Below, one piece after another: positions 1-64,000 of a stretch of DNA of 64,000 nucleotides (position 1 is the first letter of the stretch; every line of letters starts with the position of its first letter). This DNA comes from a virus. Under the pieces are notes generated by a model. That model saw only the letters and a list, made by a program, of their open reading frames with translations, was not told where the DNA came from and did no database searches. The translations under genes were made by a program, and so were the position numbers. The stretch lies in the IMG/VR virus record IMGVR_UViG_3300033150_000870, positions 4,329-68,328 of that record, one strand, 5' to 3'.

Positions 1-68
1 AGTGTAATCACTAGCGCGACAGACTATATAATCCGCCCACTTACATAACTTTGCAGTTTTCTTTTCAC

Positions 69-455
69 TCATGCTTTTTTCACCACCTCAACTTGTCCAT
101 TTCTTAATACCCATAATAATCCCCAACTTGATAGCCCCTTTTTCCTCAAATGACTCTCCAATATCACCTTTCGAGGACTGATGAAATACTTTTTTGCGCC
201 AAAGGGATAATGCCGATATTGTCGTAGCCTTCGTTTATCATTAAAATCCTCATATGAAACCTTTGCCTCTATTATATACCATTTCGTCCCGAATGTGGAT
301 TTTTTTGCGCCAACAACATCCATTATCACTTTCACTTTTTTGGTGGGAGAAAGCCGTATCATCTTTGGAACTTCGTATTGAACCAACCAGCATCCTTTTC
401 GGCGCAAAAATTCAATCGCCTTTTTTTCCAGTGTTTCGTGGGTGATATTATTCAT
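69..455 (-). CDS. PD-(D/E)xK nuclease-like protein (Hjc/MmcB-like)
   Basis: Motif spacing E..MDVVG...IIEAKVS; short basic protein. Confidence 0.6.
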   Translation of the reverse strand: MNNITHETLEKKAIEFLRRKGCWLVQYEVPKMIRLSPTKKVKVIMDVVGAKKSTFGTKWYIIEAKVSYEDFNDKRRLRQYRHYPFGAKKYFISPRKVILESHLRKKGLSSWGLLWVLRNGQVEVVKKA

Positions 456-744
456 TATATTTCGCCAATATTTCCTTAATCTTTGATTTTATATATAACT
501 TTTCTTCATCTTTGTATCCATTCGGGATAGTTTCGAGGAAAGTCATAAGAGTAGGATGGATGGAATTTACATCACCTTTTTTACATATTGGACATTTGCC
601 TCTTGAGATATAGATAAGTTCGGTGCCGGGTAATCGTAATCGTCGTGGATGTTTTTCTTTCACACAATTGAAACAGATAAAATACACGAATACATCAATA
701 TTTCTTTTTTCGAGATTAATCTTTTCTGATTCAGGTACTACCAT
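448..744 (-). CDS. Small zinc-finger protein
   Basis: CFNC...CPIC; ORF overlaps both neighbours. Confidence 0.6.
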   Translation of the reverse strand: MVVPESEKINLEKRNIDVFVYFICFNCVKEKHPRRLRLPGTELIYISRGKCPICKKGDVNSIHPTLMTFLETIPNGYKDEEKLYIKSKIKEILAKYNE

Positions 745-1441
745 CCCATAGCCCCCATACTATTTTTTTCCAATTTTGATATATTTTATGATCATTAGTT
801 CCAACTTCTCTTAATGAAAGGATAAAGTCTCCAATACTGGTATAATTTTTCTTGATTTCGGCGATTCGTTTAGGGCCCAGTTGCGGAAGCCCGGCTAAAA
901 AGAAGTTTCTATGATCTTCCAAATTATCAGTCTGTGGTTTCTTTGCTCTGATCCGATCCGGGTATGGGTCTTTATATAATGACTGCGCAAGCAAATGGAT
1001 GGCATACTTCGTTTGAGATATATCTTCTACTTGAAAGACTTTGATTCCCTTTCGGATATGTCGCAGAACAGAGCCCATAAAGAGATTGATTGTTGCGCCC
1101 TTGATCCATTGTTTTGCTTTTGAGAATCTTCCTTCTATGATGAGGATTGTGCATTCATTTCCGTATTCAGATAGCATATTATTGAGTTGTTCTTGTAATC
1201 GTAGTTCCATAAGTGATTTTATATAATCTGAAATTTCCTTTCGTTCAATACAATAAACTTTATCCTCGTATTTTAACAAGAAATCTCCGAATTTTAGTGC
1301 TTCGATTGAAACTTTATATTGATATTCTGGAGGTTTGCCTTTATTTTTTAGTCTAGTTTCCACATTTTTTCCAAGAAAATAAGATTTAAAGTCCAACTTT
1401 TTCTTTTCTCTACTATCGATTTTTATTTCTATCTCCTTCAT
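731..1441 (-). CDS. ERCC4/XPF-family structure-specific nuclease with C-terminal HhH
   Basis: IDSRE, GDF, IERKEISD, IIEG motifs; HhH-like LPQLGPK. Confidence 0.9.
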   Translation of the reverse strand: MKEIEIKIDSREKKKLDFKSYFLGKNVETRLKNKGKPPEYQYKVSIEALKFGDFLLKYEDKVYCIERKEISDYIKSLMELRLQEQLNNMLSEYGNECTILIIEGRFSKAKQWIKGATINLFMGSVLRHIRKGIKVFQVEDISQTKYAIHLLAQSLYKDPYPDRIRAKKPQTDNLEDHRNFFLAGLPQLGPKRIAEIKKNYTSIGDFILSLREVGTNDHKIYQNWKKIVWGLWDGST

Positions 1442-1593
1442 TTTTTTCTCACTAAAAGTCCGTCTAAATATAATCCCACTATCTTTTCAACAAATTTTCG
1501 TATTGATTCTTCTTCCGGATGATTTTTTAAATAAAGTTTGATTCTGTTGTATAATGCCAAATCAATTCTTACTGGTTTTGTGGGGATTCTCAT
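1438..1593 (-). CDS. 51-aa ribbon-helix-helix-like protein (not in ORF track)
   Basis: Hand translation MRIPTKPVRIDLALYNRIKLYL...; its stop overlaps the ERCC4 start (ATGA). Confidence 0.55.
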   Translation of the reverse strand: MRIPTKPVRIDLALYNRIKLYLKNHPEEESIRKFVEKIVGLYLDGLLVRKK

Positions 1594-1621
1594 ACGGCAT
1601 TATATATGACTATAATATTAT

Positions 1622-3340
1622 TTAAAAATATCGTTTTCTTCGGAAATTTCGTTTGAATCCCAATGCTTCTGAGGTAAGTTGATAATTACTTTTTCGTTTC
1701 CTTCGGATTGCTTTATATACAATAATATCATCATATTCGGCGCCGGCACTGGTGGGTAATGCACAAAGACATGCTAATGCGAGAGAATCCGGGAAATCGT
1801 CGTGATATAGTAGTTCATCGGGATTGCCGGGTTGATGGTGGTATTTTATTTTTTTATCCACAGTGACATCCTTTACCAATCCCTTGAGCTGAAGTATTAA
1901 CGGCTCGAAGTTTGGTATTGTGATCAAGTTATGTTCAAACAGCCTTTCGAGATTTCCATACATCGCCATCTTATCACTAATACTAAACCCAATGCCATCA
2001 ACCGGGTAGCCTTCAAATTGCATTTCTTGTACATACTGTGTTCCTATACTATTCTTATCTACAAACCATCGTCTTATATTAAAAAGAGTATGCAAGCTTT
2101 TCATCATCCGTGATACTTCTTTTATGCTTCTCTTATTATCATACCAGATATATACTACCTTCACTTTTGGTTCTCGATACTCCACTATCGTTATGACACT
2201 GTAATCCCTTCCAACCCCAGCTGCAATATCTATCCCACCATAATATTCAATATCACTACTTTGGGCGCAAGAAATAAAATCATAATATTGCACGGCGGAA
2301 TCAACTAAACTTGATGGAAATGCAGCTCCTTCAATCTCATCAAATAATGCTAAATATTCTCGTTCAAAATAATTTTTACCTTTTTTCATTTCTTTTTTTA
2401 ATCTTCTTATATCAACTTGTGGAAATCCTACCCATAATGTTAATTCTTCCCCAGATTCATGAATTTTCTGTTCTTCGGCTTCTAATCTTGATAATAATAA
2501 TCTTCCTATATATCGTTTTTCTTCGTCTAATATTACTCTCCAACCTCGATATTTTCTTTGCGCCGAAATAATTTCCCACTCTTCTTTTACTACAACTTTA
2601 ATTTTTTGGAATGTATGAAGCCCAACTGCTGATGGATAGTGATGCGCTGAATAACCATCATCCGGATCTATTTCTTCATTCTTTTTTATTATCATATCTT
2701 TTGGATATATATCGAATGATCTCCATTTTGCTTCTGGGATAGTATGGGTAATAAATGCACTTGAAAAACATCGATAAAAATGATTTAACTTCCCAAAAGG
2801 GGTACCCAATAATATGCTTGATCCCGCAGTTGATAATAATGATGGCATTAACGCCTCAAAAACCTTATCCGGGATGAATGCAGCTTCTTCAAATATAACT
2901 TCTGATAATGGAAATCCTCTTGCAGTATCACCCGTTTGTCCTACCGGAAAAAATCCGAATTCACTACCATTTCTAAACTTAGTTCCACTTACTTTTGGTT
3001 TATCTACTATGGCATCATATAATATAGGATTTCTTTCTAAATAATTTATTGCATAATCATATAAATGCTTAGATTGTCTTTCACTTGGCGCAAAAATCAA
3101 TATCCCGAACTCTGGCATTGTTATAGCATTATAAACACATCGTTTTGAAATAATACTTGACTTACCACACTGTCTTCCCAATACTACTACAATATCTTCG
3201 TGGTTATCTTTAATGATAGGTTCTTGATACCAATGATCCATCTCGCCGAAAAAGAATAATCCGAACAGAGTTGGGTCTCCAAATATTCGGCGCCGATCTT
3301 TTTCAGAAATAGTAGAAATTGCATCGTGATCTATTATCAT
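1622..3340 (-). CDS. terL: Terminase large subunit
   Basis: Walker A GRQCGKS, Walker B VIFEEAAF, coupling motif GTP, nuclease motifs GGIDIA and HDDFPDSLALA. Confidence 0.95.
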   Translation of the reverse strand: MIIDHDAISTISEKDRRRIFGDPTLFGLFFFGEMDHWYQEPIIKDNHEDIVVVLGRQCGKSSIISKRCVYNAITMPEFGILIFAPSERQSKHLYDYAINYLERNPILYDAIVDKPKVSGTKFRNGSEFGFFPVGQTGDTARGFPLSEVIFEEAAFIPDKVFEALMPSLLSTAGSSILLGTPFGKLNHFYRCFSSAFITHTIPEAKWRSFDIYPKDMIIKKNEEIDPDDGYSAHHYPSAVGLHTFQKIKVVVKEEWEIISAQRKYRGWRVILDEEKRYIGRLLLSRLEAEEQKIHESGEELTLWVGFPQVDIRRLKKEMKKGKNYFEREYLALFDEIEGAAFPSSLVDSAVQYYDFISCAQSSDIEYYGGIDIAAGVGRDYSVITIVEYREPKVKVVYIWYDNKRSIKEVSRMMKSLHTLFNIRRWFVDKNSIGTQYVQEMQFEGYPVDGIGFSISDKMAMYGNLERLFEHNLITIPNFEPLILQLKGLVKDVTVDKKIKYHHQPGNPDELLYHDDFPDSLALACLCALPTSAGAEYDDIIVYKAIRRKRKSNYQLTSEALGFKRNFRRKRYF

Positions 3341-3933
3341 TCTGATACCTCTTCCATTAATTTAAATATATCTTTTGGTTTTTCTTTTTGTTTTTTAGGC
3401 ATTCCAAGCTTATCCATATATTTTATGATTTGTTCATGGATTCGTTTGTCATAAACTGTAATTTTTTCTTGTTCGGCAGTTCGCATTCCAAAAGCATTTT
3501 CAAATCTCCATGCACGATCTTTTCTTATTAACGATCTTATCAGCTCATCAGTTAGTATTTCTCGTGTGGGATCAGTGTGTATATCATCATAGGCGGATTC
3601 AATTTGACTCCATAGATTATTATACATTTCTACTTCAATTGAACATATAGAATTTTCGGAAAAGAATTGGCAGTGTTCTTGTAAGTCGCAATTATCACAT
3701 TTAAGAAATTTCATTTTGCGATTAATAATAGCTTTTTTTATTGTAGAATCAATTTTTCCGCCATGTTTTTCGCATCTACCAGAATCATCGACTGGTATTC
3801 TACGACATGGTTTTAATTCTGGGCCCACTGGGTATCCACAAATTTCATATCCAAGTTGGGATTCTATAACTTTAATAAGATCGAGATAAACATCATCCCA
3901 CTCTGGTAAAGGATTAGATACCATAATCTTCAT
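3337..3933 (-). CDS. Putative terminase small subunit with HGG-type zinc domain
   Basis: CG...CRR...RCEKHGG plus a second Cys cluster; directly upstream of and overlapping terL. Confidence 0.65.
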   Translation of the reverse strand: MKIMVSNPLPEWDDVYLDLIKVIESQLGYEICGYPVGPELKPCRRIPVDDSGRCEKHGGKIDSTIKKAIINRKMKFLKCDNCDLQEHCQFFSENSICSIEVEMYNNLWSQIESAYDDIHTDPTREILTDELIRSLIRKDRAWRFENAFGMRTAEQEKITVYDKRIHEQIIKYMDKLGMPKKQKEKPKDIFKLMEEVSE

Positions 3934-4156
3934 CTCTTATATTTACTACTTTTTTTGGTGTATTTTCTTCGAGAAGTCGTAATTCGATTCTATCTTGAAA
4001 TCTTATTGCTTCGAGTTCATTCACTTGTAAAAACGGATCATCATCTCCCAAAAATAAGGATGCTTTCAAAAATGTTTGTCGAGTTCGTCTTCTTCCTTCT
4101 TTTTTTTGTAAAGTTATAATTGCAGTCGATAATATCATATCATTATTTCGAGCCAT
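3914..4156 (-). CDS. Small hypothetical protein (possible AbrB-like regulator)
   Basis: First gene of the leftward operon; beta-rich. Confidence 0.4.
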   Translation of the reverse strand: MARNNDMILSTAIITLQKKEGRRRTRQTFLKASLFLGDDDPFLQVNELEAIRFQDRIELRLLEENTPKKVVNIRDEDYGI

Positions 4157-4263
4157 AAATTTCTACACCATTATTTATTATAATATTATCATTCATTTTG
4201 GGTTTTGAACATTCTCTAATAAAAGTCTGTATCAGTTTCCTTTTTAAATACTTTCCATAAATT

Positions 4264-5808
4264 TTGTTATTGATGAACGAGGATTTCTACTATCCAATTG
4301 TTTTGCGCCGAAATAAATCGAGAAAGAGAGGACATTTCTTAGAGGATATTGAAAAAACCGACGGATTTAACTTGGCGGAATATATAGCCACAAACGAGGA
4401 ATACATTAAAATTAAAATTGAAGAAAAATTATACGAACTGGATAAAAAGAATTATATTACAGAGATCGACAATCAATTAAATAAAATAATAAAAGAAATA
4501 AAAAATAATGATGACCGAACCTTAAAATTTGAAGCAAAAAAATTAATCCACCTTCGAGAATCCTATTATGTTTTAAGATCGAGATATAATAACTTCAATG
4601 AAGGACACTACATTCGGGAGCACCCCGATAGATTTGATGTCTTCTCCGAAATTTACAAAAAACATCCCTTAGTTAATACCGGCATCTATGCAACTGTATT
4701 TTCGGTTCTTCAGCCCGGCTATAATATAGAAATTGATAGTAAAAAAGGTAAGCAAGTTATAGAAGATTTCATAAATGACCCGGAAATACATTTTATCGAA
4801 TTCCTCCAGAATGTCCTTATAGATTATCTCGTTTATGGTAATGCATATATTGAGATAGTAGAATATGAATCGGACATCATTGATCTTGTTTTAATCCCCC
4901 CTGAATGGATGTTCGTAGATTGTGATGCACACGGAAATATATATGCATACTACGAATTTTCACCCTACGGACAAAACATCTATATGCCGGATGAAATAAT
5001 ACATTGGAAACGACTCGGAAGACGAGAACCCTACGGAGAATCCATCATAAAACCTCTTATTGATCCAGTGCGCAGAAATCTTGATGTTTGGGAAGATGCC
5101 ATCACTTGTCTCCATCAATATGGGGCGCCGAGAATCTTATGGACAATCGGTAATAAGGATATGCCAAAATTTAGCAAGGATTATATCAAATCATTCAAAA
5201 ACGAGGTAGTGACTGCGGGTATCGATTCAGATATTTTTGCGCCCTATGGTATAGATGGGAAGCCGATAGATACAAGGAGTGCGATAATCGACTATAATGC
5301 ATATTTGAACAAGATAGATTTGGATATAATAGCCGGTATAAAGGTTCCGCCAGTTACATTTGCGAGAGGAGATATAAGAGGAGAGACTGCTACCGAGTCA
5401 TTGGAAGACTTTGATAAGAGAAATGAAACTCTTCAGAAGTTATTGTCGATTAATGTATTGATCCCGATATTTACGCGTTTATTGGAGCTAAAAGGTATTA
5501 TGTATAAGAAAAGGTTGAACATCCATTGGAATAAATTTGAGAGGATAGAAAAATCAAAACGAGAACAGAATATTGTTAAATTAAAAGAAGCTGGCATATT
5601 AACTCCGAATGAGGCGCGAAGGAAAATAGGAATTACAACGCCGATTATGTTTAAGAATCCGATAACAAAGGATATTGATAAAGAGTATGGAGATTATGCT
5701 CAGCCAAGAGCTTCGGGAGCCGGAGGTTTAGGAGTAACTTCTCCTCCAGCCTTCAAAGGCAAACCGATAGCCTCTATATCACAACAAACTCAAAAAGGTG
5801 AGAAATAA
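4264..5808 (+). CDS. Portal protein
   Basis: DYLVYGNAYIEI, EIIHWK, PYGESII and LTPNEARR portal motifs. Confidence 0.93.
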   Translation: MLLMNEDFYYPIVLRRNKSRKRGHFLEDIEKTDGFNLAEYIATNEEYIKIKIEEKLYELDKKNYITEIDNQLNKIIKEIKNNDDRTLKFEAKKLIHLRESYYVLRSRYNNFNEGHYIREHPDRFDVFSEIYKKHPLVNTGIYATVFSVLQPGYNIEIDSKKGKQVIEDFINDPEIHFIEFLQNVLIDYLVYGNAYIEIVEYESDIIDLVLIPPEWMFVDCDAHGNIYAYYEFSPYGQNIYMPDEIIHWKRLGRREPYGESIIKPLIDPVRRNLDVWEDAITCLHQYGAPRILWTIGNKDMPKFSKDYIKSFKNEVVTAGIDSDIFAPYGIDGKPIDTRSAIIDYNAYLNKIDLDIIAGIKVPPVTFARGDIRGETATESLEDFDKRNETLQKLLSINVLIPIFTRLLELKGIMYKKRLNIHWNKFERIEKSKREQNIVKLKEAGILTPNEARRKIGITTPIMFKNPITKDIDKEYGDYAQPRASGAGGLGVTSPPAFKGKPIASISQQTQKGEK

Positions 5809-6003
5809 ATGGCAAGACCGTTAAAAGGAAAAGAAAAAAGAGTTCATGATGACAAGCCAAATTTAGATAAGAGAATTTCCCGGCACAACACCGGCGGTGG
5901 AACAATGAAATACGGAAAGCATATCTCTTCACTAAATCGTGGTTCAAATGTTTCTCGTGATCCAAAATCAATCCAACGAGACGGAAAATTACTACAAAAA
6001 TGA
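5809..6003 (+). CDS. Small basic protein (possible DNA-condensing virion protein)
   Basis: K/R-rich, preceded by GGTGA, located in the head module. Confidence 0.5.
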   Translation: MARPLKGKEKRVHDDKPNLDKRISRHNTGGGTMKYGKHISSLNRGSNVSRDPKSIQRDGKLLQK

Positions 6004-6017
6004 GGTGATCCCCACCA

Positions 6018-7292
6018 ATGCCCGAAAAACTACAAAGATGCTATGAAAAAGTTTTGGCGCAGATGCTTGACAGAGGAATGGATAGAGAAAAAGCCGATCA
6101 AGCTGCGCGAGCAATTTGTGTCAAATCAACCGGCTTAAAATGGCAGAGACATACATCACTTACACAAGTTCCAATTCAAGAAGTCGGAATTTCAAAGGAA
6201 GAAGAAAATAGATATGTATATTTAGCTGGCATTGCATTGAGAGAAACAGTATCCCGGAATCATATCAATTATAGGAAGGAAGTGCTGAAAAAAGGCTATC
6301 ATACCCTTGAAGGTAAAAAAGTGTTTCCTAATCATAACTATGACCAAGTTCCCGTAGGAAAAGTCGTATATTCCGGGTATCGTGAATCCGAAGATGGAAA
6401 GGGAGAAATAGAATTTGTGATGGAAATTGATAGTAATATAGACCAAAAGATCGTAAATGCCATTGAATCGGGGTACATTAATTCAGTATCTATCGGCGCC
6501 GATGGTGGAGAGCTGATTTGTGATATATGTAATCGAAGGCTCGCAGAGTGTAAGCATATACCCGGCAAGAAATATATAATTGAAGGAGAGGAAGTAATAG
6601 CAACTGCGTCCCCTACTAAACTCGAATTCAAGGAGTTATCCCTCGTGTATTTTATGCCGGGAATCGAGGGAGCAACCATATTTCAAGCTGATGAATATAT
6701 ACCTCAATTAAAAGAAATTATAGATAAAAAAATTGTAAAGGGTGATAAAATGTCCGAAAATATTGATATGTTGAAAGGAGAAATAGAAGCCTTAACTAAA
6801 CAAAACCAAGATCTAAAGACCAAATATACGGAAGTATTAGAAAAGTTGAAACAGATGGAAGACATTGAAAAGAAACGACAAGAAGCAGAACGAAAAAAAC
6901 TGATAAACGAAGTAATCAAACTTGAAACCGAATTGTATCCAGAGAAATATCCGGCAGATAACATCCCGGAACGAGCAAAAGAGTATTACGAGAACGACAA
7001 ATACACAACTGACTATCTCGAAGGAATGATATTACACTTAAAAAAAGAGATCGAATCTCGGAAGGAGCTGGAAATGCTAAAAGAAAAAGTATCGCCGAAA
7101 TCCTATACAATACAACCACCTACTAACCAATCCCAATTATCAGAAGAAGAACGAAAAATCAAGGAAATACAAGAGATAAAACGACTTATCGAAAGAAAAC
7201 TAAAGATAAATAAACCACTTGACCCGAAATTTAAAGAATATATGTATATGCATGGACTTTATATAAAGGTAGAAGGTGATAAAGTATGGTAA
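6018..7292 (+). CDS. Prohead protease/scaffold fusion
   Basis: NH..VPVGKV, SVSIG, CDIC..CKHIPGKKY and FKELSLV motifs, followed by a coiled coil; internal GGTGA+ATG at 6750. Confidence 0.85.
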   Translation: MPEKLQRCYEKVLAQMLDRGMDREKADQAARAICVKSTGLKWQRHTSLTQVPIQEVGISKEEENRYVYLAGIALRETVSRNHINYRKEVLKKGYHTLEGKKVFPNHNYDQVPVGKVVYSGYRESEDGKGEIEFVMEIDSNIDQKIVNAIESGYINSVSIGADGGELICDICNRRLAECKHIPGKKYIIEGEEVIATASPTKLEFKELSLVYFMPGIEGATIFQADEYIPQLKEIIDKKIVKGDKMSENIDMLKGEIEALTKQNQDLKTKYTEVLEKLKQMEDIEKKRQEAERKKLINEVIKLETELYPEKYPADNIPERAKEYYENDKYTTDYLEGMILHLKKEIESRKELEMLKEKVSPKSYTIQPPTNQSQLSEEERKIKEIQEIKRLIERKLKINKPLDPKFKEYMYMHGLYIKVEGDKVW

Positions 7293-7831
7293 GTGCAAAC
7301 AATGAAATTTGGCAATGGGATACTGGGTATAGTCCCTACGGCGAGGGCGAGATAAATAATCAAGCAACATGGACATTCATTGCTGGCAACACGATCCAAA
7401 AATATGATGTTGTATTCTTAGATGACAGTGGTGAATCATGGCAATATCCTAAATCAGATTCAATTCCTTTTGTTGGCGCATGTGGTGGTACTGCAACTGA
7501 TCATAAGAAAGCACTTGGTATAGCTCTAAATGCAGCTGATTCTGGAGAAAATGTTTCAGTATTATGCTTTGGAGAACGAATAGCAATTCTAAAAACCAAT
7601 AAAGCTATCAATGCTGGTAAATGGGTGCGCCCAAGCACCGGTCAAAACAATGAAAAACGAGGATGTGTCTATGAATGTGGTACTGGAGATGTCCTAACAA
7701 TCGGCTTAGCATTAAACTCAGTGTCTGCACCATCAACACCCGGAACAGGTACCGTATCCGATCCTTATAATTTCCGACCCGTAGCAGTATTATTGAATAG
7801 CTTTGGGTCTATAGATTCATTAAATACTTAA
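7286..7831 (+). CDS. Capsid cement/decoration protein (DUF2190-like)
   Basis: ALGIALNAADSGENVSV and IGLAL repeats; lies between protease and MCP. Confidence 0.7.
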   Translation: MVSANNEIWQWDTGYSPYGEGEINNQATWTFIAGNTIQKYDVVFLDDSGESWQYPKSDSIPFVGACGGTATDHKKALGIALNAADSGENVSVLCFGERIAILKTNKAINAGKWVRPSTGQNNEKRGCVYECGTGDVLTIGLALNSVSAPSTPGTGTVSDPYNFRPVAVLLNSFGSIDSLNT

Positions 7832-7841
7832 GGTGATGTGA

Positions 7842-8795
7842 ATGTCTGAAGTGTCAGTTAATATTTGGATTCCAGATGAAATGTATAAAATGGAATATAA
7901 GCCAGTCACTACAAACCTAAAAGAATACTACAATCCATACACCATAGAACTACCGGAACTCAGAGAAATTATGTCAAGAGCTACTGATAACTATTCATAC
8001 TTGGTACCCGAAGTCATTGCAGAAAGAATATATGAATCAGCGTTTCCAAAATTAGTAGCACGACAACTATTAGAGTTAGTAACATTCAAAGGAACTACAT
8101 ATACACTACAAAAGGGTGTCGAAGATAGCATACAAGCAACCGTAATATCAGAAGGCACTGCACCACCAATCTCCGAAGAAAGATTCACTGAAGAAACCGT
8201 CACTCCCGAAAAATTGGGAACCAGAATTGAAATAACCCAAGAAGCCATTGAAGATGCTCGAATTGATCTCCTACCACGACAAATTAGGTTAGCTGGCGAA
8301 GCACTCGCAAAACTCGAAAATCAACGAATACTAAATGTTATTACCGCTAATGGAACTTCATATAGTGGTTCGGCGCCAATAACACTCGACCAAATTCTCG
8401 ATATGATCACTACAATCGATGCACAAGGATGGGAAGCAGACACTATAGTAATGCACCCATACCAATACAGAGAACTTATGAAGACTGATGATTGGAAGGA
8501 TGCAAACGATCACTATCAAGCAAATTCAAGTTATGTTGAACAGATGCTTCGCGGTCAAAAAGGAAGACTGTGGGGTATGCTTGATGTGTTAGTAACAACC
8601 ACCATCTCCGCCGGAACAGTAATTGTCATTGATAGAAAAGTGGCGGGAATAATTGCGCAAAACCGAGCTATAACCGCAAAAAGATACGAAGATACAATCA
8701 GAGATACTTCTGGTTATCTTGTGACAGAACGATTAAAAGCAAAAATAATTTGGTCAAATGCAATCGTCGTAGGTAGTGGCTTTTCAACCTCGTAA
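7842..8795 (+). CDS. Major capsid protein, HK97 fold
   Basis: LVPEVI, ISEG, KLGTRIEITQEAIED and IVMHP motifs; followed by an oligo-T tract. Confidence 0.93.
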   Translation: MSEVSVNIWIPDEMYKMEYKPVTTNLKEYYNPYTIELPELREIMSRATDNYSYLVPEVIAERIYESAFPKLVARQLLELVTFKGTTYTLQKGVEDSIQATVISEGTAPPISEERFTEETVTPEKLGTRIEITQEAIEDARIDLLPRQIRLAGEALAKLENQRILNVITANGTSYSGSAPITLDQILDMITTIDAQGWEADTIVMHPYQYRELMKTDDWKDANDHYQANSSYVEQMLRGQKGRLWGMLDVLVTTTISAGTVIVIDRKVAGIIAQNRAITAKRYEDTIRDTSGYLVTERLKAKIIWSNAIVVGSGFSTS

Positions 8796-8796
8796 A

Positions 8797-8824
8797 TTTT
8801 TTAGTTTATTTTTTTTATTTTTTT
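8797..8824 (+). terminator. Archaeal oligo-T terminator after the MCP gene
   Basis: Long T-runs immediately after the stop codon. Confidence 0.55.
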
Positions 8825-8850
8825 CATTTATCCCAGTAAAGGTGTAGGAT

Positions 8851-9291
8851 ATGGCTAATGATCCCACTGCTGAGGATATTATGCGAGTAAGATATAGATT
8901 GAATACAGTCGGAGATACATCCTCCATATTATCAGATGAGAAGATTTCAGTATTTTGGAAAGAAATAATAGCCGAGATTGAAGCAGAGTGTGGAATCGAT
9001 TTTGATAATACCAATGAACTCCACTTGGCAACTGCAGCTGATGGTGTGGCAACTATGGTATTAACAGACCTCATAGGAAGAGCATTTGAAGCTACCTCAA
9101 TACAACTTGGCGACCTACGAGTCGATGAACAAGGGTTAAACTGGAATGTGGGAGTGTTTGAAGCTGCGCGAAATACTTTATACCGCCGATATGAAGCCCG
9201 AAAAATGCTTCTAACAAGTGGAAACTACGCCGTGTCATTCCCCAAATATACAAAGAGTATAAGAACAAGTCTAAGTAAGATAGGTAAATAA
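8851..9291 (+). CDS. Head-tail adaptor-like protein
   Basis: Position after MCP; RVRY...GD...LSDE N-terminus and SIQLGDLRV. Confidence 0.65.
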   Translation: MANDPTAEDIMRVRYRLNTVGDTSSILSDEKISVFWKEIIAEIEAECGIDFDNTNELHLATAADGVATMVLTDLIGRAFEATSIQLGDLRVDEQGLNWNVGVFEAARNTLYRRYEARKMLLTSGNYAVSFPKYTKSIRTSLSKIGK

Positions 9292-9292
9292 G

Positions 9293-9772
9293 ATGGTCGT
9301 CACTACTAAAAATTTGGCTGTTTTTCTGCGCCGAAAATTATTATATTTCCTCCAAAAAGTCGGTAAGATTTATACTCTCAAGCATTTTACTGGGTATAAA
9401 GAGGATACTGCATATACGATTGATGATGATTATGGGTTAGTGAATAGGATGAATTATGGCTCGAATGATATTTATGAGTATGATACATATTATGTTTGGG
9501 GGTTTATAATATCAGATAATCAGCCACAGAGAGAACAGAGATGGATGAGAACAATAATAGGTGATGTGGAGTATGCGCGAGAGATTGTGTATTTATATCC
9601 ATATGAGACTGGTGGAACTGAACTTATTAGAGGACAGCACATAAACTCAGACGACCAAATATTTGATGATTATAATAATGAATTTGTATTAGATACTTGT
9701 TATGCTTACAGAATTGAAAATGAAATTGTATATTATAAATGTGATATTAAACCAAAATTAGATAAAAAATAA
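9293..9772 (+). CDS. Head closure-like protein
   Basis: Position after the adaptor; beta-rich. Confidence 0.5.
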   Translation: MVVTTKNLAVFLRRKLLYFLQKVGKIYTLKHFTGYKEDTAYTIDDDYGLVNRMNYGSNDIYEYDTYYVWGFIISDNQPQREQRWMRTIIGDVEYAREIVYLYPYETGGTELIRGQHINSDDQIFDDYNNEFVLDTCYAYRIENEIVYYKCDIKPKLDKK

Positions 9773-9776
9773 ATAG

Positions 9777-9995
9777 GTGATTAAAATAGCACGAAGAAAA
9801 AGAACTACAAGGAAAAAAAAGCCACCCTTAGGTACTGGTCAAAGATTCAATCAACTTAAAAGGCAACTCTCAAAAAAAGGAGTAAAAAACCCCGAAGCGC
9901 TAGCAGCTTGGATAGGTCGCAAAAAATACGGCAAAACACGATACCAAAAACTAGCAGCTAAGGGTCGGCGCCGAAAATCAAGAAAGAGGTCGTGA
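9777..9995 (+). CDS. Very basic small virion protein (probable true start ATA at 9786)
   Basis: LGTGQRF...NPEALAAWIGRKKYG; the GTG called by the track lies inside the GGTGA SD. Confidence 0.65.
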   Translation: MIKIARRKRTTRKKKPPLGTGQRFNQLKRQLSKKGVKNPEALAAWIGRKKYGKTRYQKLAAKGRRRKSRKRS

Positions 9996-9998
9996 TAG

Positions 9999-10334
9999 AT
10001 GAAGGGATATGACCCAGTAGAAAAAGAGCATGTATATATATCGGGAATAAAGTTTTCAAATAATTATGGGTTACTAAATGTAGCATCTGCTGGAGAATTT
10101 TCAACGATAATGGGAGATACTAATGAGCATACAATAAAAGATAGTGCGGGAGTATTACTACGAGTATGGATTCCGACTGCATTAAATGGTTCTGTATATA
10201 TTACCCTTGATGGTTCATCTGGAAATTTATCAAGTGGCACTTCGGGAGTCATAGAATTAGGAATAATATTCCATCAACATTTGAAAGTAAGATTAACAAA
10301 TTCGGCGGATGCAGTAATAATTATATATAGGTGA
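9999..10334 (+). CDS. Putative virion structural protein
   Basis: Beta-rich with SG/TG content; head module. Confidence 0.5.
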   Translation: MKGYDPVEKEHVYISGIKFSNNYGLLNVASAGEFSTIMGDTNEHTIKDSAGVLLRVWIPTALNGSVYITLDGSSGNLSSGTSGVIELGIIFHQHLKVRLTNSADAVIIIYR

Positions 10335-10339
10335 TGAAA

Positions 10340-10510
10340 ATGCCACATGATGATCTACAAAAAAAACATTTTGGAATACATACGAATGAACAGAGAAAAG
10401 ATTTGAATAAGAATATGCCCGGAACTTCATTTAAAGGAAAAATAATGGGAAATAAAGGTGCATCGACAAAACGCCATCCAACAACAAAAACTCGATCTCG
10501 ACCTCTTTAA
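10340..10510 (+). CDS. 56-aa basic protein (not in ORF track)
   Basis: GGTGA SD, then MPHDDLQKKHFG...; followed by a T-tract. Confidence 0.5.
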   Translation: MPHDDLQKKHFGIHTNEQRKDLNKNMPGTSFKGKIMGNKGASTKRHPTTKTRSRPL

Positions 10511-10561
10511 TTTTTTTATTTTAATGGTTATATGAATCGTAGTATAATGAAGTGAATATTT

Positions 10562-10834
10562 ATGACGGAAATAGATAAAGAAATATTAGAATTAGAACAA
10601 AAGATTGCTGAACTACAAAAAAAGAAAGCAGAATTTAAAAAAGAGATCGAAGAAAAAGCCAAAAAACTATTAGAAAAGGAAAAACAAGAAGAAGCAGAAA
10701 AGAAAAAGAAACTTGAGGAATTGAAAGAACAACTTAAAAAAGAAGAGGAAGAATTCGAGAAAATGCGAGTAGAACAAATTGCACTTGAAAAATCAAATCC
10801 ACATTGGTATCGCATACACGGTAAAAAATCCTAA
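10562..10834 (+). CDS. Charged coiled-coil protein
   Basis: E/K-rich heptads. Confidence 0.6.
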   Translation: MTEIDKEILELEQKIAELQKKKAEFKKEIEEKAKKLLEKEKQEEAEKKKKLEELKEQLKKEEEEFEKMRVEQIALEKSNPHWYRIHGKKS

Positions 10835-10891
10835 TCTTTAATTTCAATCATATTTTTTTCTTTTTTCTATTTTTTCGATACATTTTTATAT

Positions 10892-11374
10892 TTGATACTG
10901 CTAATTATAGAGCAAATGTCAGACATTCATAATATAGTGAAAAAGCTATTAATTTATGAACGAGAACTAACCAAATTTCGACGACTAAAAAAAATATTAC
11001 CACGAGTAGTAAAGTCAAATAAAATCCTAAAAAATCGGGTTATTGAACAAGAAATGAAAATATTACGATTAGAAACAAAGATTGACACATTAAACGATAT
11101 AATAAATAATTTGACAGAAGAATGTATGTTTCTCCGAAATGAAATCGGGAGCGACCTAATAACATCAGCAATCGCCACAAGAAATCTTCGGCGCCGAATA
11201 AAAGCACTCCAACAAGAGAATAATGACTTGAAATTGGCGGTAAATCTTAATATGATAAGTGCGATTGAACAACTTGATGTAAAGGATCGATATATAATAC
11301 ACCCGAACTTACAAATAAAAATAGAGATGGGGAAGGTAAGAAATTTTCTAAATAATATCCTTTCAAAGTGTTAA
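10892..11374 (+). CDS. Coiled-coil hypothetical protein
   Basis: Heptad pattern; converges with the minus-strand block. Confidence 0.55.
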   Translation: MILLIIEQMSDIHNIVKKLLIYERELTKFRRLKKILPRVVKSNKILKNRVIEQEMKILRLETKIDTLNDIINNLTEECMFLRNEIGSDLITSAIATRNLRRRIKALQQENNDLKLAVNLNMISAIEQLDVKDRYIIHPNLQIKIEMGKVRNFLNNILSKC

Positions 11375-12355
11375 TGTATCTAAGAATTGTAGGAATTTTT
11401 GTCTTGTATTTTTTGCATTAAATGGAGATTCTATGAGTTTGTTATAATTATCTTCCACCTCATTATGAAAATCTCCAGTAACACCTTTATTTATCTTCTT
11501 TACTAAATTAATGACATCCTTATATTGTAATACCCATAAACCATTTATCTCAATATCCATCCATTTGGGTACCACCGGTATTAATCTGGCGCAAACATAT
11601 TCCAAGATTTTTACTTGTGAAAGATTTTTGCCCTTCCTAAGCGTCGAAACTCCAACTTTATATCGAGGTAATACCTTTCCTACATTTTTATATGTTAATT
11701 TTCCTGTCCAAGTCCAGCTGTTATCTATGTCTAATGCTCGGTATAATTTTAGTTCTTCATCTAATACCCCACTACCAAATACATATCCTTTCGATTTCAA
11801 AAATTTGCATATGTGAATAAATAGAAACGGTCTTTCTACATGATTGAGAGTTCCGAGCCACACCACACCTTCTTTTTTTTCATAGTCAATCTTTTCAAAT
11901 CGCGTGGGATCGACACAATGAGGAATCACTTCATCTACAAGATCAGATGGTAGGTATCGATGATTTTCTATTGTTGCAATTGCTGTTTTTTTCACATCAT
12001 ATACTATTCCTTTATTTGTATTCCAATAATACGGGAATGTATGATACCGAGTTATATAAGGAACATTCATCATCTTGCACATAACTGACTCCCGATCACC
12101 CAAGCATAACACAAATTTATAGTTGTTAGTATCCCAATGATATTTTATTTGCGCCGGAGCATTATTCCGATCTAATTTTCTATATCGTATTCCCTTTTCC
12201 ACCTCAATCCAATCATCATTTAAAGCACGGCCCAGTAAAAAGTCCAGATTATATATCGGCGCCAATAAATCTACATTGGAAGTCCATCCGCCACTTGCTT
12301 CTGGGATCGTATCGATTGAAATTATTAATATTCTTTCTTTCATTAAAACCACCAA
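11363..12355 (-). CDS. GT-B (GT4-like) glycosyltransferase
   Basis: VIPHCVDPTRF, VWLGTLNHVERP and VKILEY motifs. Confidence 0.75.
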   Translation of the reverse strand: MVVLMKERILIISIDTIPEASGGWTSNVDLLAPIYNLDFLLGRALNDDWIEVEKGIRYRKLDRNNAPAQIKYHWDTNNYKFVLCLGDRESVMCKMMNVPYITRYHTFPYYWNTNKGIVYDVKKTAIATIENHRYLPSDLVDEVIPHCVDPTRFEKIDYEKKEGVVWLGTLNHVERPFLFIHICKFLKSKGYVFGSGVLDEELKLYRALDIDNSWTWTGKLTYKNVGKVLPRYKVGVSTLRKGKNLSQVKILEYVCARLIPVVPKWMDIEINGLWVLQYKDVINLVKKINKGVTGDFHNEVEDNYNKLIESPFNAKNTRQKFLQFLDTLTL

Positions 12356-12747
12356 GTACTATCACTAACATCGGGTATTACATAAAACGAATCACTATCG
12401 AGTAATGATATGTAGGTGCAACCACTCCAGAATACAATATCGTCGGGTGAGATGTCTGTTGAGGATGTATTTATAATGAAACTAACTCCACTCTCCGGGC
12501 ATAGTATTATCTCACAAACTTTTTCTTTATTTTCATATAGAGTATCATAGCAATTACAACATGGAATATTCAAATTCTTTCGATTGTTTAATATTGTTAA
12601 TAATTCCTCTTTTGGTTTCTTTGAAAGTGATTCATATATAGATTCATACTCAAGCTTATTATCACAAATACAACATTTACTATTCTGTTTCTCCATGAAA
12701 TACAATGCTAAAAATTCTGCTATATCACCCGTAATATCTACTGACAT
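12343..12747 (-). CDS. Zinc-binding hypothetical protein
   Basis: CCIC...CCNC. Confidence 0.5.
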   Translation of the reverse strand: MSVDITGDIAEFLALYFMEKQNSKCCICDNKLEYESIYESLSKKPKEELLTILNNRKNLNIPCCNCYDTLYENKEKVCEIILCPESGVSFIINTSSTDISPDDIVFWSGCTYISLLDSDSFYVIPDVSDSTWWF

Positions 12748-12936
12748 CTAACCACCTCTTATCGGCGCAAGAATTACTATCTTATCGTTCTCATCTATTA
12801 CATCGTCTAAATCCAACTTTATATGGACATCTCCTTTTTTCCTTATAACTATGAAGTTTTCGGGGATATTGTTATTATTTAAGAAATCTTTTACAGTTTG
12901 TTTTTTTTCGATTACATACTCTTCCATTTTGATCAC
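12748..12936 (-). CDS. ThiS/MoaD/SAMP-type ubiquitin-like protein, mature GG end
   Basis: TVKDFL...IDENDKIVILAPIRGG*. Confidence 0.85.
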   Translation of the reverse strand: MIKMEEYVIEKKQTVKDFLNNNNIPENFIVIRKKGDVHIKLDLDDVIDENDKIVILAPIRGG

Positions 12937-15311
12937 CTACCATAATCTTTTTATTTTTTTTAAGTTTTTAATAGCATTCTTTACATTAGAACCGTATTTT
13001 ATAAACTCTTTTATTTCTTCTTTATCTTCTTTTTTTACCACATCAATCATATAGGGAATTAAATCTATAATAGTAGCAACATCGACTAACAACTGATAAT
13101 TATTGATATTAAGACACGCCGGATATTTAAATGGATTACATTCGCCGAGCTCATAGTTCTCATCCGTTAGGCATATCTTTTTTTCTTTCCGGTATAAAAG
13201 ACATAACTTCTCGTAATAATATTTTTCATTCATAAGACACTTGCCCATAAAATACGATTCTAAAAACTTACATAAATCTTCATACTTCATAATAACCACC
13301 TCACTATATTTATAGATTCTATATCCTTTTTTGCATTTTCTATCAATTTTTGTGCAATTTTACAGTTCCTAAGGTAATATACTAATGTTAATAAATGTTC
13401 CATTTTTCGGGGTATTAACTGTATTTTTTCTGCAATCTTGATCGCAATGTCTAATGAGTCTTCGGCGCCAAAAAATGTGATGATATTGACGGCTAAATTG
13501 AATAAATCCATTATGACACCTCTTTTAATAATTCTCTTGTTTATAAGAATACAATATAGGATGCAGTCCATATCTTTTTATTGTTTTTAATCTCGGTATA
13601 AATATGCCATCTTTCCAGCTTTATAAAAAATTTCTTATGGTCTTCAATATCAAAACTCATCAATATGCATTTATCAGAAGGAGGCTTCTCATTCGACATC
13701 CTCAAAACGATATAATCATAGTAGGTCTCATCAACATACAACCATAACTTCATTTTTTATCACGCAATAAATCTATATAATGGTGTATCGCCGTATAGCA
13801 ATCCTCACATATATTAACATAACGATCTATAGATTCAAATTTGTCGGATATAATTCTAAATGTTATAACACCATCCTTTTTGCATATATCACAATGTCCT
13901 TTTACTATTTGAATACTAGCGGTTGATGATTCAATTATGATTTTATGTCTAATAAACTGTTCATACCCTTTACACTCTAAATTTTTATGTAGAACTTTAT
14001 TTTCTGTTGAAATAATTCCATACTTTGTACAATATACACTAAATGGACTAGCTCTATGAACACAATTATAACATAATGGATAGGCTTTCTCTATTTTTAC
14101 GACTCTCATTTTTTCTTCGGGTAATTCCATTAAACCACCTCACTATAATTTATACAGTTATTAATATCAGATTTAGACGGGTTCGGATGATAACATTTAC
14201 AATCATTTTTCCATGCAAACCATCTACAACTATTACATAATGTTTTATCTTTTAAGCACACTTTCTTTTCGTGGATTTCTCTTTGTTTTCTAAATATTTT
14301 AATTCATCTCCATACCTAAATTTATATATTAACTCATCTATATGGCTTCTATCCGATAACTTATCTTTCATCACTTCTCACATAAGCAAGATTCTTCATC
14401 ATTGTATGGGTCGTATGCCCACTCACAAGTACTTCTTTCTGGACATTTGGCGCAAACAGACACCTTCTTATGACACTCCCAGCATCTTCCGTCTAATATT
14501 TCTGCCTCTGTTTTTTCCATTAATATTCCACAATCTTTACATCTCACATAGGAATCCAATCTTCATCACCTCGTAGTATGTGGTATATAACTAAAATTGT
14601 AAAGAATATTAATGCGAATAATACTGATATACTGAAAGCCTTTAGGAGTAATGGGAAATTAGAAATGATGAATCCATATATACTTATCATACTAAACGAT
14701 ATTATAAAAGTACATAGCACTACTACCAAAACATTAATCTTATCCATCATTCAACACCTCCTTTTTTAATATCTTTCGGAGATCAGATAATCTTCTGGCT
14801 AAGAATTGAATGTATTTAAATGTGACATATAATCGCCCTTCGACTGGTGGATAAATTAATAACGCCTTCTTTTGTAATAAATCATCTGCATTCTTCATAT
14901 CTATAATACTCGATAACATTTCATAACTAAGTCTTGCAATCTCCCGTAAGTGATGATACACCGAAAAAAATATGTTGTGATCCAAAATGCTTTCTCGTAT
15001 TCTTTCTAATTTCTCATCTTTATTATAATATAAATAGGAATCAATGTTTCGTAACGGAGACTCTTCAGATACAAAATATTTACTATAATCTCCACAAACG
15101 GTATCAAAGAAATTCTTTATATCAATCTTCATAGTTCATTCACCATCTTTTCTATGTCTTCTATTATTATACCAATTGTCTGAATTACGAAATGATATTT
15201 CTTGAGATTTTCTTCCATCGTTTGTACCATCATATCCATTAACTTCAAATTACTACATATATGTTTTATTTGTTTTATTATATCTTCTTTCATATTACCA
15301 CCATCTTTCAT
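12937..15311 (-). other. Run of small hypothetical CDSs, several Cys-rich (12937-13299, 13287-13571, 13541-13753, 13750-14130, 14371-14559, 14544-14750, 14740-15132, 15129-15311)
   Basis: Tightly packed, co-oriented ORFs, many with GAGGTG SDs; no family recognised. Confidence 0.6.
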
Positions 15312-16149
15312 AATTATTTGTAGATATAAAATTTTCTTCTATTATTTTTGGATGCACCCTACACATTTCTATTTCTTCATCAACTAATATTTTTGATATA
15401 TTAAACCATTTATAATTTCTTAAAATCCACTCCACTTTTTTTTCTTTTGTCGGTAGAGATATAAATTCCCATTTTTTTGGATTTGCATAATCTCTCTCAC
15501 ATGAACCTAATAGTTTATTAATTTCCTTTTCTTTAAATTTCACGGTATATGTCAAATGCCCATAATGATAACATCTGATTTGTGGAAGATAGATATGTTT
15601 TGCGCCCCATAAAGTTATTCGTTTATCATCGCCGATATTATCCAAAGTCTGTGGTATTGTATAGTGATATATCAGTTCTGGTCTATATCTTATGCACTTA
15701 AGCATCCCATCATAATTTTTCTTGAAAAAGTTAAAACTGTAATAAAAATTGTAAAACGGATAGTTAATATATCGAATATCATCATCCGCCTTCTCCATTA
15801 CCCGGCGCAAAACACCTATGTCCGCATCTGTATAAAACTCATCTGAATCCACGATTAATAGCCAATCTACATCTATTTTGTTTTTTTTAATAAATTCCAA
15901 GTATGCATTTCGTTGTTCGGCTTCATTGTTCCACTGATCTATCTCTTCAATAATATATAAGTCGGGCTTGGTATCTCGTTCCCAAAGATAATCTAAGTAT
16001 TCATATGTTTTATCCTTCGGTATGGATTTGAATTCTTTTTGTGCGCCATAGACAATTATTAGAGTATCCACTTGATTTTCCAATGACTTGATACAATATG
16101 GTAGGAATGGCATTCCATTATATACAATCATACATGCGACTAAATTCAT
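15295..16149 (-). CDS. GT-A (GT2) glycosyltransferase
   Basis: CMIVYNG...CIKSL...VD, QRN, WLLIVDSDE (DxD) and YHYG. Confidence 0.85.
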   Translation of the reverse strand: MNLVACMIVYNGMPFLPYCIKSLENQVDTLIIVYGAQKEFKSIPKDKTYEYLDYLWERDTKPDLYIIEEIDQWNNEAEQRNAYLEFIKKNKIDVDWLLIVDSDEFYTDADIGVLRRVMEKADDDIRYINYPFYNFYYSFNFFKKNYDGMLKCIRYRPELIYHYTIPQTLDNIGDDKRITLWGAKHIYLPQIRCYHYGHLTYTVKFKEKEINKLLGSCERDYANPKKWEFISLPTKEKKVEWILRNYKWFNISKILVDEEIEMCRVHPKIIEENFISTNNYERWW

Positions 16150-16232
16150 TTTTATCTACCTTTTTCCAACATATAACACCCGACTTATTAAATCTACCAT
16201 CACAGCCAAATATTTTCAGTATTTCTTCTCTA

Positions 16233-16460
16233 CTATACCTCTTCTTTTTTCTCATTTCCTTTTATCTCCTTATCAACCACATAATATCGTTCCTTCATAT
16301 CCGATGGTATATACACCTTTTTCAGTCCTACTTTTATTAGATACTCCAACATCCGCGAATAACTAAACTTATATTCCTTTGCAAGTTGTTTTATGTATTT
16401 CTTTACCGAAGGATGTAAATATACAGTTGATTTTCCTTTTGTGTATCTAGGGTTGCCCAT
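16233..16460 (-). CDS. Ribbon-helix-helix DNA-binding protein
   Basis: STVYLHPSVKKYIKQLAKE..FSYSRMLEYLI. Confidence 0.7.
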   Translation of the reverse strand: MGNPRYTKGKSTVYLHPSVKKYIKQLAKEYKFSYSRMLEYLIKVGLKKVYIPSDMKERYYVVDKEIKGNEKKEEV

Positions 16461-16959
16461 TTCTTTTCATCACCTCTTTATATCCATAGCATCTTCTATA
16501 ATTTTTAGCCGTATATTCGGCGCAACCAAATCCCGTCAATGAACACCAAAACGGTTTTTTATAAAAGGGGCATATATCATCATTTTTTTCTTCTTCTTTT
16601 GGGGTGTTGTGGTTTTTGCGCCAAACTTTATAAATATTATTCATATCGATTGGAAAACTTAGGCGGTATTTGTTATTTATTTTATATGCATATCGTATAG
16701 TGGGGTATTTACCATATTTGGCATGATATAGAACTATAAAAAACATAAATAAAGTTGGGGATTTGAAATTAATGAACTCCGGCTCGATATTTGTATTACT
16801 CTTTACTCTATCGATAAATTCTAATAAGTCATTAATATAGTCTATGATATTTTCCGGGTCGCCCATATAGACATATCGTGTTTTTATATTCACAATCTCG
16901 TAATCATCTTCCACTTCAAAACTCTCATTCATCGCCAAGTTGATCAGTATCTTCTTCAT
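16447..16959 (-). CDS. Csx15-like CARF-fold protein with C-terminal Cys cluster
   Basis: Start re-called at MKKILINL. FINF...LYHAKYGKYPTIRY...PIDMNNI resembles the Csx15 consensus as I recall it. Confidence 0.45.
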   Translation of the reverse strand: MKKILINLAMNESFEVEDDYEIVNIKTRYVYMGDPENIIDYINDLLEFIDRVKSNTNIEPEFINFKSPTLFMFFIVLYHAKYGKYPTIRYAYKINNKYRLSFPIDMNNIYKVWRKNHNTPKEEEKNDDICPFYKKPFWCSLTGFGCAEYTAKNYRRCYGYKEVMKRNGQP

Positions 16960-17740
16960 TATCTTCATCCTCTTCATAGTCATCTTCTTCATAAACATTT
17001 CTCGGCGCAAGAAAATACTCGATCACCAAATCATCCAAGTCGTAGTTATACTCTGCGGTTATCTGGATGGGGGTATCTGCGCCAAATTTAATATATATCT
17101 CATTTGCATCCGATAGTTCCTTCATAATTTTTAGTATTGATGTTAGTTCGTAGGTGGATGATACGGGTTTTTCAAAATTATTTACCACTAAATCTTCAGT
17201 ATCAATTACAACATCACTCCTATCATTATATCCATAGAAGCTTAGAAAATTTTCATTGGCAGTTAATTGTATTTCGATCATATCTACGCCCTTTAGTTCT
17301 TTCAATATATCCAAAAATTCTTTTTTATTAATTTGTACTTCTACGAGATTTTCTATTGTCTTTTGTTGGATGTAAGTTTGGCATTTTGGTTCTACAAACA
17401 TCGGAATATTATATTTTCGTTTTTTCCATTCAATATTTAATTTATGATCGAGGGTTTCCAATTTTATGACTTCAGATTTCGGGGTTTTGTTTATAATTTG
17501 TTTGAATACCGGTACATCTACTATTACACTCTCAGTTTCTTCGATTTCATATGATATAAATAATTCCTTTTTTAATAGAAATCGTGTCAGAATAGAGTAG
17601 TCGGGAGAAATCACACTAACAAACAACCCATCGTCATTAAAAGTCATCTCGGAAACCCCAGAGAATAACGAAAAACAATTTATTACTTTATTTAAAATAT
17701 ACGATTCAATCTCACACCTCATATTTTTTAACACCTCCAA
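16925..17740 (-). CDS. pcn: PCNA sliding clamp with acidic tail
   Basis: FNDDGL..VISPD, SSTYEL, KFGADTPIQI and YFLAPR motifs. Confidence 0.93.
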   Translation of the reverse strand: MEVLKNMRCEIESYILNKVINCFSLFSGVSEMTFNDDGLFVSVISPDYSILTRFLLKKELFISYEIEETESVIVDVPVFKQIINKTPKSEVIKLETLDHKLNIEWKKRKYNIPMFVEPKCQTYIQQKTIENLVEVQINKKEFLDILKELKGVDMIEIQLTANENFLSFYGYNDRSDVVIDTEDLVVNNFEKPVSSTYELTSILKIMKELSDANEIYIKFGADTPIQITAEYNYDLDDLVIEYFLAPRNVYEEDDYEEDEDNEEDTDQLGDE

Positions 17741-18399
17741 GTTCCATTTTTTATTAAAACATTTTTTATATTATATGGCATTTTTACAGTATCTATATGT
17801 GATGGGAAACTCCAAATATATGTCTCATTTCGTATCTCTGCGTATCTCCTATGTATCTCTTCTTGTATATCTAATGGCTTCAAAAATGAAAAATGATGTA
17901 TCATAACTGGATATAGAGTCCATATCTTTGAATTTAACTTTTCATGAACTTTACCTTCCCATCTATACATATATTTATTATAAAATCTTGCTTGTACATC
18001 ATATATTACTGCCGTTGTATTGTAATCATAAATATAATTCAATCGTTTAAATGCTCCCGGCTCATCTGTATAAATCATTGGGGGTGATAATAAAATCTCA
18101 TCCATATCCAAATGCAACACATATTCTGTCGGCGCCAAAGAATCCAATTCATTCCTCACATATGCAAAATTTTCAATCGGCTCTGCTTTACTCTTTATTA
18201 TTCGATATTTTGTTTTTTGTATATTCTTTTTTATTAACTCGCCAACATTCATGAAACTTCCGTAGAATAATATAATTTCTGCGCCTAATCTATCCATTGA
18301 ACATAGCACTGCCTCTGTAAATTCAAATATTCTATCATCACATAATACACAAATACTAAAATTTAATTTATTTTCTTCTTTAGAATAAGACAATCCCAT
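17728..18399 (-). CDS. GT2-like glycosyltransferase
   Basis: NFAYVRN, YVLHLDMDE and WEGKVHE motifs. Confidence 0.8.
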   Translation of the reverse strand: MGLSYSKEENKLNFSICVLCDDRIFEFTEAVLCSMDRLGAEIILFYGSFMNVGELIKKNIQKTKYRIIKSKAEPIENFAYVRNELDSLAPTEYVLHLDMDEILLSPPMIYTDEPGAFKRLNYIYDYNTTAVIYDVQARFYNKYMYRWEGKVHEKLNSKIWTLYPVMIHHFSFLKPLDIQEEIHRRYAEIRNETYIWSFPSHIDTVKMPYNIKNVLIKNGTWRC

Positions 18400-18782
18400 G
18401 CAATCACCCTATATTTTTCTATATATTCATTTATCTTTTCTTTTAATTGTGGAATATCATATCTCCTTTTACCTAACAGCAATATAGCAATTTTAAACGG
18501 AAACTCGAAACTGCACTCCACACATTTCCTCTTTCTGCCACAAGCCTCGCATATCGGCGCAAAAAAATGCCTATAGCCCATCAATTCCAATCTTTTTTTG
18601 CACTCCTCGATATTAAGCTCCAATATATTAGCTCTCATTTTTGAAGTTCCCTTTATCACATATCTCTTATCTAATATATTCTCTTGTAGTAGTAGGTACA
18701 GTTTCGTATTATATTTAGTCGGATGACGATTCACCTCATTTTTTATCATCTCCATTATATTCATTCGCCCTACTACAATCAC
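18363..18782 (-). CDS. Zinc-finger hypothetical protein
   Basis: CEAC...CVEC. Confidence 0.5.
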   Translation of the reverse strand: MIVVGRMNIMEMIKNEVNRHPTKYNTKLYLLLQENILDKRYVIKGTSKMRANILELNIEECKKRLELMGYRHFFAPICEACGRKRKCVECSFEFPFKIAILLLGKRRYDIPQLKEKINEYIEKYRVIAWDCLILKKKIN

Positions 18783-18787
18783 CTCCT

Positions 18788-19141
18788 TTAATCAATATGT
18801 GCTAACTGCTCTTCTCTCGAAATTAATCTTATTTGTGATGATGTGTTCTCCAAAAAATTCCTTATCACTCGAATATATTCTCTAAATTTTTTATTTACTG
18901 TCCAGTTTCTATATAGATGCCCCACTATCAACTGCGAATCTGTCAAAATTTCTATCGGCGCAAAAATCTTATTCTCGATCACATAAGTTATTGCAAGAAT
19001 TACTGCTAAATACTCACAATCATTGTTCGTGTATTCGGCGCAAGAATATTGTCTCACAACTCGTCTGTCTTTTTGTGGGTCATAAATCGCCGAATATTTT
19101 CTTTTCTTCGATACTCCACCATCACAATATATTTTATACAT
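18788..19141 (-). CDS. rnhA: Ribonuclease HI (archaeal type)
   Basis: IYCDGG, TNNDCEYLA and TDSQLIV motifs. Confidence 0.88.
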   Translation of the reverse strand: MYKIYCDGGVSKKRKYSAIYDPQKDRRVVRQYSCAEYTNNDCEYLAVILAITYVIENKIFAPIEILTDSQLIVGHLYRNWTVNKKFREYIRVIRNFLENTSSQIRLISREEQLAHID

Positions 19142-19173
19142 ATGCCTTTATATTACGGCACACTTTTTAAATA

Positions 19174-19410
19174 TTACTGTGATTCTATTTTTGATATTTC
19201 ATTTAGGAGTACTTGTAATGAGTTGATTTTATATGATAGGAAGCTTTTTAGAATATCTAATTTATTATTACTATCTTCTCTACTAATTTCTATGTATATC
19301 TTTTTTAGTGCGTCTTCTAATAACATTACTACGAAGTCAATATCAGCTATATTTTTGCGCAGTACAAATAATATGTTATCTATTATATCATTATAAAACA
19401 TTCTTATCAC
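19174..19410 (-). CDS. Hypothetical protein
   Basis: Helical ORF at the start of the leftward block. Confidence 0.4.
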   Translation of the reverse strand: MIRMFYNDIIDNILFVLRKNIADIDFVVMLLEDALKKIYIEISREDSNNKLDILKSFLSYKINSLQVLLNEISKIESQ

Positions 19411-19489
19411 TAATCCACAGCTATTTTGTGCGCCTTATAATATCTTCTTTTATTTCTTCATATTTTAATATTATCTAAAGTATAGTTAT

Positions 19490-19600
19490 AATAGTAGATA
19501 GATAAGATAAGAAAGCTATTAGATAAGCTATAAGATAAGCTATAAGAATATACTAGAGTAATAAATCAGAAAATAAATAAGATAACTTCTTAAGCTAATA
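19490..19600. repeat. Degenerate AGATAAGCTATA tandem repeats in an AT-rich divergent intergenic region
   Basis: Exact copies at 19521-19532 and 19533-19544, with AGATAA/AAGCTA fragments on both sides. Confidence 0.7.
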
Positions 19601-19675
19601 CAATGTATAGAAAGGTTTATAAGTATGTATTTTTGTAACTTAATTAATTATATAAAAAAAATGTGAGGTGATTAG

Positions 19676-20068
19676 ATGAATATAGAAGAAGATATTAAGA
19701 ACTTAAAGGAATTTATTTATGGCGAAGAGAAAGATAATGGAAAGATATATACTCTTAATGAATTAGAGCCGGATAATAAATTAGTACATAGAAAATTAGC
19801 ATTGGTAGTATTATCAGAGAAAATTAAAGAAATTGTAGTATCACAAAAGTATATTAAACGATATGTTATGTGTTCAAGTGGTGGAATATTATGTCAGTTA
19901 TCAGCATGGGATGGTTCTCTGTATAAGGAAAAGATAAAACAAGGTGATTTAATAATAATAGATAGATTTCGATATAAAAAGGTAAATGATTTAAATGTAG
20001 TTCTTATTAATGAAAAATGTAATATTGAAGTAAAGGAGAATGTGATGTCAAGATGTCGAGAAATTTAA
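19676..20068 (+). CDS. OB-fold single-stranded DNA-binding-like protein
   Basis: YTLNELEP...CSSGG..QLSAWD...IKQGDLIII. Confidence 0.65.
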   Translation: MNIEEDIKNLKEFIYGEEKDNGKIYTLNELEPDNKLVHRKLALVVLSEKIKEIVVSQKYIKRYVMCSSGGILCQLSAWDGSLYKEKIKQGDLIIIDRFRYKKVNDLNVVLINEKCNIEVKENVMSRCREI

Positions 20069-20198
20069 AGAAAAGATTTGAAGATGTATTCACGGAAGAA
20101 GAATGGAAAAAGCTTGAAAAAACGATAGAAGAACTCAAAAAAAAGTTTTTATATGAGATATATTTAGATGATGATATGTATGATTTTGTTATAAATGA

Positions 20199-20606
20199 GT
20201 GACGAAAATGGAAAAGATATATAACCTTACAAATCATATCCCCACAGAAGAACAAAAACAAGATGGAATCGTGGAGCTCCCACCAACCATAAAAGCAGAA
20301 ATACGAGAATTAATCAACTTTGAAGAACTGCCATCCAAAGAAGAATTACAAGAAAGGGCGCAGAAAATCACCAGAATCCTTTTGGCGCATAATATCAAAA
20401 AAGTTTTAATCGGCGGTGCAGTCTTTTTTATGCCAATATTAGTCTGGGAATTGAATGCTAACGGGATAACACCATATGCATCATTTTCAAAACGGGATGT
20501 TGAAGAATATAAAGAAAATGATACTGTAATAAAAAAAGTGAAATTTAAACATATAGGGTTGATCGAGTTAAAATATCCGATAAAATGGTCATATTCGTGG
20601 ATATAA
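20199..20606 (+). CDS. Csx20/Crn1-like CARF-fold ring nuclease candidate
   Basis: NLTNH..TEEQ, VLIGG and GITPYASFSKRDVEE...KKVKFKHIG resemble Csx20-type proteins as I recall them. Confidence 0.6.
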   Translation: MTKMEKIYNLTNHIPTEEQKQDGIVELPPTIKAEIRELINFEELPSKEELQERAQKITRILLAHNIKKVLIGGAVFFMPILVWELNANGITPYASFSKRDVEEYKENDTVIKKVKFKHIGLIELKYPIKWSYSWI

Positions 20607-20665
20607 TCAATTATACTTTTTTATTTTAATCATCAAAATTTTCATATTTTATCGGCAGATTTTTA

Positions 20666-21115
20666 CTATTTTTTGAATGTATATAGTATTATAGTAGGTA
20701 TTGTATTTAATAATGATATATAGTCATTCCATATTTTTGTTAGTCCTTTTATAAAATTTTGATATTTAGGAGTGATTTGGTTTTGATGACAATATATTAT
20801 TAAATCGGGGCGAATATTAGAAAGTTTTAATTCTTCGATTTTACGGAGCAGACGGAAACACTGTACGCCCTCAATAACAAAGTTTTTTTGCGCCAAAGAT
20901 TTCAGTTCGTTGATGAGAAGATAGACTTGGTCTTTATAGGGGTATGATTTATATTTATCGGAATGGATGATTGTATATTTATCGGAGTTGAATTGATTAC
21001 TGAGAGTGGTTTTGCCGGTTTTTGGAAAGCCTATGACCACAATTTTATTATATTTCTCTGCAAATTTTAGTAGTTCATTGGAATCTGTAAATTGTTTTTT
21101 GCACGGGATATACAT
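20666..21115 (-). CDS. P-loop kinase-like protein
   Basis: GFPKTGKTT and VIEG. Confidence 0.75.
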   Translation of the reverse strand: MYIPCKKQFTDSNELLKFAEKYNKIVVIGFPKTGKTTLSNQFNSDKYTIIHSDKYKSYPYKDQVYLLINELKSLAQKNFVIEGVQCFRLLRKIEELKLSNIRPDLIIYCHQNQITPKYQNFIKGLTKIWNDYISLLNTIPTIILYTFKK

Positions 21116-21118
21116 AAT

Positions 21119-21664
21119 TTAACCCTCATATCGATCAATAATTTTTATTTTCTTTAACTTCTTTTTTGGTTTTAACACAATCAGACCACATTTTGATAAT
21201 ACATCATCTATTGGATCGTAAAATTCAAATACCGGATAATATCTTGGGCGGGAATGAAAATCGTGAATAAAAACTATACTATTAGGCTTCAAATATTTTA
21301 GCACTTCAACGGCGCAAAACAATCTTGCTCGACCATCAATGAAGACCTTATCATATTTATAGCCGAGTTTGTGAATAATTTCTACATAGTCTTTGAATTG
21401 TGATCGTGAAGTTGCAAATTTGTAGTATGGTTCATTATTTGGGACAAAGTGGAGTTCAAGGTTATTAATTTTTGCGCCGAGAAATTTTATGTGGTCATAC
21501 CATTTTTTGTCGTGTTCAATGGAGATGTATTTTTTTACAAAGGATGAAAACAGTAGAGTAGAACCCCCAGCTCCCCATTCGAGCATAATGTCATCGGGGT
21601 TAAGATATGAGATGATTTTTTCGATTTCAGGTTCTTCGAGCCATGCACTAATCATTTTTATCAT
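21119..21664 (-). CDS. Class I SAM-dependent methyltransferase (probably glycan or small-molecule)
   Basis: MLEWGAGGST, SIEHD, FIDGRAR and IHDF. Confidence 0.85.
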   Translation of the reverse strand: MIKMISAWLEEPEIEKIISYLNPDDIMLEWGAGGSTLLFSSFVKKYISIEHDKKWYDHIKFLGAKINNLELHFVPNNEPYYKFATSRSQFKDYVEIIHKLGYKYDKVFIDGRARLFCAVEVLKYLKPNSIVFIHDFHSRPRYYPVFEFYDPIDDVLSKCGLIVLKPKKKLKKIKIIDRYEG

Positions 21665-21978
21665 CTCAGTTTTTTATATTTATTCCAGAATCTGTATTTA
21701 GCATTCACATCTGATTTAAAGAATAATTTTTCGATAGTTTCGTCATTCCATACAAATGGTTCTTTGTCTTTATTACATTCATCGATTTCCGTATGTAATT
21801 TCTGGATAAATTTTATTGAATATACATTTTTTGTTAATACTGCGACTATTTTATTACATTTTGTGCATTCATAGGTAAATGGCATATTACCATAATAGGA
21901 AATAGAGATATTTATAAATAGTGGTTTGTGAAACTTTAATATATGGAACGAAAAAAACGAGTTGCAACAGCTACACAT
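21661..21978 (-). CDS. Small zinc-ribbon protein (true start probably at MPFTYEC)
   Basis: CTKC...H...C. Confidence 0.4.
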   Translation of the reverse strand: MCSCCNSFFSFHILKFHKPLFINISISYYGNMPFTYECTKCNKIVAVLTKNVYSIKFIQKLHTEIDECNKDKEPFVWNDETIEKLFFKSDVNAKYRFWNKYKKLR

Positions 21979-23316
21979 GCTCCGAATATTCCATCGGGGT
22001 TTGGTAGAGTTAATCGAGAAATTGCAAATTCACTTGGAATAAAATATGAAGTATTATGCATAGGTTGGCAGTTTCAAGGATTACCTTATCAGCCAAAATT
22101 TCCGTTTGCACAAGAACCAGAAAGATATGTAATATGCCCGTCTGCTCCAGGCGGTAATTATAATGAGTTTGGACAACAGACATTTCCTTCTTTTGTTTCG
22201 ACATTCAAGCCCGATATGATGATTACATTAGCTGATTGGTTTGTGTTTTCAAGGGGAGCTCATGGATATAATAAGAATTGGTTGCCATTTTTTTTCGCGA
22301 AACAAGCTCAGCAGATAGCACAAAAACATATTGAATTGGTATGGTATTTTCCGGTGGATTCGGCGCCGATATGTTCTGCACATGTGGATTTGTTGCGCCA
22401 TATTCCACACCCGGTAGTGATGAGTAAGTTTGGATTGATGGAGTGTATGAGGCACGGGTTTATTCCGATGTATATTCCGCATGGTGTTGATCCAAAGATA
22501 TTTCATAGGGTTAGTGATGAGGAAAGATTAAATATAAGAAGAAATTTATTAAGAAGATTGAATAGTCATATTGATCCGGAGGAGGCATTTATCGTATTTT
22601 GGGGTGGAAGGAATCAGATTCGTAAGTTTCCACATTATTTAATTGAGATTTTCAGTAAGTTTGCGGAAGATAAGGATGATGTGTATCTGCTTTTACATAC
22701 GACTCCAGTACCATATCAGATAGGAATGTCATTGGGGTTGCATATTGATAGATATAATCTGAATGATAAGGTGGGATTCACTCATGCTGGTATTGTCTAT
22801 ATGCCGACTGATCAGTTCTTGAATGAAATTTATAATGTGGCAGATGTGTATATTGATACGGCGGGTGGAGAAGGATTTGGGCTATTTAGAGTAGAACCAC
22901 ATTGGCTACCAGCTATAATGCCATATTGGACTACTGCTCCAGAGTTTTATGATAAACAACCAGTTGTTGATGCAAAAATGGTATTATCAGATCGTAGGAA
23001 CGACGGAGATACCGGGTTAGTGAAGACATCTTTTGGATTTCTTGTGCCATTGATAGACTTTTGGACTAATGGAACGGGTAGTGATTTTGGGATTGTTGAT
23101 CGGGAGTATTTTGTTGAGGCATTAAATTGGATATATTATCATAGGAATGAAGCCAAACGGATGGGAGAACGGAGAAGTAAATTTTTGTTAAAAGAATATA
23201 ATTGGGAATGGATACGAAATACATGGGTTGGATATATTGATTCGATATTTGATGGTTATGAAGGAGAGTATATAATTGAGAGTAACCCGAAGATTTACGC
23301 CCCGAACTGCAATTAA
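21943..23316 (+). CDS. GT4 glycosyltransferase
   Basis: SGFGRV, YFPVDS, IPHGVD, GRNQIRK and YNVADVY..TAGGEGFGL; co-oriented with and abutting the tail genes. Confidence 0.9.
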   Translation: MERKKRVATATHAPNIPSGFGRVNREIANSLGIKYEVLCIGWQFQGLPYQPKFPFAQEPERYVICPSAPGGNYNEFGQQTFPSFVSTFKPDMMITLADWFVFSRGAHGYNKNWLPFFFAKQAQQIAQKHIELVWYFPVDSAPICSAHVDLLRHIPHPVVMSKFGLMECMRHGFIPMYIPHGVDPKIFHRVSDEERLNIRRNLLRRLNSHIDPEEAFIVFWGGRNQIRKFPHYLIEIFSKFAEDKDDVYLLLHTTPVPYQIGMSLGLHIDRYNLNDKVGFTHAGIVYMPTDQFLNEIYNVADVYIDTAGGEGFGLFRVEPHWLPAIMPYWTTAPEFYDKQPVVDAKMVLSDRRNDGDTGLVKTSFGFLVPLIDFWTNGTGSDFGIVDREYFVEALNWIYYHRNEAKRMGERRSKFLLKEYNWEWIRNTWVGYIDSIFDGYEGEYIIESNPKIYAPNCN

Positions 23317-23806
23317 ACAAATTAAAAAAAAGGTGGAAGACGCGGTAAGTGTAGAGATGGAAAGATTACGAAAAGATGTACAAGTATATATACGATATTA
23401 TAATTATATAGGAGAAGGTGTAAAGATTCGCAATAAAATCTATCATTATATAAAATCGGAGATGGGATTGGGAGGTTGGTTAGCAGAAGGATGGGATACG
23501 GGACTTATATTCAGTGGAAAATTATATAATAGTATAAAAAGTATTGTAAGGAGTGATCAGCAAACAATAAAAGGTCGAGTTTATACAAATGTACCATATG
23601 CAAAAATACATGAATTCGGTGGAGAAGAAGAATATCATAGAGACAAACTTTTAGATCGATTCCTCAATATGTATAAAAAAAGATATAACTATGACATTAT
23701 GTTTGGCGGATATTATCCGAAGCGTTCATTTTTTGCGCCGGCATATAGGAATTGGAAGGAAAATTTGTTAAGAAGATTAGCGATAAAGATTAGGAGTATG
23801 ATGTGA
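23276..23806 (+). CDS. Neck/tail completion protein (HK97 gp10/Mu gpG-like)
   Basis: SGKLYNSI, TNVPYAKIHEFG and PKRSFFAPA. Confidence 0.85.
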   Translation: MRVTRRFTPRTAIKQIKKKVEDAVSVEMERLRKDVQVYIRYYNYIGEGVKIRNKIYHYIKSEMGLGGWLAEGWDTGLIFSGKLYNSIKSIVRSDQQTIKGRVYTNVPYAKIHEFGGEEEYHRDKLLDRFLNMYKKRYNYDIMFGGYYPKRSFFAPAYRNWKENLLRRLAIKIRSMM

Positions 23807-24460
23807 TTGATAACCCATATTCAAAGTTATATGAAACATATTATTCGATTATTGAAGAACAATGCGCCACCAAATTTGATAGATAGAAATGCAATTGCGG
23901 GCTATTGGGCGGGGGCATATCAAAAGGATTCAGAAGGAAGATTAGTTTTAAGAAATAGAATAATACTACCCGCAATCGCAGTAACAGAAATGGCGTCTAT
24001 AGAAAGAAGGTTTGCACTTGGTGGTTGGTTGGGTCGAGATACCCCGTATAAAGGGCAAGTGTATGAAGCATGGATACATATCGACCACTGGGCATATGAT
24101 ACATTACAAAGAGACCAACTATTATCATGGAGTAGAGATGTGATTTGGAATAATATGGATTGGTTGCGCAAAAGAGGGATAATAAACATTACAAGGATAG
24201 CTAATTATGCTCGTGGGTTTGATCAAGCCGATAGGATACTACAGTCGCATTCTCATCAACAGACGATGATAGTAAGAATGATAGATGAATACAGATTGCG
24301 ATATACTCGTGTGCTTGAATATCCATCAGAAGGAATAATTGGTAAAGTCAAGGTAAGTTTAAATAATAATTCACTTGGTAATTTTAATATAGGTGGCACT
24401 AATGATCCATTCCCGTATTATTTTGATGATGAATTTTTTGATATGGTGGATGAATTTTGA
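23807..24460 (+). CDS. Tail terminator-like protein
   Basis: LPAIAV and IDHWA..TLQRDQL; position in the module. Confidence 0.6.
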   Translation: MITHIQSYMKHIIRLLKNNAPPNLIDRNAIAGYWAGAYQKDSEGRLVLRNRIILPAIAVTEMASIERRFALGGWLGRDTPYKGQVYEAWIHIDHWAYDTLQRDQLLSWSRDVIWNNMDWLRKRGIINITRIANYARGFDQADRILQSHSHQQTMIVRMIDEYRLRYTRVLEYPSEGIIGKVKVSLNNNSLGNFNIGGTNDPFPYYFDDEFFDMVDEF

Positions 24461-24954
24461 CAGCTCCGACAAGTAATTTAGATTGGTTTAAATGGAATAT
24501 ACCGCGTGGTACTGAATTTAGAACTGGAACTACTCTTGATGCATCATCAAATTCATGGAGTATTTCTGCGCCGACAAATGCAATGTTATTTATTAACGAG
24601 TTTGAGTTTGTAGTGGAGACTGGTTCGACATGGAGTACGGTTTCTATTACATTTCCGGCTGGTAATGGCGATGTGATTGGAGACAAGTCGATGAGTGGAA
24701 GTGGTACTGGGGAATCTACTCTTGCGCAGATAGCTGATCAGATTGTGAAGTATAATGCGGGTGATGGTAAGTATTATTTATATGGCAGTGGTATTGTTTT
24801 TTATGGTTATAAATTCGATTTGGGAGTTCCTATAAAGTTGAGATGGAGTAAGTCCGATTCATTTTCAGTTCAATTTACTGGGCTCTCAAAACGAATTGAT
24901 GTAAAAGTTAAAGGTTGGACTATAAACGAATCAAATGCGGGTTTTAGTGATTAA
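24457..24954 (+). CDS. Putative virion structural protein
   Basis: Beta-rich and S/T/G-rich; immediately before the sheath. Confidence 0.5.
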   Translation: MTAPTSNLDWFKWNIPRGTEFRTGTTLDASSNSWSISAPTNAMLFINEFEFVVETGSTWSTVSITFPAGNGDVIGDKSMSGSGTGESTLAQIADQIVKYNAGDGKYYLYGSGIVFYGYKFDLGVPIKLRWSKSDSFSVQFTGLSKRIDVKVKGWTINESNAGFSD

Positions 24955-24956
24955 AA

Positions 24957-26774
24957 ATGAAGGAACCAGGCGTAAATATAATAGTAAAGTCAGAAGGAGT
25001 AATACGAGTACCTCCATTTTCTTTAAATCGGGGTATGATAATTGGTACGGCAAACAAAGGGGTTGTGGCGGTTTCCAATGGTGTTACAAAGATTTCACAA
25101 AACGATATTAATGCATATGCCGATTATTCATCATTAGAAAGAGATTTTGGGACTTATGATGCACTAACCGGAAACGAATTGACATTAATGCGGGGAGCAG
25201 ATTTATTTTTTGGCGCCGGTGGAAACTATTTATATGCGATAAGGATTACTGATGGTAATGAATCAAGTGGTAGTGCGATGGTACGATATAAGGATGGTAG
25301 CAACTATCTTAATTGTATGAAGGTATGGGCGAAGGAGCCGGGCAGTTATTCACAAGATATTTCAATAAAAATAGAGTCATCAGCAAATTCGCCGATTGAG
25401 ATTACAGAGAGATTTACAATTGGAGAGTATGGACAGACGGGGTATGCATTATCTTTTGCGCCGACGAGTGGCAATTCATTGCTTGGTTATGAGGTGACGG
25501 GTGATAGTTATACAACATGCTATTATTATGTAAAGAAAAATGAGTTAGGAGAGCCGGATCCGAATGGAGACATAGACCCGGCAAGCAAGACCCAATTGAT
25601 GGTTCATTACTTGGCAAGCGGGGATAGTTGGAGTGGTGGAGCGGATACTGATATAGCGATATGGTATGATGTGTCTCCCGATAATACAAGTAATTTTAGG
25701 TTAATGCCGGGCTCAAGTTTGACGGGAGATACATATGTGATAGAGATGACTTATTATTATGATGCAATTGATATGACAGTGAAATGGAACAAGATAACCG
25801 AGCATTACAAGGATTTGAACTATCTGGGACATATTGCATCTACGATTAATAGCAAATCAGAATTGATTTATATAACGAATCCAACTGGTGGTTCTACATT
25901 TCCATATGATTCGGGAACTTCGACAATGCCAATGCCATTCGGATGGACAAACTTATCGGCGGGTAATGACGGCAAGAATGTGGATTTCAATGATTATAGG
26001 AAGGCATTTGAGTTAGTACGAGAGATGGATTGGGATTATTTGATGTTGCCGGGATGCACTGATTCAAGGATACAATCACGGGCTGTAAGTGAAATGACAA
26101 CTGCCGAGAATAAAAACTATGAACATAAAGTTATCTTGGGACATGACACGGGAGAAAGCGCCGGAAAGGTATTAGCAAGAACTGATTTGATACGGGATGA
26201 TAGGGCAATATTTGTCACGCCGGGTATTGTGATGTCAAATCGATATACTGGTAATTTTGAGACGGGGTCAGCAACTTATACTGCTTGTGTCATTGCGGGT
26301 AATATTGCATCAAGAAGTGTTAGCACCAGTATTTTAGGTAAAAGCCTACAAGGAATAGAGGGTATTGAAAAGGAATGGAATAGCGCCGAAAGAGAACGGT
26401 TCTTGGATAATGGGATTATGAGTATAATGAAGCAAAACGGTTATAAGGTCAATCGTGCAATTACAACTTCGGAGACTTCAGATTTTCTGCGCATCACCAC
26501 ACGGAATATAGTGGATTATGCAAGGAAGGGTATAAGGTATATAGGGCGACAGTTTATCGGAGAAAATAATAATGAGGGTATAAGGGGAGCTATGAAGGCA
26601 GCTATTGATGCATTTTTGAAATCGATGGAACGAGCTGGTCATCTACGACAATTCAAACCTTGTAGTGTGTCGGCAACTGATGACGAAATCATTACAGGAG
26701 AGGTTTCCGTAGAAGTAGAATTATTGCCTCAATATGAAATTGAATATATTAATGTAGTAGTTAGGTTAGGGTGA
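24957..26774 (+). CDS. Contractile tail sheath protein
   Basis: PGVNI, FFGAGG..LYAIRI, AKEPG, RITTRNIVDY, FIGENN and EYINV. Confidence 0.95.
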   Translation: MKEPGVNIIVKSEGVIRVPPFSLNRGMIIGTANKGVVAVSNGVTKISQNDINAYADYSSLERDFGTYDALTGNELTLMRGADLFFGAGGNYLYAIRITDGNESSGSAMVRYKDGSNYLNCMKVWAKEPGSYSQDISIKIESSANSPIEITERFTIGEYGQTGYALSFAPTSGNSLLGYEVTGDSYTTCYYYVKKNELGEPDPNGDIDPASKTQLMVHYLASGDSWSGGADTDIAIWYDVSPDNTSNFRLMPGSSLTGDTYVIEMTYYYDAIDMTVKWNKITEHYKDLNYLGHIASTINSKSELIYITNPTGGSTFPYDSGTSTMPMPFGWTNLSAGNDGKNVDFNDYRKAFELVREMDWDYLMLPGCTDSRIQSRAVSEMTTAENKNYEHKVILGHDTGESAGKVLARTDLIRDDRAIFVTPGIVMSNRYTGNFETGSATYTACVIAGNIASRSVSTSILGKSLQGIEGIEKEWNSAERERFLDNGIMSIMKQNGYKVNRAITTSETSDFLRITTRNIVDYARKGIRYIGRQFIGENNNEGIRGAMKAAIDAFLKSMERAGHLRQFKPCSVSATDDEIITGEVSVEVELLPQYEIEYINVVVRLG

Positions 26775-26779
26775 TTTGA

Positions 26780-27310
26780 ATGAGTAGCAATCCGACTGCG
26801 GTTGAAGACTATTTTATAGGGCTGGATGCAACCATCTATGTTAATGGCTTGAGAGTGGGATATATCCGTCAAGTAGCATTCACCATCACACAAGAAATTA
26901 AACGATATAATCCACTGGGGCGCACACAACCCATTTTTCGGCAATCAATGAGATATGGAAGATTCCGATTAGAAGGAGCATATTGGGATAATAAATTATT
27001 AGCATTGGCAATGGGAACACCATATATCGACGAGGATGATGCAAAGGATTGGCGTGAAAAAGCAAAAGACGGGTCTCTATCTGCAAATAGTGAGGAGGCA
27101 GAAGTGTTTTTCCGATATAAGAATGCAACTATCCAAGTTTCAATAACAGCTGGTGGGCATATCACAGATTCAGATGCAGAAAAACGAACTTTGATAATAA
27201 GCGATCTTATTCCCGATCAATACCAAATAAATCTGACTGCCGATGGAATAGTGTTGGAGAATGTGTCTGGCTATGCAATGTCGTGGAATTTCATAAATAA
27301 TGGTGTGTGA
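26780..27310 (+). CDS. Tail tube protein
   Basis: Follows the sheath; GLDATIYVNG..VGY. Confidence 0.8.
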   Translation: MSSNPTAVEDYFIGLDATIYVNGLRVGYIRQVAFTITQEIKRYNPLGRTQPIFRQSMRYGRFRLEGAYWDNKLLALAMGTPYIDEDDAKDWREKAKDGSLSANSEEAEVFFRYKNATIQVSITAGGHITDSDAEKRTLIISDLIPDQYQINLTADGIVLENVSGYAMSWNFINNGV

Positions 27311-27313
27311 TAA

Positions 27314-27813
27314 ATGGAAATTTTAAGACCTGATTATACGATTGAAAGAAAAATAAATGGAAAAAAGTATAAAGCCAGACCTATTCTATTGAAGGATGAT
27401 TTTGAGGTTACTGAGTTAGTAGAACGCGAAGAACAAGTAGCTGGTCGAAAATTCTCGGATGAACTTCGGCGCCGAAAAGAGAACATATATTTCATAATCC
27501 AGACGGTGATGGTGGAGAAAAAGAGAGAGGATGGTTCGATATACTGGGATAGGATTACTTTGGATTATCTCAATAGTATAACATGGGTGGAGATACAACA
27601 AATCATAAAACTGATGAATGAGGTAAATTCCCTACCGGAAGTAAAAAAAAAGTAGTTAAAATCATAAATTCGGCGGATTCAAGGTTCTTATGGCGGGTTA
27701 TGAAGGAATTCCATATTCTCGATTTTTCTATTTTATGGCGATTGACTCCAGCACAAAAAGTATGGCTAATTGAAAATTTAAAGAGAGAAGATGAGGAATG
27801 GAAGAAGACATAG
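27314..27813 (+). CDS. Tail assembly chaperone G (27314-27655) with -1 frameshift extension GT (to 27813)
   Basis: A9 run (A AAA AAG) at 27643-27652 just before the stop; the -1 frame stays open for 53 codons (VVKIINSADSRFLWRVMKEF...LTPAQKVWL...). Confidence 0.8.
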
Positions 27814-28493
27814 GAAGTTTGCGGGTAGATTTGGAAGTAAATACAGAGGAACTTGACGAGGCAATAGAACGAATAACCGATTTAGAAGCACCATTACAAA
27901 CTGTGGGAAGATTTGTTGAGAATATGGCGGTATTATTAGTCGGGCATTTGAGGGAAGTAGCAAGTGGCTTAACTGATAGCTTAGTGGATGCTGTGTTAGA
28001 GGCGCAAGAAATAGTAGAAAGAATAACATTCAAACCAAAAGTAGAACCCCAAGTTGGAGTGCCGGTTCAAGTTCCAATTTCGGCGCCGGCTGTTGCGGAG
28101 AGAAGGGAAGAAGTACCGGAGGAGGAAAGAATAGAAGAGCCGGTTATACGACAAGTTGGTACAAGATATTATATGAGGGGTAGAAGGGGTGCTATTAGTA
28201 GAGAAGAAGCAGAAAGAATTTTGGCAGAACAAAGAGCTCCAGCTGAAGAAGAGAGAGTTCCAGAAAGAAGAGAAGTAGCAGTTCAAAAACCAAGAGTAAA
28301 AGAATTTTCGATAAAAGGATTTACGGCGGAAACTGAAATAAAAGTAGTTCTTGGAGATATGATGTTTTATGTTGATGTATCGGGAGTTGCTAAGATAGAA
28401 CGAATAATAAAAGATATGATAGAACAAAATAAATATAGAATCGTGGATATTATGATAGAGGCAATGGAAAGAAAAGGATTGAGTATTTCATAG
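27798..28493 (+). CDS. Very short tape-measure-like protein
   Basis: Occupies the TMP slot after the chaperones; N-terminus IGSLRVDLEVNT is TMP-like. Confidence 0.6.
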   Translation: MEEDIGSLRVDLEVNTEELDEAIERITDLEAPLQTVGRFVENMAVLLVGHLREVASGLTDSLVDAVLEAQEIVERITFKPKVEPQVGVPVQVPISAPAVAERREEVPEEERIEEPVIRQVGTRYYMRGRRGAISREEAERILAEQRAPAEEERVPERREVAVQKPRVKEFSIKGFTAETEIKVVLGDMMFYVDVSGVAKIERIIKDMIEQNKYRIVDIMIEAMERKGLSIS

Positions 28494-29036
28494 GTGAGGA
28501 TAATGGTTAATTGGGCAAGTATATTAAGTAATATCACAGAAGTCGGAGCAATAACAGCTACTCTCATCAAGACAGTCCCGCAGTTTAGAGGACTTGATAT
28601 GAGTTTTATTAAATCGACTGTGATACTCGGCGGGTTTATATTTATTCCACCCCCCACAAGAGTTGCAGACGAGATATATCATAAAGTTGCAGAGATACCC
28701 ATATTAGGAATGAAAGGTAATCGGTTGCAATATTTTGGTTATAGGGCGCCGAGAATATATATTGAAGGAGAATGGATTTATGCGGAAGAAACGGGAACTC
28801 GACATACAACGAATCCGAATGTGGTGGATATTGTTGCGCCGGAGGATATGAAATATATATTGAGGAAGATAATCAAGGCGTATAATGGTAAGAGTATGCC
28901 GTTTATTTCAATGGTGAATCCACAGTTTCGGATGGTGATGGTGGAGAGTGAGTTATATGAACCAATAGAGGGAAGACCGAATGATATAAGATATAGACTT
29001 ACACTAATTCAACAGCTAACTTATGGAGGGCCGTGA
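28494..29036 (+). CDS. Tail tube initiator (P2 gpU-like)
   Basis: IPILG...LQYFG..APRIYIEG...IRYRLTL. Confidence 0.7.
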   Translation: MRIMVNWASILSNITEVGAITATLIKTVPQFRGLDMSFIKSTVILGGFIFIPPPTRVADEIYHKVAEIPILGMKGNRLQYFGYRAPRIYIEGEWIYAEETGTRHTTNPNVVDIVAPEDMKYILRKIIKAYNGKSMPFISMVNPQFRMVMVESELYEPIEGRPNDIRYRLTLIQQLTYGGP

Positions 29037-30275
29037 ATGATCTCGAAGATTTTTTTTGATGCAAAATTTACAGTGGTTGTGGTGATTGGCAGTGGTGAGA
29101 ATGAATTCGAGTTAGATCGTGATGTGCTTAGTGGTGTGATTGTGAATGAAACTCTTTTGCGCCCTTCATCAGTGGCTTATGTTAAGGTGTCAGATCCGGA
29201 TATGAATTATTATAACAAGATGAATGTGGGGAAGGATATTTTTATAAGTATAAAGGATTGGAGTAATGGGAGATTATTTTTATTTAATGGTTTTATAATC
29301 GGGACACACTGGCATATAGAAGAGGAGACGGGAGCATACACAGAAATAATATGTAGGACATGGCAGTATTACTTGGAGCAGAATGATGATTGGTATCCGG
29401 CAGGGCCCAGAACAACGAGAAGTAGAAGAATTTCATTAAAAAGATATACAGTTGCGAGGTTTTTTAGATTTTTGTTTGAGAAGTATGGGGTTGTTATAAA
29501 GTATAATGAAGTGGATGAACATGTGTTGAATATACCTATAAAAAAATTTGGAATCCGATATAAAGATAATATGTTTGTTGCGCTAGCTAAGATTGCATTT
29601 TGGAGCGGTTATTATATTATACAGCATCCATTTGATAGTAAGACATTGGTATTTTGTGATTTAGTTACGGATTTTACCCAAAAAAAAGATATTTCAGTGT
29701 CGTATGGGAAAAATATAGTAAGTGAGACATTACGAGGAGTTTCGTATTTCAATCGGTATAGAGAGATGGTTCTACAAGGGTTAGTAAGAAGGGATTCTGA
29801 CACCAGTAATAGTTCTACATATACAGAGAGATACCGTGATATGTTTGTGTTTGGAGATTTTATGCCCGTTAATAGTGATACCGAACTGATTGGAGAAGAA
29901 ATAAAGTACATTTCCGAATTATTTAATGATGAGTGGTTTATGAGAAGATTTGCATCCGCATATTATCCCTATATTTTTAGAAGACCCGTTGTTGCAGAAT
30001 TTAGTATTAATGGGATTGCATTTTCTGTTTATGAGATTAATGACTATTATATTAACGCCTTAATTCCGCTTTCTCTTGATATACCGGTTTATACTCGTGT
30101 GTCTGTTAGCCGGTCTGAAAGCCTATATTTATATGCAGTAAAAGTATATCCTTATGAGATAACACATCAAATTGATAATAATGGCTATGTAATGACCGTA
30201 AAAGTGTGCGAATTTATTAATTGGTTTGGTATTGGATATTTAAATGAGTTCAAAGAAAAAATTAAAAGAAGATAA
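29037..30275 (+). CDS. Baseplate hub (gpD/Mu gp44-like)
   Basis: LFNGFII...ICR, YGKNIVS and ITHQIDNNGY. Confidence 0.75.
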   Translation: MISKIFFDAKFTVVVVIGSGENEFELDRDVLSGVIVNETLLRPSSVAYVKVSDPDMNYYNKMNVGKDIFISIKDWSNGRLFLFNGFIIGTHWHIEEETGAYTEIICRTWQYYLEQNDDWYPAGPRTTRSRRISLKRYTVARFFRFLFEKYGVVIKYNEVDEHVLNIPIKKFGIRYKDNMFVALAKIAFWSGYYIIQHPFDSKTLVFCDLVTDFTQKKDISVSYGKNIVSETLRGVSYFNRYREMVLQGLVRRDSDTSNSSTYTERYRDMFVFGDFMPVNSDTELIGEEIKYISELFNDEWFMRRFASAYYPYIFRRPVVAEFSINGIAFSVYEINDYYINALIPLSLDIPVYTRVSVSRSESLYLYAVKVYPYEITHQIDNNGYVMTVKVCEFINWFGIGYLNEFKEKIKRR

Positions 30276-30277
30276 AA

Positions 30278-30787
30278 ATGTCGGAAATTTACTATGGTGT
30301 TGTGAAAAAGATTAGATTGAAGACCACTGAAAATAAAAAGGCATATAGCTGTGATGTGGAATTACTACCCGACGGCGAGGAACTCGAAGACATTGATATT
30401 ATGGCGCCGATGAGTAAATTTCACGCCTACCCCCGCGTCGGAGATCGGGTAGTAATCGCAGAGGTTTATGATTATTATTATGTGGTTCTTGGTGTAGTAT
30501 ATCGGCTTGATGATAGTAATCTTCCTTCTAACAGAAAATCAGATTCGAGTATTATTATTGGCGACAATTTTATAGAAATCAATGAGGATACTACAATCAA
30601 TATTACTTTGGCGCAAGGAAAATCATTGACGATTAATGTGTCGGGTGGTGGTCAGATTAAATTAGGTGGTAGTTCGGCATTGGCATTAGCAAGTCATACT
30701 CATATTGTAAGTGGTGTCACTTTAGGAGATGATAGTGTTACTACTGGAGTTTCATCTGCTAATACAACTAATTTGAAGGGTGGTTAA
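30278..30787 (+). CDS. Baseplate central spike (gpV/Mu gp45-like)
   Basis: YGVV, PRVGDRVVI, VLG, and a C-terminal HTH metal-binding tip. Confidence 0.85.
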   Translation: MSEIYYGVVKKIRLKTTENKKAYSCDVELLPDGEELEDIDIMAPMSKFHAYPRVGDRVVIAEVYDYYYVVLGVVYRLDDSNLPSNRKSDSSIIIGDNFIEINEDTTINITLAQGKSLTINVSGGGQIKLGGSSALALASHTHIVSGVTLGDDSVTTGVSSANTTNLKGG

Positions 30788-31453
30788 ATGAGTGATGAGA
30801 GTATTTATGGGGTGGATATTAAATTGGTTCGGCGCCGGGATGGGCTTTGGGATGTGGAAGAAGGAGTGAATGGAGATTTTACACAAGTTTCAGGGAAAGA
30901 TACAGCAGTTCAACTTATAATGACCGCATTAACAATTGCATACGGAGAATTAAAACTACACCCGGATTTTGGTTGTCATATTCATAGTTTAGTAGGAGAA
31001 CCGCCAACTCCCATCTTACAAGCATATCTTCGGGTTTTTACCTATGAATCTCTGATGAAACTGAGTATTGTTGAAGATGTGTATAATGTGGATTGTTATC
31101 TTGATGAGAATGATAGCAGTATAATAAATATAAATATGAATGTAAAACTGATTTCTAAGGTTAAAAAGGCGGTTGCAGAAGCACATACATTTCTTGGCGC
31201 CGAAAAAGGTTATCAGCTCAACAACCCGAACATAATCACGGTGGAAGAGATACGGGGCTATGTGGATGGTAATATAGTGTCATTTACGAAGGATGTTGAT
31301 TATAATTTGAATGGTGATACGATTGTGTTTATAGGTAGAACTCCGACAGCAAGGACTACATTCTTAGTAGATTATTATTATTTTGAAGAAGACAAGGATT
31401 ATGAACCACAAAGTATAATTTTAACATATCCATTTAAATTGAGTAGTGAGTGA
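30788..31453 (+). CDS. Baseplate wedge gpW/gp25-like protein with extra domain
   Basis: GDF..VSG...GELKLHPDFG. Confidence 0.85.
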   Translation: MSDESIYGVDIKLVRRRDGLWDVEEGVNGDFTQVSGKDTAVQLIMTALTIAYGELKLHPDFGCHIHSLVGEPPTPILQAYLRVFTYESLMKLSIVEDVYNVDCYLDENDSSIININMNVKLISKVKKAVAEAHTFLGAEKGYQLNNPNIITVEEIRGYVDGNIVSFTKDVDYNLNGDTIVFIGRTPTARTTFLVDYYYFEEDKDYEPQSIILTYPFKLSSE

Positions 31454-33170
31454 AATGAGTGAATGGGTCAAAGTAAAGTATCCGTTTCCGATTGATAAGA
31501 CACGAGAAGATATAGTAAATTTAATCAAGGAACAGTTATTATATGGAAAAATACGAGTAATAGATGAAGAACATACATTTACATCTGGGGTTTATAGTTA
31601 TCAGCTTGATCATTTCCCTTATGAAGTGTCGAGTGATAGCATCGAGGTTTCTGGTACTCTTAATAGTAATCGTCATGTGTTTGTATTTGGAAGGGACTAT
31701 AACATTGTAGGACAAAATATTGTTTTTGATTCTAATTACGATTATCCCGATAATAATACTAAATTTTATGTGTCATATTACTATCTTGGAACAAAATCCG
31801 GGCTAACTTCAGAAGAGCCATCCAGCACTACTATGATTATGATTGAATCAGTAGCAAATGCCTTATATGATCTATACGAGGAAATTAAAAATAGCTATTA
31901 TATGACGATGATTTCGACTGCTACCGGCTCGTCATTAGATTCTCTTGCCACATTAGTAGGATGCATAAGATCACCCGGCGCAAAAGCAGTCGGCACGGAA
32001 CGATTCTATTTTTCAACCACCCCAGTCACTATCGATACGGGTACTATTGTTGCAACCCAAAGTAGTGCTACTCAAGAACAATTACTATTTGAAACCACAT
32101 CCGGCGGGACATACACTACGGGTAGCTATGTTGATATACAGATACGGGCAAAAGAATATGGAAGTAAATATAATGTCGGGTTAAATACTGTAACGGTATT
32201 GCTTTCTCCAATTACAAATGTATCATCAGTCACTAATATCACCCGACTACGAGACGGCGAGGATGAGGAGTCTGATGAGGATTTTCGGCGCCGAATACCA
32301 TTGGCAGTTGAGAGCAAGGGCAAATCGACATTAAATGCATTGAAGTATGATATAGAGCAGATTAGTGGGGTAAGGTCAGTAAAGATAATGGATAGGTATC
32401 GTGGTAATGGTACGGTTGATATTTTTATTACTCCTAAAACATTCCCAGTTTCGACCAATCTCAGCACGATAATATCAAATGCGATTGATTCGGGGAAGGC
32501 GTTAGGTATTGATGTGGGGTATGTGATTCCCTATGTAAAAAATGTGTGGATCACCGGGAGTGGTATAAGAAAATATGATAGTGATGCGGTTAATGTATTT
32601 AATACGGCTTCTGGCGAGATTTGGGATTATTTTTATAATTTAGAAGTGGGACAGAGAACTCGCAGAAACCAGTTATTTGGAAGGATGCTTGATGATAATA
32701 ATTTGATTGATATTACTAATTTTTACATTCGAGAATATGATGCTGATCTAATAGTACAGCAAGATGTGATAATGAAGATCGGATACCGCGTAAATGACAC
32801 TGGAGTACAAGCAGTTCGTGATGATATAGATATGTTTGACTGCGCCGAAATTATACAATGCACAGGAGATTACTCGACGGGCTGGTATGTGGAGCTTGGA
32901 AGAGATACCTACGATTCCGGGTTATCCATCATTGCTTTTGATGTTTATGATGTATTTGAAGTGGAACAAGATGGAACTAAATTTACTGAAGGCGTTGATT
33001 GGGAATTCACGGGACTTGACGAGGGCGATGAAACTATAAATGGAAAACATTTCAAACAATTACACTGGCTTACCGGCGCAACAAATTATCCCGTGAATGG
33101 AAGTTATTATTCCGTGAAATATGTATATGATGCAATAAAATTTGATGTAAGTTCGACGGGTGAGTATTAA
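31446..33170 (+). CDS. Baseplate J-like protein
   Basis: TATGSSLDSLA, GEDEESDEDFRRR and GTVDIF. Confidence 0.92.
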   Translation: MSEMSEWVKVKYPFPIDKTREDIVNLIKEQLLYGKIRVIDEEHTFTSGVYSYQLDHFPYEVSSDSIEVSGTLNSNRHVFVFGRDYNIVGQNIVFDSNYDYPDNNTKFYVSYYYLGTKSGLTSEEPSSTTMIMIESVANALYDLYEEIKNSYYMTMISTATGSSLDSLATLVGCIRSPGAKAVGTERFYFSTTPVTIDTGTIVATQSSATQEQLLFETTSGGTYTTGSYVDIQIRAKEYGSKYNVGLNTVTVLLSPITNVSSVTNITRLRDGEDEESDEDFRRRIPLAVESKGKSTLNALKYDIEQISGVRSVKIMDRYRGNGTVDIFITPKTFPVSTNLSTIISNAIDSGKALGIDVGYVIPYVKNVWITGSGIRKYDSDAVNVFNTASGEIWDYFYNLEVGQRTRRNQLFGRMLDDNNLIDITNFYIREYDADLIVQQDVIMKIGYRVNDTGVQAVRDDIDMFDCAEIIQCTGDYSTGWYVELGRDTYDSGLSIIAFDVYDVFEVEQDGTKFTEGVDWEFTGLDEGDETINGKHFKQLHWLTGATNYPVNGSYYSVKYVYDAIKFDVSSTGEY

Positions 33171-36100
33171 TGAATGAATCAACTGGAACTGCAATGATAT
33201 TGGATTATTTGCCGAAGTCATTTGCAAGGGATGGTGCATTATCAACTTATTTATCAGCATTTGGGGAGGAACTGACGAGAATAAATCGGGTGTTGGATGT
33301 TTATTTTTTGCGCCAGATAAGTTTGACGGGGGATATGTGGGGTGATTTTATTGATAGGATAGGAGAGGGTTATTTTAATACATATAGATACACGGATGAT
33401 GATAATTTTTATAAGAGAAGACTGAGGGCGATGTATTTAGTGGGTCATGGTGGTACGAAGAATGCGATAACGGGGATGACCTATACAGAGTATAATACGG
33501 GTAGTTTTTATGAGTTATGGCGGGATCAGATGGTATGTGGGTATGGTGGTGGTACGGGTTGTGGTGCTTTAGTGGGGTGTTATGATGAGACGGGAGAGAA
33601 TAGTGAATTTTGGTTTGTGAGGGATACGGGTGAAAGTTGGGGTACATCGGAGTATAGGGCGAGGCTGGTGTTTGAGAGGTTTAAGGCGTGTGGTGTGGAG
33701 TATGATATAAGGAATCCGGTGCCGGCTGGTAGAGAGGAATGGACAGTTGGGAGTGATGGGTGGTATGTGGATACGGGTAATGGTTATGAGGTGCCAAATG
33801 CGGGGAATACTGGGTATAGTTATGGCTATTATGTATTGCAGAATGATGGTATATACAATGCCGAGTATAATTTTGAGGGTGAAGAGGAATTTGATGGTAA
33901 TTATAGGGCGGAATATAGTTTCACGAATGATCCAAACGGCTCAATTCCGGGTGATTGGTATAAAGGTGGGGATGGTTCAGTGCAAGTTATTGCTGAGAAA
34001 GACGGGCATAAAAAAGTGGTTGAATTCTATGATAATGCTAATCGTTGGACATGGATATTTAATAATATTATAGATCAAGAGTGTGGGACAATTGAATTTT
34101 GGTATTATGAGCCGGATGATGATGGGTATTTTGAGTTTCGACTAAGAAGGGAAGGTCGGAATATTGGTTGGTTATCAAGGAGATGGAATAATTTACTATG
34201 GGCTTATAATGACGGTACAAGTGAGCATCATACAACCATATGTAGCGCAATATTTGGTGAGTGGGTGCATGTAAGAATAGATTTTGAATGTAGTACGGGG
34301 GGATATAAGGGCTTGGCAGAAGATCGAGTCGCAATATATATTAACGGCGAATTAATGGGTTCTGATTACATATTAAATGATTACGGAAATAATCCGCCAG
34401 ATGTTTGGGAGATTGGATTTACATATTTGTGTGGTACTGAAGGGTATAAGTATTTTGATGCGGTGGATTTTTCATGGGCGGATGGGTATTATGTTTGGCG
34501 CAATGCCTATAAATTTATTCCAGATGGTTTTGATAATAATGGTGGGCTATATAAGAATAGTCAGAAGCCGTTAGCAACTTTAAATTTATATAGACAATTC
34601 GAGGGGCATTCTAATGTTTTAAATTTTCATTATGAGGATGATGGTGACCCCAATGTGCCATGTATAGATATACCATTTGGTACTCATAGATCGGGGGCTA
34701 TGGAATTCTGGGTTTATGTAAAAGACACACATCGTCAATTTGAAGTGCAAATTTTATGGGGCGGAACATATATTTTTAAGATTTATTTTCATGCTACTGA
34801 GACTCAATATAAATGGGTAGATTATAATAATGTAACACACACATATAACGATGATCCAATACCCGTTAATGAGTGGCATCGGTTTATGATAAAATGGGAT
34901 CAAGACGCTCAAACTGGTGGTTTTTATAAGGATGGGGTTTTACGAAAAAGTGTAGATAGTATATTTAGTAATAATATTAATCGTGCAATGTTTAGAACTC
35001 AGATTTATAGTAATGTTTATGATGTTTTTATTGATGCAATCGACTTCTCTTGGGAAACCGGTTACACTGAAAACAGAAATAAATATCCTAAATATACCCC
35101 CTCATTCTGCACCTTCTATAATTCCATCCACTTCACGGGGTTCTCCTATGATAGCACCGGCGAGATGATGATCTATAAAACCCTACCAACCGGACTCTAC
35201 CTTGCAGATACCGGCGCAAACATTCTCCATTTCCATATAAAAGGTAATTATCCCCTCGTATTGGAAAAAGTAGCACTTTATAGTTGTGTCATTCCATATA
35301 CCATAGTCGTGACGGGAGAAAAAAATGCTAACTATGAAGAATATGAATTTGGAACGGGAGATTATCTATCACTTCCCGCCGATGATACCGGAAATTTAAT
35401 GGGAGTTTATAGTTTTACGAATGTAGGAGAGGGAATTAACCCTCCAGCTGGATGGGAAATGATTTCAGAGCCTGCTGATTCTGATTGGGAGATAATAAAT
35501 AATTTCGATAATCACTTGAAGGTTTGGAAACAAAAAAATAGCACCTCAGATTATACCTCTGCAAAGACACAATTTTCGGCGCCGAGAACAAACGGAACAA
35601 TTGAGTTTTTTGTGCAAGTATCTGACACTACAAATGCATATTGGTATTTCGATTTATTATATGATTACTCTACTAATAATATGTGTGGGGGAATAGATTT
35701 TAGGCAAGGTGATATTCATTGGAGATATAAAAAAGGTTCGACATGGTATAATATAACTCTACAGTCTTTTAATGCGAATGAATGGTATCATGTGAGAATT
35801 GATTTTGAGTGTGGTACGGGACAATATGAAGGATTAGCAGAAGACCAAGTTTATATCACGATTAATCAAACAAATGTCTATAATCAAGTGATGTATAAAG
35901 CTGGTACCACACAAGGCCCGGATTTCGTCGAGGGTGTTAGAGTTATGGAAGGATTTCTGGGTTCGTACTTTACCGGCTATGTGGATGCAATTGATTTTTC
36001 GTGGGAAGATGTAGATGGACTTGAATATTTTGATGGGCGCAACAGATACTATCGTCGATACAAATATTTGGTAAGTAAAGCACCCTATATCACAAAAAAT

Positions 36101-36319
36101 GTGAATCAACAACTTGACACGGGAGAATGGAGTTGGGTGGTGTTGGATTTTTCGGCGCCGGATGAGATTATGGAGGGTACGGTTTCGTTTGAGAATGATC
36201 ATATATCGGGTATTGGGTTTATATTAACGGGTGGGTATGGCGAGGCGATTGAGGTGGATGTTGCTAAGATGAGTTTTGAATATAAATACACAGTCACGGG
36301 AGATGATCTTATAATATGA
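33170..36319 (+). CDS. Baseplate wedge (gpI-like) fused to three LamG/ConA-like domains; receptor-binding candidate
   Basis: N-terminal ILDYLP...DRIG...DDNFYKRR...GGT; three repeats each ending DA(V/I)DFSW. Confidence 0.75.
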   Translation: MNESTGTAMILDYLPKSFARDGALSTYLSAFGEELTRINRVLDVYFLRQISLTGDMWGDFIDRIGEGYFNTYRYTDDDNFYKRRLRAMYLVGHGGTKNAITGMTYTEYNTGSFYELWRDQMVCGYGGGTGCGALVGCYDETGENSEFWFVRDTGESWGTSEYRARLVFERFKACGVEYDIRNPVPAGREEWTVGSDGWYVDTGNGYEVPNAGNTGYSYGYYVLQNDGIYNAEYNFEGEEEFDGNYRAEYSFTNDPNGSIPGDWYKGGDGSVQVIAEKDGHKKVVEFYDNANRWTWIFNNIIDQECGTIEFWYYEPDDDGYFEFRLRREGRNIGWLSRRWNNLLWAYNDGTSEHHTTICSAIFGEWVHVRIDFECSTGGYKGLAEDRVAIYINGELMGSDYILNDYGNNPPDVWEIGFTYLCGTEGYKYFDAVDFSWADGYYVWRNAYKFIPDGFDNNGGLYKNSQKPLATLNLYRQFEGHSNVLNFHYEDDGDPNVPCIDIPFGTHRSGAMEFWVYVKDTHRQFEVQILWGGTYIFKIYFHATETQYKWVDYNNVTHTYNDDPIPVNEWHRFMIKWDQDAQTGGFYKDGVLRKSVDSIFSNNINRAMFRTQIYSNVYDVFIDAIDFSWETGYTENRNKYPKYTPSFCTFYNSIHFTGFSYDSTGEMMIYKTLPTGLYLADTGANILHFHIKGNYPLVLEKVALYSCVIPYTIVVTGEKNANYEEYEFGTGDYLSLPADDTGNLMGVYSFTNVGEGINPPAGWEMISEPADSDWEIINNFDNHLKVWKQKNSTSDYTSAKTQFSAPRTNGTIEFFVQVSDTTNAYWYFDLLYDYSTNNMCGGIDFRQGDIHWRYKKGSTWYNITLQSFNANEWYHVRIDFECGTGQYEGLAEDQVYITINQTNVYNQVMYKAGTTQGPDFVEGVRVMEGFLGSYFTGYVDAIDFSWEDVDGLEYFDGRNRYYRRYKYLVSKAPYITKNVNQQLDTGEWSWVVLDFSAPDEIMEGTVSFENDHISGIGFILTGGYGEAIEVDVAKMSFEYKYTVTGDDLII

Positions 36320-36591
36320 GCTGGCGCAAAAATATTGACGATTTTTACAAGGCGATTGAAGTATCGGAGGATGTTATTAAAAAATTAGTGAAATATATAT
36401 GTGATCCGAATGATGACGATGGAGTGATGGCGGTTTGTTGTTTTTGCGCCGTAAGTAGGAGGGATGGTTGTACGGGCGAGTGTTTGGATACGAATGTGCC
36501 ATGTGGAAAGTTTAAATTAGATAGTGGTATGTACGAAAATATTAAAAAGATAAGAAATGGAAAGATAAAGGTGATGAGAAATGAGTTATAA
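36316..36591 (+). CDS. Cys-rich small protein
   Basis: CCFC...C...C...PCG; overlaps both neighbours. Confidence 0.5.
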   Translation: MSWRKNIDDFYKAIEVSEDVIKKLVKYICDPNDDDGVMAVCCFCAVSRRDGCTGECLDTNVPCGKFKLDSGMYENIKKIRNGKIKVMRNEL

Positions 36592-37636
36592 GGAATCGAA
36601 GAGTATAGTGCCGAGTGATAAGGCGAGAAGTGTCTGGCGGATATGGAGCGATGGTAGTGTATTTTCACAGCAGAATATGAACACCATAGTGAAGGATGTT
36701 GTTGTTGGCACGGGTGAAGGGTTTATTGCGGGGTTTGATAGTGGTGGGCTGAGTTTATGGGCGAGTAGTACGCCGGATAGGTATGTGCATTATAATAGTG
36801 GCGTGTATTATGTTAGGAGTATGGATACCGATCCGAAGGCGGGAGTTTATAGGATATATGTAGAGGATAGTGGTAGTTTTGGTTTGACGGAATTTCCAGC
36901 TGGGGACACGGGATGGAGCTTTATTTATTTGGATTACTTGGGTAGGATCGGGGAATATACTGGCGCAACTTGGACATACGATCAAGGGAAGTTGCTGATT
37001 GGTAAGGTGATAAGAGATGGGAATAACACGATAGAGAATAGTGATATAGTGGATATGAGAAAAATACAACCGGGAATAAATGAATTTTATAAAGATAAAG
37101 ATGGTAAATTTAATATAAATGGAGATGTTGAGTGGAGTGGTAGTGCTACTGGAAAATTACCGGATCATGATCATAGTGGAGATACGGGTGATGGTGGATT
37201 AATTAAACATAAATCTTTTACAATGGTATTTCATACTTATTTACCGGCTGGATTTGGTGATGGAAAAGTAGTAAGATTTGGTGAAGATTTAATAAATAAT
37301 AAATGGCAATATGCTTTAGGAGATGGTAATTATAGGATGTTAAGAGGGCAATTAGTTGTGTCTCAACTCACTAAAGATGGAGATTCAACACATCAAATTG
37401 AAGCATCTATACTTATAACTTCATCAGAAATTATTAAATATACTGTAAATCTTAATGCTACTTATGAATGGAATTCGTCAATAACTCCTTCTTCTGGTAG
37501 TGTTCCATCTTCTACTATAGATAAGAATATTGCTCCCATAATCAATATAAAATATAATGATACTGATGGTAGTGATTCTTTAATAAATGATTGTTGGGTG
37601 ACATTTTATGTAGTTATAGAAGCAGTAAGTGATTAA
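36581..37636 (+). CDS. Tail fibre/baseplate-associated protein
   Basis: LLIGKV..I...DIVDMR fibre-attachment-like motif and an HDH motif. Confidence 0.65.
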   Translation: MSYKESKSIVPSDKARSVWRIWSDGSVFSQQNMNTIVKDVVVGTGEGFIAGFDSGGLSLWASSTPDRYVHYNSGVYYVRSMDTDPKAGVYRIYVEDSGSFGLTEFPAGDTGWSFIYLDYLGRIGEYTGATWTYDQGKLLIGKVIRDGNNTIENSDIVDMRKIQPGINEFYKDKDGKFNINGDVEWSGSATGKLPDHDHSGDTGDGGLIKHKSFTMVFHTYLPAGFGDGKVVRFGEDLINNKWQYALGDGNYRMLRGQLVVSQLTKDGDSTHQIEASILITSSEIIKYTVNLNATYEWNSSITPSSGSVPSSTIDKNIAPIINIKYNDTDGSDSLINDCWVTFYVVIEAVSD

Positions 37637-37638
37637 AT

Positions 37639-38938
37639 ATGAAAAAAATGAATGTAATAATATCGATGATAATACTATTTTGTTGGGGATTAATAAATGA
37701 GTATCTTCATTATACTTACTGGGACTTGAGTTTTTGGATCGAAACCCATTGGAATCCACCTCCAGATTTAATTTGTAGTTTGATGTTATTTGAAATTTCG
37801 ATATACCTTATAGGAGTTATTATAATTTTAGCGGTTATATTCCTATGCTTTTCCGATGAGATTGAGGAAGGCATCAAATATCTCTATACTAAAATCACTA
37901 AAAAGGATGTGAAAAAAGAATGATTGATCTCGAAACACTCTGGTACTATCTCGAACCGTTTGCTATTATGGTCGTGTTTGGGTTCTTTGCAATGCTACTC
38001 GGCGTGATCAAGAATCTTTGGCATCTCGGAAAACTACCAGAAGACCAAAACGGATGGCACTATATCCTTCAAAAAGCCTCTAAATACTTCCAACTCGGCT
38101 TCACCCAATGCTTCGTCACATGGTGCGGGCTCGGTCTGTGGGGCGCAATAGAATTTGTGTCGGCAGAGGTTCTGGTTCCAATCGCATTTCTTTTGTGCGC
38201 CGAAATATTGCCGGCAGAGTTATGGGAGAGGTTATGGCAGTTTTTGAAGCCGTTATGGGAATATTTTAGTGAGGAGAAACGGGCAGAAAGACGCGAGAAG
38301 AAGAAAGAAAGATTGCTAAAACGATTAGAAGCACTAAAAAAGTTGAAAGAAGAAGAGCGGTTGGCAAAAGAGAAGGAAATGAATGACATCGAGAATGAAA
38401 TAAAGAAGATAAGTGAGCAGTAATGCAAGTGGATTTCCAGCTGATAAATTACATTGTGAATTGGATAAGTGTAGCTATTAGTGCGACTACTGTTATTTCA
38501 ATAGTGTGGAAGTATTATGCGGGGTTCAAACGGATATTTAGAATTATATGGAAAATCATTATCTTTTGGAATCGAGAACACCCAAACCGACCATTAAATA
38601 TTTTTGAGACTGAAGATGAGCCTCTCTACGGGAAGTTAATTGCGCAAGGAATGAGATTGATATTTCAGGCGGATTTTGGGAATAAGAAACTTATATATGA
38701 GATGAAGAAGGCGACTGATAAACTGAAATTAGAAATTGACGATACTAAGTTCTATGATAAGAGGTATGTACAGCAAGTAATAAACTATGAACGAAAGCGA
38801 ATGCTCCAAGAACTTAAGTTAAAAAAGTTGGTCAAAAAGCGTTTGAAAGAACTAAAGGAACTAAGAACTGAAGTTGCATCTCTGGATGACGAAATCCGCA
38901 AAATTGAATATAAAATTAAAAAAATCACATCGCCGTAA
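37639..38938 (+). other. Three membrane proteins with coiled-coil or charged tails (37639-37923, 37920-38423, 38423-38938); possible lysis/egress module
   Basis: Hydrophobic segments; holin-like position after the tail genes. Confidence 0.5.
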
Positions 38939-38940
38939 TA

Positions 38941-38948
38941 TTTATAAA
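38941..38948 (+). promoter_or_regulatory. Archaeal TATA box for the Y-RNA-like gene
   Basis: TTTATAAA ends 22 nt before the hairpin start at 38971; a second TTTATATT at 39050 precedes the Ro60 SD. Confidence 0.6.
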
Positions 38949-38970
38949 GGATGCTTTACTTTTTTTATTC

Positions 38971-39049
38971 GTGTTGAGGTGCGTATGGAGTTACTTCGAT
39001 CAGACTAGTTGATAGACTGACACCGAACTTCATACGGATGACCTCACAC
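38971..39049 (+). ncRNA. Putative Y RNA (Ro60-associated structured RNA)
   Basis: The ends pair: GTG/CAC, TGAGGT/ACCTCA, CGTATGGAGTT/AACTTCATACG, with inner TCAG/CTGA and CTA/TAG; directly upstream of Ro60. Confidence 0.7.
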
Positions 39050-39084
39050 TTTATATTTAATATGTCCTTAAAAGAGGTGATGCT

Positions 39085-40739
39085 TTGGTAAGAAAAACAA
39101 AAAATCTTATTAAAAAATGGGGTAATGAATACGAAAAATCTACACATTATAACTACGCGGGAGCACCATCATTTTCACAACCCCTTGAATTAATGGTTCT
39201 CCAAAACTTGATGTGTAATGTCATCGAACCAACCTACTATGTACCCCAAGCCACACTCCTAAATCAAACCCTTGACCACTACTCCAAAATCACTGCGCAA
39301 AAACCAGAAACCCGATCCCAATACATTTCCCAAATTTTCCCCTCTTAACTACTGCTTTTTTTCCCCCTACTAACGGGCTGGATTTGTTTGCGCAGATGAT
39401 TGTTTATGCACGGGAAAAGGGTTATATGCGACTACAACCAATCATTGGAACGGTATTTCTTTCCACCCTCGATGATTACAGTTTATTCAAAAGAGTATTT
39501 ATGAGAGTTATGAAGACCCCCAACGATGTTATCGACTTCATTAATATCTGTAGAAACGGGAATATACGAAAAGGATTGGGGCGCAAGATAAAAAGAGTTA
39601 TCAACGAGTGGCTTTATAAAAATATTAACGAGTATTGGGCACTTAAATACAAAAATCAACTCCGAATCATTATAAGACTATGTCATCCCAATTTCAGTAA
39701 AATCTCAATATACTCCACATTGATTACGGATTGGATTATGGACTTTCAATATCCACAAAAACTCGATTATCTTGATGTTGCAACTGATATGCTTGAATCT
39801 CACTGTCCGCAAATATCCGCATACATCGATATGATCTCAGCTACTTCGGCGCAACAAATTCTGAATGCAATCAAAGAAGGAAGACTACCATACGAAATAG
39901 TCACGGGAGCAATAAAACCTGAAGCTGACGGTTGGAAGGAGTTAATGAAGCAGATGCCATATTTTGCTCTTTTGCGCCATTTAGTTACCTTTTATCGGAA
40001 TGGATTATTTGATGATAAGGAAGTAGTAGATTACATTTATAAAAGATTAATAGACAAGAAAGCCGTAAAAACTGCAATGATATTACCATTCAGATTTCTT
40101 GAGCCGATGAAACGAATAATAGATCGAAAAATACAGAAAGGATTAGAAAAAGCATTTGATAATTCATTTGATAACTTAGAGCCAATAGAAGGAGAAATCG
40201 TGATTGCAACTGATATGAGTGGTTCAATGGATAGTCCAATCAGTAGAAAGTCAAGTATAAAATTCTGTGATATTGCGGGGATATTAACTGCGGGTATATA
40301 TTGGAAGAATAAAGATCATTGTCGGGTTTTACCATTTAACAGTCATGTATTAGAATTTAGTCCAAGATCATTCAAAAGAGCAATTGACATAGCACAATGG
40401 TTCCACTACCCGGAGAATGGCACAAATTTATCTGCGCCGATAGAGTTTATGGAGATTAACAAGATTAAGGCGGATGTATTCATAGGAATCACGGACAATG
40501 AAGAATGGATGGGTACTGGTGTGATGAATGCATTGAAAAGCTATAGGATGAACATAAACCCGAATATGCATGCTTTTTTGATCCGAATTGATCCCTATGT
40601 CGAGGATGTGGCATTAAATCTTGATGACCCGTTGAATCATATTATTAGCGGTTGGAGTGACAATATCTTAGGATTCATCAATATAATATTAAAAGGAGAA
40701 GACTTAATTTCTAAGATACAAGAATATTTCCCCCTCTAA
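39085..40739 (+). CDS. Ro60/TROVE-vWA RNA-binding protein, spliced: join(39085..39309,39384..40739), 526 aa
   Basis: NYAGAPSF, YAREKGYMR, RKGLGRKIKR, MPYFALLRHL, ILPFRF, vWA DMSGSM, GTNLSAP and ITDNE; the two ORFs join in frame as KPE|LFAQ. Confidence 0.88.
39310..39383 (+). other. 74-nt archaeal bulge-helix-bulge intron in the Ro60 mRNA
   Basis: Exon helix CTGCGCAAAAA/TGTTTGCGCAG, central helix CCAG/CTGG, bulges AAA and ATT, intron helix CCCG/CGGG; canonical cleavage restores the frame. Confidence 0.85.
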
Positions 40740-40796
40740 TTTTTTTCAAATTTACTATTTTTATCGGCATCAGAAATATTTTTTTATATCTATTTT

Positions 40797-41234
40797 TTGT
40801 ATAATATTATGGTGACAAATATGGATGAAGACATTGATTTAGAAACCCTTGAGAAAGAAGTAAGACTTTTAGAACGCCAAAAAAAAGAGCTGGAGCAGGC
40901 AGTAAAAGAAAAGTCTTCGGCGCCGATAATAGAGTTCGAGAACAAGATCATAGATCGGGGCATTTCAACATTAAAAAAGATTGCATCGGGGATGACGGTT
41001 GTTGGTATATATGCGATGATAATAGCTGGTGGTGCATTGGCAATAGATACTGCATTGGAATATTTTTTGCCACAGACCGCCGATCCGAGTTATCACTGGT
41101 GGGATGTTATAATGTCATTTCCGTTTTTTACACAGATATTTTTGTGGATGTTATTGGCGGGAGTTTCATTCGTAGTGATAGCGTTTTTGATGTGGTCTGC
41201 TAATAAAATCTATAGGAAGTTGCTGGGGAAATGA
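40797..41234 (+). CDS. Coiled-coil plus two-TM membrane protein
   Basis: Two hydrophobic segments. Confidence 0.65.
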   Translation: MYNIMVTNMDEDIDLETLEKEVRLLERQKKELEQAVKEKSSAPIIEFENKIIDRGISTLKKIASGMTVVGIYAMIIAGGALAIDTALEYFLPQTADPSYHWWDVIMSFPFFTQIFLWMLLAGVSFVVIAFLMWSANKIYRKLLGK

Positions 41235-41434
41235 GGCAAATAGATTCAAAAAAAAGATATACCTTGTATGATGATCAAAATGCATTAATAGAGTTCATCT
41301 CGATAAAATTAAATAAAAAGCCAATCGAACTAGTAAGAGAGATCGTAGATCAATATTTGAAAGCTCATTCTCGATATTTTGTCAAGGGATTTTGGAAGCG
41401 TCGAGAACAGAGAAATGCATATAATACCGCATAA
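41231..41434 (+). CDS. RHH-like regulator
   Basis: RYTL...ELVREIVDQYL. Confidence 0.5.
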   Translation: MRQIDSKKRYTLYDDQNALIEFISIKLNKKPIELVREIVDQYLKAHSRYFVKGFWKRREQRNAYNTA

Positions 41435-41504
41435 ATTTTTTTGATATTAAACTCAATTTTTTTTCATAATATAATTTAAATATGGTGATAGCTAATTTTA
41501 AAAT

Positions 41505-42740
41505 ATGAATTTAGAGTTTGTCAGATTTTATAAGACATTCGCATATGGGAAAATAAAAGACTATATAGTAAGAATTGATAATACAGATCATTATTGTACT
41601 TGTCCGGGATGGAGAGGTTGGCATCTCCGCAAACCCGGATTCGAGTGCAAACATATTCGTTTTTTTAAAAATTTTCTTAATAATATCAATTACAAATTTA
41701 TGGAAGGTGATGTGAAAATGAGACTACCTTTTGCTATTCCTTGTTTAGACGAATTAACCGACGGTGGTCTCCCACTTGAAGATATGACTCTCATTACCGG
41801 TAATAAACAAGTAGGAAAAACAATATTAGCGGTTCAAACCCTTCATAACTTTATTGCGCAAACAAAACAAAACGGGCTCTACATTGTCACCGAAGGCGGG
41901 TTTATGCAGAATTTTTGGGCGCCGTGGAATGCTCGGTTTTGTGAGAAATTCAAGTTGGGGGATGTTCCGGTTGCACAGTTAATTATCAAACAGCAGATAC
42001 GGAAGGAGCATATAGTTCAAGAGAGAGGAAAGAAGAAAGAAAATGAGAATGCTCTTGATGTTCCTAAATTGAAAGGATTTGATTTGACGATAAAGATGGA
42101 TCCGGAATTATTAAAAAATGGGAGACTGACAAAGCCGGCGATTATTACTGCTTTCGTGCCAAACTTGTATTTGAACTTGGCGTTAGTGGGAAGACCCGGT
42201 ATTATAGAAACTAATGAGAAGGGTCACCAAAAGTGGCATCCATTTCCAAACCAAGCTCCATTCCCAGAATTAACTCCATTGGGAAGAATTATTGATAAAT
42301 ACAAGATAAAAATGCTTATAATTGATAGTATAACTTCGCCGATTAAATCAAGAATTAATTATGTATCTGGGAACGAGATGTGTCGGGCTAATATAGAGGC
42401 ACAATGGTTAGGATCACTATCGGAATTATGCCAGACATATAATACGACATTAATTGCGATTGCTCATATGGTTTCAAAGGGTTCTACCTATACAAGTATA
42501 AAAGAGGAGGTACCGTGGGGTGGTGATATTGTAGGGTATCATTTCAAGTATATATTACATCTTCGGCGGATGCCACAAAAAGTCAGTGGAGTTGCAGTAA
42601 AAGACTATCAAAACAAACGCCAAGTATATTTGCGCCGATGGGGAGATAAGGGTGATATGCAGTTGAATTCTGATGGTATGCCGGAATACCGGGTTATAGA
42701 AATTACTGATATGGGATATATTGATCCAAAAAAGAGGTGA
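41505..42740 (+). CDS. SWIM zinc finger fused to a RadA/RadB-family ATPase
   Basis: CTCP...CKH; LDELTDGGLP, GNKQVGKT, YIVTEGGF, IIDSIT and PWGG; internal GGTGA+ATG at 41718. Confidence 0.85.
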   Translation: MNLEFVRFYKTFAYGKIKDYIVRIDNTDHYCTCPGWRGWHLRKPGFECKHIRFFKNFLNNINYKFMEGDVKMRLPFAIPCLDELTDGGLPLEDMTLITGNKQVGKTILAVQTLHNFIAQTKQNGLYIVTEGGFMQNFWAPWNARFCEKFKLGDVPVAQLIIKQQIRKEHIVQERGKKKENENALDVPKLKGFDLTIKMDPELLKNGRLTKPAIITAFVPNLYLNLALVGRPGIIETNEKGHQKWHPFPNQAPFPELTPLGRIIDKYKIKMLIIDSITSPIKSRINYVSGNEMCRANIEAQWLGSLSELCQTYNTTLIAIAHMVSKGSTYTSIKEEVPWGGDIVGYHFKYILHLRRMPQKVSGVAVKDYQNKRQVYLRRWGDKGDMQLNSDGMPEYRVIEITDMGYIDPKKR

Positions 42741-43329
42741 TAGCATTGTATTGTAATCATATTTTTTTTACAGAGTCAGAATGTAGAAATGGTATATGTT
42801 TATGTGATGATTGTCGTAGTGAAGCAGGGTTTTTGTTGAGGAAGATATTTCATTCGATCAATTTATTTTTCGGCGCCATAAGAATGCTTCGGAGGTATAT
42901 AGAGGAATGGGGCGATGAAACGCCGGAATGGTCAATAATATTTTATATGAAGTTGGCGTTGATACAGTTCAAGGTGATCCCCCGATTTGTTAAGAAATTA
43001 GAGGAGATGTGTTGGGAATGAAGTGTGTGCATTGCGGGAAAGAGATAAAATGTCCGTTATGTGGAAGCCCGGATGTGTCATTTTTATATGGCCCGGAGTA
43101 TATAGTGGTATATTGTCAAGGTGAATGTAAGGATAAGGTGGATTACGGGTTTTTATTTACAAGGGATCACGAGTATGTGGGAAAGATTGGATGGACTGAG
43201 CCGGATAGGATGTTCCCGAATGGAGACCCGGCATTTGAGAGTTTCAAGCCCGGCTATAAAGTTAAGCGTTCATCATTTAAATTCCAAAAAAAACAAAAAA
43301 CTCTTGATTGTTGGATGGAAGATATTTAA
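42737..43329 (+). other. Two small Cys-rich CDSs (42737-43021, 43009-43329); the second ends in a PIP-box-like QKTLDCW
   Basis: CxxC motifs; overlapping start and stop codons. Confidence 0.55.
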
Positions 43330-43374
43330 GGTCATCTATTGACATATTTATAATTGAATATATGAGGTGGTTTA

Positions 43375-45036
43375 ATGCAAGGTTTAAATGACGAGGATTT
43401 AGAAGCAATCCAAGAAAAAATAAAAACTGAAAAAGGATGGGCAGATGCCCAGTTTGAATCCGAGTTTAATAAATATAAGAAAATATTGTTAGACCGGCTT
43501 GGTATGAATGAAGAGGATGTACCCTACGAGGCATTACTGATACAGTTTGCAACTCAACTTGATGTTCCACTTGACGAGTTCCGATATATCCCGGAAGTTG
43601 AAACCACGCCAATAGCAGAAATCAATCTCGAAACTTTTAAATCGACAGAAGAAGACCCCTTCGGAAATAAGGTCAATGCAATACGAGGAATGATCACATG
43701 GATACAAAAACGATACTATAACTCGAAAGAAGTTTCAGTGGATGATGTCGGAAATCAAATTGAAAACACTGTAAGAAGACCATACTACATCTACTATGTG
43801 AAAGACAAAACCGGCGAGATTCGTGGTAGCATCTTCACAAGGGGAGAAACCGCAGAAGACATTGAATCCATTATGGATGAAATAAATGTCGGAGACTATG
43901 TCCAAATAATCAATGTCCCCGTACGCGAAAAATATGAATATAATCGTGAAACCAAAACTCGTATCTCTACCGGCAAACCAGAACTAGGATGGTGGAAAAC
44001 GAGCGCAATCGACAAACTCACCGAAAAAGAGATTGATGACTCGCTACCCACCTTTGAAGAAGTATTCACCGCCGACACCTTTGATGATCTCCTACTCGGT
44101 GGATATAAAATAGCAACTATCACCATCCTCGAACCCCCGCAGATCGTAACATCCCGAAATGGTCGCAAGATGATGATATGTATGGCAATGGTCGGGGTCG
44201 GAAGCACCAATAAAGTCCAACAAGTACGAATACTATCTGAATGCGCCGAAAAACTCCCCGACGACATAAAACTATATTCATTTAGAGCCCTCATCCGATA
44301 CAATGAACTCGACCAAATGATCTATGTTGATAAATTCATATCCCAAGTAATGAAGATCGACTCCTATCTCGACAGCAAACAATCTTCGGCGCCAACAACA
44401 ACACCCAAACCCCGCACCCGCAAACGAAAAGTAACTGAATCAGTAGTGAGAAATATTATCGAAAAATTGGAATGTGATGAATTCACTCTTGATGATGTCT
44501 ATGATAACTTGGATGAAAAATATGAAGACATAGATGAAGACAAATTGAATGAACTAATACTAAAAATCTCTAATGTTAAAGAAATTGATAGTGGTGTATA
44601 TGAAGTCATAAAAAATACTGTAAATGAATCCCAAATCCGTGAAAGCATCTTTGCAAGTATCTCATCCGTGAATGATGTCGGGGGACTAACCTCTCTAATA
44701 GCATTCCAACTATCCATCAATAATGAAGATGTAAAAAATGTCATTGATAAAATGGTCGAAGAAGGAATACTCGAATTTTATGAAAACGGCAACCGCGTAA
44801 GAACTTCTTCGGCGCAAAAAACTTCAACCCCATCACTCCCGATAATGCGGAATACAAAGAAAAACCGTGAAGAAATATTAGAGTTTTTACGAGAAAAATA
44901 TTCAGATGAAGATATACATATAGAAGATGTTAATGAAGCATTACAAGCTGATGTATCAAACATATTTAACTTCTTGACAAGAAAAGGAGAAATATACAAG
45001 AAAAAAGAAGGGGTCTATAAATTACCATCTAAATAA
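43375..45036 (+). CDS. RPA-like multi-OB-fold SSB with C-terminal winged-helix domains
   Basis: EALLIQFATQLDV N-terminus, KDKTGEIRGSIF..VGDYVQI OB fold, and wHTH-like segments. Confidence 0.75.
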   Translation: MQGLNDEDLEAIQEKIKTEKGWADAQFESEFNKYKKILLDRLGMNEEDVPYEALLIQFATQLDVPLDEFRYIPEVETTPIAEINLETFKSTEEDPFGNKVNAIRGMITWIQKRYYNSKEVSVDDVGNQIENTVRRPYYIYYVKDKTGEIRGSIFTRGETAEDIESIMDEINVGDYVQIINVPVREKYEYNRETKTRISTGKPELGWWKTSAIDKLTEKEIDDSLPTFEEVFTADTFDDLLLGGYKIATITILEPPQIVTSRNGRKMMICMAMVGVGSTNKVQQVRILSECAEKLPDDIKLYSFRALIRYNELDQMIYVDKFISQVMKIDSYLDSKQSSAPTTTPKPRTRKRKVTESVVRNIIEKLECDEFTLDDVYDNLDEKYEDIDEDKLNELILKISNVKEIDSGVYEVIKNTVNESQIRESIFASISSVNDVGGLTSLIAFQLSINNEDVKNVIDKMVEEGILEFYENGNRVRTSSAQKTSTPSLPIMRNTKKNREEILEFLREKYSDEDIHIEDVNEALQADVSNIFNFLTRKGEIYKKKEGVYKLPSK

Positions 45037-45056
45037 TAAAGTGGTGGTGTGGGTTC

Positions 45057-46130
45057 ATGTTGGAATATTTTTTGCGCCATAAAACTAATATTTTGGAATT
45101 TACAAAGGATCGGCAGGTACAGTTAGCATATGGAATAGAAGACGGAAGAGTATTAATGACAAAACGATTTTTTTTAACTGAAGATAATTTCGAGAGGAAG
45201 ATGGGTATCCATAAGGGGTATAACAAATATCCAATGTGTATTCATGCGAGTGTGCATCGATATTTTTTTGCGCCCCGGAGGGCAGAGGGGGTGTATGCAT
45301 TAGACTATGTGATAGACATTGATGGGTCAGATTTCAAGAGTAATACTACCTATTTATTGGAAGTTTGTGAGATATTAAAGGAGCACGGGATTGAGAATTT
45401 TTATATAGTGGAGACGAATGGCACACATGAAGGGTATCAAATAAAGATAGATCAAGAGGCGTTTATGGATACTCGTGAATTCACACCACAAAAATGGAAT
45501 AAACTACGGAAGTTCTACACATATTCTACTTTTTTATTATCAGAATTGCTAAAGATTAACTGCTTGGAGCTGAAAATTGGTGATGAAATGTTTCGATGTG
45601 GTTGGGGCTTCAATGAAAAGAACGGGAATAAACTCTATATTATAAAGAACGAGGTACCTGACCCCTACGAGGGAGAAGAATATATGGAATGGGTGTTTAA
45701 GATGATGGAGCTGGAGTATTTCAAGACAGAGTTTCGGCGCAAAAAATGGAAAGAACCAGTCGCAATAAGGGGAAGTAAAAGAAAATATTACACCACGCCG
45801 AGATATTCGAGTATAAATAAAAGTGATCTTCCGCCATGTATCCAAATTGGGCTATATGAGAATGTGAAGCCGGGGAATCGAGAGAAATCAGTGTTTGCAT
45901 TATGGAGATATTTATCGAATGCGGGTTATACAAAGGAGGCGATAAGAGATTATATGATGGAATGGTATCGAATATTAAAAGAAAGAGGAATCGCTGATAA
46001 TGAAATGTTATACAAGATAAAGGAGAAACTCCAACGCCCATTGGGATATAACAAACCGTTATCATGTAATTATATGAAGCAAATTGGAATATGTGTTTAT
46101 AACTGTGGTAGGAGGAATCCATATGAATGA
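45057..46130 (+). CDS. Archaeo-eukaryotic primase, PriS-PriL fusion
   Basis: YVIDID catalytic motif; LPPCI...PLSCNYMKQIGIC..C Fe-S domain. Confidence 0.85.
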   Translation: MLEYFLRHKTNILEFTKDRQVQLAYGIEDGRVLMTKRFFLTEDNFERKMGIHKGYNKYPMCIHASVHRYFFAPRRAEGVYALDYVIDIDGSDFKSNTTYLLEVCEILKEHGIENFYIVETNGTHEGYQIKIDQEAFMDTREFTPQKWNKLRKFYTYSTFLLSELLKINCLELKIGDEMFRCGWGFNEKNGNKLYIIKNEVPDPYEGEEYMEWVFKMMELEYFKTEFRRKKWKEPVAIRGSKRKYYTTPRYSSINKSDLPPCIQIGLYENVKPGNREKSVFALWRYLSNAGYTKEAIRDYMMEWYRILKERGIADNEMLYKIKEKLQRPLGYNKPLSCNYMKQIGICVYNCGRRNPYE

Positions 46131-47304
46131 ATATTCTCTTATAAATATAATTAAAGTTAAAAAGTTATTTGAAGATGGGTATCCAAAAAAGCTAATTGCA
46201 AAAGAACTCGGATTGTCATTATATAAAGTTAATAAGATAGTGAATCTGTTAGGACTTAAGAAAGATTTTTGCGCAAGAAAGATATTCAAGGCAGATCGTG
46301 AGTATATACGAGAGCATTTTGGGAAGAAACCGACGACTGTAATTGCGAAGCATATAAACTGTAGTTCGGCAACGGTTCGTAAGATTGCAAAGGAAATGAA
46401 TATCCCGCCAAATAGAAAAAGATTAGATTATGAAGAAATAAAAAATGAGATACGAGAGATATTAAAAAAGCATAAGATATGCACGATTTATGAGATTGCG
46501 GAACATTCAAAATTTTCACTTTCATCAATTCGGAAGACAATAACTACTATAGATGATGTTATAATATTTCGTATTCTTTCAACAAGATCATCAGCTAAAT
46601 ATAGTTATTTAATAGATAAATCTGGGGTGCGAGGAAAAATATTATATGCAATTAATGTGGATGATGTCATTGATTATCTACTATCAAAAATAAGGAAACC
46701 GTATAGAGAACTAACAATCCCGGAGCTTCGACACCTATTCTATATAGTTAAAAAAGTATTTAATTGTAATAAAGAATATATAGAGAAATTCTATGCAAAG
46801 TATCGAGGAAAAGATGAACATATAATCCAAGAAATTATTCCCACTAATGAATATGAAGAAATAATATCGATAATTGAAAATGCGGGTGTTGATGTGAATT
46901 ATAAAGGCAGAAGAAATTGTGAAAAGATAAGAAATCTTATTAATGAACATGGGGTTGTCACCCATCAAATGATTATTACTATGTGTGGTATCCTTAACCC
47001 TCATATATATCTCAGATTCATCGGCGCAAAAAGATTTGCATTCAAAAACTATTCCCATCTCAATGTCAAACTCTATAAATTCTTTAATGAAAATATTGTG
47101 AGATCGAAGTATTACTATTATTTTGATGACGAGAAGGCAGTAGAATTTTTAATACGAAACTCCAATAAGCCAATCACCGAACTATCCGAATATAAATACA
47201 ATATTTTAAACAATATGTTCGATTCGATAGATATAGATCCGGAAATTAAAAGATTATATTTCGATGTGGAGATGTGGAAAAAATATGGAAGAATTCAGAA
47301 ATAA
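46084..47304 (+). CDS. Multi-HTH DNA-binding protein
   Basis: IAKELGLSLYKV, IAKHINCSSATV and EIAEHSKFSLSSI. Confidence 0.7.
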   Translation: MEYVFITVVGGIHMNEYSLINIIKVKKLFEDGYPKKLIAKELGLSLYKVNKIVNLLGLKKDFCARKIFKADREYIREHFGKKPTTVIAKHINCSSATVRKIAKEMNIPPNRKRLDYEEIKNEIREILKKHKICTIYEIAEHSKFSLSSIRKTITTIDDVIIFRILSTRSSAKYSYLIDKSGVRGKILYAINVDDVIDYLLSKIRKPYRELTIPELRHLFYIVKKVFNCNKEYIEKFYAKYRGKDEHIIQEIIPTNEYEEIISIIENAGVDVNYKGRRNCEKIRNLINEHGVVTHQMIITMCGILNPHIYLRFIGAKRFAFKNYSHLNVKLYKFFNENIVRSKYYYYFDDEKAVEFLIRNSNKPITELSEYKYNILNNMFDSIDIDPEIKRLYFDVEMWKKYGRIQK

Positions 47305-48448
47305 AATAATATGCGGGGACGCAAGAGATGTTTTGCGCCAGATACCAGCCAATTCGATTGATATGTGTATTACGAGTCCGCCGTATTGGGCGTTGCGACA
47401 GTATGATGTGGAGGATGTAGTATGGAACGACGGGTGGCAAGGACAGCTTGGGTTAGAGCCCGACTTCAGAGATTACATAAGACACTTGAAGGAAATATTC
47501 TCATTAGTAAAAAGAGTGATAAAGAAAGAGGGAAGCATCTGGGTTAATATCGGGGATACCTACTACACAAAATCGGGTGGTAAATTCTTGAACGACCAGA
47601 TCAGCAATAATGAAAGAACAAAAGAAGCCGGGTTAGATAAAGCCAATGAACTGCGCCAAAAAGGATTACTACCCCCAAAATGTCTGGTCGGCATCCCGGA
47701 ACGGTTCGCAATAATGATGACGGATGAACTTGGACTTATTCGGCGCAACACAATCATATGGCACAAACTCAATCCAATTCCTTCGAGTGCCTCTGATAGA
47801 TTTACTATCGATTTTGAATATCTTTATTTTTTCGTGAAGTCGCGTAAATATTATTTCGAGCAACAATTTGAGCCGGCATTACGAAAGATTCCAGCTGGTA
47901 AAGTAGTGGGCGGAAAAAAATATATTGGTATTTCGACATCGGGAACAGTATTTGATGATAGTAGAAAAACTCGAAATAAAAGATGTGTATGGTCATTATC
48001 AGTTCAACCATATTCAGAAGCTCATTTTGCTACATTTTCTCCCAATCTATTAGAAGTTCCGATTAAAGCATGTTGTCCGCAGTGGATATGTAAGAAATGT
48101 GGAATTCCTCGAATGCCTATCTTCAAAAAAATCAAACTAAAAGAAACGAATATTAAATATGGGGGTGTAAAACATGTTATATCAGAATGGAACAACAACC
48201 CAACTTATTCTGGGAAAAAATATGTGATTTATGATCATAAAGTTGGCTATACAAATTGTGGTTGCAATGCGGGGTTTGACAATGGGATTGTATTAGACCC
48301 GTTTATCGGCGCCGGAACTACTGCGGTGGTAGCTCGAAAGTTGGGTCGTAATTTTATAGGGATTGAATTGAGTAGGAAGTATATAGAGATAGCAAAGAGA
48401 CGACTAAGAAGAGAGATTGGAACTGAAATGATAAGTAAATATATATGA
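47264..48448 (+). CDS. Beta-class amino (N4-C/N6-A) DNA methyltransferase
   Basis: TSPPYW, HFATF and VLDPFIGAGTT. Confidence 0.93.
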   Translation: MWRCGKNMEEFRNKIICGDARDVLRQIPANSIDMCITSPPYWALRQYDVEDVVWNDGWQGQLGLEPDFRDYIRHLKEIFSLVKRVIKKEGSIWVNIGDTYYTKSGGKFLNDQISNNERTKEAGLDKANELRQKGLLPPKCLVGIPERFAIMMTDELGLIRRNTIIWHKLNPIPSSASDRFTIDFEYLYFFVKSRKYYFEQQFEPALRKIPAGKVVGGKKYIGISTSGTVFDDSRKTRNKRCVWSLSVQPYSEAHFATFSPNLLEVPIKACCPQWICKKCGIPRMPIFKKIKLKETNIKYGGVKHVISEWNNNPTYSGKKYVIYDHKVGYTNCGCNAGFDNGIVLDPFIGAGTTAVVARKLGRNFIGIELSRKYIEIAKRRLRREIGTEMISKYI

Positions 48449-49236
48449 GGGATAATATGAAGTTATTTGATGATTTTTTTCGGAGCATAAATTTCGATTA
48501 TAAGATCGTGGATGAATATAAGACAATCTATGTGTTGGTTTCAGGGGGCTATGATTCTACATTGTTGCTGGAATATTTTTCGGCGCATTATAGAGACAGA
48601 GTAGTGGCGGTGAATTGCTATAACCCGTATGAGAATAGTAGGACATTGAAAGAGATAAGAAAGAGATATAGATATATAGAGATCAAGCCGGCTAAGGGAT
48701 TGGATTACAAGCAGATATTAGAGGATGCATTTTTGATGTTAAATAGACAAGCAATCGAGAGACATAAAGGGGTGTATGACAAAAAGGGTTTTAATTGCTG
48801 TTATAATATCAAGCACAAGGCATTTCTTTCCGATCCGTTATTCAAACAGAGTGGTTGTGTGGTGATAAGTGGTATAAAGGCGGGAGATGGAAAGCATAGA
48901 TATTATTTTTTGAAGAAGATTAGGGATCAAGATACTTTTTTCCATCGGCATGCCGGCGGACAACTGTATTGCTATCCATTCCGAGACTATCGACATAAAG
49001 AATTACCACCCGAAATTAAACTGAAGTTAAAAGAAAAATATCCTACTATTTCCCACTCTGGTTGTGTAGTCTGTCCCGTTATTGTGTTATTTAACTTGGA
49101 AAAGGAATCATCACGATATTACCGATCATTAAATTATTTAAAAAGATTGATTGATGAAGGAAAATTTAAACCTAATAAATATCTATTAAAGTATAATCCA
49201 AAAATTGCTAATACATACTTGACAGAGGTGTTGTGA
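48445..49236 (+). CDS. PP-loop/PAPS-reductase-like protein
   Basis: VSGGYDS, CC..IK and SGCVVCP. Confidence 0.75.
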   Translation: MRDNMKLFDDFFRSINFDYKIVDEYKTIYVLVSGGYDSTLLLEYFSAHYRDRVVAVNCYNPYENSRTLKEIRKRYRYIEIKPAKGLDYKQILEDAFLMLNRQAIERHKGVYDKKGFNCCYNIKHKAFLSDPLFKQSGCVVISGIKAGDGKHRYYFLKKIRDQDTFFHRHAGGQLYCYPFRDYRHKELPPEIKLKLKEKYPTISHSGCVVCPVIVLFNLEKESSRYYRSLNYLKRLIDEGKFKPNKYLLKYNPKIANTYLTEVL

Positions 49237-49418
49237 TGAGACCGATTACCAAAAAAGCAATCTCCGTGATCTCCGGGTATTTTATAAGCCTTCCATTCTT
49301 CTTTTTCAATATCAACCCCTTCGTGAATTCCGTTATACTCTGTATCTTCTTCATCCTATACTACTACCTCGTCGATAAACTATTTGAAAAATACGAGTCC
49401 CGGAGGCGCAAAAAATAA
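49233..49418 (+). CDS. Small membrane protein
   Basis: Two hydrophobic segments; GAGGTG SD. Confidence 0.55.
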   Translation: MMRPITKKAISVISGYFISLPFFFFNINPFVNSVILCIFFILYYYLVDKLFEKYESRRRKK

Positions 49419-51871
49419 TACTCCTCAACATCGTCTATGACGGCAATCGCGGGTTTTTTTCAGCAGAGCAGTTTTGCGCCAAAATAAAATTCTATGATCC
49501 TACCACTGAGAAAATCATACTAAAGGAGATGCCGGATGAACACTACCCATATCTACTTGCAACCCGTTATGTCCATACCAACCACCCGGAACTCATTGAG
49601 ATTCAAAAGATAAAGAAATATAATCCACTTCTTGAACGCGAGGTTGAAATGTATAAATATATAACACGAACACCACTCGGCATTCCTTCCCTTAGACGGA
49701 TTATTGGTGAAGAATACTGTTATGAAGACCATATAAAATATGTACAGAATGTTATCTTCGACTTCCAACTTATACCGGGACTTGATTATGATCTTAATCT
49801 CTCTCTTTCGGCGCAAGACATCCCCCAGAAGTCCATTATAAAGCAATCAATCGAAAATAATCTCGGAAAAGAAGAAAAGAAATGGTTGGACTTGTATTTG
49901 GAGTGTCTTCTTGCGCCGATACCGGACATAAAGAGAGTGGCAGTAGATATAGAGGTGCATAGCAGTGATAATAGGATGCCGAATGTAAGGAGCGCGGAAG
50001 AGCCGGTAATTTCATTTGCATACTACGATGGGGTTCGTAAAGGTGTTATTAGTATTTGCGATCTATGTAATAAGAATGACTGTCCAAAAACGGCGCAAAA
50101 AAGAAAAGAATGCATCAACAACGGGGAAACTATTGAATTGGAACGGATGCTGATTGGGACTTTTCTTAATATTATAAATAGTTATCCAATGGTAGTGACT
50201 TTTAATGGCGATGAGTTTGACCTTAAATATATATTATACAGAGCAAAAAAATTAAGGGTAAGAAATGCCGACAAAATACTCTATCTTGATAAGTCTGGAT
50301 TTATGCATATTAAATATGGGGTGCATCTGGATTTATATCAATTTTGCCGACAAAAACCCGTTCAAGTGTATGCATTCAAAAAGAAATATAATAACTATGG
50401 ACTTGATAATATTGCAATTGCACTAATCGGAAAGGGGAAACTTGAAACTGATTTTGTGACAGAACTTGATAATGAAAAATTAAAAGAATATAACCTTATG
50501 GATGCGGAGATAACCTATGAACTCACAAGTTTTGATGACAATCTTATGTTAAAATTAATTATTCTTGTGATGCGGGTTTGCAAATGTGATTTCTTTTATG
50601 CCACACGATCATCCGGTATCACTTGGCTCGGAAATATGCTTGATTGGATACATCGCCAACAAAACTGGCTCATCCCCAAACGCGAAGACCTTGAAAGAAA
50701 ATCCAAAGAATCTAATATCAGTAAATCAATTATTGACGGGAAAAAATATCGCGGGGCGGTGGTGCTCGATAACAAGGAGGGAGTGTATTTCGGCGCCAAA
50801 ACCTACGACTTTGCAAGCTCATATCCATCTGCGATTTATCAATGGAACTTATCATATGAAACTGTAAATTGTAGTCATCGTGAATGTCGAGATAATAAGG
50901 TGCCGGATACCACTCATTGGGTTTGTGTGAAAAAGAGAGGAATGCTCGCAACACACATTGGTTTAATATTGCTATTGAGAACTAAATACTTTAAGCCACA
51001 TAAAAAAGATATAACCGGCGGGATTGCTATCGAACAGATACTTAAAGTCATTATGAATATGAGCTATGGAGTATTTGGAAATGAAGCATGTAATTATCAT
51101 TATCTCCCACTTAGTGACTGCACTACTGCTATTGGAAGGTTTAATATTCTCTCTGCAAAAGAGTTTGTTGAACGAAAATTCGGGAAAACACCCATACATG
51201 GAGATAGTGATTCTATTACCTACTATAACCCCAGTGAAGAACTTGAACGCGAACTATTTGATTTTGCACTAAAAGAACTAAAAGTTGAAATGGGCGTGGA
51301 TTATGATTGGCGATATGTAATATTTTCTCGGCGCAAAAAAATGTACATCGGCGTCGAACATAATGGTAATGTGGTGATAAAAGGACTTCAAGGTAAGAAA
51401 AAGAATACCCCCCCAATATTCAAGAGTGCATTCAAATTTATTACTGAGATATTAAGAGAAGTATATACCCCCGAAGACCTTGAAAATACCAAATTAATTA
51501 TCATAAAAACATTGAGGGGGGTTCGTGAGAAACTTCGGCGCCGGAAGGTGAAGCCGGAGGAAGTGGTGTTTGATGTTACTATTAGTAAGGAGACATGGAA
51601 ATATACAAAAGTGATACCACAACATATTCGAGCTGCAAAATTATACGAGCAGTTAGAGGGGGTGATGCTTGCGCCGGGTGATAGTGTTCAGTATATAAAG
51701 TGTAGGGATGGGTTGGTACAGCCGGTTAAGTATGCGGATGTGACGAAATTGGATGTAGCGGTTTATATCAAGCAATTAGAATCGACGATGAACCCTATAT
51801 TAGAGCCATTGGGAATCGATTTTGATAGTGAAATAAATGGCAGAAAAAGGTTAGATCAGTATTTTTCGTGA
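49415..51871 (+). CDS. polB: Family B DNA polymerase, PolB1-like; probable ATA start at 49415/49418 (track start 49529)
   Basis: Exonuclease motifs DIE, FNGDEFD, YNLMDA; polymerase motifs DFASSYPS, KVIMNMSYG, HGDSDS; upstream in-frame LLNIVYDG...KFYDP; C-terminal RLDQYF. Confidence 0.93.
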   Translation: MILLNIVYDGNRGFFSAEQFCAKIKFYDPTTEKIILKEMPDEHYPYLLATRYVHTNHPELIEIQKIKKYNPLLEREVEMYKYITRTPLGIPSLRRIIGEEYCYEDHIKYVQNVIFDFQLIPGLDYDLNLSLSAQDIPQKSIIKQSIENNLGKEEKKWLDLYLECLLAPIPDIKRVAVDIEVHSSDNRMPNVRSAEEPVISFAYYDGVRKGVISICDLCNKNDCPKTAQKRKECINNGETIELERMLIGTFLNIINSYPMVVTFNGDEFDLKYILYRAKKLRVRNADKILYLDKSGFMHIKYGVHLDLYQFCRQKPVQVYAFKKKYNNYGLDNIAIALIGKGKLETDFVTELDNEKLKEYNLMDAEITYELTSFDDNLMLKLIILVMRVCKCDFFYATRSSGITWLGNMLDWIHRQQNWLIPKREDLERKSKESNISKSIIDGKKYRGAVVLDNKEGVYFGAKTYDFASSYPSAIYQWNLSYETVNCSHRECRDNKVPDTTHWVCVKKRGMLATHIGLILLLRTKYFKPHKKDITGGIAIEQILKVIMNMSYGVFGNEACNYHYLPLSDCTTAIGRFNILSAKEFVERKFGKTPIHGDSDSITYYNPSEELERELFDFALKELKVEMGVDYDWRYVIFSRRKKMYIGVEHNGNVVIKGLQGKKKNTPPIFKSAFKFITEILREVYTPEDLENTKLIIIKTLRGVREKLRRRKVKPEEVVFDVTISKETWKYTKVIPQHIRAAKLYEQLEGVMLAPGDSVQYIKCRDGLVQPVKYADVTKLDVAVYIKQLESTMNPILEPLGIDFDSEINGRKRLDQYFS

Positions 51872-51916
51872 AAACATTTAAATGTAAGTTTGCTGTATAT
51901 GGTATTGTGATGATTT

Positions 51917-52636
51917 ATGCTTGTAGGTGTTATTTGTCCCGACGGAAAGACGAAGGTATCATTTCTTGAATGCTTGAGATGTAAAAACGATAGATGGTGT
52001 GGAACACGAGAATTTAGATTTCTATACTTATTTTCAAGACAAAAATTGTTAATGGATAGGTTTCGGGTGTCATCATTATGTTATTTAGACCCGGCGCGAG
52101 AGGTGTTCTATCGTAAGTTTGACTACTATATTCCTATTAATCTCGTGCATATATTTACAATTGGACACGCCATCCATAAAGAATACCAGAGAGCGTTTCC
52201 GCCAGAAGACTGCGAGGTGCGATTGGAGGTAAAATTCAATTCCTATAGCATCAAGGGGAGTGCTGACATTTTCCACAACAATATCCTCTATGACATCAAA
52301 ACAGTGTCCCACGACGGTACCGGCACAAAGTGGTACTATAAAAATCAACTCTCCATCTATGCCACTATGCTTGAAGACTATTACCATAACCCCGTTAAAC
52401 AAGCATTCATCTGGCAAATCAATAAATCCACCGGCGCAAACAAACTCTACGAGGTCGAAATTGATAAGGAAGTCTTTGAAAGAGCAAAAGAAGTTGCAGA
52501 AACGGCGCACAAATGTTTGCAAGATAACTCTTCATGTGAGCTGTTTATGAATGTCGGAGATCATTGTCGAGATTGTTTCGTGAAGGACTATTGTAATGCA
52601 TACAAACGGAATAAGATTAAAATGCTGACGACATAA
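51917..52636 (+). CDS. Cas4-like PD-(D/E)xK exonuclease
   Basis: GHAIH, GSAD, YDIKT, QLSIY and HCRDC...C. Confidence 0.85.
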   Translation: MLVGVICPDGKTKVSFLECLRCKNDRWCGTREFRFLYLFSRQKLLMDRFRVSSLCYLDPAREVFYRKFDYYIPINLVHIFTIGHAIHKEYQRAFPPEDCEVRLEVKFNSYSIKGSADIFHNNILYDIKTVSHDGTGTKWYYKNQLSIYATMLEDYYHNPVKQAFIWQINKSTGANKLYEVEIDKEVFERAKEVAETAHKCLQDNSSCELFMNVGDHCRDCFVKDYCNAYKRNKIKMLTT

Positions 52637-52689
52637 TTTTTTTCTTTCTTTTTTTGCGCCAAATAATTTGGAATATGAGATGGTGGAAA

Positions 52690-52960
52690 GGCTTTTAAAA
52701 AGCGCTGAAAATCACAAATTAAAACTTAAAACCGGGAATTTTTTTATGGATATATAAATTTGGGGTTTTGTCGTATTTTTTTGATTAGAGAATGATAGTT
52801 GGCGGGGGAGTTGAATTTTGTTGATTGTCGGGAAGTATTCAAAACCTTATCTTATTGATTTACAGGTTTAGTGCGAGGGTCGAAAATATAAAAGTGGAAA
52901 TATTTAAATATGAAGATGTCGAAATAAAATGTGTATATATACAAACAAAATGAGGTGATG
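52690..52960 (+). repeat. Intergenic repeat element, copy 1 (includes TATA and SD)
   Basis: GGCTTTTAA..AGCGCT, TTAAAACTTAAAAC, TCGTAT, TTGGCGGGGGAG, TTTACAG, AATATTTAAA. Confidence 0.75.
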
Positions 52961-53017
52961 CCATGCTCTTGGTTTTGAAAAAAATAAAAACGGATATATA
53001 TGTATTAGTAAAAATGA

Positions 53018-55908
53018 ATGGAGGTAATAATTTTGAATGAATATAAAGATAAAATAATAGATATGGAAACCACATTTAAGAAAGCAGATAAACTTGCTAA
53101 CGAACTTGCAAATGTATGTGATGGAAAACAAAGGCGTGTAATATTGATTGCTTGTAGGTTGCTATTAGTAAAAGTAATCCTCAATATGTTACATGAACTT
53201 GATGACGAAAATGATAAAAAAGAAATATTATTAACAGAGATTGGCGCAAGTATAAATGTGCTTACGAATACTATTATTGAAAACGGGATAAAAATAAACG
53301 ATGAAGAGATAATAAAAGAAGTGAGGGATGCAATACGGTTCGCAAGAAATACACCACGATAATATTACCAAAAAAGAAATATAATGAAATCAAAAAGATA
53401 ATTACTAACTTCTATCCCACAGATAATAATACACAAAAAGTAATCTCTAATCTCAGTATGCATAAAATACTATTCTATACTCTCAAGTTTGCACATCAAA
53501 ATAAATTTACCTTTAAAACATTCTTAATTAATGAGGTGATGAATAATGGCTCGTAAGCCTTCGACAAATACTCAATTAGCAAGAAAGGAAAATGCAATAC
53601 AAAACATCCTTGCAAAAATAACAAATAAAGAACCGCTCACCCCAGAAGAATCTCAGTTGATCGCAGGAGCATATGTGTTCTATAATGTCAATTTGAATAA
53701 GATTTCTGCGCAGGTAAAAAAGGTGAAGGATGCGATCAAATATTCAATGGAGAATAATAATATTACCCAGCTTGCGACGAATGATCCATTAATATTCCTT
53801 GAGCTGACAAGACCCACTGTTTCAGTGCCCGACACGAAATTACTTGTTGAAGTATTATCTCCCGAACAGCTTGCAGAAGTGATAAAAACAATAGATAGGA
53901 ATGCTCTCAAAAAATATGTCGATCCGAATACCTATGAGAAAATTATGAAAAAAGAACCCGCATCATTCACAAAGCTTGAAATTAAAATTCGTGAAAATGA
54001 AAAAGTAAAATCATTGACATCAAAACAATACGACAAAATTACTGCTAAGAAGATGTTAATGCTGGAGTGATACTATGTTATATGTTAATTGTCCAAAATG
54101 CAAAAATACCAAAATTGTCGAGAATGAAACTGATATTATAGTATGTGATATATGCGGACATCAATTCATATTAAGTGAGTGTTATGAAAATAATAGAGGT
54201 GATTAAATGACTAAAATAAAGAAAATAATTGTTGAATATGAAGATGGCGCAAAAATCAAATACGCCACTCTCCACGATCTCATTACAGATTTTTTTGGAG
54301 AGATTTGCGAGGATATTTGTGAAGATTGTGACTTAAAGTTTGCGGAGGCAATGTCAATTGAACGAATTTGAAATACCAAAAATTAAAATGTCTCGTGAAG
54401 AACTTAAACAAATATTACTAAAATACTTCATTGATGGCGTGGAAATAACTTCAACAGACCCTAGATTATGCTTGAAGGCAAGGGTACGAGGCTATCAATT
54501 TCGATTATGTTTCGGGTGTGTGCCGTTCTTTCGTAATAACTGTTTAAATCCACATATTACAATGGATCGATTACTTGCTATCTATAACTTTTTCACTCTA
54601 ATCAGATATATCACAAACCCCGATATTGCATTGAAACCTAACGGCCCAGATAGAATCAAAATGCAAGCACGAATATTCAAACGAAGCTACAAGGCGATGT
54701 TAATTTGAATGACGATAAAATTAAAGAAACCTTAAAAAATGACCTTGAAATTGCAAAAGACATTCTCACTAAGATACAGCCCTACATTGAAAATATGACT
54801 CCCCACCAAATATTATCTCTTGCGCAGTATCTCAATGTTATCGGACTGAGTCAAGTAAGCAACCATATTAATTTAAAAGACAAAAATGAAAAAAGAAACT
54901 TCATTAATATTGCTTTCAAACTTGTTATTGATCCCTTACAGTTCATCTTCTTTAAAAATAATATAAAATGTGATATAAATTTGAAAATACAAAATGAAAA
55001 TAAAAATGAAAATTATATAATATAAGGTGGTGATAATTTATGGAAGAAATATTTGAACAAATAGGAATAACTATTGAAGAAGTACAACGAGTATTTGCAG
55101 ATGCCGATAAAATAATAGAACAACTGAAAAAAATGCTACAAGGTAAGCCACTCATAACATCATTACTCGTCGGAAATTTCTTGTTATCACTAACAGTAAA
55201 AAGATTGGCGCAAAAATTTGGACTTGAAACCCACGAAAAAATAAAATCATTTGCCGATATGACGGGGAGCTTATTACTTGCGCCCCTTGAGGAGGCATTT
55301 ATGGAATTTAATAAAGAATATGATGTTGATGTAGTAGTTAAAAAAAGGAAGTGATATAATGGATGAATATAATATAGATTTAACAGAGCTACTTAAAGAG
55401 TTAGGTGCATCTTCAAAACAAATTAAAAAAATACTTTCTGATGTCGATGAAATACTAAAAAAGATTGATCCTATTGTTGATAAAAAAAATATTTTAACCG
55501 TAATTTTCGTGAATGCCTATCTCTCCTTAGGAATCATCGAGAATATGATGGAAAAACTAAAACCAAGTACTCCAAAAGAAATAAACTATTTCATAGCGCT
55601 AATGACACATATACTATTAACTCCCCTCCAAACTATACTAGCTGATTTAGGATTCAATTCACATATAATAGTGGAAGACAATGATTTCAAGAAAAATGAG
55701 AAAAAAACGAAAAAGCACAATTACATTACCTAAAGAGGCATTAAAAGAAATTCACAACCTTCGATCAACTATCTTCAAAGACGAAAAAGAACTCCAAGCA
55801 ATTATAAACGCTATGCCTATATGGAAATTTTGTGCAATCGCAGTTCTTTTTGCGCACCACAACTCTTTTTCTTTTAAGAAGTTTTTCGAGGAAGTGATGA
55901 ATAAATGA
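53018..55908 (+). other. Small-gene module: helical paralogues (53018-53362, 54705-55025, 55040-55354, 55359-55733), RHH-like paralogues (53335-53556, 55681-55908), 53546-54070, zinc ribbon 54075-54206, 54340-54708
   Basis: Co-oriented ORFs with SDs; mutual similarity seen by eye. Confidence 0.65.
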
Positions 55909-56765
55909 ATGGGTATTGTATATTTCATCGTTCTCGTAAGTATAAGACTGATACATGCGATATTTACACACCACACTCAATATATACCAGTAATACGGGA
56001 ACTTGCGAGTCTTGTGAATACTTCGTTAAACCCAGTAATATTATCTATGCAGTTGATAGCCCACCAAAAGACACACTCATATATGATGAAGCGATGGTTT
56101 CTCGTTTCCTCTCCACAGTATTACCCCCTCTCGAAAAATCGGAACTTATTGTCATCCAGCTCATAGCACGCCGAAAATATTCATCTCTTGTCGAGAAAAG
56201 CAATATTGTTTGCGCCAAAGATTATATTCACCACAAATCCGATCCTATCACGAAGATTAAGAGAATGGCGCGATGCAATGAACTATATATTGCCTATGAT
56301 AGTGGTCAGTATCTTCCTATGTCAGCATTCGGGCTGTATATCAACTTGAATCCAAAGGATGGGCTACGAGGATATTTCACATTCTCCGCAGATGCCAATA
56401 AAAGAATAACTCAATATATTAATACCGAAAATCCCGAACATAGACCCAGCTTTTCTAACATTTTCAGTCTTCTATTCTCCGCAGTCACCCGCAGTAACTC
56501 CCGCAAACTCTATACCCTCGTCGATATTGACAAAAAAGATGAAGAACTGCTAATCAAAATCGTGGAGCTTATCGGCGCCGAACATATTATATGGGTGACC
56601 GAAACACACGGCGGGTTTCATATGATTGTGAAGAAAAACAAGGAATCATCAGCACGAGTCTATCAGATAAAGAACGATGTGATCCATATACATTCCGAGC
56701 CACTCACAGTCATACCAGGTACGGTGCAAGGCGGGTTTATGGCTCGCGAGGTGGTGTTTGTGTGA
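55905..56765 (+). CDS. Second AEP-superfamily-like protein
   Basis: LVDID and ETHGGFH resemble AEP motifs I and II. Confidence 0.5.
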   Translation: MNGYCIFHRSRKYKTDTCDIYTPHSIYTSNTGTCESCEYFVKPSNIIYAVDSPPKDTLIYDEAMVSRFLSTVLPPLEKSELIVIQLIARRKYSSLVEKSNIVCAKDYIHHKSDPITKIKRMARCNELYIAYDSGQYLPMSAFGLYINLNPKDGLRGYFTFSADANKRITQYINTENPEHRPSFSNIFSLLFSAVTRSNSRKLYTLVDIDKKDEELLIKIVELIGAEHIIWVTETHGGFHMIVKKNKESSARVYQIKNDVIHIHSEPLTVIPGTVQGGFMAREVVFV

Positions 56766-57301
56766 ATAAAATTAAAGAATTAAAGGAATTACATATAAAG
56801 ATAAATAAAATATTAGAAGAAATGGAAAAAATAACGGTGGAAAAGGGAATTAGATTTCTAAACGAATTAGATGAATCAGAAAAAAAGAGAGTAGATGAAC
56901 TAACAAAAGAACTAGAAATATTAATTAAAAGAATGGAACAAGAAAAAAAGAAAATTGAACAGAAAAAAGAATATCTCAATTTTAAATATCATTGGCTAAT
57001 GGTGTTATCTGGCGTCATACCTCTATTAATAATTGCTTGTATATTTGAACCGTTTTCTTATTCAAACTATTTAATGGTAATCGCTACAGTTGTAATAGTC
57101 ATAGTTATAATAGTTTGGCTATTTATGATGTGTATTATTGAGGGAGAATTACAAATGAAACTTGATTATCTTGAAAAAACGAAAACATTAACAACATCTA
57201 CTTATAATTATATTTTAATGGCATTTAAAAATGGAATCGCTATAAGAAGATGCGAAACGATAGATATGGCTATTATTATGATGGTGTTAAAAAATTCGTA
57301 A
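56762..57301 (+). CDS. Coiled-coil plus two-TM membrane protein (start re-called)
   Basis: GAGGTG SD, then a GTG overlapping the previous stop. Confidence 0.6.
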   Translation: MNKIKELKELHIKINKILEEMEKITVEKGIRFLNELDESEKKRVDELTKELEILIKRMEQEKKKIEQKKEYLNFKYHWLMVLSGVIPLLIIACIFEPFSYSNYLMVIATVVIVIVIIVWLFMMCIIEGELQMKLDYLEKTKTLTTSTYNYILMAFKNGIAIRRCETIDMAIIMMVLKNS

Positions 57302-57317
57302 TTTGAAGTTGTAAAAA

Positions 57318-57590
57318 GGCTTTTAAGAAGCGCTAAAAATCACGGTTTTGGATTGAAACTTAAAACTTAAAACTTATTTTTTTATTATTATATTTTTCGT
57401 ATTAGTCGTATCAAGAATACTTGGGGGAGGAAATAGGTTTTTGGTGGGTTGTGGGGATGCTATTTTTTTACAGATTAATTAAACGGAAAATATTTAAAAA
57501 GGATGAAGACATTGACTACATATATAAAGAAAAAGTTTGGCATATAACTTGTAAAGTAGTGTATATTATAAATAATTAAAAAGGAGTGTG
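57318..57590 (+). repeat. Intergenic repeat element, copy 2
   Basis: GGCTTTTAAGAAGCGCTAAAA, AAACTT x3, TCGTATCAA..ACTTGGGGGAGG, TTTACAGATT, AATATTTAAA. Confidence 0.8.
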
Positions 57591-57598
57591 ATAGCCCA

Positions 57599-57862
57599 AT
57601 GGGTGTTGATGAATTTAATGAAAATGTTGATGAAGTTAAAAAAATTAAAATTAAGGTCTTTTTATCGGGTGTTGGTGACCGAGAAATAGAATTAAATGAA
57701 GGTGCTACGGCTGATGATCTTATTGATATACTATCTAATGAAGGCTATTGGAAGCCTGGATATTACCTTATGCGAAATGGTAGGTTAGTTTTTGGTTCTG
57801 ATACATTAACTAATGGATGTGCTTACTTAGTTTCATGGAAGGTTCATGGTGGTACTCTCTAA
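57599..57862 (+). CDS. Ubiquitin-like protein, precursor ending GG-TL
   Basis: IKVFL..GDREIEL..GATADDL...RNG...KVHGGTL. Confidence 0.85.
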   Translation: MGVDEFNENVDEVKKIKIKVFLSGVGDREIELNEGATADDLIDILSNEGYWKPGYYLMRNGRLVFGSDTLTNGCAYLVSWKVHGGTL

Positions 57863-57917
57863 TCTCTAATTTTCCTTATTTTTTTTGTACTTCTTATTTT
57901 TTGTAAGGTGACAAATT

Positions 57918-58652
57918 ATGATTGATATACGATATATTATTAAAGAGTTAGAGAAAATAGAGAATATTCACGATATTGTAATCTATGATTCTCAGAATTT
58001 CGGGTTTTACTATGATTATGAGATTAAGTACAACGATTTAATACAAACTGGTACTGTGTTCATTGATGTTCTATGTTGCGCAAATAATGAATATGAATTT
58101 ATTGAGCATTACCATGAAAAAATATTTAAATATTACATAGATTCTGAGCGAAACGAATACTATCATCCTCACATTAGTGTATCAAGCAGTTTTCTATGCT
58201 TGGGAGAATATTCAGAAATTATTGAAAAAACGATAATGAATATCGAGAAAATAGAAGATATGTATCTATTCACAATAAACATAATTTTAAATGTGCTAAA
58301 TAGCTATAATGCATACGACAAATACTACGACATTTTTACACCAATAAATGATGAAGATGATTACGACGAAGACGACGACGGATACATTGGAACATGTAGC
58401 GAGTGTGGAACGGAAATATACGAAGGATACAATTACTACCATTGTCACGAATGCAATGAAATATTGTGTGAAGACTGCTACTACTTCTGTGAAACATGTG
58501 AAGAAGTGTATTGCAGTTATCACTTGAAGCCATGTCAAATATGTAGTCAAATGGTGCATTGTGAGATTCTATGTTGGATGTGCTATTCTTTTATGCGTAA
58601 ATTTCTAAGGATACTCTATAGGTTCGTTAATTTTGAAGGAGATGATGAATAA
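57918..58652 (+). CDS. E2-like conjugating enzyme fused to a multi-CxxC zinc domain
   Basis: YHPHIS...LCLG catalytic motif, acidic linker, repeated CxxC. Confidence 0.75.
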   Translation: MIDIRYIIKELEKIENIHDIVIYDSQNFGFYYDYEIKYNDLIQTGTVFIDVLCCANNEYEFIEHYHEKIFKYYIDSERNEYYHPHISVSSSFLCLGEYSEIIEKTIMNIEKIEDMYLFTINIILNVLNSYNAYDKYYDIFTPINDEDDYDEDDDGYIGTCSECGTEIYEGYNYYHCHECNEILCEDCYYFCETCEEVYCSYHLKPCQICSQMVHCEILCWMCYSFMRKFLRILYRFVNFEGDDE

Positions 58653-59459
58653 ATGACCAAAATTATATTAGTAATTCCCAAAAAGGCGTTTAATTTTCTT
58701 TATGACTTACTTTATGCAGTAGATACCGAGTTCGTACTGTTGTTTTCAGCATATAGGCGTTCAAAAAGCAAACAAAAGATCATTATCGAGATTGAAGACA
58801 TCTATTATTTGAAACAAACAAATACACGAACAAGCACTGAAATAGATGAGCGAGAAATGGCAACATTCATAGAGAATCACAAGGAATTATTCACAAATTA
58901 CGACAAAATAATGTATAATGAGAAAATAATCGGTTGGATTCATTCACACAATACAATGGGAGCATTTTTTTCATCAATCGATAAAGCTATGAATAATCTA
59001 ATAGCTGGATTTGCGGGATTCTCGGTAGGACTAGTAATTTCACGAACTAAAGATCAAAAACTCGAATATTACATTGAATATACTGAAGATGGCATAAAAC
59101 AGACTGACTACGAATTAATACAAAACAATATGTATAGACCTAACACTAATTACCTAAAATATATAAAAGAAAAAGAAAAAATCATAAAAGAACTGAACGA
59201 ATTAAGCGATATTGATGATTTTGAGTATCCATATCCGTATAACTATGAAAAAACAAAAACAAACAAACTGGATGTAGAAACAATAAAAACGATATTATAT
59301 TCTTATGACGAACAAGAAGTATTAGAAGCAATACATAAATATCTCAACGAAACATACCCAACACCAGACAATTATATGAAATTACAAGAAATTATAGATG
59401 ATCTGTGGGATTTACTCAATGAATTTAGCGAGTTATCAAACTTTTACGGGTGGTATTAA
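58653..59459 (+). CDS. JAB/MPN+ metallo-isopeptidase
   Basis: DTE...GWIHSHNTMGAFFSSID. Confidence 0.9.
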   Translation: MTKIILVIPKKAFNFLYDLLYAVDTEFVLLFSAYRRSKSKQKIIIEIEDIYYLKQTNTRTSTEIDEREMATFIENHKELFTNYDKIMYNEKIIGWIHSHNTMGAFFSSIDKAMNNLIAGFAGFSVGLVISRTKDQKLEYYIEYTEDGIKQTDYELIQNNMYRPNTNYLKYIKEKEKIIKELNELSDIDDFEYPYPYNYEKTKTNKLDVETIKTILYSYDEQEVLEAIHKYLNETYPTPDNYMKLQEIIDDLWDLLNEFSELSNFYGWY

Positions 59460-59462
59460 ATT

Positions 59463-60191
59463 ATGCCTCGATATGAAGGATTCTTTAAATATTCTACGGA
59501 AAGACAGCGAATTGCATTAATCGGATGTGGGAGTCTTGGCTCATATACAGCGTTATTTCTATCAAAATGTGAATTTCCATTATATCTCATTGATGGTGAC
59601 ATTGTAAAGTTCGGTAATTTCAATGTTCAATATTACGACATTCGCGACCGATACGAACTCAAAATAACACGGTTGGAACATAAAATCATTCATAACTATT
59701 GTTTCCGAGATATTGACGATCCAGTAATTACAAGTCCTTATTTCATTCAAGCACATTCTAATCACCCGAAAATCATTCAAAACTTCAAAAACATCAACAT
59801 ATTCATTATAACTACTGATTCCATTCAAGCCAGAAGGAACACATTCAAACTCATTAAAGAAACTAATCCAAACTACACGATAATAATAGATGCTCGATCT
59901 GGAGGCGCAAAATACGAAATATTTACCATTATTCCCGAAACGACAATTGAAAATACATGGAAATACTCACTATCGGGTAAATTTAACGATGAATTTCGGT
60001 GTGGATTCAAGGAACTTCCGTTTGGGTCAGCTTATTGTGCGACATTGATTTGCAGAACCCTTATGAACTATCTTTACTACGATAAGTTTCAATTCTACCA
60101 ATCCTATGACTTTTTAAACGATATTTCAATGAAAATGACCGAAAAAGAATATGTCAAATTTGAACAGCAATTGAGAGAGGCGCAAAAATGA
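59463..60191 (+). CDS. ThiF/E1-like activating enzyme
   Basis: IGCGSLGS, IDGDIV..GN..VQ, TTDSIQAR, IDARSG and RCG. Confidence 0.9.
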   Translation: MPRYEGFFKYSTERQRIALIGCGSLGSYTALFLSKCEFPLYLIDGDIVKFGNFNVQYYDIRDRYELKITRLEHKIIHNYCFRDIDDPVITSPYFIQAHSNHPKIIQNFKNINIFIITTDSIQARRNTFKLIKETNPNYTIIIDARSGGAKYEIFTIIPETTIENTWKYSLSGKFNDEFRCGFKELPFGSAYCATLICRTLMNYLYYDKFQFYQSYDFLNDISMKMTEKEYVKFEQQLREAQK

Positions 60192-60325
60192 AAAACCTCC
60201 TACTCTACATTGCTCTAATCTTCGTCATCATTGCTTTTTACATCAGAAGGCGCAAAAAATCCCGATACGAAAACAAAAAATATGAGCGAATTAATAGAAG
60301 ATACACTCGGAGGCGCAAAAAATGA
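60188..60325 (+). CDS. 45-aa membrane-anchored basic peptide (not in ORF track)
   Basis: MKNLLLYIALIFVIIAFYIRRRKK...; ATGA overlaps at both ends. Confidence 0.55.
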   Translation: MKNLLLYIALIFVIIAFYIRRRKKSRYENKKYERINRRYTRRRKK

Positions 60326-60603
60326 CCGAGTTTCGAGATAAATTATTTCATATCTATTGTGAGTATCGTAAAATATACATTGACCTACAGCACGACAAAA
60401 TAAGTTTCGATGAGGCGTTTTTGTGCGCCAAAAAATTATACTATCGAGCAAAAGAGTTATACAAGCAATATAACCGACCCTTACCAATTTATCATACCTT
60501 TTTTGACAAGTACGATAATGATTTCGATGACATTTACTATATATCAATGGTAGATTCAATCAATACAACATTCTTAGCCAAAAAACTTGAGCGTTTTGAA
60601 TAA
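60322..60603 (+). CDS. Hypothetical protein
   Basis: GGAGG SD; last gene of the ubiquitin module. Confidence 0.6.
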   Translation: MTEFRDKLFHIYCEYRKIYIDLQHDKISFDEAFLCAKKLYYRAKELYKQYNRPLPIYHTFFDKYDNDFDDIYYISMVDSINTTFLAKKLERFE

Positions 60604-60631
60604 TACTTTTTTAGTAATCTCTTTTTTTGAT

Positions 60632-60875
60632 AAACCTTTTAATAAACACTAAAAATTATAAATTAAAACTTAAAACTTAAAACATATAAAACTGATTTTG
60701 TAATTTTTGTTTTTATCGTATTGTTAAGACTTGGGAGAGAGAGGATTCCCGGTTTTGGGTTAAAATGCTTGGCTAATTTTACAGATTTAACGGCTTTATT
60801 AAAACAGATAAATATAAATATGTTAGTGTAATTTAATAAAATTGTATCTATTAAAAAATTCAAAAGGAGGCTTGA
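60632..60875 (+). repeat. Intergenic repeat element, copy 3
   Basis: CCTTTTAA, TTAAAAC x3, TCGTAT, ACTTGGGAGAG, TTTACAGATT. Confidence 0.75.
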
Positions 60876-60881
60876 TAGTCT

Positions 60882-61058
60882 ATGTTTGTAAGTGTTGTTG
60901 AAGTGAATGAAAAAACAAAACTAAGAGATTTACTTGAAAGAATTGATTTAGATTATATATATATTGTTGTCAATGGTAAAATTATAGAAGACACAGATAT
61001 AGAAGTAAATCCCGATGATGAAGTATTATTAATTCCTATCATAGCTGGTGGTGCATAA
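60882..61058 (+). CDS. ThiS/MoaD-type ubiquitin-like protein, precursor ending GG-A (not in ORF track)
   Basis: Hand translation MFVSVVEVNEKTKLRDLLERIDLDYIYIVVNGKIIEDTDIEVNPDDEVLLIPIIAGGA*; GGAGG SD. Confidence 0.85.
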   Translation: MFVSVVEVNEKTKLRDLLERIDLDYIYIVVNGKIIEDTDIEVNPDDEVLLIPIIAGGA

Positions 61059-61060
61059 AA

Positions 61061-62051
61061 ATGAATTGTGCTCGATGTGGTAAAGAATTACATCAAACTT
61101 TCATTGACGAAATAGAAATAGATGGCTATACAATCGAGTTTGGCTATGTTTGTTGTGAATGTTTTGATGAACTAAAAAAACAAAACAAAATAACAATAAA
61201 AGATAATGAAATAAATGAAATTAAAAAACGATTGAAGGAATTAAAACAAGAAAAAGAATTAGAGAAACATAAAGAAATATTAGATAAATTTGCTAATGAA
61301 TTCGGATTAACACATCTAACTTATCTACGATTAAAAGAAATATTACCAGCATTTATGCCATTTCCTCGAATAAAACACCATCATTGTTCATGTGGTAAAA
61401 GAATTTACATAAAAAAATACAAAATGTGTTATGACTGCAGATTACGACATAGACAATACTATCATTCAAGAAAAATATACGGAACAGATTGGAAATTGGC
61501 GCGAAAAATAAGAGAAACACCCCCAGAATCATTTAAAATTGATACACCATTCCTTTGTGTGTTTTTTAACAAAAATGTATTTCAATTTAGCAATGATAAG
61601 CGAACAGCTCAATATCGAACTGCACCAATCGATAAAACTCACTACATTGATAACTCAGATTTGAACTACAGAACGGAAATTGTCTGTAAAGCCGTAAAAG
61701 ATCATAGATCATACTCATTCTTGTGGATTGAAGCATATACTTACAATAAACACGAAATTGACGCCATAAAAAATGACGATACATTAACAATTCAACAAGT
61801 TATCAAGAAAATAAATGAAAATATTCAATACTACGAATTTAGAGCGTGATTAAATGAAGTTAATAAAACAAGTATCTGAATATTTCTCAATAACGGAATC
61901 TGAGGCGCAAAACATTATTGCTCGGTTCAAAATCAAATCAATCCGTGATTGCGACAAGAAATACAATGATATTGTTGATTATTTAGAACCCAAATCTATT
62001 TTTTATAGTGTGCGATATAATTATGTGCGCCCTAAGTATGATAAATCGTAA
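61061..62051 (+). other. Zinc-finger protein (61061-61849) and small hypothetical protein (61854-62051)
   Basis: CARC, CCEC, CSCG and CYDC. Confidence 0.6.
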
Positions 62052-62068
62052 TTCTTTTTTTTAAATTT

Positions 62069-62325
62069 GGCTTTTAAGAAGCGCTAAAATTTTCATATTA
62101 AAACTTGAAACTTAAAACTAGCTGTTTTTTGTTATAAATTATTATTATATCGTATCAATAAAACTTGGGAGAGGAAGATTCCTTCTAAATGCTCAGTTTG
62201 ACTGATCCAGGCTCGGTTTTTATGTGTTAATTGGTCATTCTTTTGTGATAATCTGTAATCGAAACTTATATATATCAAATCTTACATATATTATATTGTA
62301 TCTCAAAAAAACAATTAGGAGGTTT
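62069..62325 (+). repeat. Intergenic repeat element, copy 4
   Basis: GGCTTTTAAGAAGCGCTAAAA identical to copy 2; AAACTT array; TCGTATCAA..ACTTGGGAGAGG. Confidence 0.8.
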
Positions 62326-62331
62326 GATAGC

Positions 62332-63391
62332 ATGGCGTGTGAAAAAATCAATGTGTTTGAAAATGATTTTGACGAATTAATTAGAGATTTTACGATTGAT
62401 AAAATAGAAGAGTATATATCAAAAGTATTTAAAGAAAATCCAATGGCTCGAACTACAGAAACTATTTTTGAAATAAAACGATTGAACTACAAAAAATTAC
62501 ATGATTTTACAGAAGAATTTGTAATTATGCAGTTAGAAAAAGAGAATTTGGATAAATTAATAGAAATAGAAAATTATATCACTAATTGTGTAGAATTTAA
62601 TAAAATAATTGATGAATTTGCTTTACGAATTTTTGCTTCTATGCTCTAATTTACTCTTTTTTTTTTTGTACATATATTGTAATTATAGGTGTGAAATGAT
62701 GGTCAGAAATATGATGAAATATAAAGTAAAATATAAAAAATATAGAATAAAAAATAGGAGAAATAAAGAAAGAAAAAATAAAGGAGTGTGATAGAATATG
62801 GGATTAGATCTTAGATTGATTCAAGAATTTGTAATTTTGCGTAAAATTTTGGGATATGAGCAAATCCCGATAAAAGCGATACTAAAGTCATATAATAATA
62901 ATGAAGATATATTAAAAATTATCAATATTTACATTAGGAGAATCAATCTTATTAAAGGATGGCATCTAGCAGAACTTAAAGATACTATGTTTTTGAACGC
63001 GGGCTATGTACCATTGAATATATGGGAGAGTGAATAAGCAATGGTAGGAATAAAACGAACTTGTGAAATGTGCGACAGCTTGGCTCAGTATGTTGTTTGG
63101 CGCAGAAACACTGATCAAGTAAATTTCTATTGCGAGCAACATTTTGATTCAATACATTTGCTAATCGAAGACACTATGATTGATCTTAAGACATCAGATA
63201 CAATGAGATTACGATATTTGAAAGTAATTGAGATTTTATTAGACTACATACATGATTACGACCGAAATTGGAGCGACACAAACACACTTCACTTTTGGGA
63301 GGACAACGCAGTCATAAAACAACAACAAGCATTACAAGAGATAATACATCATTGTAAAAAACTATTGGCACTTCTTGAGGCATATCGTTAG
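62332..63391 (+). other. Small hypothetical CDSs (62332-62649, 62798-63037, 63041-63391)
   Basis: GGAGG/GGAG SDs; no family recognised. Confidence 0.55.
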
Positions 63392-63410
63392 TAATCTCTT
63401 TTTTTCATTT

Positions 63411-63500
63411 TGCTTTTAATATGTGTTTGAAAATCATCATTAAAACTTTAAACTTCACTCTTTTTTTTATTCATTTTTCACTTCATTATTTATTCGTATA
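63411..63500 (+). repeat. Intergenic repeat element, degenerate copy 5
   Basis: GCTTTTAA...GAAAATCA..TTAAAACTTTAAACTT...TCGTAT. Confidence 0.5.
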
Positions 63501-63805
63501 TACTTCTTTTTACCCAAATTTTTCCCGACTAAAACACCATAAAAGGGCGCAAAACACCCATCAATTGAACTCCCAAACTCTGGCCTGGATCGGGTAAATT
63601 TCCCAACAAAACCTTTAAAAATCTTATACCTACCATATGGCACCCATAAAACTTATAAATGTTTCGATTTTGACACATCCGTAAATTTTATAAATCTTTC
63701 GACTCGATCCTGTAATTTTTTTCGATTTGTGCATTGTCACATAATTAAATCGTCATTTGGAGTCTGGTCTTGATACAGGATAACAATTAAAAAAGAACGG
63801 ATGAA

Positions 63806-63946
63806 TTAGAATTGATTTTTATAGTATTCGGATAATTCTTCAGACAATTCTTCACATTTAATATATAATTCTTTCACATTCTCAAAAACTTCATCAAAAA
63901 CCCAACGAATTTCTATTATCATATCTTCAAAATCTTCTTTTTTCAT
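63806..63946 (-). CDS. 46-aa acidic protein (not in ORF track)
   Basis: AAGGAGGT SD, then MKKEDFEDMIIEIRWVF... Confidence 0.45.
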   Translation of the reverse strand: MKKEDFEDMIIEIRWVFDEVFENVKELYIKCEELSEELSEYYKNQF

Positions 63947-64000
63947 TTTTCTACCTCCTTAAATTGAATTAATACATTCTAAGGCTATTTTTCGGAATAA

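Follow-up and report, generated by a model that had tools for sequence, protein, structure and literature searches.

A short GC-rich word built on GCGCC recurs on both strands of the genome of an uncultured virus, and the strand that carries GCGCC is enriched in G on the 3′ side of it, an effect that fades over ~300 nt. These findings concern one genome, the 68,328-bp record of an IMG/VR virus, of which a 64-kb stretch (34.5% G + C) forms the window. GCGC sites extend from position 190 to 63555 and number 160 in the window and 170 in the record. The word is kept by something that acts on DNA, not on protein, and the trail is a strand-specific purine shift. We tentatively propose, giving the idea somewhat less than an even chance, that a T-run followed by GCGCC is an oriented signal, kept by selection, at which DNA synthesis or a similar transaction starts on one strand and runs one way, with the G trail as its compositional footprint. 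The likeliest agent is the virus’s own AEP primase-polymerase; the alternative is a site-specific nick.

The virus is a myovirus with replication genes of archaeal type. The closest match of its terminase is to a Lokiarchaeota virus, and its host is likely an Asgard archaeon.

Enrichment, shape and spacing of the word

The window contains 160 copies of GCGC, 75 of GCGCC, 84 of GGCGC, 29 of GGCGCC and none of CGCGC, together with 19 copies of TTTTGCGCC, 22 of GGCGCAAAA and 3 of TTCGGCGCCGAA. Across the whole record GCGC occurs 170 times versus 60 expected, and 150 of these 170 sites have the form KGCGCM; TTTTGCGCC is found 22 times forward and 22 times in reverse, and the same letters read backwards have 0 + 0 copies in the 68,328 bp. 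When both strands are counted, GCGC reaches 340 versus 120.5 (zero order) or 136.6 (maximal-order Markov), TGCGCC 103 versus 6.8 and TTTTGCGCC 44 versus 0.24, the latter two being over-represented at least 15-fold in any codon frame. Single-base core variants of TTTTGCGCC are present in 0–2 copies each, versus its 44. The codon-aware null consisted of 200 synonymous shuffles per gene, and the enrichment survives it: KGCGCM occurs 143 times versus 35.1 ± 4.5 (maximum 48; z = 24), GCGC 160 times versus 82.7 ± 7.7, and TTTTGCGCC with its reverse complement 38 times versus 3.9 ± 1.7. These counts bear out an earlier note on this DNA, which had claimed over-representation of GCGC(C) within genes and in any frame. 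All three codon phases are used (70/48/42), 159 of the 170 sites are genic where the coding fraction is 0.92, in proportion to coding density, and the sites do not lie at a set distance from gene starts.

The oriented consensus is T6-GCGCC-R-A-A. Its T-run lies on one side only, its information is mostly one-sided and composition is at background from +10 onward. Half-site frequencies predict 74.6 heterotypic TGCGCC/GGCGCA sites where 103 are present (p = 3e-6), and 6-bp palindromes make up only 47 of the 170 sites (29 GGCGCC and 18 TGCGCA). The logo is partly dyad-symmetric (5′ T-rich, 3′ A-rich, K at −1, M at +4), a feature that would suit binding by an abundant dimeric protein, of chromatin or otherwise, to a GC core between a T-run and an A-rich flank; the trail would then either come from occupancy as a side effect or have nothing to do with it. 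The spacing points the same way, as it is more even than random (CV 0.80 versus 0.99 for random placement; p = 0.001) and only 4 spacings are shorter than 50 nt versus 19.8 expected. However, it is the asymmetric, heterotypic sites that are in excess, and symmetric binding leaves a one-sided, strand-specific trail of 300 nt unexplained; we therefore hold such a binder to be most improbable.

The GCGCC halves comprise 81 rightward and 86 leftward copies. Between halves of the same orientation the median spacing is 693 nt in the one direction and 663 nt in the other, with no gap wider than 3,850 and 3,330 nt, respectively, and this both-strand spacing would be usable for discontinuous synthesis. 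A single origin would predict that the orientation of GCGCC switches along the genome; no significant switch is seen (cumulative range 15, permutation p = 0.32), which counts against the start-signal reading. Trail strength is independent of orientation by position along the genome.

Related viruses and the methyltransferase block

A relative of 66.6 kb, G001, has neither the motif (GCGC 34 versus 70 expected) nor the trail (maximum t of 3.5 among 1,115 words), and the motif is also absent from the relatives L009 and L074 (GCGC 25 versus 17 expected). Motif-encoded residues are identical to their G001 counterparts at 68 of 177 positions (38.4%), compared with 2995 of 7652 (39.1%) for other residues. 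The motif codons align to G001 with 2 gaps, and the copies are thus substitutions, not insertions. Miniature inserted repeats (RPE- or MITE-like) do not fit these 2 gaps in 177 residues, core variants at 0–2 copies each or flanks that are unlike one another in sequence.

Also absent from G001 is a three-gene block (46084–49236, plus strand) that forms a candidate DNA-modification module. It encodes, all on the plus strand, a wHTH protein (46084–47304, the first gene), an N6/N4 DNA methyltransferase (47264–48448) and a PAPS-reductase/QueC-like PP-loop protein (48445–49236); the block has no tblastn match in G001, though its flanking genes match adjacent places there. This methyltransferase, beside its wHTH and PP-loop genes and missing from the motif-less relative, would suit an iterated word of the HIP1 kind that is tied to methylation: a methyltransferase of virus or host would act on GCGC(C), methyl- or motif-directed repair would make and keep the sites, and the trail would mark the tracts that are excised and resynthesised under their direction. 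GCGT/ACGC, one deamination of the outer C away, are rarer than expected (85 versus 229), although this may just accompany the total avoidance of ACGT in the genome. Further points in its favour are a report of GCG(m4C) methylation in an Asgard genome (PMC11529989, in excerpt) and Elhai’s HIP-site model, which, in the excerpted text of PMC4390886, postulates methylation-dependent mismatch repair. Against it, the enrichment is seen at none of the 62 viral loci that encode a homologue of the methyltransferase, a result that also speaks against a general METHYLTRANSFERASE link; among those 62 loci the highest GCGC observed/expected ratio is ~2, found at 50–56% G + C with CGCG equally raised. Mismatch repair at a symmetric site would, moreover, favour no strand, whereas the trail is one-sided and strand-specific and the site is preferentially asymmetric. 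Hence we regard a methylation-linked word as unlikely.

A one-sided G trail

At third codon positions 3′ of GCGCC, the mean gain in G (dG3) is +0.073 over 158 GCGC-C halves (p = 5e-15, 73% positive), and the profile around oriented GCGCC is thus not flat. Each of the four quarters of the genome shows the gain, as do halves of either orientation with respect to genes, and it decays from +0.082 at 0–35 nt to about 0 beyond ~315 nt. The GC-skew anomaly of the outward 150 nt is +0.108 for GCGC-C halves (n = 163, p = 5e-8) versus +0.003 for GCGC-A halves (n = 142), which upholds the polar skew trail on both strands that the earlier note had described by eye. In dG3, too, GCGC-C halves far exceed GCGC-A halves (S versus W, p = 5e-4), and the effect is graded by variant: GCGCCG 0.086, GCGCCA 0.043, GCGCA 0.030 and GCGC[GT] −0.010. 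The small effect of the GCGC-A halves (+0.030) is a point against the start-signal reading.

When 858 pentamers were ranked by a step statistic that controls for local and gene-level skew (null sd 1.17), GCGCC came first with t = 7.8, the best unrelated word reaching 2.8; GCGCC also has the largest skew step among 1,414 words of 4–6 nt (t = 6.8, null sd 1.18). The GC3 skew of the coding strand, 0.156 at baseline, is 0.392 in flanks that point downstream in the gene and −0.087 in those that point upstream. Gene-strand skew is strong in this virus and by itself makes many flanks look G-rich, as it would if nothing biological lay behind the pattern, only chance, codon usage or gene-strand skew, the insertion of a mini-repeat, or artefacts of assembly or sequencing. 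Such an account is extremely improbable given the z of 24 against a codon-preserving null, the first rank of GCGCC despite the skew control, and the effect in both gene orientations and all quarters; sequencing errors, in addition, would ignore codon position.

Coding strands are G-rich genome-wide (skew 0.17), and the sign of the trail therefore matches transcription outward from GCGCC. The word might then be a transcription signal, either a BRE-like GCGCC-G-A-A-A (we take CCGAAA to resemble archaeal BRE consensus sequences) or a T-run acting as an archaeal terminator, such that short sense or antisense transcripts start or stop at the sites and transcription asymmetry or R-loop selection yields a G-rich non-template strand. 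We consider this very unlikely. The return to background composition at +10 leaves no TATA-like box at a fixed distance, the sites keep no fixed position relative to gene starts, and ~80 antisense promoters within genes would be costly. Furthermore, the local dG3 of +0.07 is larger than the whole-gene asymmetry between coding and template strands (G3−C3 about 0.04–0.05).

Individual sites illustrate the trail. On the plus strand, TTTTGCGCC at 33306–33314 is followed by a G-rich, C-poor trail (33306–33464), with 48 G and 8 C in the downstream 150 nt (skew 0.71, and 0.41 upstream). The copy at 20886–20894 lies on the plus strand within a minus-strand gene (site and trail, 20886–21044), and its skew is +0.46 in the downstream 150 nt and −0.13 in the upstream 60 nt. 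For the minus strand, GGCGC at 35213–35217 within a plus-strand gene is preceded by 150 nt with 45 C and 19 G (35063–35217; skew −0.41), in which codons end in C, and GGCGC at 52433–52437 within the plus-strand PD-(D/E)XK gene is preceded by 150 nt of skew −0.39 (52283–52437). The palindromic GGCGCC at 44388–44393 has a C-rich upstream 150 nt (−0.32) and a downstream 60 nt that is also C-rich (−0.33). All sites cited in the earlier note check out, including this last stretch after 44393, which it had listed as a counter-example.

The trail is strongest at silent positions, although weak selection on base composition would also give that. At four-fold sites, G on the outward strand rises from 0.183 to 0.257 and from 0.130 to 0.229 (downstream versus upstream, chi2 p = 1e-17). 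This rise costs A, C and T about equally, with no clean single-mutation signature, and it too weighs against the start-signal reading. In two-fold codons, G/(A+G) increases from 0.273 to 0.456 (OR 2.2, p = 1e-22), and C/(C+T) on the trail strand does not rise. Near the site G is gained mostly at the expense of A, C drops only slightly, and the flank shows no T enrichment (TA-skew difference −0.01, p = 0.57). Thus, where the flanks had been described as G/T-rich and C-poor, the G gain stands, the T gain does not and the fall in C is only slight. The broader suggestion of a site-initiated, directional process agrees with a trail that is polar, distance-decaying, strand-specific and concentrated at silent sites, but the absence of a T gain does not agree with simple deamination, C to T, on an exposed strand. 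The flanks hold no particular k-mer or G-run in excess, and TGG is not enriched in them beyond G content.

Replication and DNA-processing genes

The candidate actor is the product of the ORF at 45057–46130 (plus strand; 357 aa), an archaeo-eukaryotic primase-polymerase (AEP), which has an AEP Prim-Pol fold, judging from sequence features and structural modelling, and may be a sequence-reading primase. It carries a C-terminal helical, Cys-bearing domain, and neither its IDIDG (DxD) motif nor a conserved His varies across an alignment of 6 sequences. Its Atlas feature score is 0.97 to clusters with PriCT_1 (62–88% of members) and DNA_primase_S (13–15%), the first-ranked cluster having PriX in 14%. 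The AlphaFold2 model has a pLDDT of 73, and the top Foldseek matches in the PDB are RepB′ primase, CAPP Prim-Pol and Prim-PolC (E 4e-5 to 5e-4); no Pfam match was found for this protein. A primase had been among the enzymes put forward in the earlier note, and the virus does have the gene. G001 encodes a homologous primase (34% identity) and has neither motif nor trail, which stands against the start-signal reading; specificity may differ between the two enzymes.

Beyond the AEP, the virus encodes a family B DNA polymerase (49529–51871, plus; Pfam DNA_pol_B 6.7e-25, exonuclease domain 2.4e-16), an RNase H that would serve in primer removal (18788–19141, minus; Pfam RNase_H 7e-8) and an RPA-like, multi-OB single-strand DNA-binding protein (43375–45036, plus; Pfam RPA_C 1.4e-5), for which Atlas offers leads only, to archaeal RPA/OB clusters with scores of 0.77–0.79. 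With a weak PCNA-like match, these genes plausibly complete a predicted lagging-strand tool kit around the AEP. No nickase gene was identified.

A recombination tool kit can be read from the same gene set: a RecA-superfamily ATPase, either recombinase or helicase (41505–42740, plus; KaiC/AAA_25/Rad51 matches), the RPA-like protein, a PD-(D/E)XK (Cas4-like) nuclease (51917–52636, plus; Pfam PDDEXK_1 5.8e-8) and an ERCC4-domain nuclease (731–1441, minus; Pfam ERCC4 5.5e-11). These proteins would fit a Chi-type recombination hot spot, in which the word regulates a nuclease/helicase and loads recombinase on the adjoining strand, the G tract being a selected pairing or loading sequence or the outcome of biased heteroduplex repair. 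The word is indeed oriented and over-represented and its flank effect is polar, and RecA prefers G/T-rich TGG repeats resembling Chi (PMC3763553, in excerpt). However, the word has no orientation bias along the genome, its flanks gain G without T and contain no pairing word (TGG) beyond G content, and biased heteroduplex repair should raise both G and C, of which only G rises. The density of the word, 1 per 400 bp, far exceeds that of any Chi known to us. On these grounds a Chi-type function is quite improbable. Of the 67 proteins compared with Pfam or PHROGs, none is RecBCD/AddAB-like, and the nucleases among them include the PD-(D/E)XK and ERCC4 proteins.

Discussion

If, as we favour, the word marks the starts of new DNA strands, the template strand would read 5′-GGCGC-A-run-3′, and the nascent strand would begin in or near 5′-GCGCC and run into the trail, started by the viral AEP primase-polymerase or by extension from a site-specific nick. 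Template beside such a fixed start would be the first to be turned duplex, or would be resynthesised most often, and its cytosines would therefore be lost less often than elsewhere in an AT-drifting genome. C would stay on the template, leaving G on the nascent-sense strand, and the effect would fade with distance. We infer the start of synthesis at the word, the acting enzyme and the mutational origin of the trail from the patterns described above. A more specific form of the start-signal reading appears unlikely to us, namely that the word is the fixed start of discontinuous synthesis by a sequence-reading viral AEP, enriched and evenly spaced on both strands to replicate an AT-rich genome, with the G gradient a fossil of single-stranded time or resynthesis frequency against distance from the primer start. 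Were it true, Okazaki-fragment geometry and primase specificity would be readable from sequence alone.

The gradient at ~160 half-sites gives the direction, the length scale (~300 nt) and the strand of a DNA transaction in an uncultured virus. Should priming or nicking be its cause, the step statistic would provide a sequence-only finder of such start sites in other genomes, and the 357-aa AEP would be the first enzyme to examine. Local mutational or selective regimes would then also reshape synonymous codon usage on a 300-nt scale, which matters for analyses of viral codon usage and selection.

To our knowledge, over-represented words such as HIP1, Chi and uptake sequences are mostly without a trace of what happens at them. 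Chi, like the viral word, is an over-represented oligomer with an orientation, and its effect on a DNA transaction is polar and weakens with distance, but it is co-oriented with replication and about 10-fold sparser, whereas the viral word has no orientation bias. GC-skew switches at replication origins, one or two per replicon, and the mutational footprints at Okazaki-fragment junctions that Reijns et al. reportedly described in eukaryotes in 2015 likewise tie strand-asymmetric composition or substitution to strand starts. Origins are few, however, and Okazaki footprints average over unfixed starts, while the virus has ~160 fixed, sequence-defined sites, each with a ~300-nt gradient.

HIP1 (GCGATCGC) of cyanobacteria is described, in the excerpted text of PMC5861425, as 15- to 300-fold over-represented, genic in any frame, selected and non-randomly spaced, and PMC4390886, in excerpt, gives a proposed link to methyltransferases and a proposed repair model. 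The viral word is likewise short, GC-rich, strongly over-represented, genic, frame-independent and non-randomly spaced. Unlike HIP1, a strict palindrome that is found phylum-wide in cellular genomes, it is preferentially asymmetric, is known from one virus and is absent from the 66.6-kb relative, and it bears a one-sided composition trail, of which the excerpts of PMC5861425 and PMC4390886 make no mention for HIP1. The words at the site-specific single-strand nicks of T5-like, phiKMV-like and tf phages are also oriented, and the T5 major-nick consensus, quoted as 5′-R/GCGCRGG-3′ in the excerpted PMC3517423, has a GCGC core in common with the viral word. Such phages have 4–14 major nicks, all of them on one strand, unlike the present virus with its ~170 sites spread over both (81 and 86 GCGCC halves). 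Finally, primase recognition sequences are short, oriented template words that start synthesis (PMC8718748 and PMC12839067, in excerpt): GTC-based pentamers for T7, TTTGGTTA or GTGR for NrS-1 Prim-Pol and GTG for pRN1. Enrichment, even spacing and a trail, all features of the viral word, are not described for them in these excerpts. In AEP-type enzymes a helix-bundle domain binds the template recognition sequence, which for NrS-1 must be TTTGGTTA or GTGR (PMC8718748, in excerpt); by analogy, the viral AEP, with its C-terminal helical domain, is a putative reader of GGCGC-A-run.

The GCGC core is enriched, oriented and independent of codon usage

The earlier note had claimed that GCGCC is over-represented in this virus and recurs inside genes in any frame, and counting bore out both claims. 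The record contains 170 copies of GCGC, where base composition predicts 60; over both strands the count is 340, and a maximal-order Markov model predicts 136.6. The bases next to the core are restricted: position -1 is G at 86 sites, T at 73, A at 11 and C at 0, position +4 is C at 81, A at 73, G at 9 and T at 7, and 150 of the 170 sites conform to KGCGCM. The longer form TTTTGCGCC is present in 22 + 22 copies on the two strands (0.24 expected, both strands together), and a reversed-letter control gave 0 copies. When codons were shuffled synonymously 200 times, preserving the protein and codon counts of every gene, KGCGCM averaged 35.1 ± 4.5 copies (maximum 48) versus 143 observed. Genes contain 159 of the 170 GCGC sites, at a coding fraction of 0.92, and the first G of the core takes the three codon phases 70, 48 and 42 times. 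The motif is real, and codon usage is not its cause.

Sites are more evenly spaced than random (CV 0.80 versus 0.99, p=0.001), with 4 spacings below 50 nt compared to 19.8 expected. Single-base variants of the core in TTTTGCGCC context number 0-2 each, against 44 perfect copies. When residues encoded by the core are aligned to those of G001, a 66.6-kb IMG/VR relative, 2 of 177 fall in gaps and identity is 38.4% (39.1% elsewhere); given so few gaps, the copies represent substitutions in existing codons rather than insertions of a small element.

Half-sites were classed as GCGC-C (S) or GCGC-A (W). This yielded 103 SW, 29 SS and 18 WW sites, where half-site frequencies predict 74.6, 43.2 and 32.2, respectively (p=3e-6), and in the logo of the 109 asymmetric sites GCGCC is preceded by a run of six T and followed by no more than a weak R-A-A. 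Because asymmetric SW sites are in excess and the T-run lies on one side, the oriented reading as GCGCC, which the earlier note had adopted, is preferable to a palindrome. Neighbouring sites show no orientation pattern (same orientation in 49 of 108), and no orientation switch was found along the genome.

GCGCC is followed by a one-sided gain of G

The raw skew step, defined as the GC skew of the 150 nt to the right of a word minus that of the 150 nt to the left, is largest at GCGC sites among 1,414 words (GCGCC t=6.8, null sd 1.18), and each of the ten top-scoring words has at least four consecutive letters in common with the motif forms CGGCGCCGA or GGCGCAA. Since this step is blind to orientation, the outward flank of each half was scored against a ±1-kb baseline, which gave a skew anomaly of +0.108 for S halves (n=163, p=5e-8) and +0.003 for W halves (n=142; Welch p=9e-5). 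Computed over all words, the one-sided anomaly is confounded by local strand composition, as words rich in purines reach high values too (null sd 1.78), and it was therefore set aside for step statistics. By the same-strand step in third-position G, GCGCC ranks first among 858 pentamers (t=7.8, null sd 1.17), with the best motif-unrelated word at 2.8.

The polarity that had been described by eye is evident at third codon positions. Coding-strand GC3 skew, 0.156 at baseline, reaches 0.392 in S flanks directed downstream within the gene and drops to -0.087 in those directed upstream. Codon positions 1 and 2 change in the same direction to a smaller extent; weak selection on base composition, an alternative source of the trail, would also act mainly on silent sites. 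At four-fold sites, outward-strand G rises from 0.183 to 0.257 in co-oriented flanks and from 0.130 to 0.229 in anti-oriented flanks (downstream versus upstream, chi2 p=1e-17). The third-position G excess of the outward flank (dG3) averages +0.073 over 158 S halves (p=5e-15), 73% of them positive, a gain seen in every quarter of the genome and whichever way the half points relative to the gene; the mean for W halves is +0.030 (S versus W p=5e-4). Among variants, dG3 is 0.093 for TTTTGCGCC, 0.086 for GCGCCG and GCGCCC, 0.043 for GCGCCA, 0.030 for GCGCA and -0.010 for GCGC[GT]. Along successive 35-nt bins it runs +0.082, +0.074, +0.046, +0.052, +0.029, +0.040, +0.019, +0.025 and +0.030, and is then ~0. 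Each individual site cited in the earlier note behaves as described there, its counter-example included, and two C-rich stretches are ordinary coding sequence with codons ending in C. The trail is real.

Long minus-strand antisense ORFs lie over plus-strand genes at window positions 43896-44303, 52085-52522 and 45721-46122, the first two of which coincide with C-rich trails. They are probably a by-product of local composition, because the annotated frame retains the third-position pattern.

The shift affects one transition pair on one strand

In two-fold codons of co-oriented flanks, G/(A+G) increases from 0.273 to 0.456 (OR 2.2, p=1e-22), with the purine pair shifting on the outward strand only. 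In anti-oriented flanks the identical change, viewed on the opposite strand, takes C/(C+T) from 0.222 to 0.290. The remaining transition pair stays level or drops slightly (OR 0.84-0.86). Either an increase in A-to-G or a decrease in G-to-A changes on the strand 3' of GCGCC would fit the shift; the decrease would be equivalent to a reduction of C-to-T on the complement. The T enrichment also claimed for these flanks did not materialize: there is no T gain (TA-skew difference -0.01, p=0.57), and T falls slightly at four-fold sites. Thus, of the site-initiated directional process proposed earlier, the polar, decaying, strand-specific trail speaks in its favor, but its deamination version, in the plain form of C-to-T on an exposed GCGCC strand, does not fit, as T is not gained.

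Other sources of the trail were discarded. Selection for G-quadruplexes or G-runs is out because run lengths are geometric, and no flanking k-mer or G-run excess accounts for the shift. No conserved repeat was seen downstream of the sites, position in the gene spans quartiles 0.25-0.77 in all classes, and a promoter position effect was rejected.

Relatives of the virus lack the GCGC excess, and G001 also lacks the trail

The 68,328-bp IMG/VR record, of which the window covers bases 4329-68328, has a terminal repeat of 114 bp. Encoded in the window are a terminase, portal, HK97-type major capsid protein and tail sheath; a family B DNA polymerase, RPA-like protein, RecA-superfamily ATPase, N6/N4 DNA methyltransferase and PD-(D/E)XK nuclease; an ERCC4 nuclease and RNase H; and JAB and ThiF-like proteins. 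Neither Rfam families nor tRNAs were found in the window. Eukaryote-like genes, located at window 58653-60191 and 39384-40739 and, outside the window, at 2847-3557 of the record, comprise a JAB/MPN protease adjoining a ThiF/E1-like protein, a weak E2-like (UQ_con) match and a Ro60/TROVE + vWA protein. Because the sole named relative of its terminase is 'Lokiarchaeota virus Ratatoskr' (43% identity in a TerL protein search that otherwise returned only the self-match), we infer a tailed virus infecting an Asgard archaeon.

Megablast against phages gave no match, and scanning viral contigs with TerL as the sole query protein gave no relative. A tblastn search of TerL against the phage collection gave 23 records, all below 60% identity, a TerL-alignment scan of genome contigs gave one distant match and a viral contig wrongly binned into a Chlamydiae MAG, and primase searches gave 2, then 7 proteins. 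There is no close relative in the collections searched. G001 (66,636 bp) is matched by 27 of the 106 proteins of the virus, with identities of 59% (capsid), 43% (terminase), 36% (polymerase) and 34% (primase). It has no GCGC excess (34 versus 70 expected) and no trail-bearing word (maximum t 3.5 among 1,115 words), and a second relative fragment, filed as both L009 and L074, likewise has no GCGC excess. G001 does carry an excess of CGTG/CACG (800 versus 249 expected, both strands), with no flanking context and no trail. The palindrome TCGCGA, which looked iterated in a 17.8-kb piece of G001, proved to be a local cluster, the final 3 kb accounting for 11 of its 16 sites.

A 14-mer motif scan of viral contigs returned 116 matches, mostly single and chance-like. 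The only contig among them with GCGCCG enrichment, L181 (1-10848, IMG/VR, 40% G+C), has 49 evenly spread GCGCCG/CGGCGC copies versus 1.4 expected and 16 GGCGCC sites. There is no skew step around its sites (D=-0.02, p=0.37), and it has no proteins in common with the virus.

A candidate primase adjoins a possible DNA-modification block

Several lines point to the ORF at 45057-46130 as a candidate archaeo-eukaryotic primase-polymerase. It has no Pfam match; it resembles viral clusters with PriCT_1 (62-88% of members) and DNA_primase_S (13-15%), at feature scores of 0.96-0.97, the first-ranked cluster having PriX in 14%, and its Atlas model compares with DNA_primase_S clusters at TM 0.53. A six-sequence alignment retains IDIDG (DxD) and a His. 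The AlphaFold2 model built from this alignment (pLDDT 73; a single-sequence model at pLDDT 45 was set aside) matched RepB' primase, CAPP Prim-Pol, Prim-PolC, human PrimPol and archaeal primases in the PDB (E 4e-5 to 1e-2). According to the consulted portion of PMC8718748, such enzymes bind the primase recognition site through their helix-bundle domain, and the NrS-1 enzyme recognizes TTTGGTTA or GTGR.

Between this ORF and a conserved small ORF, at window 46084-49236, sits a three-gene block that may be a DNA-modification module, encoding a wHTH protein, the N6/N4 DNA methyltransferase and a PAPS-reductase/QueC-like PP-loop protein. G001 has no counterpart of the block, its primase and small ORF being adjacent; as this is a single genome pair, the co-occurrence of block and motif is weak evidence. 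Among 62 viral loci whose methyltransferase is homologous to that of the virus, none is enriched in GCGC.

Other words are missing or depleted in a manner that looks, from the sequence, like avoidance of several restriction sites. In the window and the whole record, ACGT is absent (218 expected) and CTAG and GGCC are observed 24 and 11 times (218 and 60 expected); over both strands, CAGG/CCTG and AGCG/CGCT occur 30 and 65 times (229 expected for each), and CGCGC has 0 copies. By contrast, G001 has GGCC 0 times (70 expected) and ACGT 354 times (221 expected).

A possible start signal for one-way synthesis

Our preferred reading, a serious though still somewhat doubtful possibility, is that selection maintains the word as an oriented signal at which DNA synthesis or processing starts and proceeds one way, the trail being its footprint. 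If a primase depends on a GC-rich word, a genome of 34% G+C would have to be enriched in it, and priming at the word would also account for its use on both strands, its independence of frame, its regular spacing and its restriction to this lineage. With the start fixed, template would in turn be exposed or resynthesized in a fixed gradient reaching about as far as one fragment. Patch resynthesis from a site-specific nick at the word would explain the trail just as well, though the enrichment less well; the T5 major-nick consensus R/GCGCRGG, as given in the consulted portion of PMC3517423, is a lead in this direction and no more. In the consulted portions of PMC11529989, bioRxiv 10.64898/2026.08.12.739948, PMC5861425, PMC4390886, PMC3517423 and PMC8718748, a search not designed to prove absence from print found no description of a word that is both iterated and oriented and is followed on one side by a compositional trail. 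Both priming and nicking must contend with the homologous primase of the motif-less G001 and with the lack of an orientation switch along the genome. Priming at the word explains the most with the least. Among known systems, Chi lies in GT-rich islands, and Okazaki junctions carry mutation footprints.

Follow-up and report, generated by a model that had tools for sequence, protein, structure and literature searches.

The Ro60 gene in the window (the whole 64,000-nt stretch of viral DNA analysed here) is divided between two reading frames, and we put the probability at about 0.78 that the intervening 74 nt are a genuine archaeal bulge-helix-bulge (BHB, or tRNA-type) intron carried in Ro60 by a tailed virus whose hosts are most likely Asgard archaea. 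The RNA at 39293-39395 (window coordinates are used throughout) contains an hBHBh′ motif of canonical layout. All parts of this motif had been listed in a first-pass annotation of the sequence; when they were re-read in the sequence, every coordinate proved exact (Table 1). Both 3-nt bulges sit 3′ of the central helix H, on opposite strands.

Table 1. Features of the split Ro60 locus (window coordinates)
Feature	Position	Strand	Remarks
Long imperfect hairpin	38971..39049	+	directly upstream of Ro60; z = −2.95
Shine-Dalgarno-like GAGGTGA	39066..39072	+	12 nt upstream of exon-1 TTG start; read in sequence
Ro60 exon 1	39085..39309	+	75 codons, TTG start
Exon helix h, 5′ strand	39293..39303	+	10/11 Watson-Crick pairs with 39385-39395; outer 9 pairs with probability 0.45-1.0
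Central 4-bp helix H, 5′ strand (CCAG, exon)	39304..39307	+	pairs with 39378-39381
5′ bulge (AAA)	39308..39310	+	unpaired in MFE fold; predicted cut after 39309
Predicted BHB intron	39310..39383	+	74 nt; phase 0; rich in pyrimidines, with unstructured core
Intron helix h′, 5′ strand (CCCG)	39311..39314	+	pairs with 39374-39377
Intron helix h′, 3′ strand (CGGG)	39374..39377	+	4 bp with 39311-39314
Central helix H, 3′ strand (CUGG, intron)	39378..39381	+	pairs with 39304-39307
3′ bulge (AUU)	39382..39384	+	unpaired in MFE fold; predicted cut after 39383
Ro60 exon 2	39384..40739	+	451 codons and stop; TROVE and Ro60 vWA domains, DxSxS motif
Exon helix h, 3′ strand	39385..39395	+	codes for conserved F-A-Q

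The splice points, after 39309 and 39383, were predicted by letting each bulge be cut behind its second nucleotide; EndA is described as cutting between the second and third bulge residues (PMC2738675). Removal of 39310-39383 (74 nt) joins the two frames exactly as had been claimed from the letters; the resulting product has 526 aa, reads KPE|LF at the junction and is not broken by a stop codon. Without splicing, the exon-1 frame is an ORF at 39085..39348 that stops at 39346-39348, while the exon-2 frame is free of stops from 39276 across the entire insert. The 526 codons are otherwise without lesion and both exons show homology from end to end. No Shine-Dalgarno-like motif comparable to that of exon 1 was found before 39384. 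Gene callers took only the C-terminal ORF as a gene (P0001, 447 aa).

The product is a Ro60, an RNA-binding protein: a TROVE domain is followed by a Ro60-type vWA domain, and D-x-S-x-S is conserved in the homologue alignments. Pfam models PF05731 (47.3 bits, cut-off 23; 2.3e-12) and PF25045 (48.3 bits, cut-off 27.7; 1.4e-12) both match. Exon 1 is 53% identical to residues 1-85 of a Lokiarchaeota TROVE protein (P0002), and the best matches of exon 2 are TROVE proteins of Lokiarchaeota and Promethearchaeota (42-44% identity).

Folding predictions reproduce the motif. The MFE fold of 39285-39403, at −24.98 kcal/mol, includes it; shuffled versions of the same segment average −14.14 (sd 2.68; z = −4.04), and none of the 200 reaches this stability. 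The motif is also present in the MFE and centroid folds of a 516-nt context. Across three contexts and temperatures of 25-60 °C, H pairs with a probability of 0.61-0.98 and h′ with one of 0.53-0.88, and h′ closes the 5′ bulge cleanly with its 4 bp. At the 3′ site, the single mismatch among the 11 positions of the exon helix, an A·G, occupies the second position from the bulge, and the adjoining innermost pair (A39303-U39385) has a probability of 0.02-0.03. Because of this mismatch the thermodynamic model leaves the innermost A-U pair open, and the MFE fold has a 2x5 internal loop there instead of a clean 3-nt bulge. In thermodynamic terms the 3′ site may be a relaxed rather than a strict BHB; relaxed forms are reported to be handled by broad-specificity EndA types (PMC5829648).

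At fixed splice points, the probability of the motif under the base composition of the genome is ∼6e-10. We scanned both strands of the 68,328-bp genome with a strict pattern (Watson-Crick pairs, H 4/4, h′ 4/4 and h at least 10/11), and the site at 39293-39395 was the only match; the same scan found no match in any of eight simulated genomes. A chance origin of the motif is excluded. Looser patterns behave differently. With G-U pairs allowed and h of at least 7/8, the genome gave 626 matches against 398-463 in 10 simulated genomes, and 58 of the 626 had at least 60 open codons on each side; loose BHB scans are uninformative. A Watson-Crick-only scan with h of at least 8/11 gave 10 matches in the genome against 3-8 in the simulations. 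One of these 10, bracketing an ORF at 40797..41234, was treated as chance. Among overlapping ORF pairs, Pfam searches pointed to no further split gene.

The insert itself is 35% C and 69% pyrimidines, which puts it in the top 1.9% among 74-nt windows of the genome, and the virus genome holds no second copy of it. No Rfam family reached its gathering score in the window, and the matches at E ≤ 10 in 38850-39450 were at chance level only. A tRNA search of the window found none, and inspection of the intron by eye revealed no C/D-box motifs. A self-splicing group I or group II intron was considered and rejected, with no Rfam ribozyme match and an insert of only 74 nt. Codon choice in the pairing arms is not decisive (GCG makes up 23% of Ala codons, CAG 26.5% of Gln codons).

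Homologues locate the break at exactly this junction. The first-pass annotation had expected an alignment with Ro60 homologues to show no gap, and the alignment indeed reads straight through KPE|LF. The gene is uninterrupted at the junction in 58 of 58 homologue loci (6/6 viral, 52/52 from metagenomes or genomes); two further loci, L043 and L044, were left out of this count, as in both of them the match starts only at residue 69 of the query, where the contig ends. The two exon arms pair at 10 of 11 positions in the virus; in a set of 45 distinct homologues without the intron, the count out of 11 ranges from 0 to 6 (median 3). The complementarity between exons is specific to the virus gene, and this is the sole backing, an indirect one, that relatives give to the helices. 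An exon-1 query returned eight representatives at E ≤ 0.001, 173-655 aa in length; none of them ends at the junction, and there were no short proteins of 47-153 aa.

No intron-bearing relative was present in any collection searched, and the motif is known from a single metagenomic sequence, without covariation. A single-protein query of viral and metagenome contigs found no close Ro60 relatives, an exact 40-mer across the 5′ junction had no match in viral contigs, and blastn against phage records gave no match.

The long hairpin directly upstream of the gene is tentatively a candidate Y-RNA-like partner of Ro60. One of the homologue loci (L008) has a similar hairpin upstream of its Ro60 gene, with a 10-mer in common, and covariance-model matches were obtained upstream of Ro60 at two others (L059 and L060), weak in both (E 0.17 and 0.21). 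The hairpin matches no Rfam family.

The TerL protein of the virus has its best match in ‘Lokiarchaeota virus Ratatoskr’ (43% identity). Protein sequences place the virus among tailed, myovirus-like viruses related to this named Lokiarchaeota virus, and the most likely host would be an Asgard (Lokiarchaeia-like) archaeon. This host assignment is drawn from similarities between proteins; neither a CRISPR spacer nor a cultured host enters into it. The virus encodes neither EndA nor RtcB, so that the predicted splicing would depend on enzymes of the host; RNA ligase family PF09414 is absent from the virus as well. Of 60 Asgard genomes, 58 are reported to have an EndA homologue and 44 to have paralogues consistent with an (alpha-beta)2 EndA (bioRxiv 10.64898/2026.10.13.758758). 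In genomes of the Asgard groups Atabeyarchaeia and Freyarchaeia, 92-95% of tRNA genes are described as containing introns (PMC11291895).

By TerL, four virus records (G001-G004) proved to be related, and a TROVE gene is absent from all of them. A BHB scan with h of at least 9/11 gave five matches in G001, one in G002 and none in G003 or G004. The best match among these relatives (10/11) was rejected: it lies antisense to an ORF, and its sequence fails to fold (z = +0.67). A tRNA search of G001 and G002 found none.

In the mechanism that we propose, the primary transcript would begin upstream of the TTG at 39085, and the exon sequences flanking the insert would pair as h. H would form between four exon nucleotides and the 3′ end of the insert, and the two 3-nt bulges would thereby be presented. 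Host EndA would cut at the two predicted sites, a host 3′-phosphate RNA ligase (RtcB) would join the exons, and the mRNA would then encode the 526-aa Ro60; the 74-nt intron would be released, probably as a circle. The initial proposal that a BHB intron splits a viral Ro60 gene is upheld as to geometry, frame, gap-free homology, gene-specific arms and affinity to Asgard viruses; cleavage and ligation, by EndA and RtcB, we infer. The regulatory gating in the manner of Ire1-HAC1/XBP1 that the first-pass annotation went on to suggest is a hypothesis. Most economically, the intron can be viewed as a tolerated insert that is efficiently removed in a host lineage where very many BHB introns are processed already. 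The intron as a dedicated regulatory switch is not the reading adopted here.

A related reading gives the intron a role as a functional checkpoint: the Ro60 mRNA could be read only after the action of EndA and an RtcB-type ligase, and production of the RNA-quality-control protein Ro60, perhaps of the Y-like RNA too, would thus be coupled to the host system of RNA cleavage and repair. The 74-nt circle might itself act, e.g. as a ligand or decoy. We regard this elaboration as unlikely. If true, expression of Ro60 would be limited to archaeal hosts, or physiological states, that are compatible, and BHB introns would be able to colonise protein-coding genes of the Asgard mobilome. Somewhat less probable still is a real EndA site whose main role is RNA processing, freeing a functional 74-nt (circular) RNA or inactivating the transcript. 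The motif is equally strong under that explanation, the intron is a compositional outlier, and archaeal BHB processing is reported to yield circular RNAs (PMC12558985). Yet frame and homology are restored to the nucleotide, which would be a coincidence if the ligated exons were immaterial, and the intron has no predicted structure, Rfam match or second copy.

The other explanations dispense with splicing. The insert could have disabled the gene, leaving ORFs that are dead or that make separate polypeptides (87 aa and ∼450 aa), with the BHB-like fold incidental; gene callers did treat the C-terminal ORF alone as a gene (P0001). We consider this improbable given the probability of the motif when its boundaries are fixed (∼6e-10), the lack of a comparable motif in all eight simulated genomes, the missing exon complementarity in 45/45 intronless homologues, the absence of any other lesion in the 526 codons and the absence of a ribosome-binding site before 39384. 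Near the A-run at 39299-39303, ribosomes could shift by −1 into the exon-2 frame and so yield a Ro60 with an insertion of ∼25 aa. Such an event could make use of the five-A run just before the insert and of the exon-2 frame, open from 39276 and stop-free across it. However, a canonical X XXY YYZ heptamer is absent, none of the 58 homologue loci has an insertion at this point, a stretch with 69% pyrimidines can be expected to stay open by chance, and the precise BHB geometry would be left unexplained; we judge frameshifting very improbable. That an assembly or sequencing artefact added the 74 nt is the least credible explanation of all, even for a record that is a metagenome assembly: an artefact would not give the insert a 3′ end complementary to the exon and bulges placed for exact excision.

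BHB introns are protein-dependent, characteristic of archaea and nearly always located in genes for tRNA and rRNA; among mRNAs, the standard example is cbf5 in Crenarchaeota. The crenarchaeal cbf5 pre-mRNA introns (Aeropyrum, Sulfolobus, Desulfurococcales) resemble the viral insert in being short EndA introns with BHB or BHB-like motifs in a protein gene, in being cut between the second and third bulge residues and in that their removal is needed for a functional protein (PMC2738675). They differ in belonging to cellular genes of Crenarchaeota, often with unconventional BHBs, and in that their splicing was shown by cDNA, whereas the 74-nt insert, a predicted intron, lies in a gene of a virus whose host is probably an Asgard archaeon and has a near-canonical hBHBh′. 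With archaeal pre-tRNA introns at 37/38 the insert shares the order of elements (h, H, bulge, h′ / h′, H, bulge, h), the 3-nt bulges and the 4-bp H (PMC6379350; bioRxiv 10.64898/2026.10.13.758758). Unlike in pre-tRNAs, the exons are protein-coding, h consists of codons and not of an anticodon stem, and one mismatch adjoins the closing pair of the 3′ bulge.

The one viral precedent that our literature searches turned up is a set of putative 12-bp introns that Peng et al. proposed for the genome of an archaeal virus (cited in PMC2738675). They too are short, lie in protein genes of an archaeal virus and were proposed to be archaeal-type introns. According to the same source, those inserts keep the frame and may simply be translated, and their splicing has not been demonstrated (PMC2738675); the Ro60 insert, in contrast, breaks the frame, brings a stop into the exon-1 frame and has a full BHB. 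The first-pass annotation had stated that no BHB intron is known in a viral mRNA. This stands for demonstrated cases, of which our literature searches found no report (supplementary annotation tables of Asgard virus genomes lay outside these searches); it has to be qualified for the unproven 12-bp inserts as PMC2738675 describes them.

HAC1/XBP1 splicing by Ire1 is similar in being a protein-only, tRNA-ligase-dependent splicing of mRNA that changes the reading frame, and RtcB is reported to be capable of both tRNA and HAC1 splicing (PMC6379350; PMC4090602). There, however, a stress-sensor endonuclease cuts paired stem-loops and the process is regulated; the viral Ro60 transcript has a BHB for a constitutive enzyme, not Ire1-type loops. 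Ro60 genes as such, with TROVE and vWA domains, are common in viruses (mycobacteriophages, Streptomyces phages, Asgard ‘Nidhogg’ viruses), and 361 phage records carry one. Ro60 is reported in Nidhogg viruses, in a preprint whose text never uses the word ‘intron’ (10.1101/2021.07.29.454249). The six viral Ro60 loci that we compared differ from the present gene in being uninterrupted. Phage group I introns also interrupt protein genes of prokaryotic viruses. These introns (e.g. in T4 td and nrdB) are large ribozymes, independent of host enzymes, whereas the Ro60 insert has 74 nt and no ribozyme fold and would need host proteins for every step of its removal.

A viral protein gene reliant on the tRNA-splicing machinery of its host would be unusual. 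If the reading as a BHB intron is true, gene callers systematically truncate such genes, as they did here by calling only the C-terminal 447 aa. It would also mean that the intron-gain process behind the intron-filled tRNA genes of Asgard archaea hits protein-coding DNA as well, and that a virus can make the expression of one of its genes wholly dependent on the tRNA-splicing enzymes of its host.

The first-pass annotation had described the viral Ro60 gene as split between two ORFs and interrupted by a bulge-helix-bulge (BHB) intron; all of its coordinates proved exact when checked against the sequence. The ORFs lie in different frames at 39085..39348 (87 aa, TTG start) and 39384..40739 (451 aa), the latter carrying the TROVE and Ro60 vWA domains. 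The proposed motif is both the MFE and the centroid structure of the 39285-39403 RNA (nine exon-exon pairs, a four-pair central helix CCAG/CUGG, AAA unpaired and a four-pair intron helix CCCG/CGGG), with an energy of −24.98 kcal/mol versus a shuffle mean of −14.14 (sd 2.68; z = −4.04; 0/200 shuffles equal). It is retained in the MFE and centroid structures of a 516-nt context; in three contexts at 25, 37 and 60 °C the pair probabilities were 0.61-0.98 for the central helix (H) and 0.53-0.88 for the intron helix (h′). The order of elements on both strands is what we take to be the canonical layout of a tRNA intron at position 37/38. Definitions of the hBHBh′ layout in passages of PMC6379350 and bioRxiv 10.64898/2026.10.13.758758 agree with this order. 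Since the exon helix (h) has its sole mismatch, A·G, second from the 3′ bulge, the closing pair A39303-U39385 is modelled as open (probability 0.02-0.03, drawn as a 2x5 internal loop); this leaves the predicted cuts unmoved, as they are counted from the central helix. The 3′ site of the modelled fold may therefore act as a relaxed BHB.

EndA, the tRNA-splicing endonuclease, is described in a passage of PMC2738675 as cutting between residues 2 and 3 of each bulge. Application of this rule removes 39310-39383 (74 nt, phase 0) and yields, as had been predicted, 526 aa with no internal stop and the junction KPE/LF. The N-terminal ORF matches homologue residues 1 to ~85 (53% identity to the Lokiarchaeota TROVE protein P0002); in the homologue alignment this homology ends exactly after ...KPE, and the second ORF resumes with LFAQ... 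opposite ...PE-LFAK..., with the anticipated absence of a gap. Homologous loci, inspected at the DNA level, were uninterrupted at the junction in 6/6 viral and 52/52 metagenome or genome cases (54 of the latter were found; two with matches beginning at residue 69 by a contig end were left out, and one of those retained, L020, has only 20 codons upstream of its contig end). The uninterrupted loci and the gap-free alignment thus mean that homology and the BHB rule place the break at one and the same point only.

The chance of finding H 4/4, h′ 4/4 and h of at least 10/11 at fixed splice points is ~6e-10 given the genome base composition. We scanned the virus genome in full on both strands (spacing 16-500, Watson-Crick pairs), together with eight first-order Markov simulations; at this stringency the motif at 39293-39395 was the single site genome-wide, with no sites in 8/8 simulations. 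Lowering the requirement on h to at least 9/11 gave two matches in the real genome versus 0-1 per simulation, and looser settings gave counts at chance level. A BHB-like long-range pairing at 40789-41247 (H 4/4, h′ 4/4, h 8/11), which encloses ORF 40797..41234 just 3′ of Ro60, is probably due to chance, being one of 10 matches at its stringency versus 3-8 in simulated genomes. Many overlapping matches of the loose scan fall at 10620-10880, a dense cluster of short, mutually pairing segments that suggests a repeat-rich non-coding stretch.

Among intronless homologues (57 loci, reduced to 45 distinct ones by merging identical arm pairs), the equivalent 11-nt arms form 0-6 Watson-Crick pairs, with a median of 3, versus 10 in the virus; judged by this comparison, the exon helix is no by-product of the protein sequence. 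The 3′ arm codes for a conserved F-A-Q and the 5′ arm for a variable segment, which suggests that the 5′ arm was adapted to pair; arm codon usage fits such adaptation, without being decisive.

The insert is 35% C versus 15% genome-wide, and its pyrimidine content (69%) is in the top 1.9% of 74-nt windows. No internal structure was predicted by folding, Rfam searches of the insert gave chance-level matches only and the virus genome holds no second copy. The outer palindrome arms consist of homologous Ro60 coding sequence, which rules out a transposon with terminal repeats. No relative carrying the intron was found among the viral contigs, metagenome contigs, phage records and proteins searched; it is known from one assembly.

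Directly 5′ of Ro60 lies a long imperfect hairpin with possible counterparts at other Ro60 loci; the covariance model used was built on the viral hairpin alone.

Hairpins and weak hairpin matches found 5′ of Ro60 genes in the virus and at homologous Ro60 loci
Feature	Position	Strand	Remarks
Long imperfect hairpin	window 38971-39049	+	fold z = −2.95; directly 5′ of Ro60
Hairpin of the same architecture, with a shared 10-mer in the same place	L008 5-76		5′ of Ro60 (44% identity)
Weak covariance-model matches (E 0.17 and 0.21)	L059 2156-2287, L060 1968-2101	Ro60 strand	5′ of Ro60; Bacillota loci

The viral hairpin matched no Rfam family. Y RNAs are typically encoded beside Ro60 genes, according to a passage of PMC4201824, and the hairpin is a candidate Y-RNA-like partner. 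By eye, TATA-like boxes TTTATAAA and TTTATATT stand on either side of it (38941-38948 and 39051-39058), one ~25-30 nt 5′ of the hairpin and the other ~27-34 nt 5′ of the Ro60 start, and a T-run (38958-38966) follows the preceding gene. A sequence 3′ of Ro60 at another viral locus (L004 6678-6734) partially matches the Rfam tRNA model (positions 10-63, 37.1 bits) and resembles the tRNA-like domain described for YrlA RNAs of bacteria; L060 has a full tRNA (2495-2577) that separates the candidate Y-like element from Ro60.

Stop codons are absent from the exon-2 frame between 39276 and the end of the insert at 39383, so that slippage by −1 at the A-run might formally produce a Ro60 with ~25 extra residues. 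An open frame is, however, expected in a stretch so pyrimidine-rich; a canonical slippery heptamer is absent, no homologue has an insertion at the junction, and frameshifting leaves the BHB unexplained. That Ro60 is a pseudogene or a split gene is contradicted by the motif statistics and by 526 otherwise intact codons; a putatively intact module of Ro60 and Y-like RNA also argues, tentatively, against a dead gene. The motif may possibly serve processing alone, such as release of a circular RNA, but exact restoration of the frame would then be a coincidence. An assembly artefact would not create an insert complementary to the exon.

The window covers bases 4329-68328 of a 68,328-bp IMG/VR virus record with direct terminal repeats and a completeness rating of 100%. 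Its gene products include a large terminase, portal, tail sheath and baseplate wedge, as well as a family-B DNA polymerase, a KaiC/RadA-like ATPase, an RPA-C-like protein, a DNA methylase and a PD-(D/E)XK nuclease; G+C is 28-41%, and neither tRNA genes nor Rfam families at gathering score were found across it. Gene strand switches at ~20-21 kb, and GC skew of the + strand is negative at 12-20 kb and strongly positive (0.2-0.4) from ~22 kb on. Neighbouring genes at 58653-60191 with a JAB/MPN-type isopeptidase (PF01398, 3.2e-08) and a ThiF/E1-like domain (PF00899, 4.7e-06, below cut-off) may, from these matches, form a virus-borne ubiquitin-like modification module. Long ORF pairs in different frames overlap by 86-175 nt at 55905-57301 (+) and 16447-17740 (−); Pfam searches did not point to either pair being a single split gene.

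The terminase search (E <= 1e-10) returned two proteins, the window's own and ‘terminase large subunit [Lokiarchaeota virus Ratatoskr Meg22_1012]’ (43% identity). Among deposited phage records, Methanobacterium virus PhiF1 had the widest query cover and Halogranum tailed virus 1 the best E-value; these weak matches are both to viruses of archaea. The nearest relatives of Ro60 exon 2 are TROVE proteins that bear the names Lokiarchaeota and Promethearchaeota (42-44% identity, 528-530 aa). G001, a virus record of 66.6 kb whose terminase is 43% identical, has neither a TROVE/Ro60 gene nor a tRNA; Ro60 is thus an accessory gene in the virus group. RtcB (PF01139), EndA (PF01974) and PF09414 RNA ligase are absent from the virus, archaeal controls being positive in both the RtcB and EndA searches. 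Passages of two sources describe introns in 92-95% of tRNA genes in three Asgard genomes (Atabeyarchaeia, Freyarchaeia; PMC11291895), and an EndA homologue in 58 of 60 Asgard genomes, 44 of the 60 having two paralogues that fit the broad-specificity (alpha-beta)2 form (bioRxiv 10.64898/2026.10.13.758758). Such an Asgard host would be well equipped for intron removal.

The nearest parallel, described in PMC2738675, is the intron in crenarchaeal cbf5 pre-mRNA. That no BHB intron is known in a viral mRNA, as had been stated, agrees with the literature searched, where we found no report (supplementary files, outside the search, might hold relevant annotation); the statement is qualified by putative 12-bp introns in an archaeal virus genome, cited in a passage of PMC2738675, which keep the frame and whose splicing was never demonstrated. 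Ro60 itself is common in viruses (361 phage records have one), and is reported for Asgard ‘Nidhogg’ viruses (preprint 10.1101/2021.07.29.454249, the available text of which does not contain the word ‘intron’). The analogy drawn with HAC1/XBP1 applies to the chemistry (cleavage by protein alone, joining by a tRNA ligase, frame change) but not to the recognition motif, which differs.

Without splicing, translation from TTG 39085, preceded by GAGGTGA at 39066-39072, stops at 39346-39348; on reading the sequence, no ribosome-binding site was seen 5′ of 39384. In the model proposed here, the transcript would fold, host EndA would cleave after 39309 and after 39383, and an RtcB-type ligase would join the exons into an mRNA coding for full-length Ro60. 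The parts directly supported are the motif, its singularity, the exact restoration of frame and homology, and the absence of the enzymes from the virus. A BHB intron in viral Ro60 is thus well supported computationally, with a probability that we put at nearly four in five, and splicing itself is predicted. A regulatory role of the intron would be speculation; the viral Ro60 intron merits a simple in vitro test.

What the first reader, a model, noticed from the sequence alone, without database searches (positions are those of the whole stretch)
57599..60191. Complete viral ubiquitin-like conjugation operon (Ubl, E2+Zn, JAB, E1)
Seen: a Ubl ending GG-TL; an E2-like HPH...C domain fused through an acidic linker to a long CxxC array (possible built-in E3 or substrate adaptor); a JAB peptidase with an intact HxH...D site; and a ThiF E1. 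The pro-Ubl needs the adjacent JAB to expose GG. Established: Ubl-E1-E2-JAB operons occur in prokaryotes (for example Bil anti-phage systems), and ubiquitin components were reported in Asgard viruses, so the type is not wholly new. Its targets here are unknown; it could counter or hijack the host ubiquitin/SAMP-proteasome pathway.
Basis: partly seen in the sequence, partly recalled or inferred. Interest (0 to 1): 0.72.

Follow-up and report, generated by a model that had tools for sequence, protein, structure and literature searches.

The report
Virus-encoded ubiquitin-like tagging gene set
A complete 68-kb tailed virus, probably of archaea, carries its own four-gene kit for attaching and removing a small ubiquitin-like protein tag, including an orphan E2-type enzyme fused to a zinc-finger array, plus spare tags and a second E2 elsewhere in the genome; nothing has been tested at the bench.

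Summary
Window 57599-60191 contains four tightly packed same-strand genes.

- **Ubl1:** an 87-aa beta-grasp protein ending GG-TL.
- **ORF2:** a 244-aa protein with an N-domain carrying HPH-x8-C, an acidic linker and a 16-18 Cys/His array.
- **JAB:** a peptidase scoring above Pfam's cut-off, with an intact HxHx7SxxD motif.
- **E1:** a minimal 242-aa ThiF-type enzyme.

The weakest point, the E2 fold, is supported moderately. A medium-confidence model of the N-domain matches almost only E2/UBC-superfold structures (best Cap2, Z 7.6). No sequence profile detects it, and it has a single relative in 1.8 billion proteins.

The gene order Ubl-E2-JAB-E1 equals that of bacterial Bil operons, but the E1 and E2 are of other types. 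The E1 has Val where MoeB and UBA5 have an ATP-binding Arg.

The one truly related near-complete virus found lacks the module, so it is accessory. The host is unproven; an Asgard host is not shown.

This scan noted similar kits before on other archaeal-virus DNA. In print I found only E1-like genes reported for Asgard viruses.

Most likely this is a working virus-encoded conjugation cascade with unknown targets: a new variant of a known kind.

The parts
57599..57862 (+). Ubl1: 87-aa beta-grasp ubiquitin-like protein, C-terminus ...HGG-TL (a pro-form with two residues after GG)
   Evidence: ORF. Pfam ThiS is only E=0.041. The best PDB sequence hit is a MoaD, 1vjk, at E=0.086. The Atlas model has pLDDT 0.75, and 10 of 10 structure rows are beta-grasp families: ThiS TM 0.78, SAMP2 0.68, ubiquitin 0.68.
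57918..58346 (+). ORF2 residues 1-143: E2/UBC-like domain with His83-Pro84-His85 and candidate catalytic Cys94
   Evidence: No Pfam, NCBIfam, PADLOC or PHROG hit. The motif is conserved in the only relative, P0002. The AF2 model has pLDDT 58.8. VIA wide: best is Cap2 7to3_A at Z 7.6, and 36 of 50 rows are E2/UFC1/Atg10/RWD/FANCL by title. pdb_via: 47 of 50 rows are E2/UFC1.
58350..58382 (+). Acidic linker DEDDYDEDDDG (residues 145-155); absent from the relative P0002
58395..58583 (+). ORF2 residues 160-222: Cys/His array (about 8 ligand pairs, enough for about 4 Zn), a possible RING/ZZ/FYVE-like cross-brace
   Evidence: Ligand positions. Conserved in P0002. Only weak hits: FYVE domain 6w9n E=0.0064 and Pfam C1_2 E=0.039. 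No usable model, because the whole-protein AF2 run gave pLDDT 38.
58653..59459 (+). JAB/MPN+ (JAMM) metallopeptidase, 268 aa, with a C-terminal extension of about 120 aa of unknown nature
   Evidence: PF01398 at E=3.2e-8, above the cut-off. HSHx7SxxD aligns with the AMSH/STAMBP motif. The best PDB hits are AMSH, Rpn11 and CSN5.
59463..60191 (+). Minimal E1-like adenylyltransferase (ThiF/MoeB/UBA5 type), 242 aa, with no UFD, no rhodanese domain and no separate Cys domain
   Evidence: Pfam ThiF 26.4 bits against a 28.1-bit cut-off. PADLOC E1-E2 models at E=3.4e-7. NCBIfam ThiF NF006395 at E=2.3e-9. UBA5 alignment. phrog_15670 at E=1.2e-6 over residues 10-204. It is the only ThiF match in the genome.
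60188..60603 (+). Two small ORFs (45 aa with a hydrophobic N-terminus and a basic tail; 93 aa) whose starts overlap the preceding stops by 4 nt; probably the same transcript
   Evidence: No family hits.
60731..60752 (+). The only terminator-like hairpin in 56500-62500, lying between the six-gene run and Ubl2
   Evidence: 1 found, 2.0 expected in shuffles, so this is weak evidence.
60882..61058 (+). Ubl2: 58-aa ThiS-family protein ending ...AGG-A (one residue after GG)
   Evidence: PF02597 at E=9.5e-9, 36.1 bits, above the cut-off; 35.3 bits.
61061..61849 (+). 262-aa protein with CxxC pairs, 2 nt after Ubl2; unknown
   Evidence: Searches gave no significant hit.
12748..12936 (-). Ubl3: 62-aa ThiS-like protein ending exactly in ...RGG (no trimming needed); conserved in the related virus G002
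   Evidence: ThiS at E=4.5e-5, 20.5 bits. Translation. The G002 homologue ends KGGM.

Best explanation
The virus encodes its own ubiquitin-like protein-conjugation cascade.

Inferred order of events:

1. The JAB metallopeptidase removes the two residues after Gly-Gly of Ubl1, and probably the single Ala after Gly-Gly of Ubl2.
2. The minimal ThiF-type E1 adenylates the exposed C-terminal glycine with ATP. It may hold the Ubl on a cysteine of its crossover-loop region; Cys180 is a candidate.
3. The Ubl passes as a thioester to Cys94 of the E2-like N-domain of ORF2.
4. The C-terminal zinc-finger array of the same polypeptide, joined by an acidic linker, brings in a target or otherwise acts as a built-in E3-like or adaptor part.
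5. The Ubl ends on a lysine of a host or viral protein, and the JAB can also take it off again.

Shown here: the four genes, their motifs, the beta-grasp fold of Ubl1, a UBC-like fold for ORF2 at moderate confidence, operon-like packing, and a gene order equal to Bil operons.

Inferred: every chemical step, the pairing of E1 with which Ubl, and the targets.

The module sits in a lineage-specific accessory arm. It is therefore most likely a host-takeover, counter-defence or inter-virus-competition device, not part of virion construction.
For: - **Genes and spacing:** four contiguous same-strand ORFs with gaps of 55, 0 and 3 nt, and SD-like motifs before each.
- **Ubl1:** beta-grasp in 10 of 10 Atlas structure rows, TM 0.67-0.78, with GG at positions -4/-3.
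- **JAB:** above the Pfam cut-off, with a complete HxHx7SxxD motif aligned to AMSH.
- **E1:** GxGxxG and the Asp-x-Asp after strand 2 align with UBA5 and MoeB. ThiF, E1-E2 and ThiF-equivalog profiles all hit it.
- **ORF2 motif:** HPH-x8-C, with the spacing of the classical HPN...C as I recall it, and identical in the only relative P0002, which also keeps the Cys array. The motif is found once in the genome against 0.015 by chance.
- **ORF2 fold, VIA wide:** best is Cap2 at Z 7.6, rmsd 4.2, 115 residues aligned. 36 of 50 rows are E2/UFC1/Atg10/RWD/FANCL by title.
- **ORF2 fold, pdb_via:** 132 of 1000 chains at Z>=5, and 47 of the top 50 rows are E2/UFC1, covering model residues 1-145 and the whole E2 core.
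- **ORF2 fold, Foldseek:** 17 of 46 weak rows listed are E2-type.
- **ORF2 fold, Atlas:** the Atlas's own model (pLDDT 0.72) gave a ThiF+Prok-E2_B cluster at TM 0.55 and a bacterial UQ_con cluster at TM 0.54 among 10 rows.
- **Precedents (passages read):** Bil operons have the order Ubl-E2-DUB-E1. BilC trims BilA after the conserved Gly, and BilD lacks a UFD yet binds its E2. Caldiarchaeum Rpn11 trims pro-ubiquitin before E1 activation.
- **Further parts in the same genome:** Ubl2, Ubl3 and a UBC-like E2, P0004.
Against: - **No biochemistry.** Nothing has been tested at the bench.
- **E1 residues:** the E1 has 'NFNVQ' where MoeB has 'NLQRQ' and UBA5 has 'NMNRL'. The Arg that I recall as contacting ATP phosphates is Val. 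The E1 scores under Pfam's cut-off. It has no UFD or separate Cys domain, so how it would meet an E2 is open.
- **No sequence support for ORF2 as an E2:** there is no Pfam, NCBIfam, PADLOC or PHROG hit. A PDB profile search found nothing at E<=10. hhalign against the genome's own UBC-like E2 gave probability 1.6%.
- **Weak model of ORF2:** mean pLDDT is 58.8, and exactly the active-site stretch (residues 55-107) is under 50. All Z values are under 8, which the tool calls middling. Foldseek gave no E below 0.3.
- **UBC versus RWD:** the UBC fold is shared with non-catalytic RWD/UEV domains, which are also among the rows.
- **Linkage not conserved where checked:** the related near-complete virus G002 (27 of 114 ORFs shared) has no ThiF, no relative of ORF2 and no clear JAB. 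The genomic context of P0002 could not be read.
Confidence: 0.6

Rival explanations
1. ORF2 is not the thioester-carrying E2. It is an E3-like or adaptor protein (UBC/RWD-type fold plus a C-terminal RING-like zinc domain, as I recall for FANCL), and the working E2 is the more canonical UBC-like protein P0004 encoded about 7.5 kb away across the genome ends. The cascade would then be E1, then P0004, then an ORF2-assisted transfer.
For: P0004 (genome 2847-3557, minus strand; L002) matches Pfam UQ_con at E=1.6e-4 and RWD at 5.3e-4, and UQ_con at 22.9 bits. It also matched 62 PDB sequences at E<=1, most of the 60 listed being E2 chains, best UBC7 4jqu at E=7.6e-4. It carries 'YPNVPPK', 'HQN' and 'C-x7-WHP'. 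RWD domains and FANCL are among the best structural rows for ORF2 (ranks 2, 10, 12, 19, 30).
Against: ORF2 keeps His-Pro-His and Cys94 in both known family members, which a pure scaffold would not need. ORF2, not P0004, sits between Ubl1 and the JAB with translational-coupling-type spacing. P0004 is below Pfam's cut-off and has about 11 extra residues between HQN and its Cys.
Confidence: 0.2
2. The set does not build conjugates. It works mainly against the host's own Ubl tagging (SAMP, Urm1 or ubiquitin type). The JAB would strip host tags from viral proteins. The divergent E1, E2-like protein and Ubls would act as decoys or sponges for host enzymes.
For: The E1 lacks a conserved Arg. Borg elements of archaea multiply JAMM peptidases, which are proposed to counter host SAMPylation (passages read). 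Bacterial Bil defence tags phage tail proteins (abstract in the listing), so a viral answer is plausible. The module is accessory.
Against: A decoy would not need pro-Ubls with trimmable tails, three different Ubls, a conserved Cys94, or the full Ubl-E2-JAB-E1 gene order. All other nucleotide-binding motifs of the E1 are kept.
Confidence: 0.13
3. It is a sulfur-carrier system of the ThiS/ThiF/JAB type (as I recall for CysO-MoeZ-Mec+ or QbsCDE). The JAB exposes GG, the E1 adenylates it, and a thiocarboxylate donates sulfur to a cofactor or to a nucleic-acid modification. ORF2 would be unrelated to the pathway.
For: By sequence the Ubls are ThiS/MoaD-like, and the best NCBIfam hits of the E1 are ThiF equivalogs. 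Iyer et al. 2006 list ThiS-JAB-E1 clusters tied to sulfur assimilation (passages read). The genome has a PAPS-reductase-like gene at 48445-49233 (phrog_424, E=2.1e-6).
Against: No rhodanese, cysteine desulfurase or sulfurtransferase was found in any of the ORFs scanned against Pfam. A UBC-fold protein with a conserved Cys is wedged between the Ubl and the JAB. A second UBC-like E2 is present. The PAPS-reductase-like gene is 8 kb away, in another module.
Confidence: 0.07

Closest known systems
Bacterial BilABCD operons, types I and II (Iyer-Burroughs-Aravind classes 6d and 6c)
   Same: Four genes in the same order, Ubl-E2-JAB(DUB)-E1. The Ubl carries a few residues after the conserved Gly that the JAB removes. 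The E1 has no UFD (passages of 10.1101/2023.09.26.559546; PMC1779556; window).
   Different: BilD is a multidomain E1, whereas this one is a 242-aa single domain. Class 6d E2s lack the classical His before the Cys and have a conserved His after it; ORF2 has the classical HP-H before Cys94 and no conserved His after it. ORF2 carries a zinc-finger array. The carrier is a virus, not a bacterial defence island. No profile links the proteins to Bil.
Caldiarchaeum subterraneum / Asgard-type ubiquitin operons (Ub, E1, E2, small RING finger protein, Rpn11-like JAMM)
   Same: A pro-modifier with residues after GG is trimmed by an adjacent JAMM before E1 activation. The set comprises an E2 plus a zinc-finger (RING) component and sits in one compact cluster (PMC5654768, passages). 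The JAB's best solved relatives are AMSH, Rpn11 and CSN5.
   Different: Here the zinc part is fused to the E2-like domain and is not shown to be a RING. By sequence Ubl1 is ThiS/MoaD-like, not ubiquitin family. The E1 is much smaller. ORF2 does not match UQ_con.
CBASS type II Cap2 (E2-E1 fusion) with Cap3 (JAB)
   Same: The best structural row for ORF2's N-domain is Cap2 (7to3_A, Z 7.6). The E1 hits 21 PADLOC 'E1-E2' models, which I take to be Cap2-type, and NCBIfam 6A-MBL cap2_3 at E=2.3e-5. A JAB is adjacent.
   Different: The E2 and E1 are separate genes. Free Ubl genes are present. No CD-NTase was seen in any ORF scanned.
E1-like (ThiF) genes reported in Nidhogg viruses of Helarchaeota (Rambo et al., preprint 10.1101/2021.07.29.454249)
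   Same: This is a tailed archaeal-type virus with a ThiF/E1-like gene said to be near UBA5. The gene list given for Nidhogg (Ro60 with TROVE+vWA, ERCC4, RNase H, RecB-type nuclease, PolB, hexosyltransferase) is also seen in this genome (passages).
   Different: The passages I read report only E1-like proteins and suppose that the host supplies the E2 and the Ubl. Here Ubl, E2-like and JAB genes are viral too. Whether this genome is one of those viruses was not determined.
Archaeal SAMP / UbaA / HvJAMM1 system
   Same: ThiS/MoaD-type Ubls with GG ends, one small E1 and a JAMM that removes tags. I saw only the search-listing abstracts of PMC4443979 and PMC4895103.
   Different: As I recall it, SAMPylation works without any E2. 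Here there are two E2-type proteins.

Membership tests
JAB/MPN+ (JAMM) metallopeptidases | Match to the family profile above the curated cut-off | tested here: met
   PF01398 at 33.9 bits against a 22.5-bit cut-off, E=3.2e-8.
JAB/MPN+ (JAMM) metallopeptidases | JAMM motif HxHx7Sx2D, plus an upstream catalytic Glu | tested here: met
   HSHNTMGAFFSSID aligns with the AMSH motif and occurs once in the genome. The upstream Glu (Glu26 in 'DTEFVLLF') is my reading of the sequence and was not aligned by a tool.
E1 / ThiF / MoeB adenylyltransferases | Match to the family profile above the curated cut-off | tested here: not met
   PF00899 at 26.4 bits against a 28.1-bit cut-off, and 25.7 bits. This is a near miss, and several independent profiles agree on the family.
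E1 / ThiF / MoeB adenylyltransferases | Nucleotide-binding GxGxxG and the acidic residue after strand 2 | tested here: met
   'GCGSLGS' and 'LIDGD' align with UBA5 and E. coli MoeB.
E1 / ThiF / MoeB adenylyltransferases | Arg of the N-x-x-R-Q/L motif (its role in ATP phosphate binding is recalled) | tested here: not met
   'NFNVQ' stands against 'NMNRL' in UBA5 and 'NLQRQ' in MoeB (by eye over the MAFFT gap).
E1 / ThiF / MoeB adenylyltransferases | Catalytic Cys in the crossover loop | tested here: inconclusive
   Cys180 ('FRCG') is a candidate. The pairwise alignment is unreliable beyond residue ~60, and no relatives were found to test conservation.
E2 / UBC superfamily | Sequence-profile match (UQ_con or Prok-E2 families) | tested here: not met
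   ORF2 has no Pfam hit at E<=1 except C1_2 on the zinc part. PDB profile search found nothing. hhalign to P0004 gave 1.6%.
E2 / UBC superfamily | UBC alpha/beta fold | tested here: met
   VIA wide: Cap2 at Z 7.6, and 36 of 50 rows are E2-type by title. pdb_via: 47 of 50 rows. Caveats: model pLDDT is 58.8, the active-site stretch is under 50, and Z is under 8.
E2 / UBC superfamily | Conserved His (HPN-type) about 8-10 residues before the catalytic Cys | tested here: met
   HPH-x8-C in ORF2 and HPH-x7-C in P0002; His83, Pro84, His85 and Cys94 are invariant in 2 of 2 sequences. The canonical spacing is recalled.
BilABCD (types I and II) | Gene order Ubl-E2-JAB-E1, with a Ubl that has a trimmable tail after the conserved Gly | tested here: met
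   against the passages.
BilABCD (types I and II) | Multidomain E1 (BilD), and an E2 (BilB) with a conserved His after the Cys and no classical His before it | tested here: not met
   The E1 is 242 aa and a single domain. ORF2 has the classical His before the Cys, and no His after it is shared with P0002.
Caldiarchaeum/Asgard-type ubiquitin operon | Ubiquitin-family modifier, UQ_con-type E2, RING E3, and an E1 with a C-terminal Ubl/UFD domain | tested here: inconclusive
   Ubl1 is ThiS-like by sequence, though ubiquitin is among the structure rows at TM 0.68. ORF2 is not UQ_con. The zinc array gave only weak FYVE/C1 hits. The E1 is too short to hold a UFD.
CBASS type II (Cap2/Cap3) | E2-E1 fusion protein and a CD-NTase partner | tested here: not met
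   The genes are separate. No CD-NTase-type family was found in the ORFs scanned.
ThiS/MoaD sulfur-carrier pathway | Partner sulfurtransferase (rhodanese or cysteine desulfurase) or a biosynthetic acceptor enzyme in the neighbourhood | tested here: not met
   None was found among the ORFs scanned against Pfam.

The most novel reading that the evidence does not exclude
An archaeal (possibly Asgard) tailed virus runs an autonomous, eukaryote-like E1-E2-E3 cascade. An orphan E2 domain and a RING-like ligase domain are fused in one polypeptide. The cascade is fed by three different viral Ubls and a second UBC-type E2. The virus uses it to mark host proteins, for example for the proteasome, or to mark rival viruses' virions. 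That would be viral hijacking of ubiquitin-type signalling in prokaryote-grade cells, with a new type of E2-E3 fusion ligase.
Probability: 0.2. Interest if true: 0.85.

Novelty: new variant of a known kind. Interest (0 to 1): 0.62.

Why it matters
Ubiquitin-type conjugation was long taken as a eukaryotic trait. It is now known in some archaea and in bacterial anti-phage systems.

A virus that brings a whole cascade of its own would put the virus side of that arms race on the table: pro-Ubl, trimming and removing protease, E1, and an E2-like enzyme with a built-in zinc module, plus spare Ubls and a second E2.

It would also offer a very small, separately encoded E1/E2 pair for biochemistry. The orphan E2-zinc-finger family has two members in 1.8 billion proteins. 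It is a candidate single-chain E2-E3.

In the papers I could search, only E1-like genes had been noted in Asgard viruses, and 'magrovirus' with 'ubiquitin' gave 0 papers.

Unchecked notes of this same scan list at least eight similar kits on other archaeal-virus or archaeal DNA. The theme may therefore be widespread and undescribed.

Tried and rejected
**Searches for relatives of ORF2**
- The word-based search found only ORF2 itself.
- The full HMMER scan of 1.8 billion representatives found ORF2 itself plus P0002 (E=1.8e-4).
- The profile of the two found again only the two.

**The contig of P0002** could not be obtained:
- Viral contigs gave no pattern match.
- The two metagenome scans gave 278 and 27 pattern matches, none of them confirmed.

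**Searches with the E1, the JAB and the whole DNA**
- E1 relatives by words: only itself.
- E1 in viral contigs: none of 26 candidates confirmed.
- tblastn of the E1 and of the JAB against 50,697 phage records: no match.
- blastn of the whole 2.6 kb: no match.

**Other relatives**
- Terminase in viral contigs: none of 36 candidates.
- P0004 in genome contigs: none of 71 candidates.

**Structure work on ORF2**
- Whole-ORF2 AF2 model: pLDDT 38.2, discarded.
- Foldseek against the PDB and BFVD with the N-domain model: no E below 0.26.
- hhalign of ORF2 against P0004: probability 1.6%.
- PDB profile search with the N-domain: nothing.

**Host inference**
- DNA methylase in genome contigs gave only bacterial MAG hits, which say nothing about the host.
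- One hit, L004, proved to be a fragment of a related virus. Its MAG, G001, has no E1 or ORF2 relative.

**Complex prediction** (E1 + Ubl1 + ORF2 N-domain) never ran.

**This scan's earlier notes** hold nothing on this genome and no stretch resembling ORF2.

**An Asgard host was considered and not adopted.** The only basis is a gene list shared with published Nidhogg viruses.

Full report
**Setting**

The window is bases 4329-68328 of a single 68,328-bp contig with a 114-bp direct terminal repeat, so this is a complete viral genome.

It encodes a large terminase, portal, HK97-type capsid protein, tail sheath and baseplate J. It is therefore a contractile-tailed virus.

The replication genes are of archaeal and eukaryotic flavour:
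- family B polymerase
- an RPA_C-containing protein
- a KaiC/Rad51-like ATPase
- ERCC4 nuclease
- RNase H
- a weak PCNA_C hit
- an RPC82-type HTH.

There is also a Ro60 (TROVE+vWA) protein. No tRNA genes were found. GC content is 28-41%.

By tblastn the terminase's longest match (85% of its length, 22.6% identity) is to Methanobacterium virus PhiF1. Its most identical short match is to Halogranum tailed virus 1. Thermus phages also appear.

An archaeal host is thus likely but not proven. The gene list given in a preprint for the Helarchaeota-linked 'Nidhogg' viruses overlaps this genome: Ro60 with TROVE+vWA, ERCC4, RNase H, RecB-type nuclease, PolB and a ThiF/E1-like gene (passages). I did not determine whether this genome is one of those viruses.

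**The observation**

Gaps between them are 55, 0 and 3 nt. The next two small ORFs overlap their predecessors by 4 nt. Every gene is preceded by an SD-like purine run. The only terminator-like hairpin of the region follows this six-gene run (this is weak evidence, as shuffles give 2.0).

*Ubl1.* It ends HGG-TL. Sequence evidence for it is thin: ThiS at E=0.041 and a MoaD at E=0.086. The ESM Atlas, however, holds a model of this very protein (pLDDT 0.75). All ten of its structural neighbours are beta-grasp families, including ThiS at TM 0.78, SAMP2, ubiquitin and RnfH.

*JAB.* It passes Pfam's cut-off and carries HSHx7SxxD, aligned residue for residue with AMSH.

*E1.* It is a near miss at Pfam (26.4 against 28.1 bits). 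Four other lines of evidence call it the same thing:
- 21 PADLOC E1-E2 models
- an NCBIfam ThiF equivalog at E=2.3e-9
- UBA5 in the PDB
- phrog_15670 over nearly its whole length.

It is the only ThiF-type gene in the genome.

**The E2 question**

*Sequence.* By sequence ORF2 is an orphan. It hits no family in four libraries. It has no word-sharing relative in 5.8 billion proteins. It has exactly one relative in an exhaustive HMMER scan of 1.84 billion representatives: P0002, 300 aa, E=1.8e-4, 32% identity.

That relative has the same build. It keeps His-Pro-His, the Cys nine (in P0002 eight) residues later, 'CLG', and the long Cys array. It lacks the acidic linker. The HP[NH]...C pattern occurs once in the genome against 0.015 expected.

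*Models.* A whole-protein AF2 model was useless (pLDDT 38). The N-domain alone gave pLDDT 58.8 and pTM 0.58. Helix 1, three long strands and the long helix 112-129 are confident, but residues 55-107, which include the motif, are under 50.

*Structure searches.*
- Foldseek found nothing significant, although 17 of its 46 listed weak rows were E2-type.
- The Foldseek-independent aligner, run against 48,161 representative chains, put CBASS Cap2 first (Z 7.6, rmsd 4.2, 115 residues). It was followed by Ubc13, other E2s, UFC1, Atg10, RWD domains and FANCL. By title, 36 of 50 rows are of this superfold.
- Re-aligning Foldseek's top 1000 gave 132 chains at Z>=5, and 47 of the top 50 rows were E2 or UFC1, covering the whole E2 core.
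- The Atlas's own model of ORF2 (pLDDT 0.72) also had a ThiF+Prok-E2_B cluster and a bacterial UQ_con cluster among its ten rows.

*Weighing.* The tool warns that Z under 8 is middling, and RWD/UEV domains share this fold without catalysis. I therefore take the UBC-type fold as likely (about 0.8), and catalytic E2 function as probable because of the conserved HPH...C.

**The zinc part**

Residues 160-222 hold 18 Cys/His, mostly CxxC pairs. The spacing of the first six ligands is C-x2-C-x12-C-x2-C-x4-C-x2-C, and the array is conserved in P0002.

The only hits are weak ones to a FYVE domain (E=0.0064) and to C1_2. A cross-brace RING/ZZ/FYVE-like module is plausible. Its role as an E3 or adaptor is conjecture.

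**Details of the E1**

GxGxxG and the Asp-x-Asp after strand 2 align with UBA5 and with E. coli MoeB. 'TTDS' stands where MoeB has 'CTDN'.

The Arg of the N-x-x-R motif is Val, however: 'NFNVQ' against 'NMNRL' and 'NLQRQ'. I recall that Arg as an ATP-phosphate ligand. This is the main sequence-level doubt about activity.

The protein has no room for a UFD, a rhodanese domain or an inserted Cys domain.

- *Ubl2* (60882-61058) is a clear ThiS-family protein ending AGG-A. It is followed after 2 nt by a 262-aa Cys-pair protein of unknown kind. The leaders before Ubl1 and Ubl2 look alike.
- *Ubl3* is a third ThiS-like ORF (12748-12936, minus strand). It ends exactly in GG.
- *A second E2.* Just outside the window, at genome 2847-3557 on the minus strand (about 7.5 kb beyond the E1 across the terminal repeat), lies P0004, 236 aa. 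Its C-terminal half matches UQ_con (E=1.6e-4, and 22.9 bits in the six-frame search) and many solved E2s, best UBC7 at E=7.6e-4. It has YPNVPPK, HQN and C-x7-WHP.

The genome thus holds three Ubls, one E1, one JAB and two E2-type proteins.

**Is the module conserved?**

Through a misbinned 4-kb fragment (L004, with a methylase at 41% and PolB at 38% identity) I built a PolB alignment. With it I found two viral records.

- G002 (66.6 kb, 98% complete) is a true relative. 27 of 114 ORFs match, with capsid at 59%, terminase at 43% and sheath at 41% identity.
- G003 shares only PolB.

No ORF of window 52,637-64,000 or of genome 1-4,328 has a match in G002. In G002 and G003:
- ThiF matched 0 of 2.
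- The ORF2 profile matched 0 of 2.
- UQ_con matched 0 of 2.
- JAB gave only a 12.5-bit blip inside a 611-aa ORF.

G002 does keep a homologue of Ubl3, ending KGGM, beside the shared glycosyltransferase.

The four-gene set is therefore an accessory, lineage-specific cassette. Ubl3 belongs to the conserved part.

**Mechanism**

The best-supported reading is a self-contained conjugation cascade:
1. The JAB trims the pro-Ubls.
2. The E1 adenylates Gly.
3. The Ubl is transferred to Cys94 of ORF2.
4. The zinc array helps to choose or hold a target.
5. The JAB reverses the tag.

Both the trimming logic and the gene order have experimental precedents. Bil operons have the order Ubl-E2-DUB-E1, BilC cuts BilA after the conserved Gly, and BilD has no UFD (passages). 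In Caldiarchaeum, the Rpn11-like JAMM must cut pro-ubiquitin before the E1 acts (passages).

All chemical steps here are inferred.

*Rivals.*
- ORF2 is an RWD/E2-fold E3 or adaptor, with P0004 as the true E2.
- The set is a deconjugation and decoy device against host tagging, as proposed for the multiplied JAMM peptidases of Borgs.
- The set is a ThiS/ThiF/JAB sulfur-carrier pathway of the kind listed by Iyer et al. 2006. The two E2-type proteins and the lack of any sulfurtransferase speak against this one.

*Biological role.* It is open. Candidates are host takeover through the proteasome, protection from host Ubl-based defence, or exclusion of competing viruses, as Bil does by tagging a phage tail fibre (abstract seen in the listing).

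**Comparison and novelty**

The set works like Bil and like the Caldiarchaeum/Asgard operons, but it is a member of neither.
- The E1 is a single small domain.
- ORF2 has the classical His before the Cys, unlike class 6d E2s.
- ORF2 is fused to a zinc array.
- Ubl1 is ThiS-like.
- The carrier is a virus.

In the searchable literature, a virus-borne part of such a system in archaeal viruses appears only as E1-like genes of Nidhogg, with the host assumed to supply the E2 and the Ubl. 'Magrovirus' with 'ubiquitin' returned no paper. That preprint's supplements and its journal version were not available to me and might list more.

Unchecked notes of this scan record at least eight similar kits on other archaeal-virus or archaeal DNA, none of them sequence-similar to ORF2. 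The scan has therefore met this kind before.

I rate it a new variant of a known kind.

**Not done**

The complex prediction (E1 + Ubl1 + ORF2 N-domain) never ran, because the queue was full at every attempt. The genomic context of P0002 could not be read.

Noticed in passing
L002:2847-3557 (-), i.e. genome bases 2847-3557, outside the window: A second, more canonical UBC-like E2 (P0004, 236 aa). It has an unknown N-terminal domain of about 100 aa. It matches UQ_con at E=1.6e-4 and PDB UBC7 at E=7.6e-4, and carries the motifs YPNVPPK, HQN and C-x7-WHP, with about 11 extra residues between HQN and the Cys.
   Followed up: partly
window 60882-61849 (+): Ubl2 (ThiS family, ends AGG-A) is followed after 2 nt by a 262-aa protein with several CxxC pairs and no detectable family. 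This may be a second small Ubl module. The leaders upstream of Ubl1 and Ubl2 are similar (AAAAGGAG..TGATAG).
   Followed up: partly
window 12748-12936 (-); L035:1495-1737 (-): Ubl3, a third ThiS-like ORF, ends in a free GG. It is conserved (ending KGGM) in the related virus G002, next to a shared glycosyltransferase, although G002 has no detectable E1. Which enzyme would activate it there is unexplained.
   Followed up: partly
window 39384-40739 (+): A Ro60-like protein (TROVE + vWA_Ro60; phrog_850, 'RNA-binding protein'). No Y-RNA-like partner was looked for.
   Followed up: no
L004 (4,035-bp scaffold filed under a bacterial MAG): It carries a DNA methylase (41% identity) directly followed by a PolB (38% identity over 795 aa), in the same order as in this virus. 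It is probably a viral fragment binned into a bacterial genome.
   Followed up: partly
window 48445-49233 (+): A PAPS-reductase / QueC-like ATP-pyrophosphatase-type protein (phrog_424, E=2.1e-6) lies directly after an N6/N4 DNA methylase. It may be a DNA-modification gene. It is absent from the relative's methylase-PolB fragment L004.
   Followed up: no
L002:1823-2272 (-): A 149-aa ORF whose first ~88 residues end in '...TTPDILGA' and look beta-grasp-like to the eye. No family hit was found and no structure check was done.
   Followed up: no
window 52637-64000 plus genome 1-4328: An arm of about 16 kb of mostly small ORFs with no match in the related virus G002. It contains the whole Ubl toolkit except Ubl3, so it is the variable accessory region of this virus lineage.
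   Followed up: partly
window 54075-54206 (+): A 43-aa zinc-ribbon ORF with weak hits to several ribbon families, among them Prok-RING_1 (E=9.2e-4) and IBR_1 (E=1.8e-3). All are below their cut-offs.
   Followed up: no
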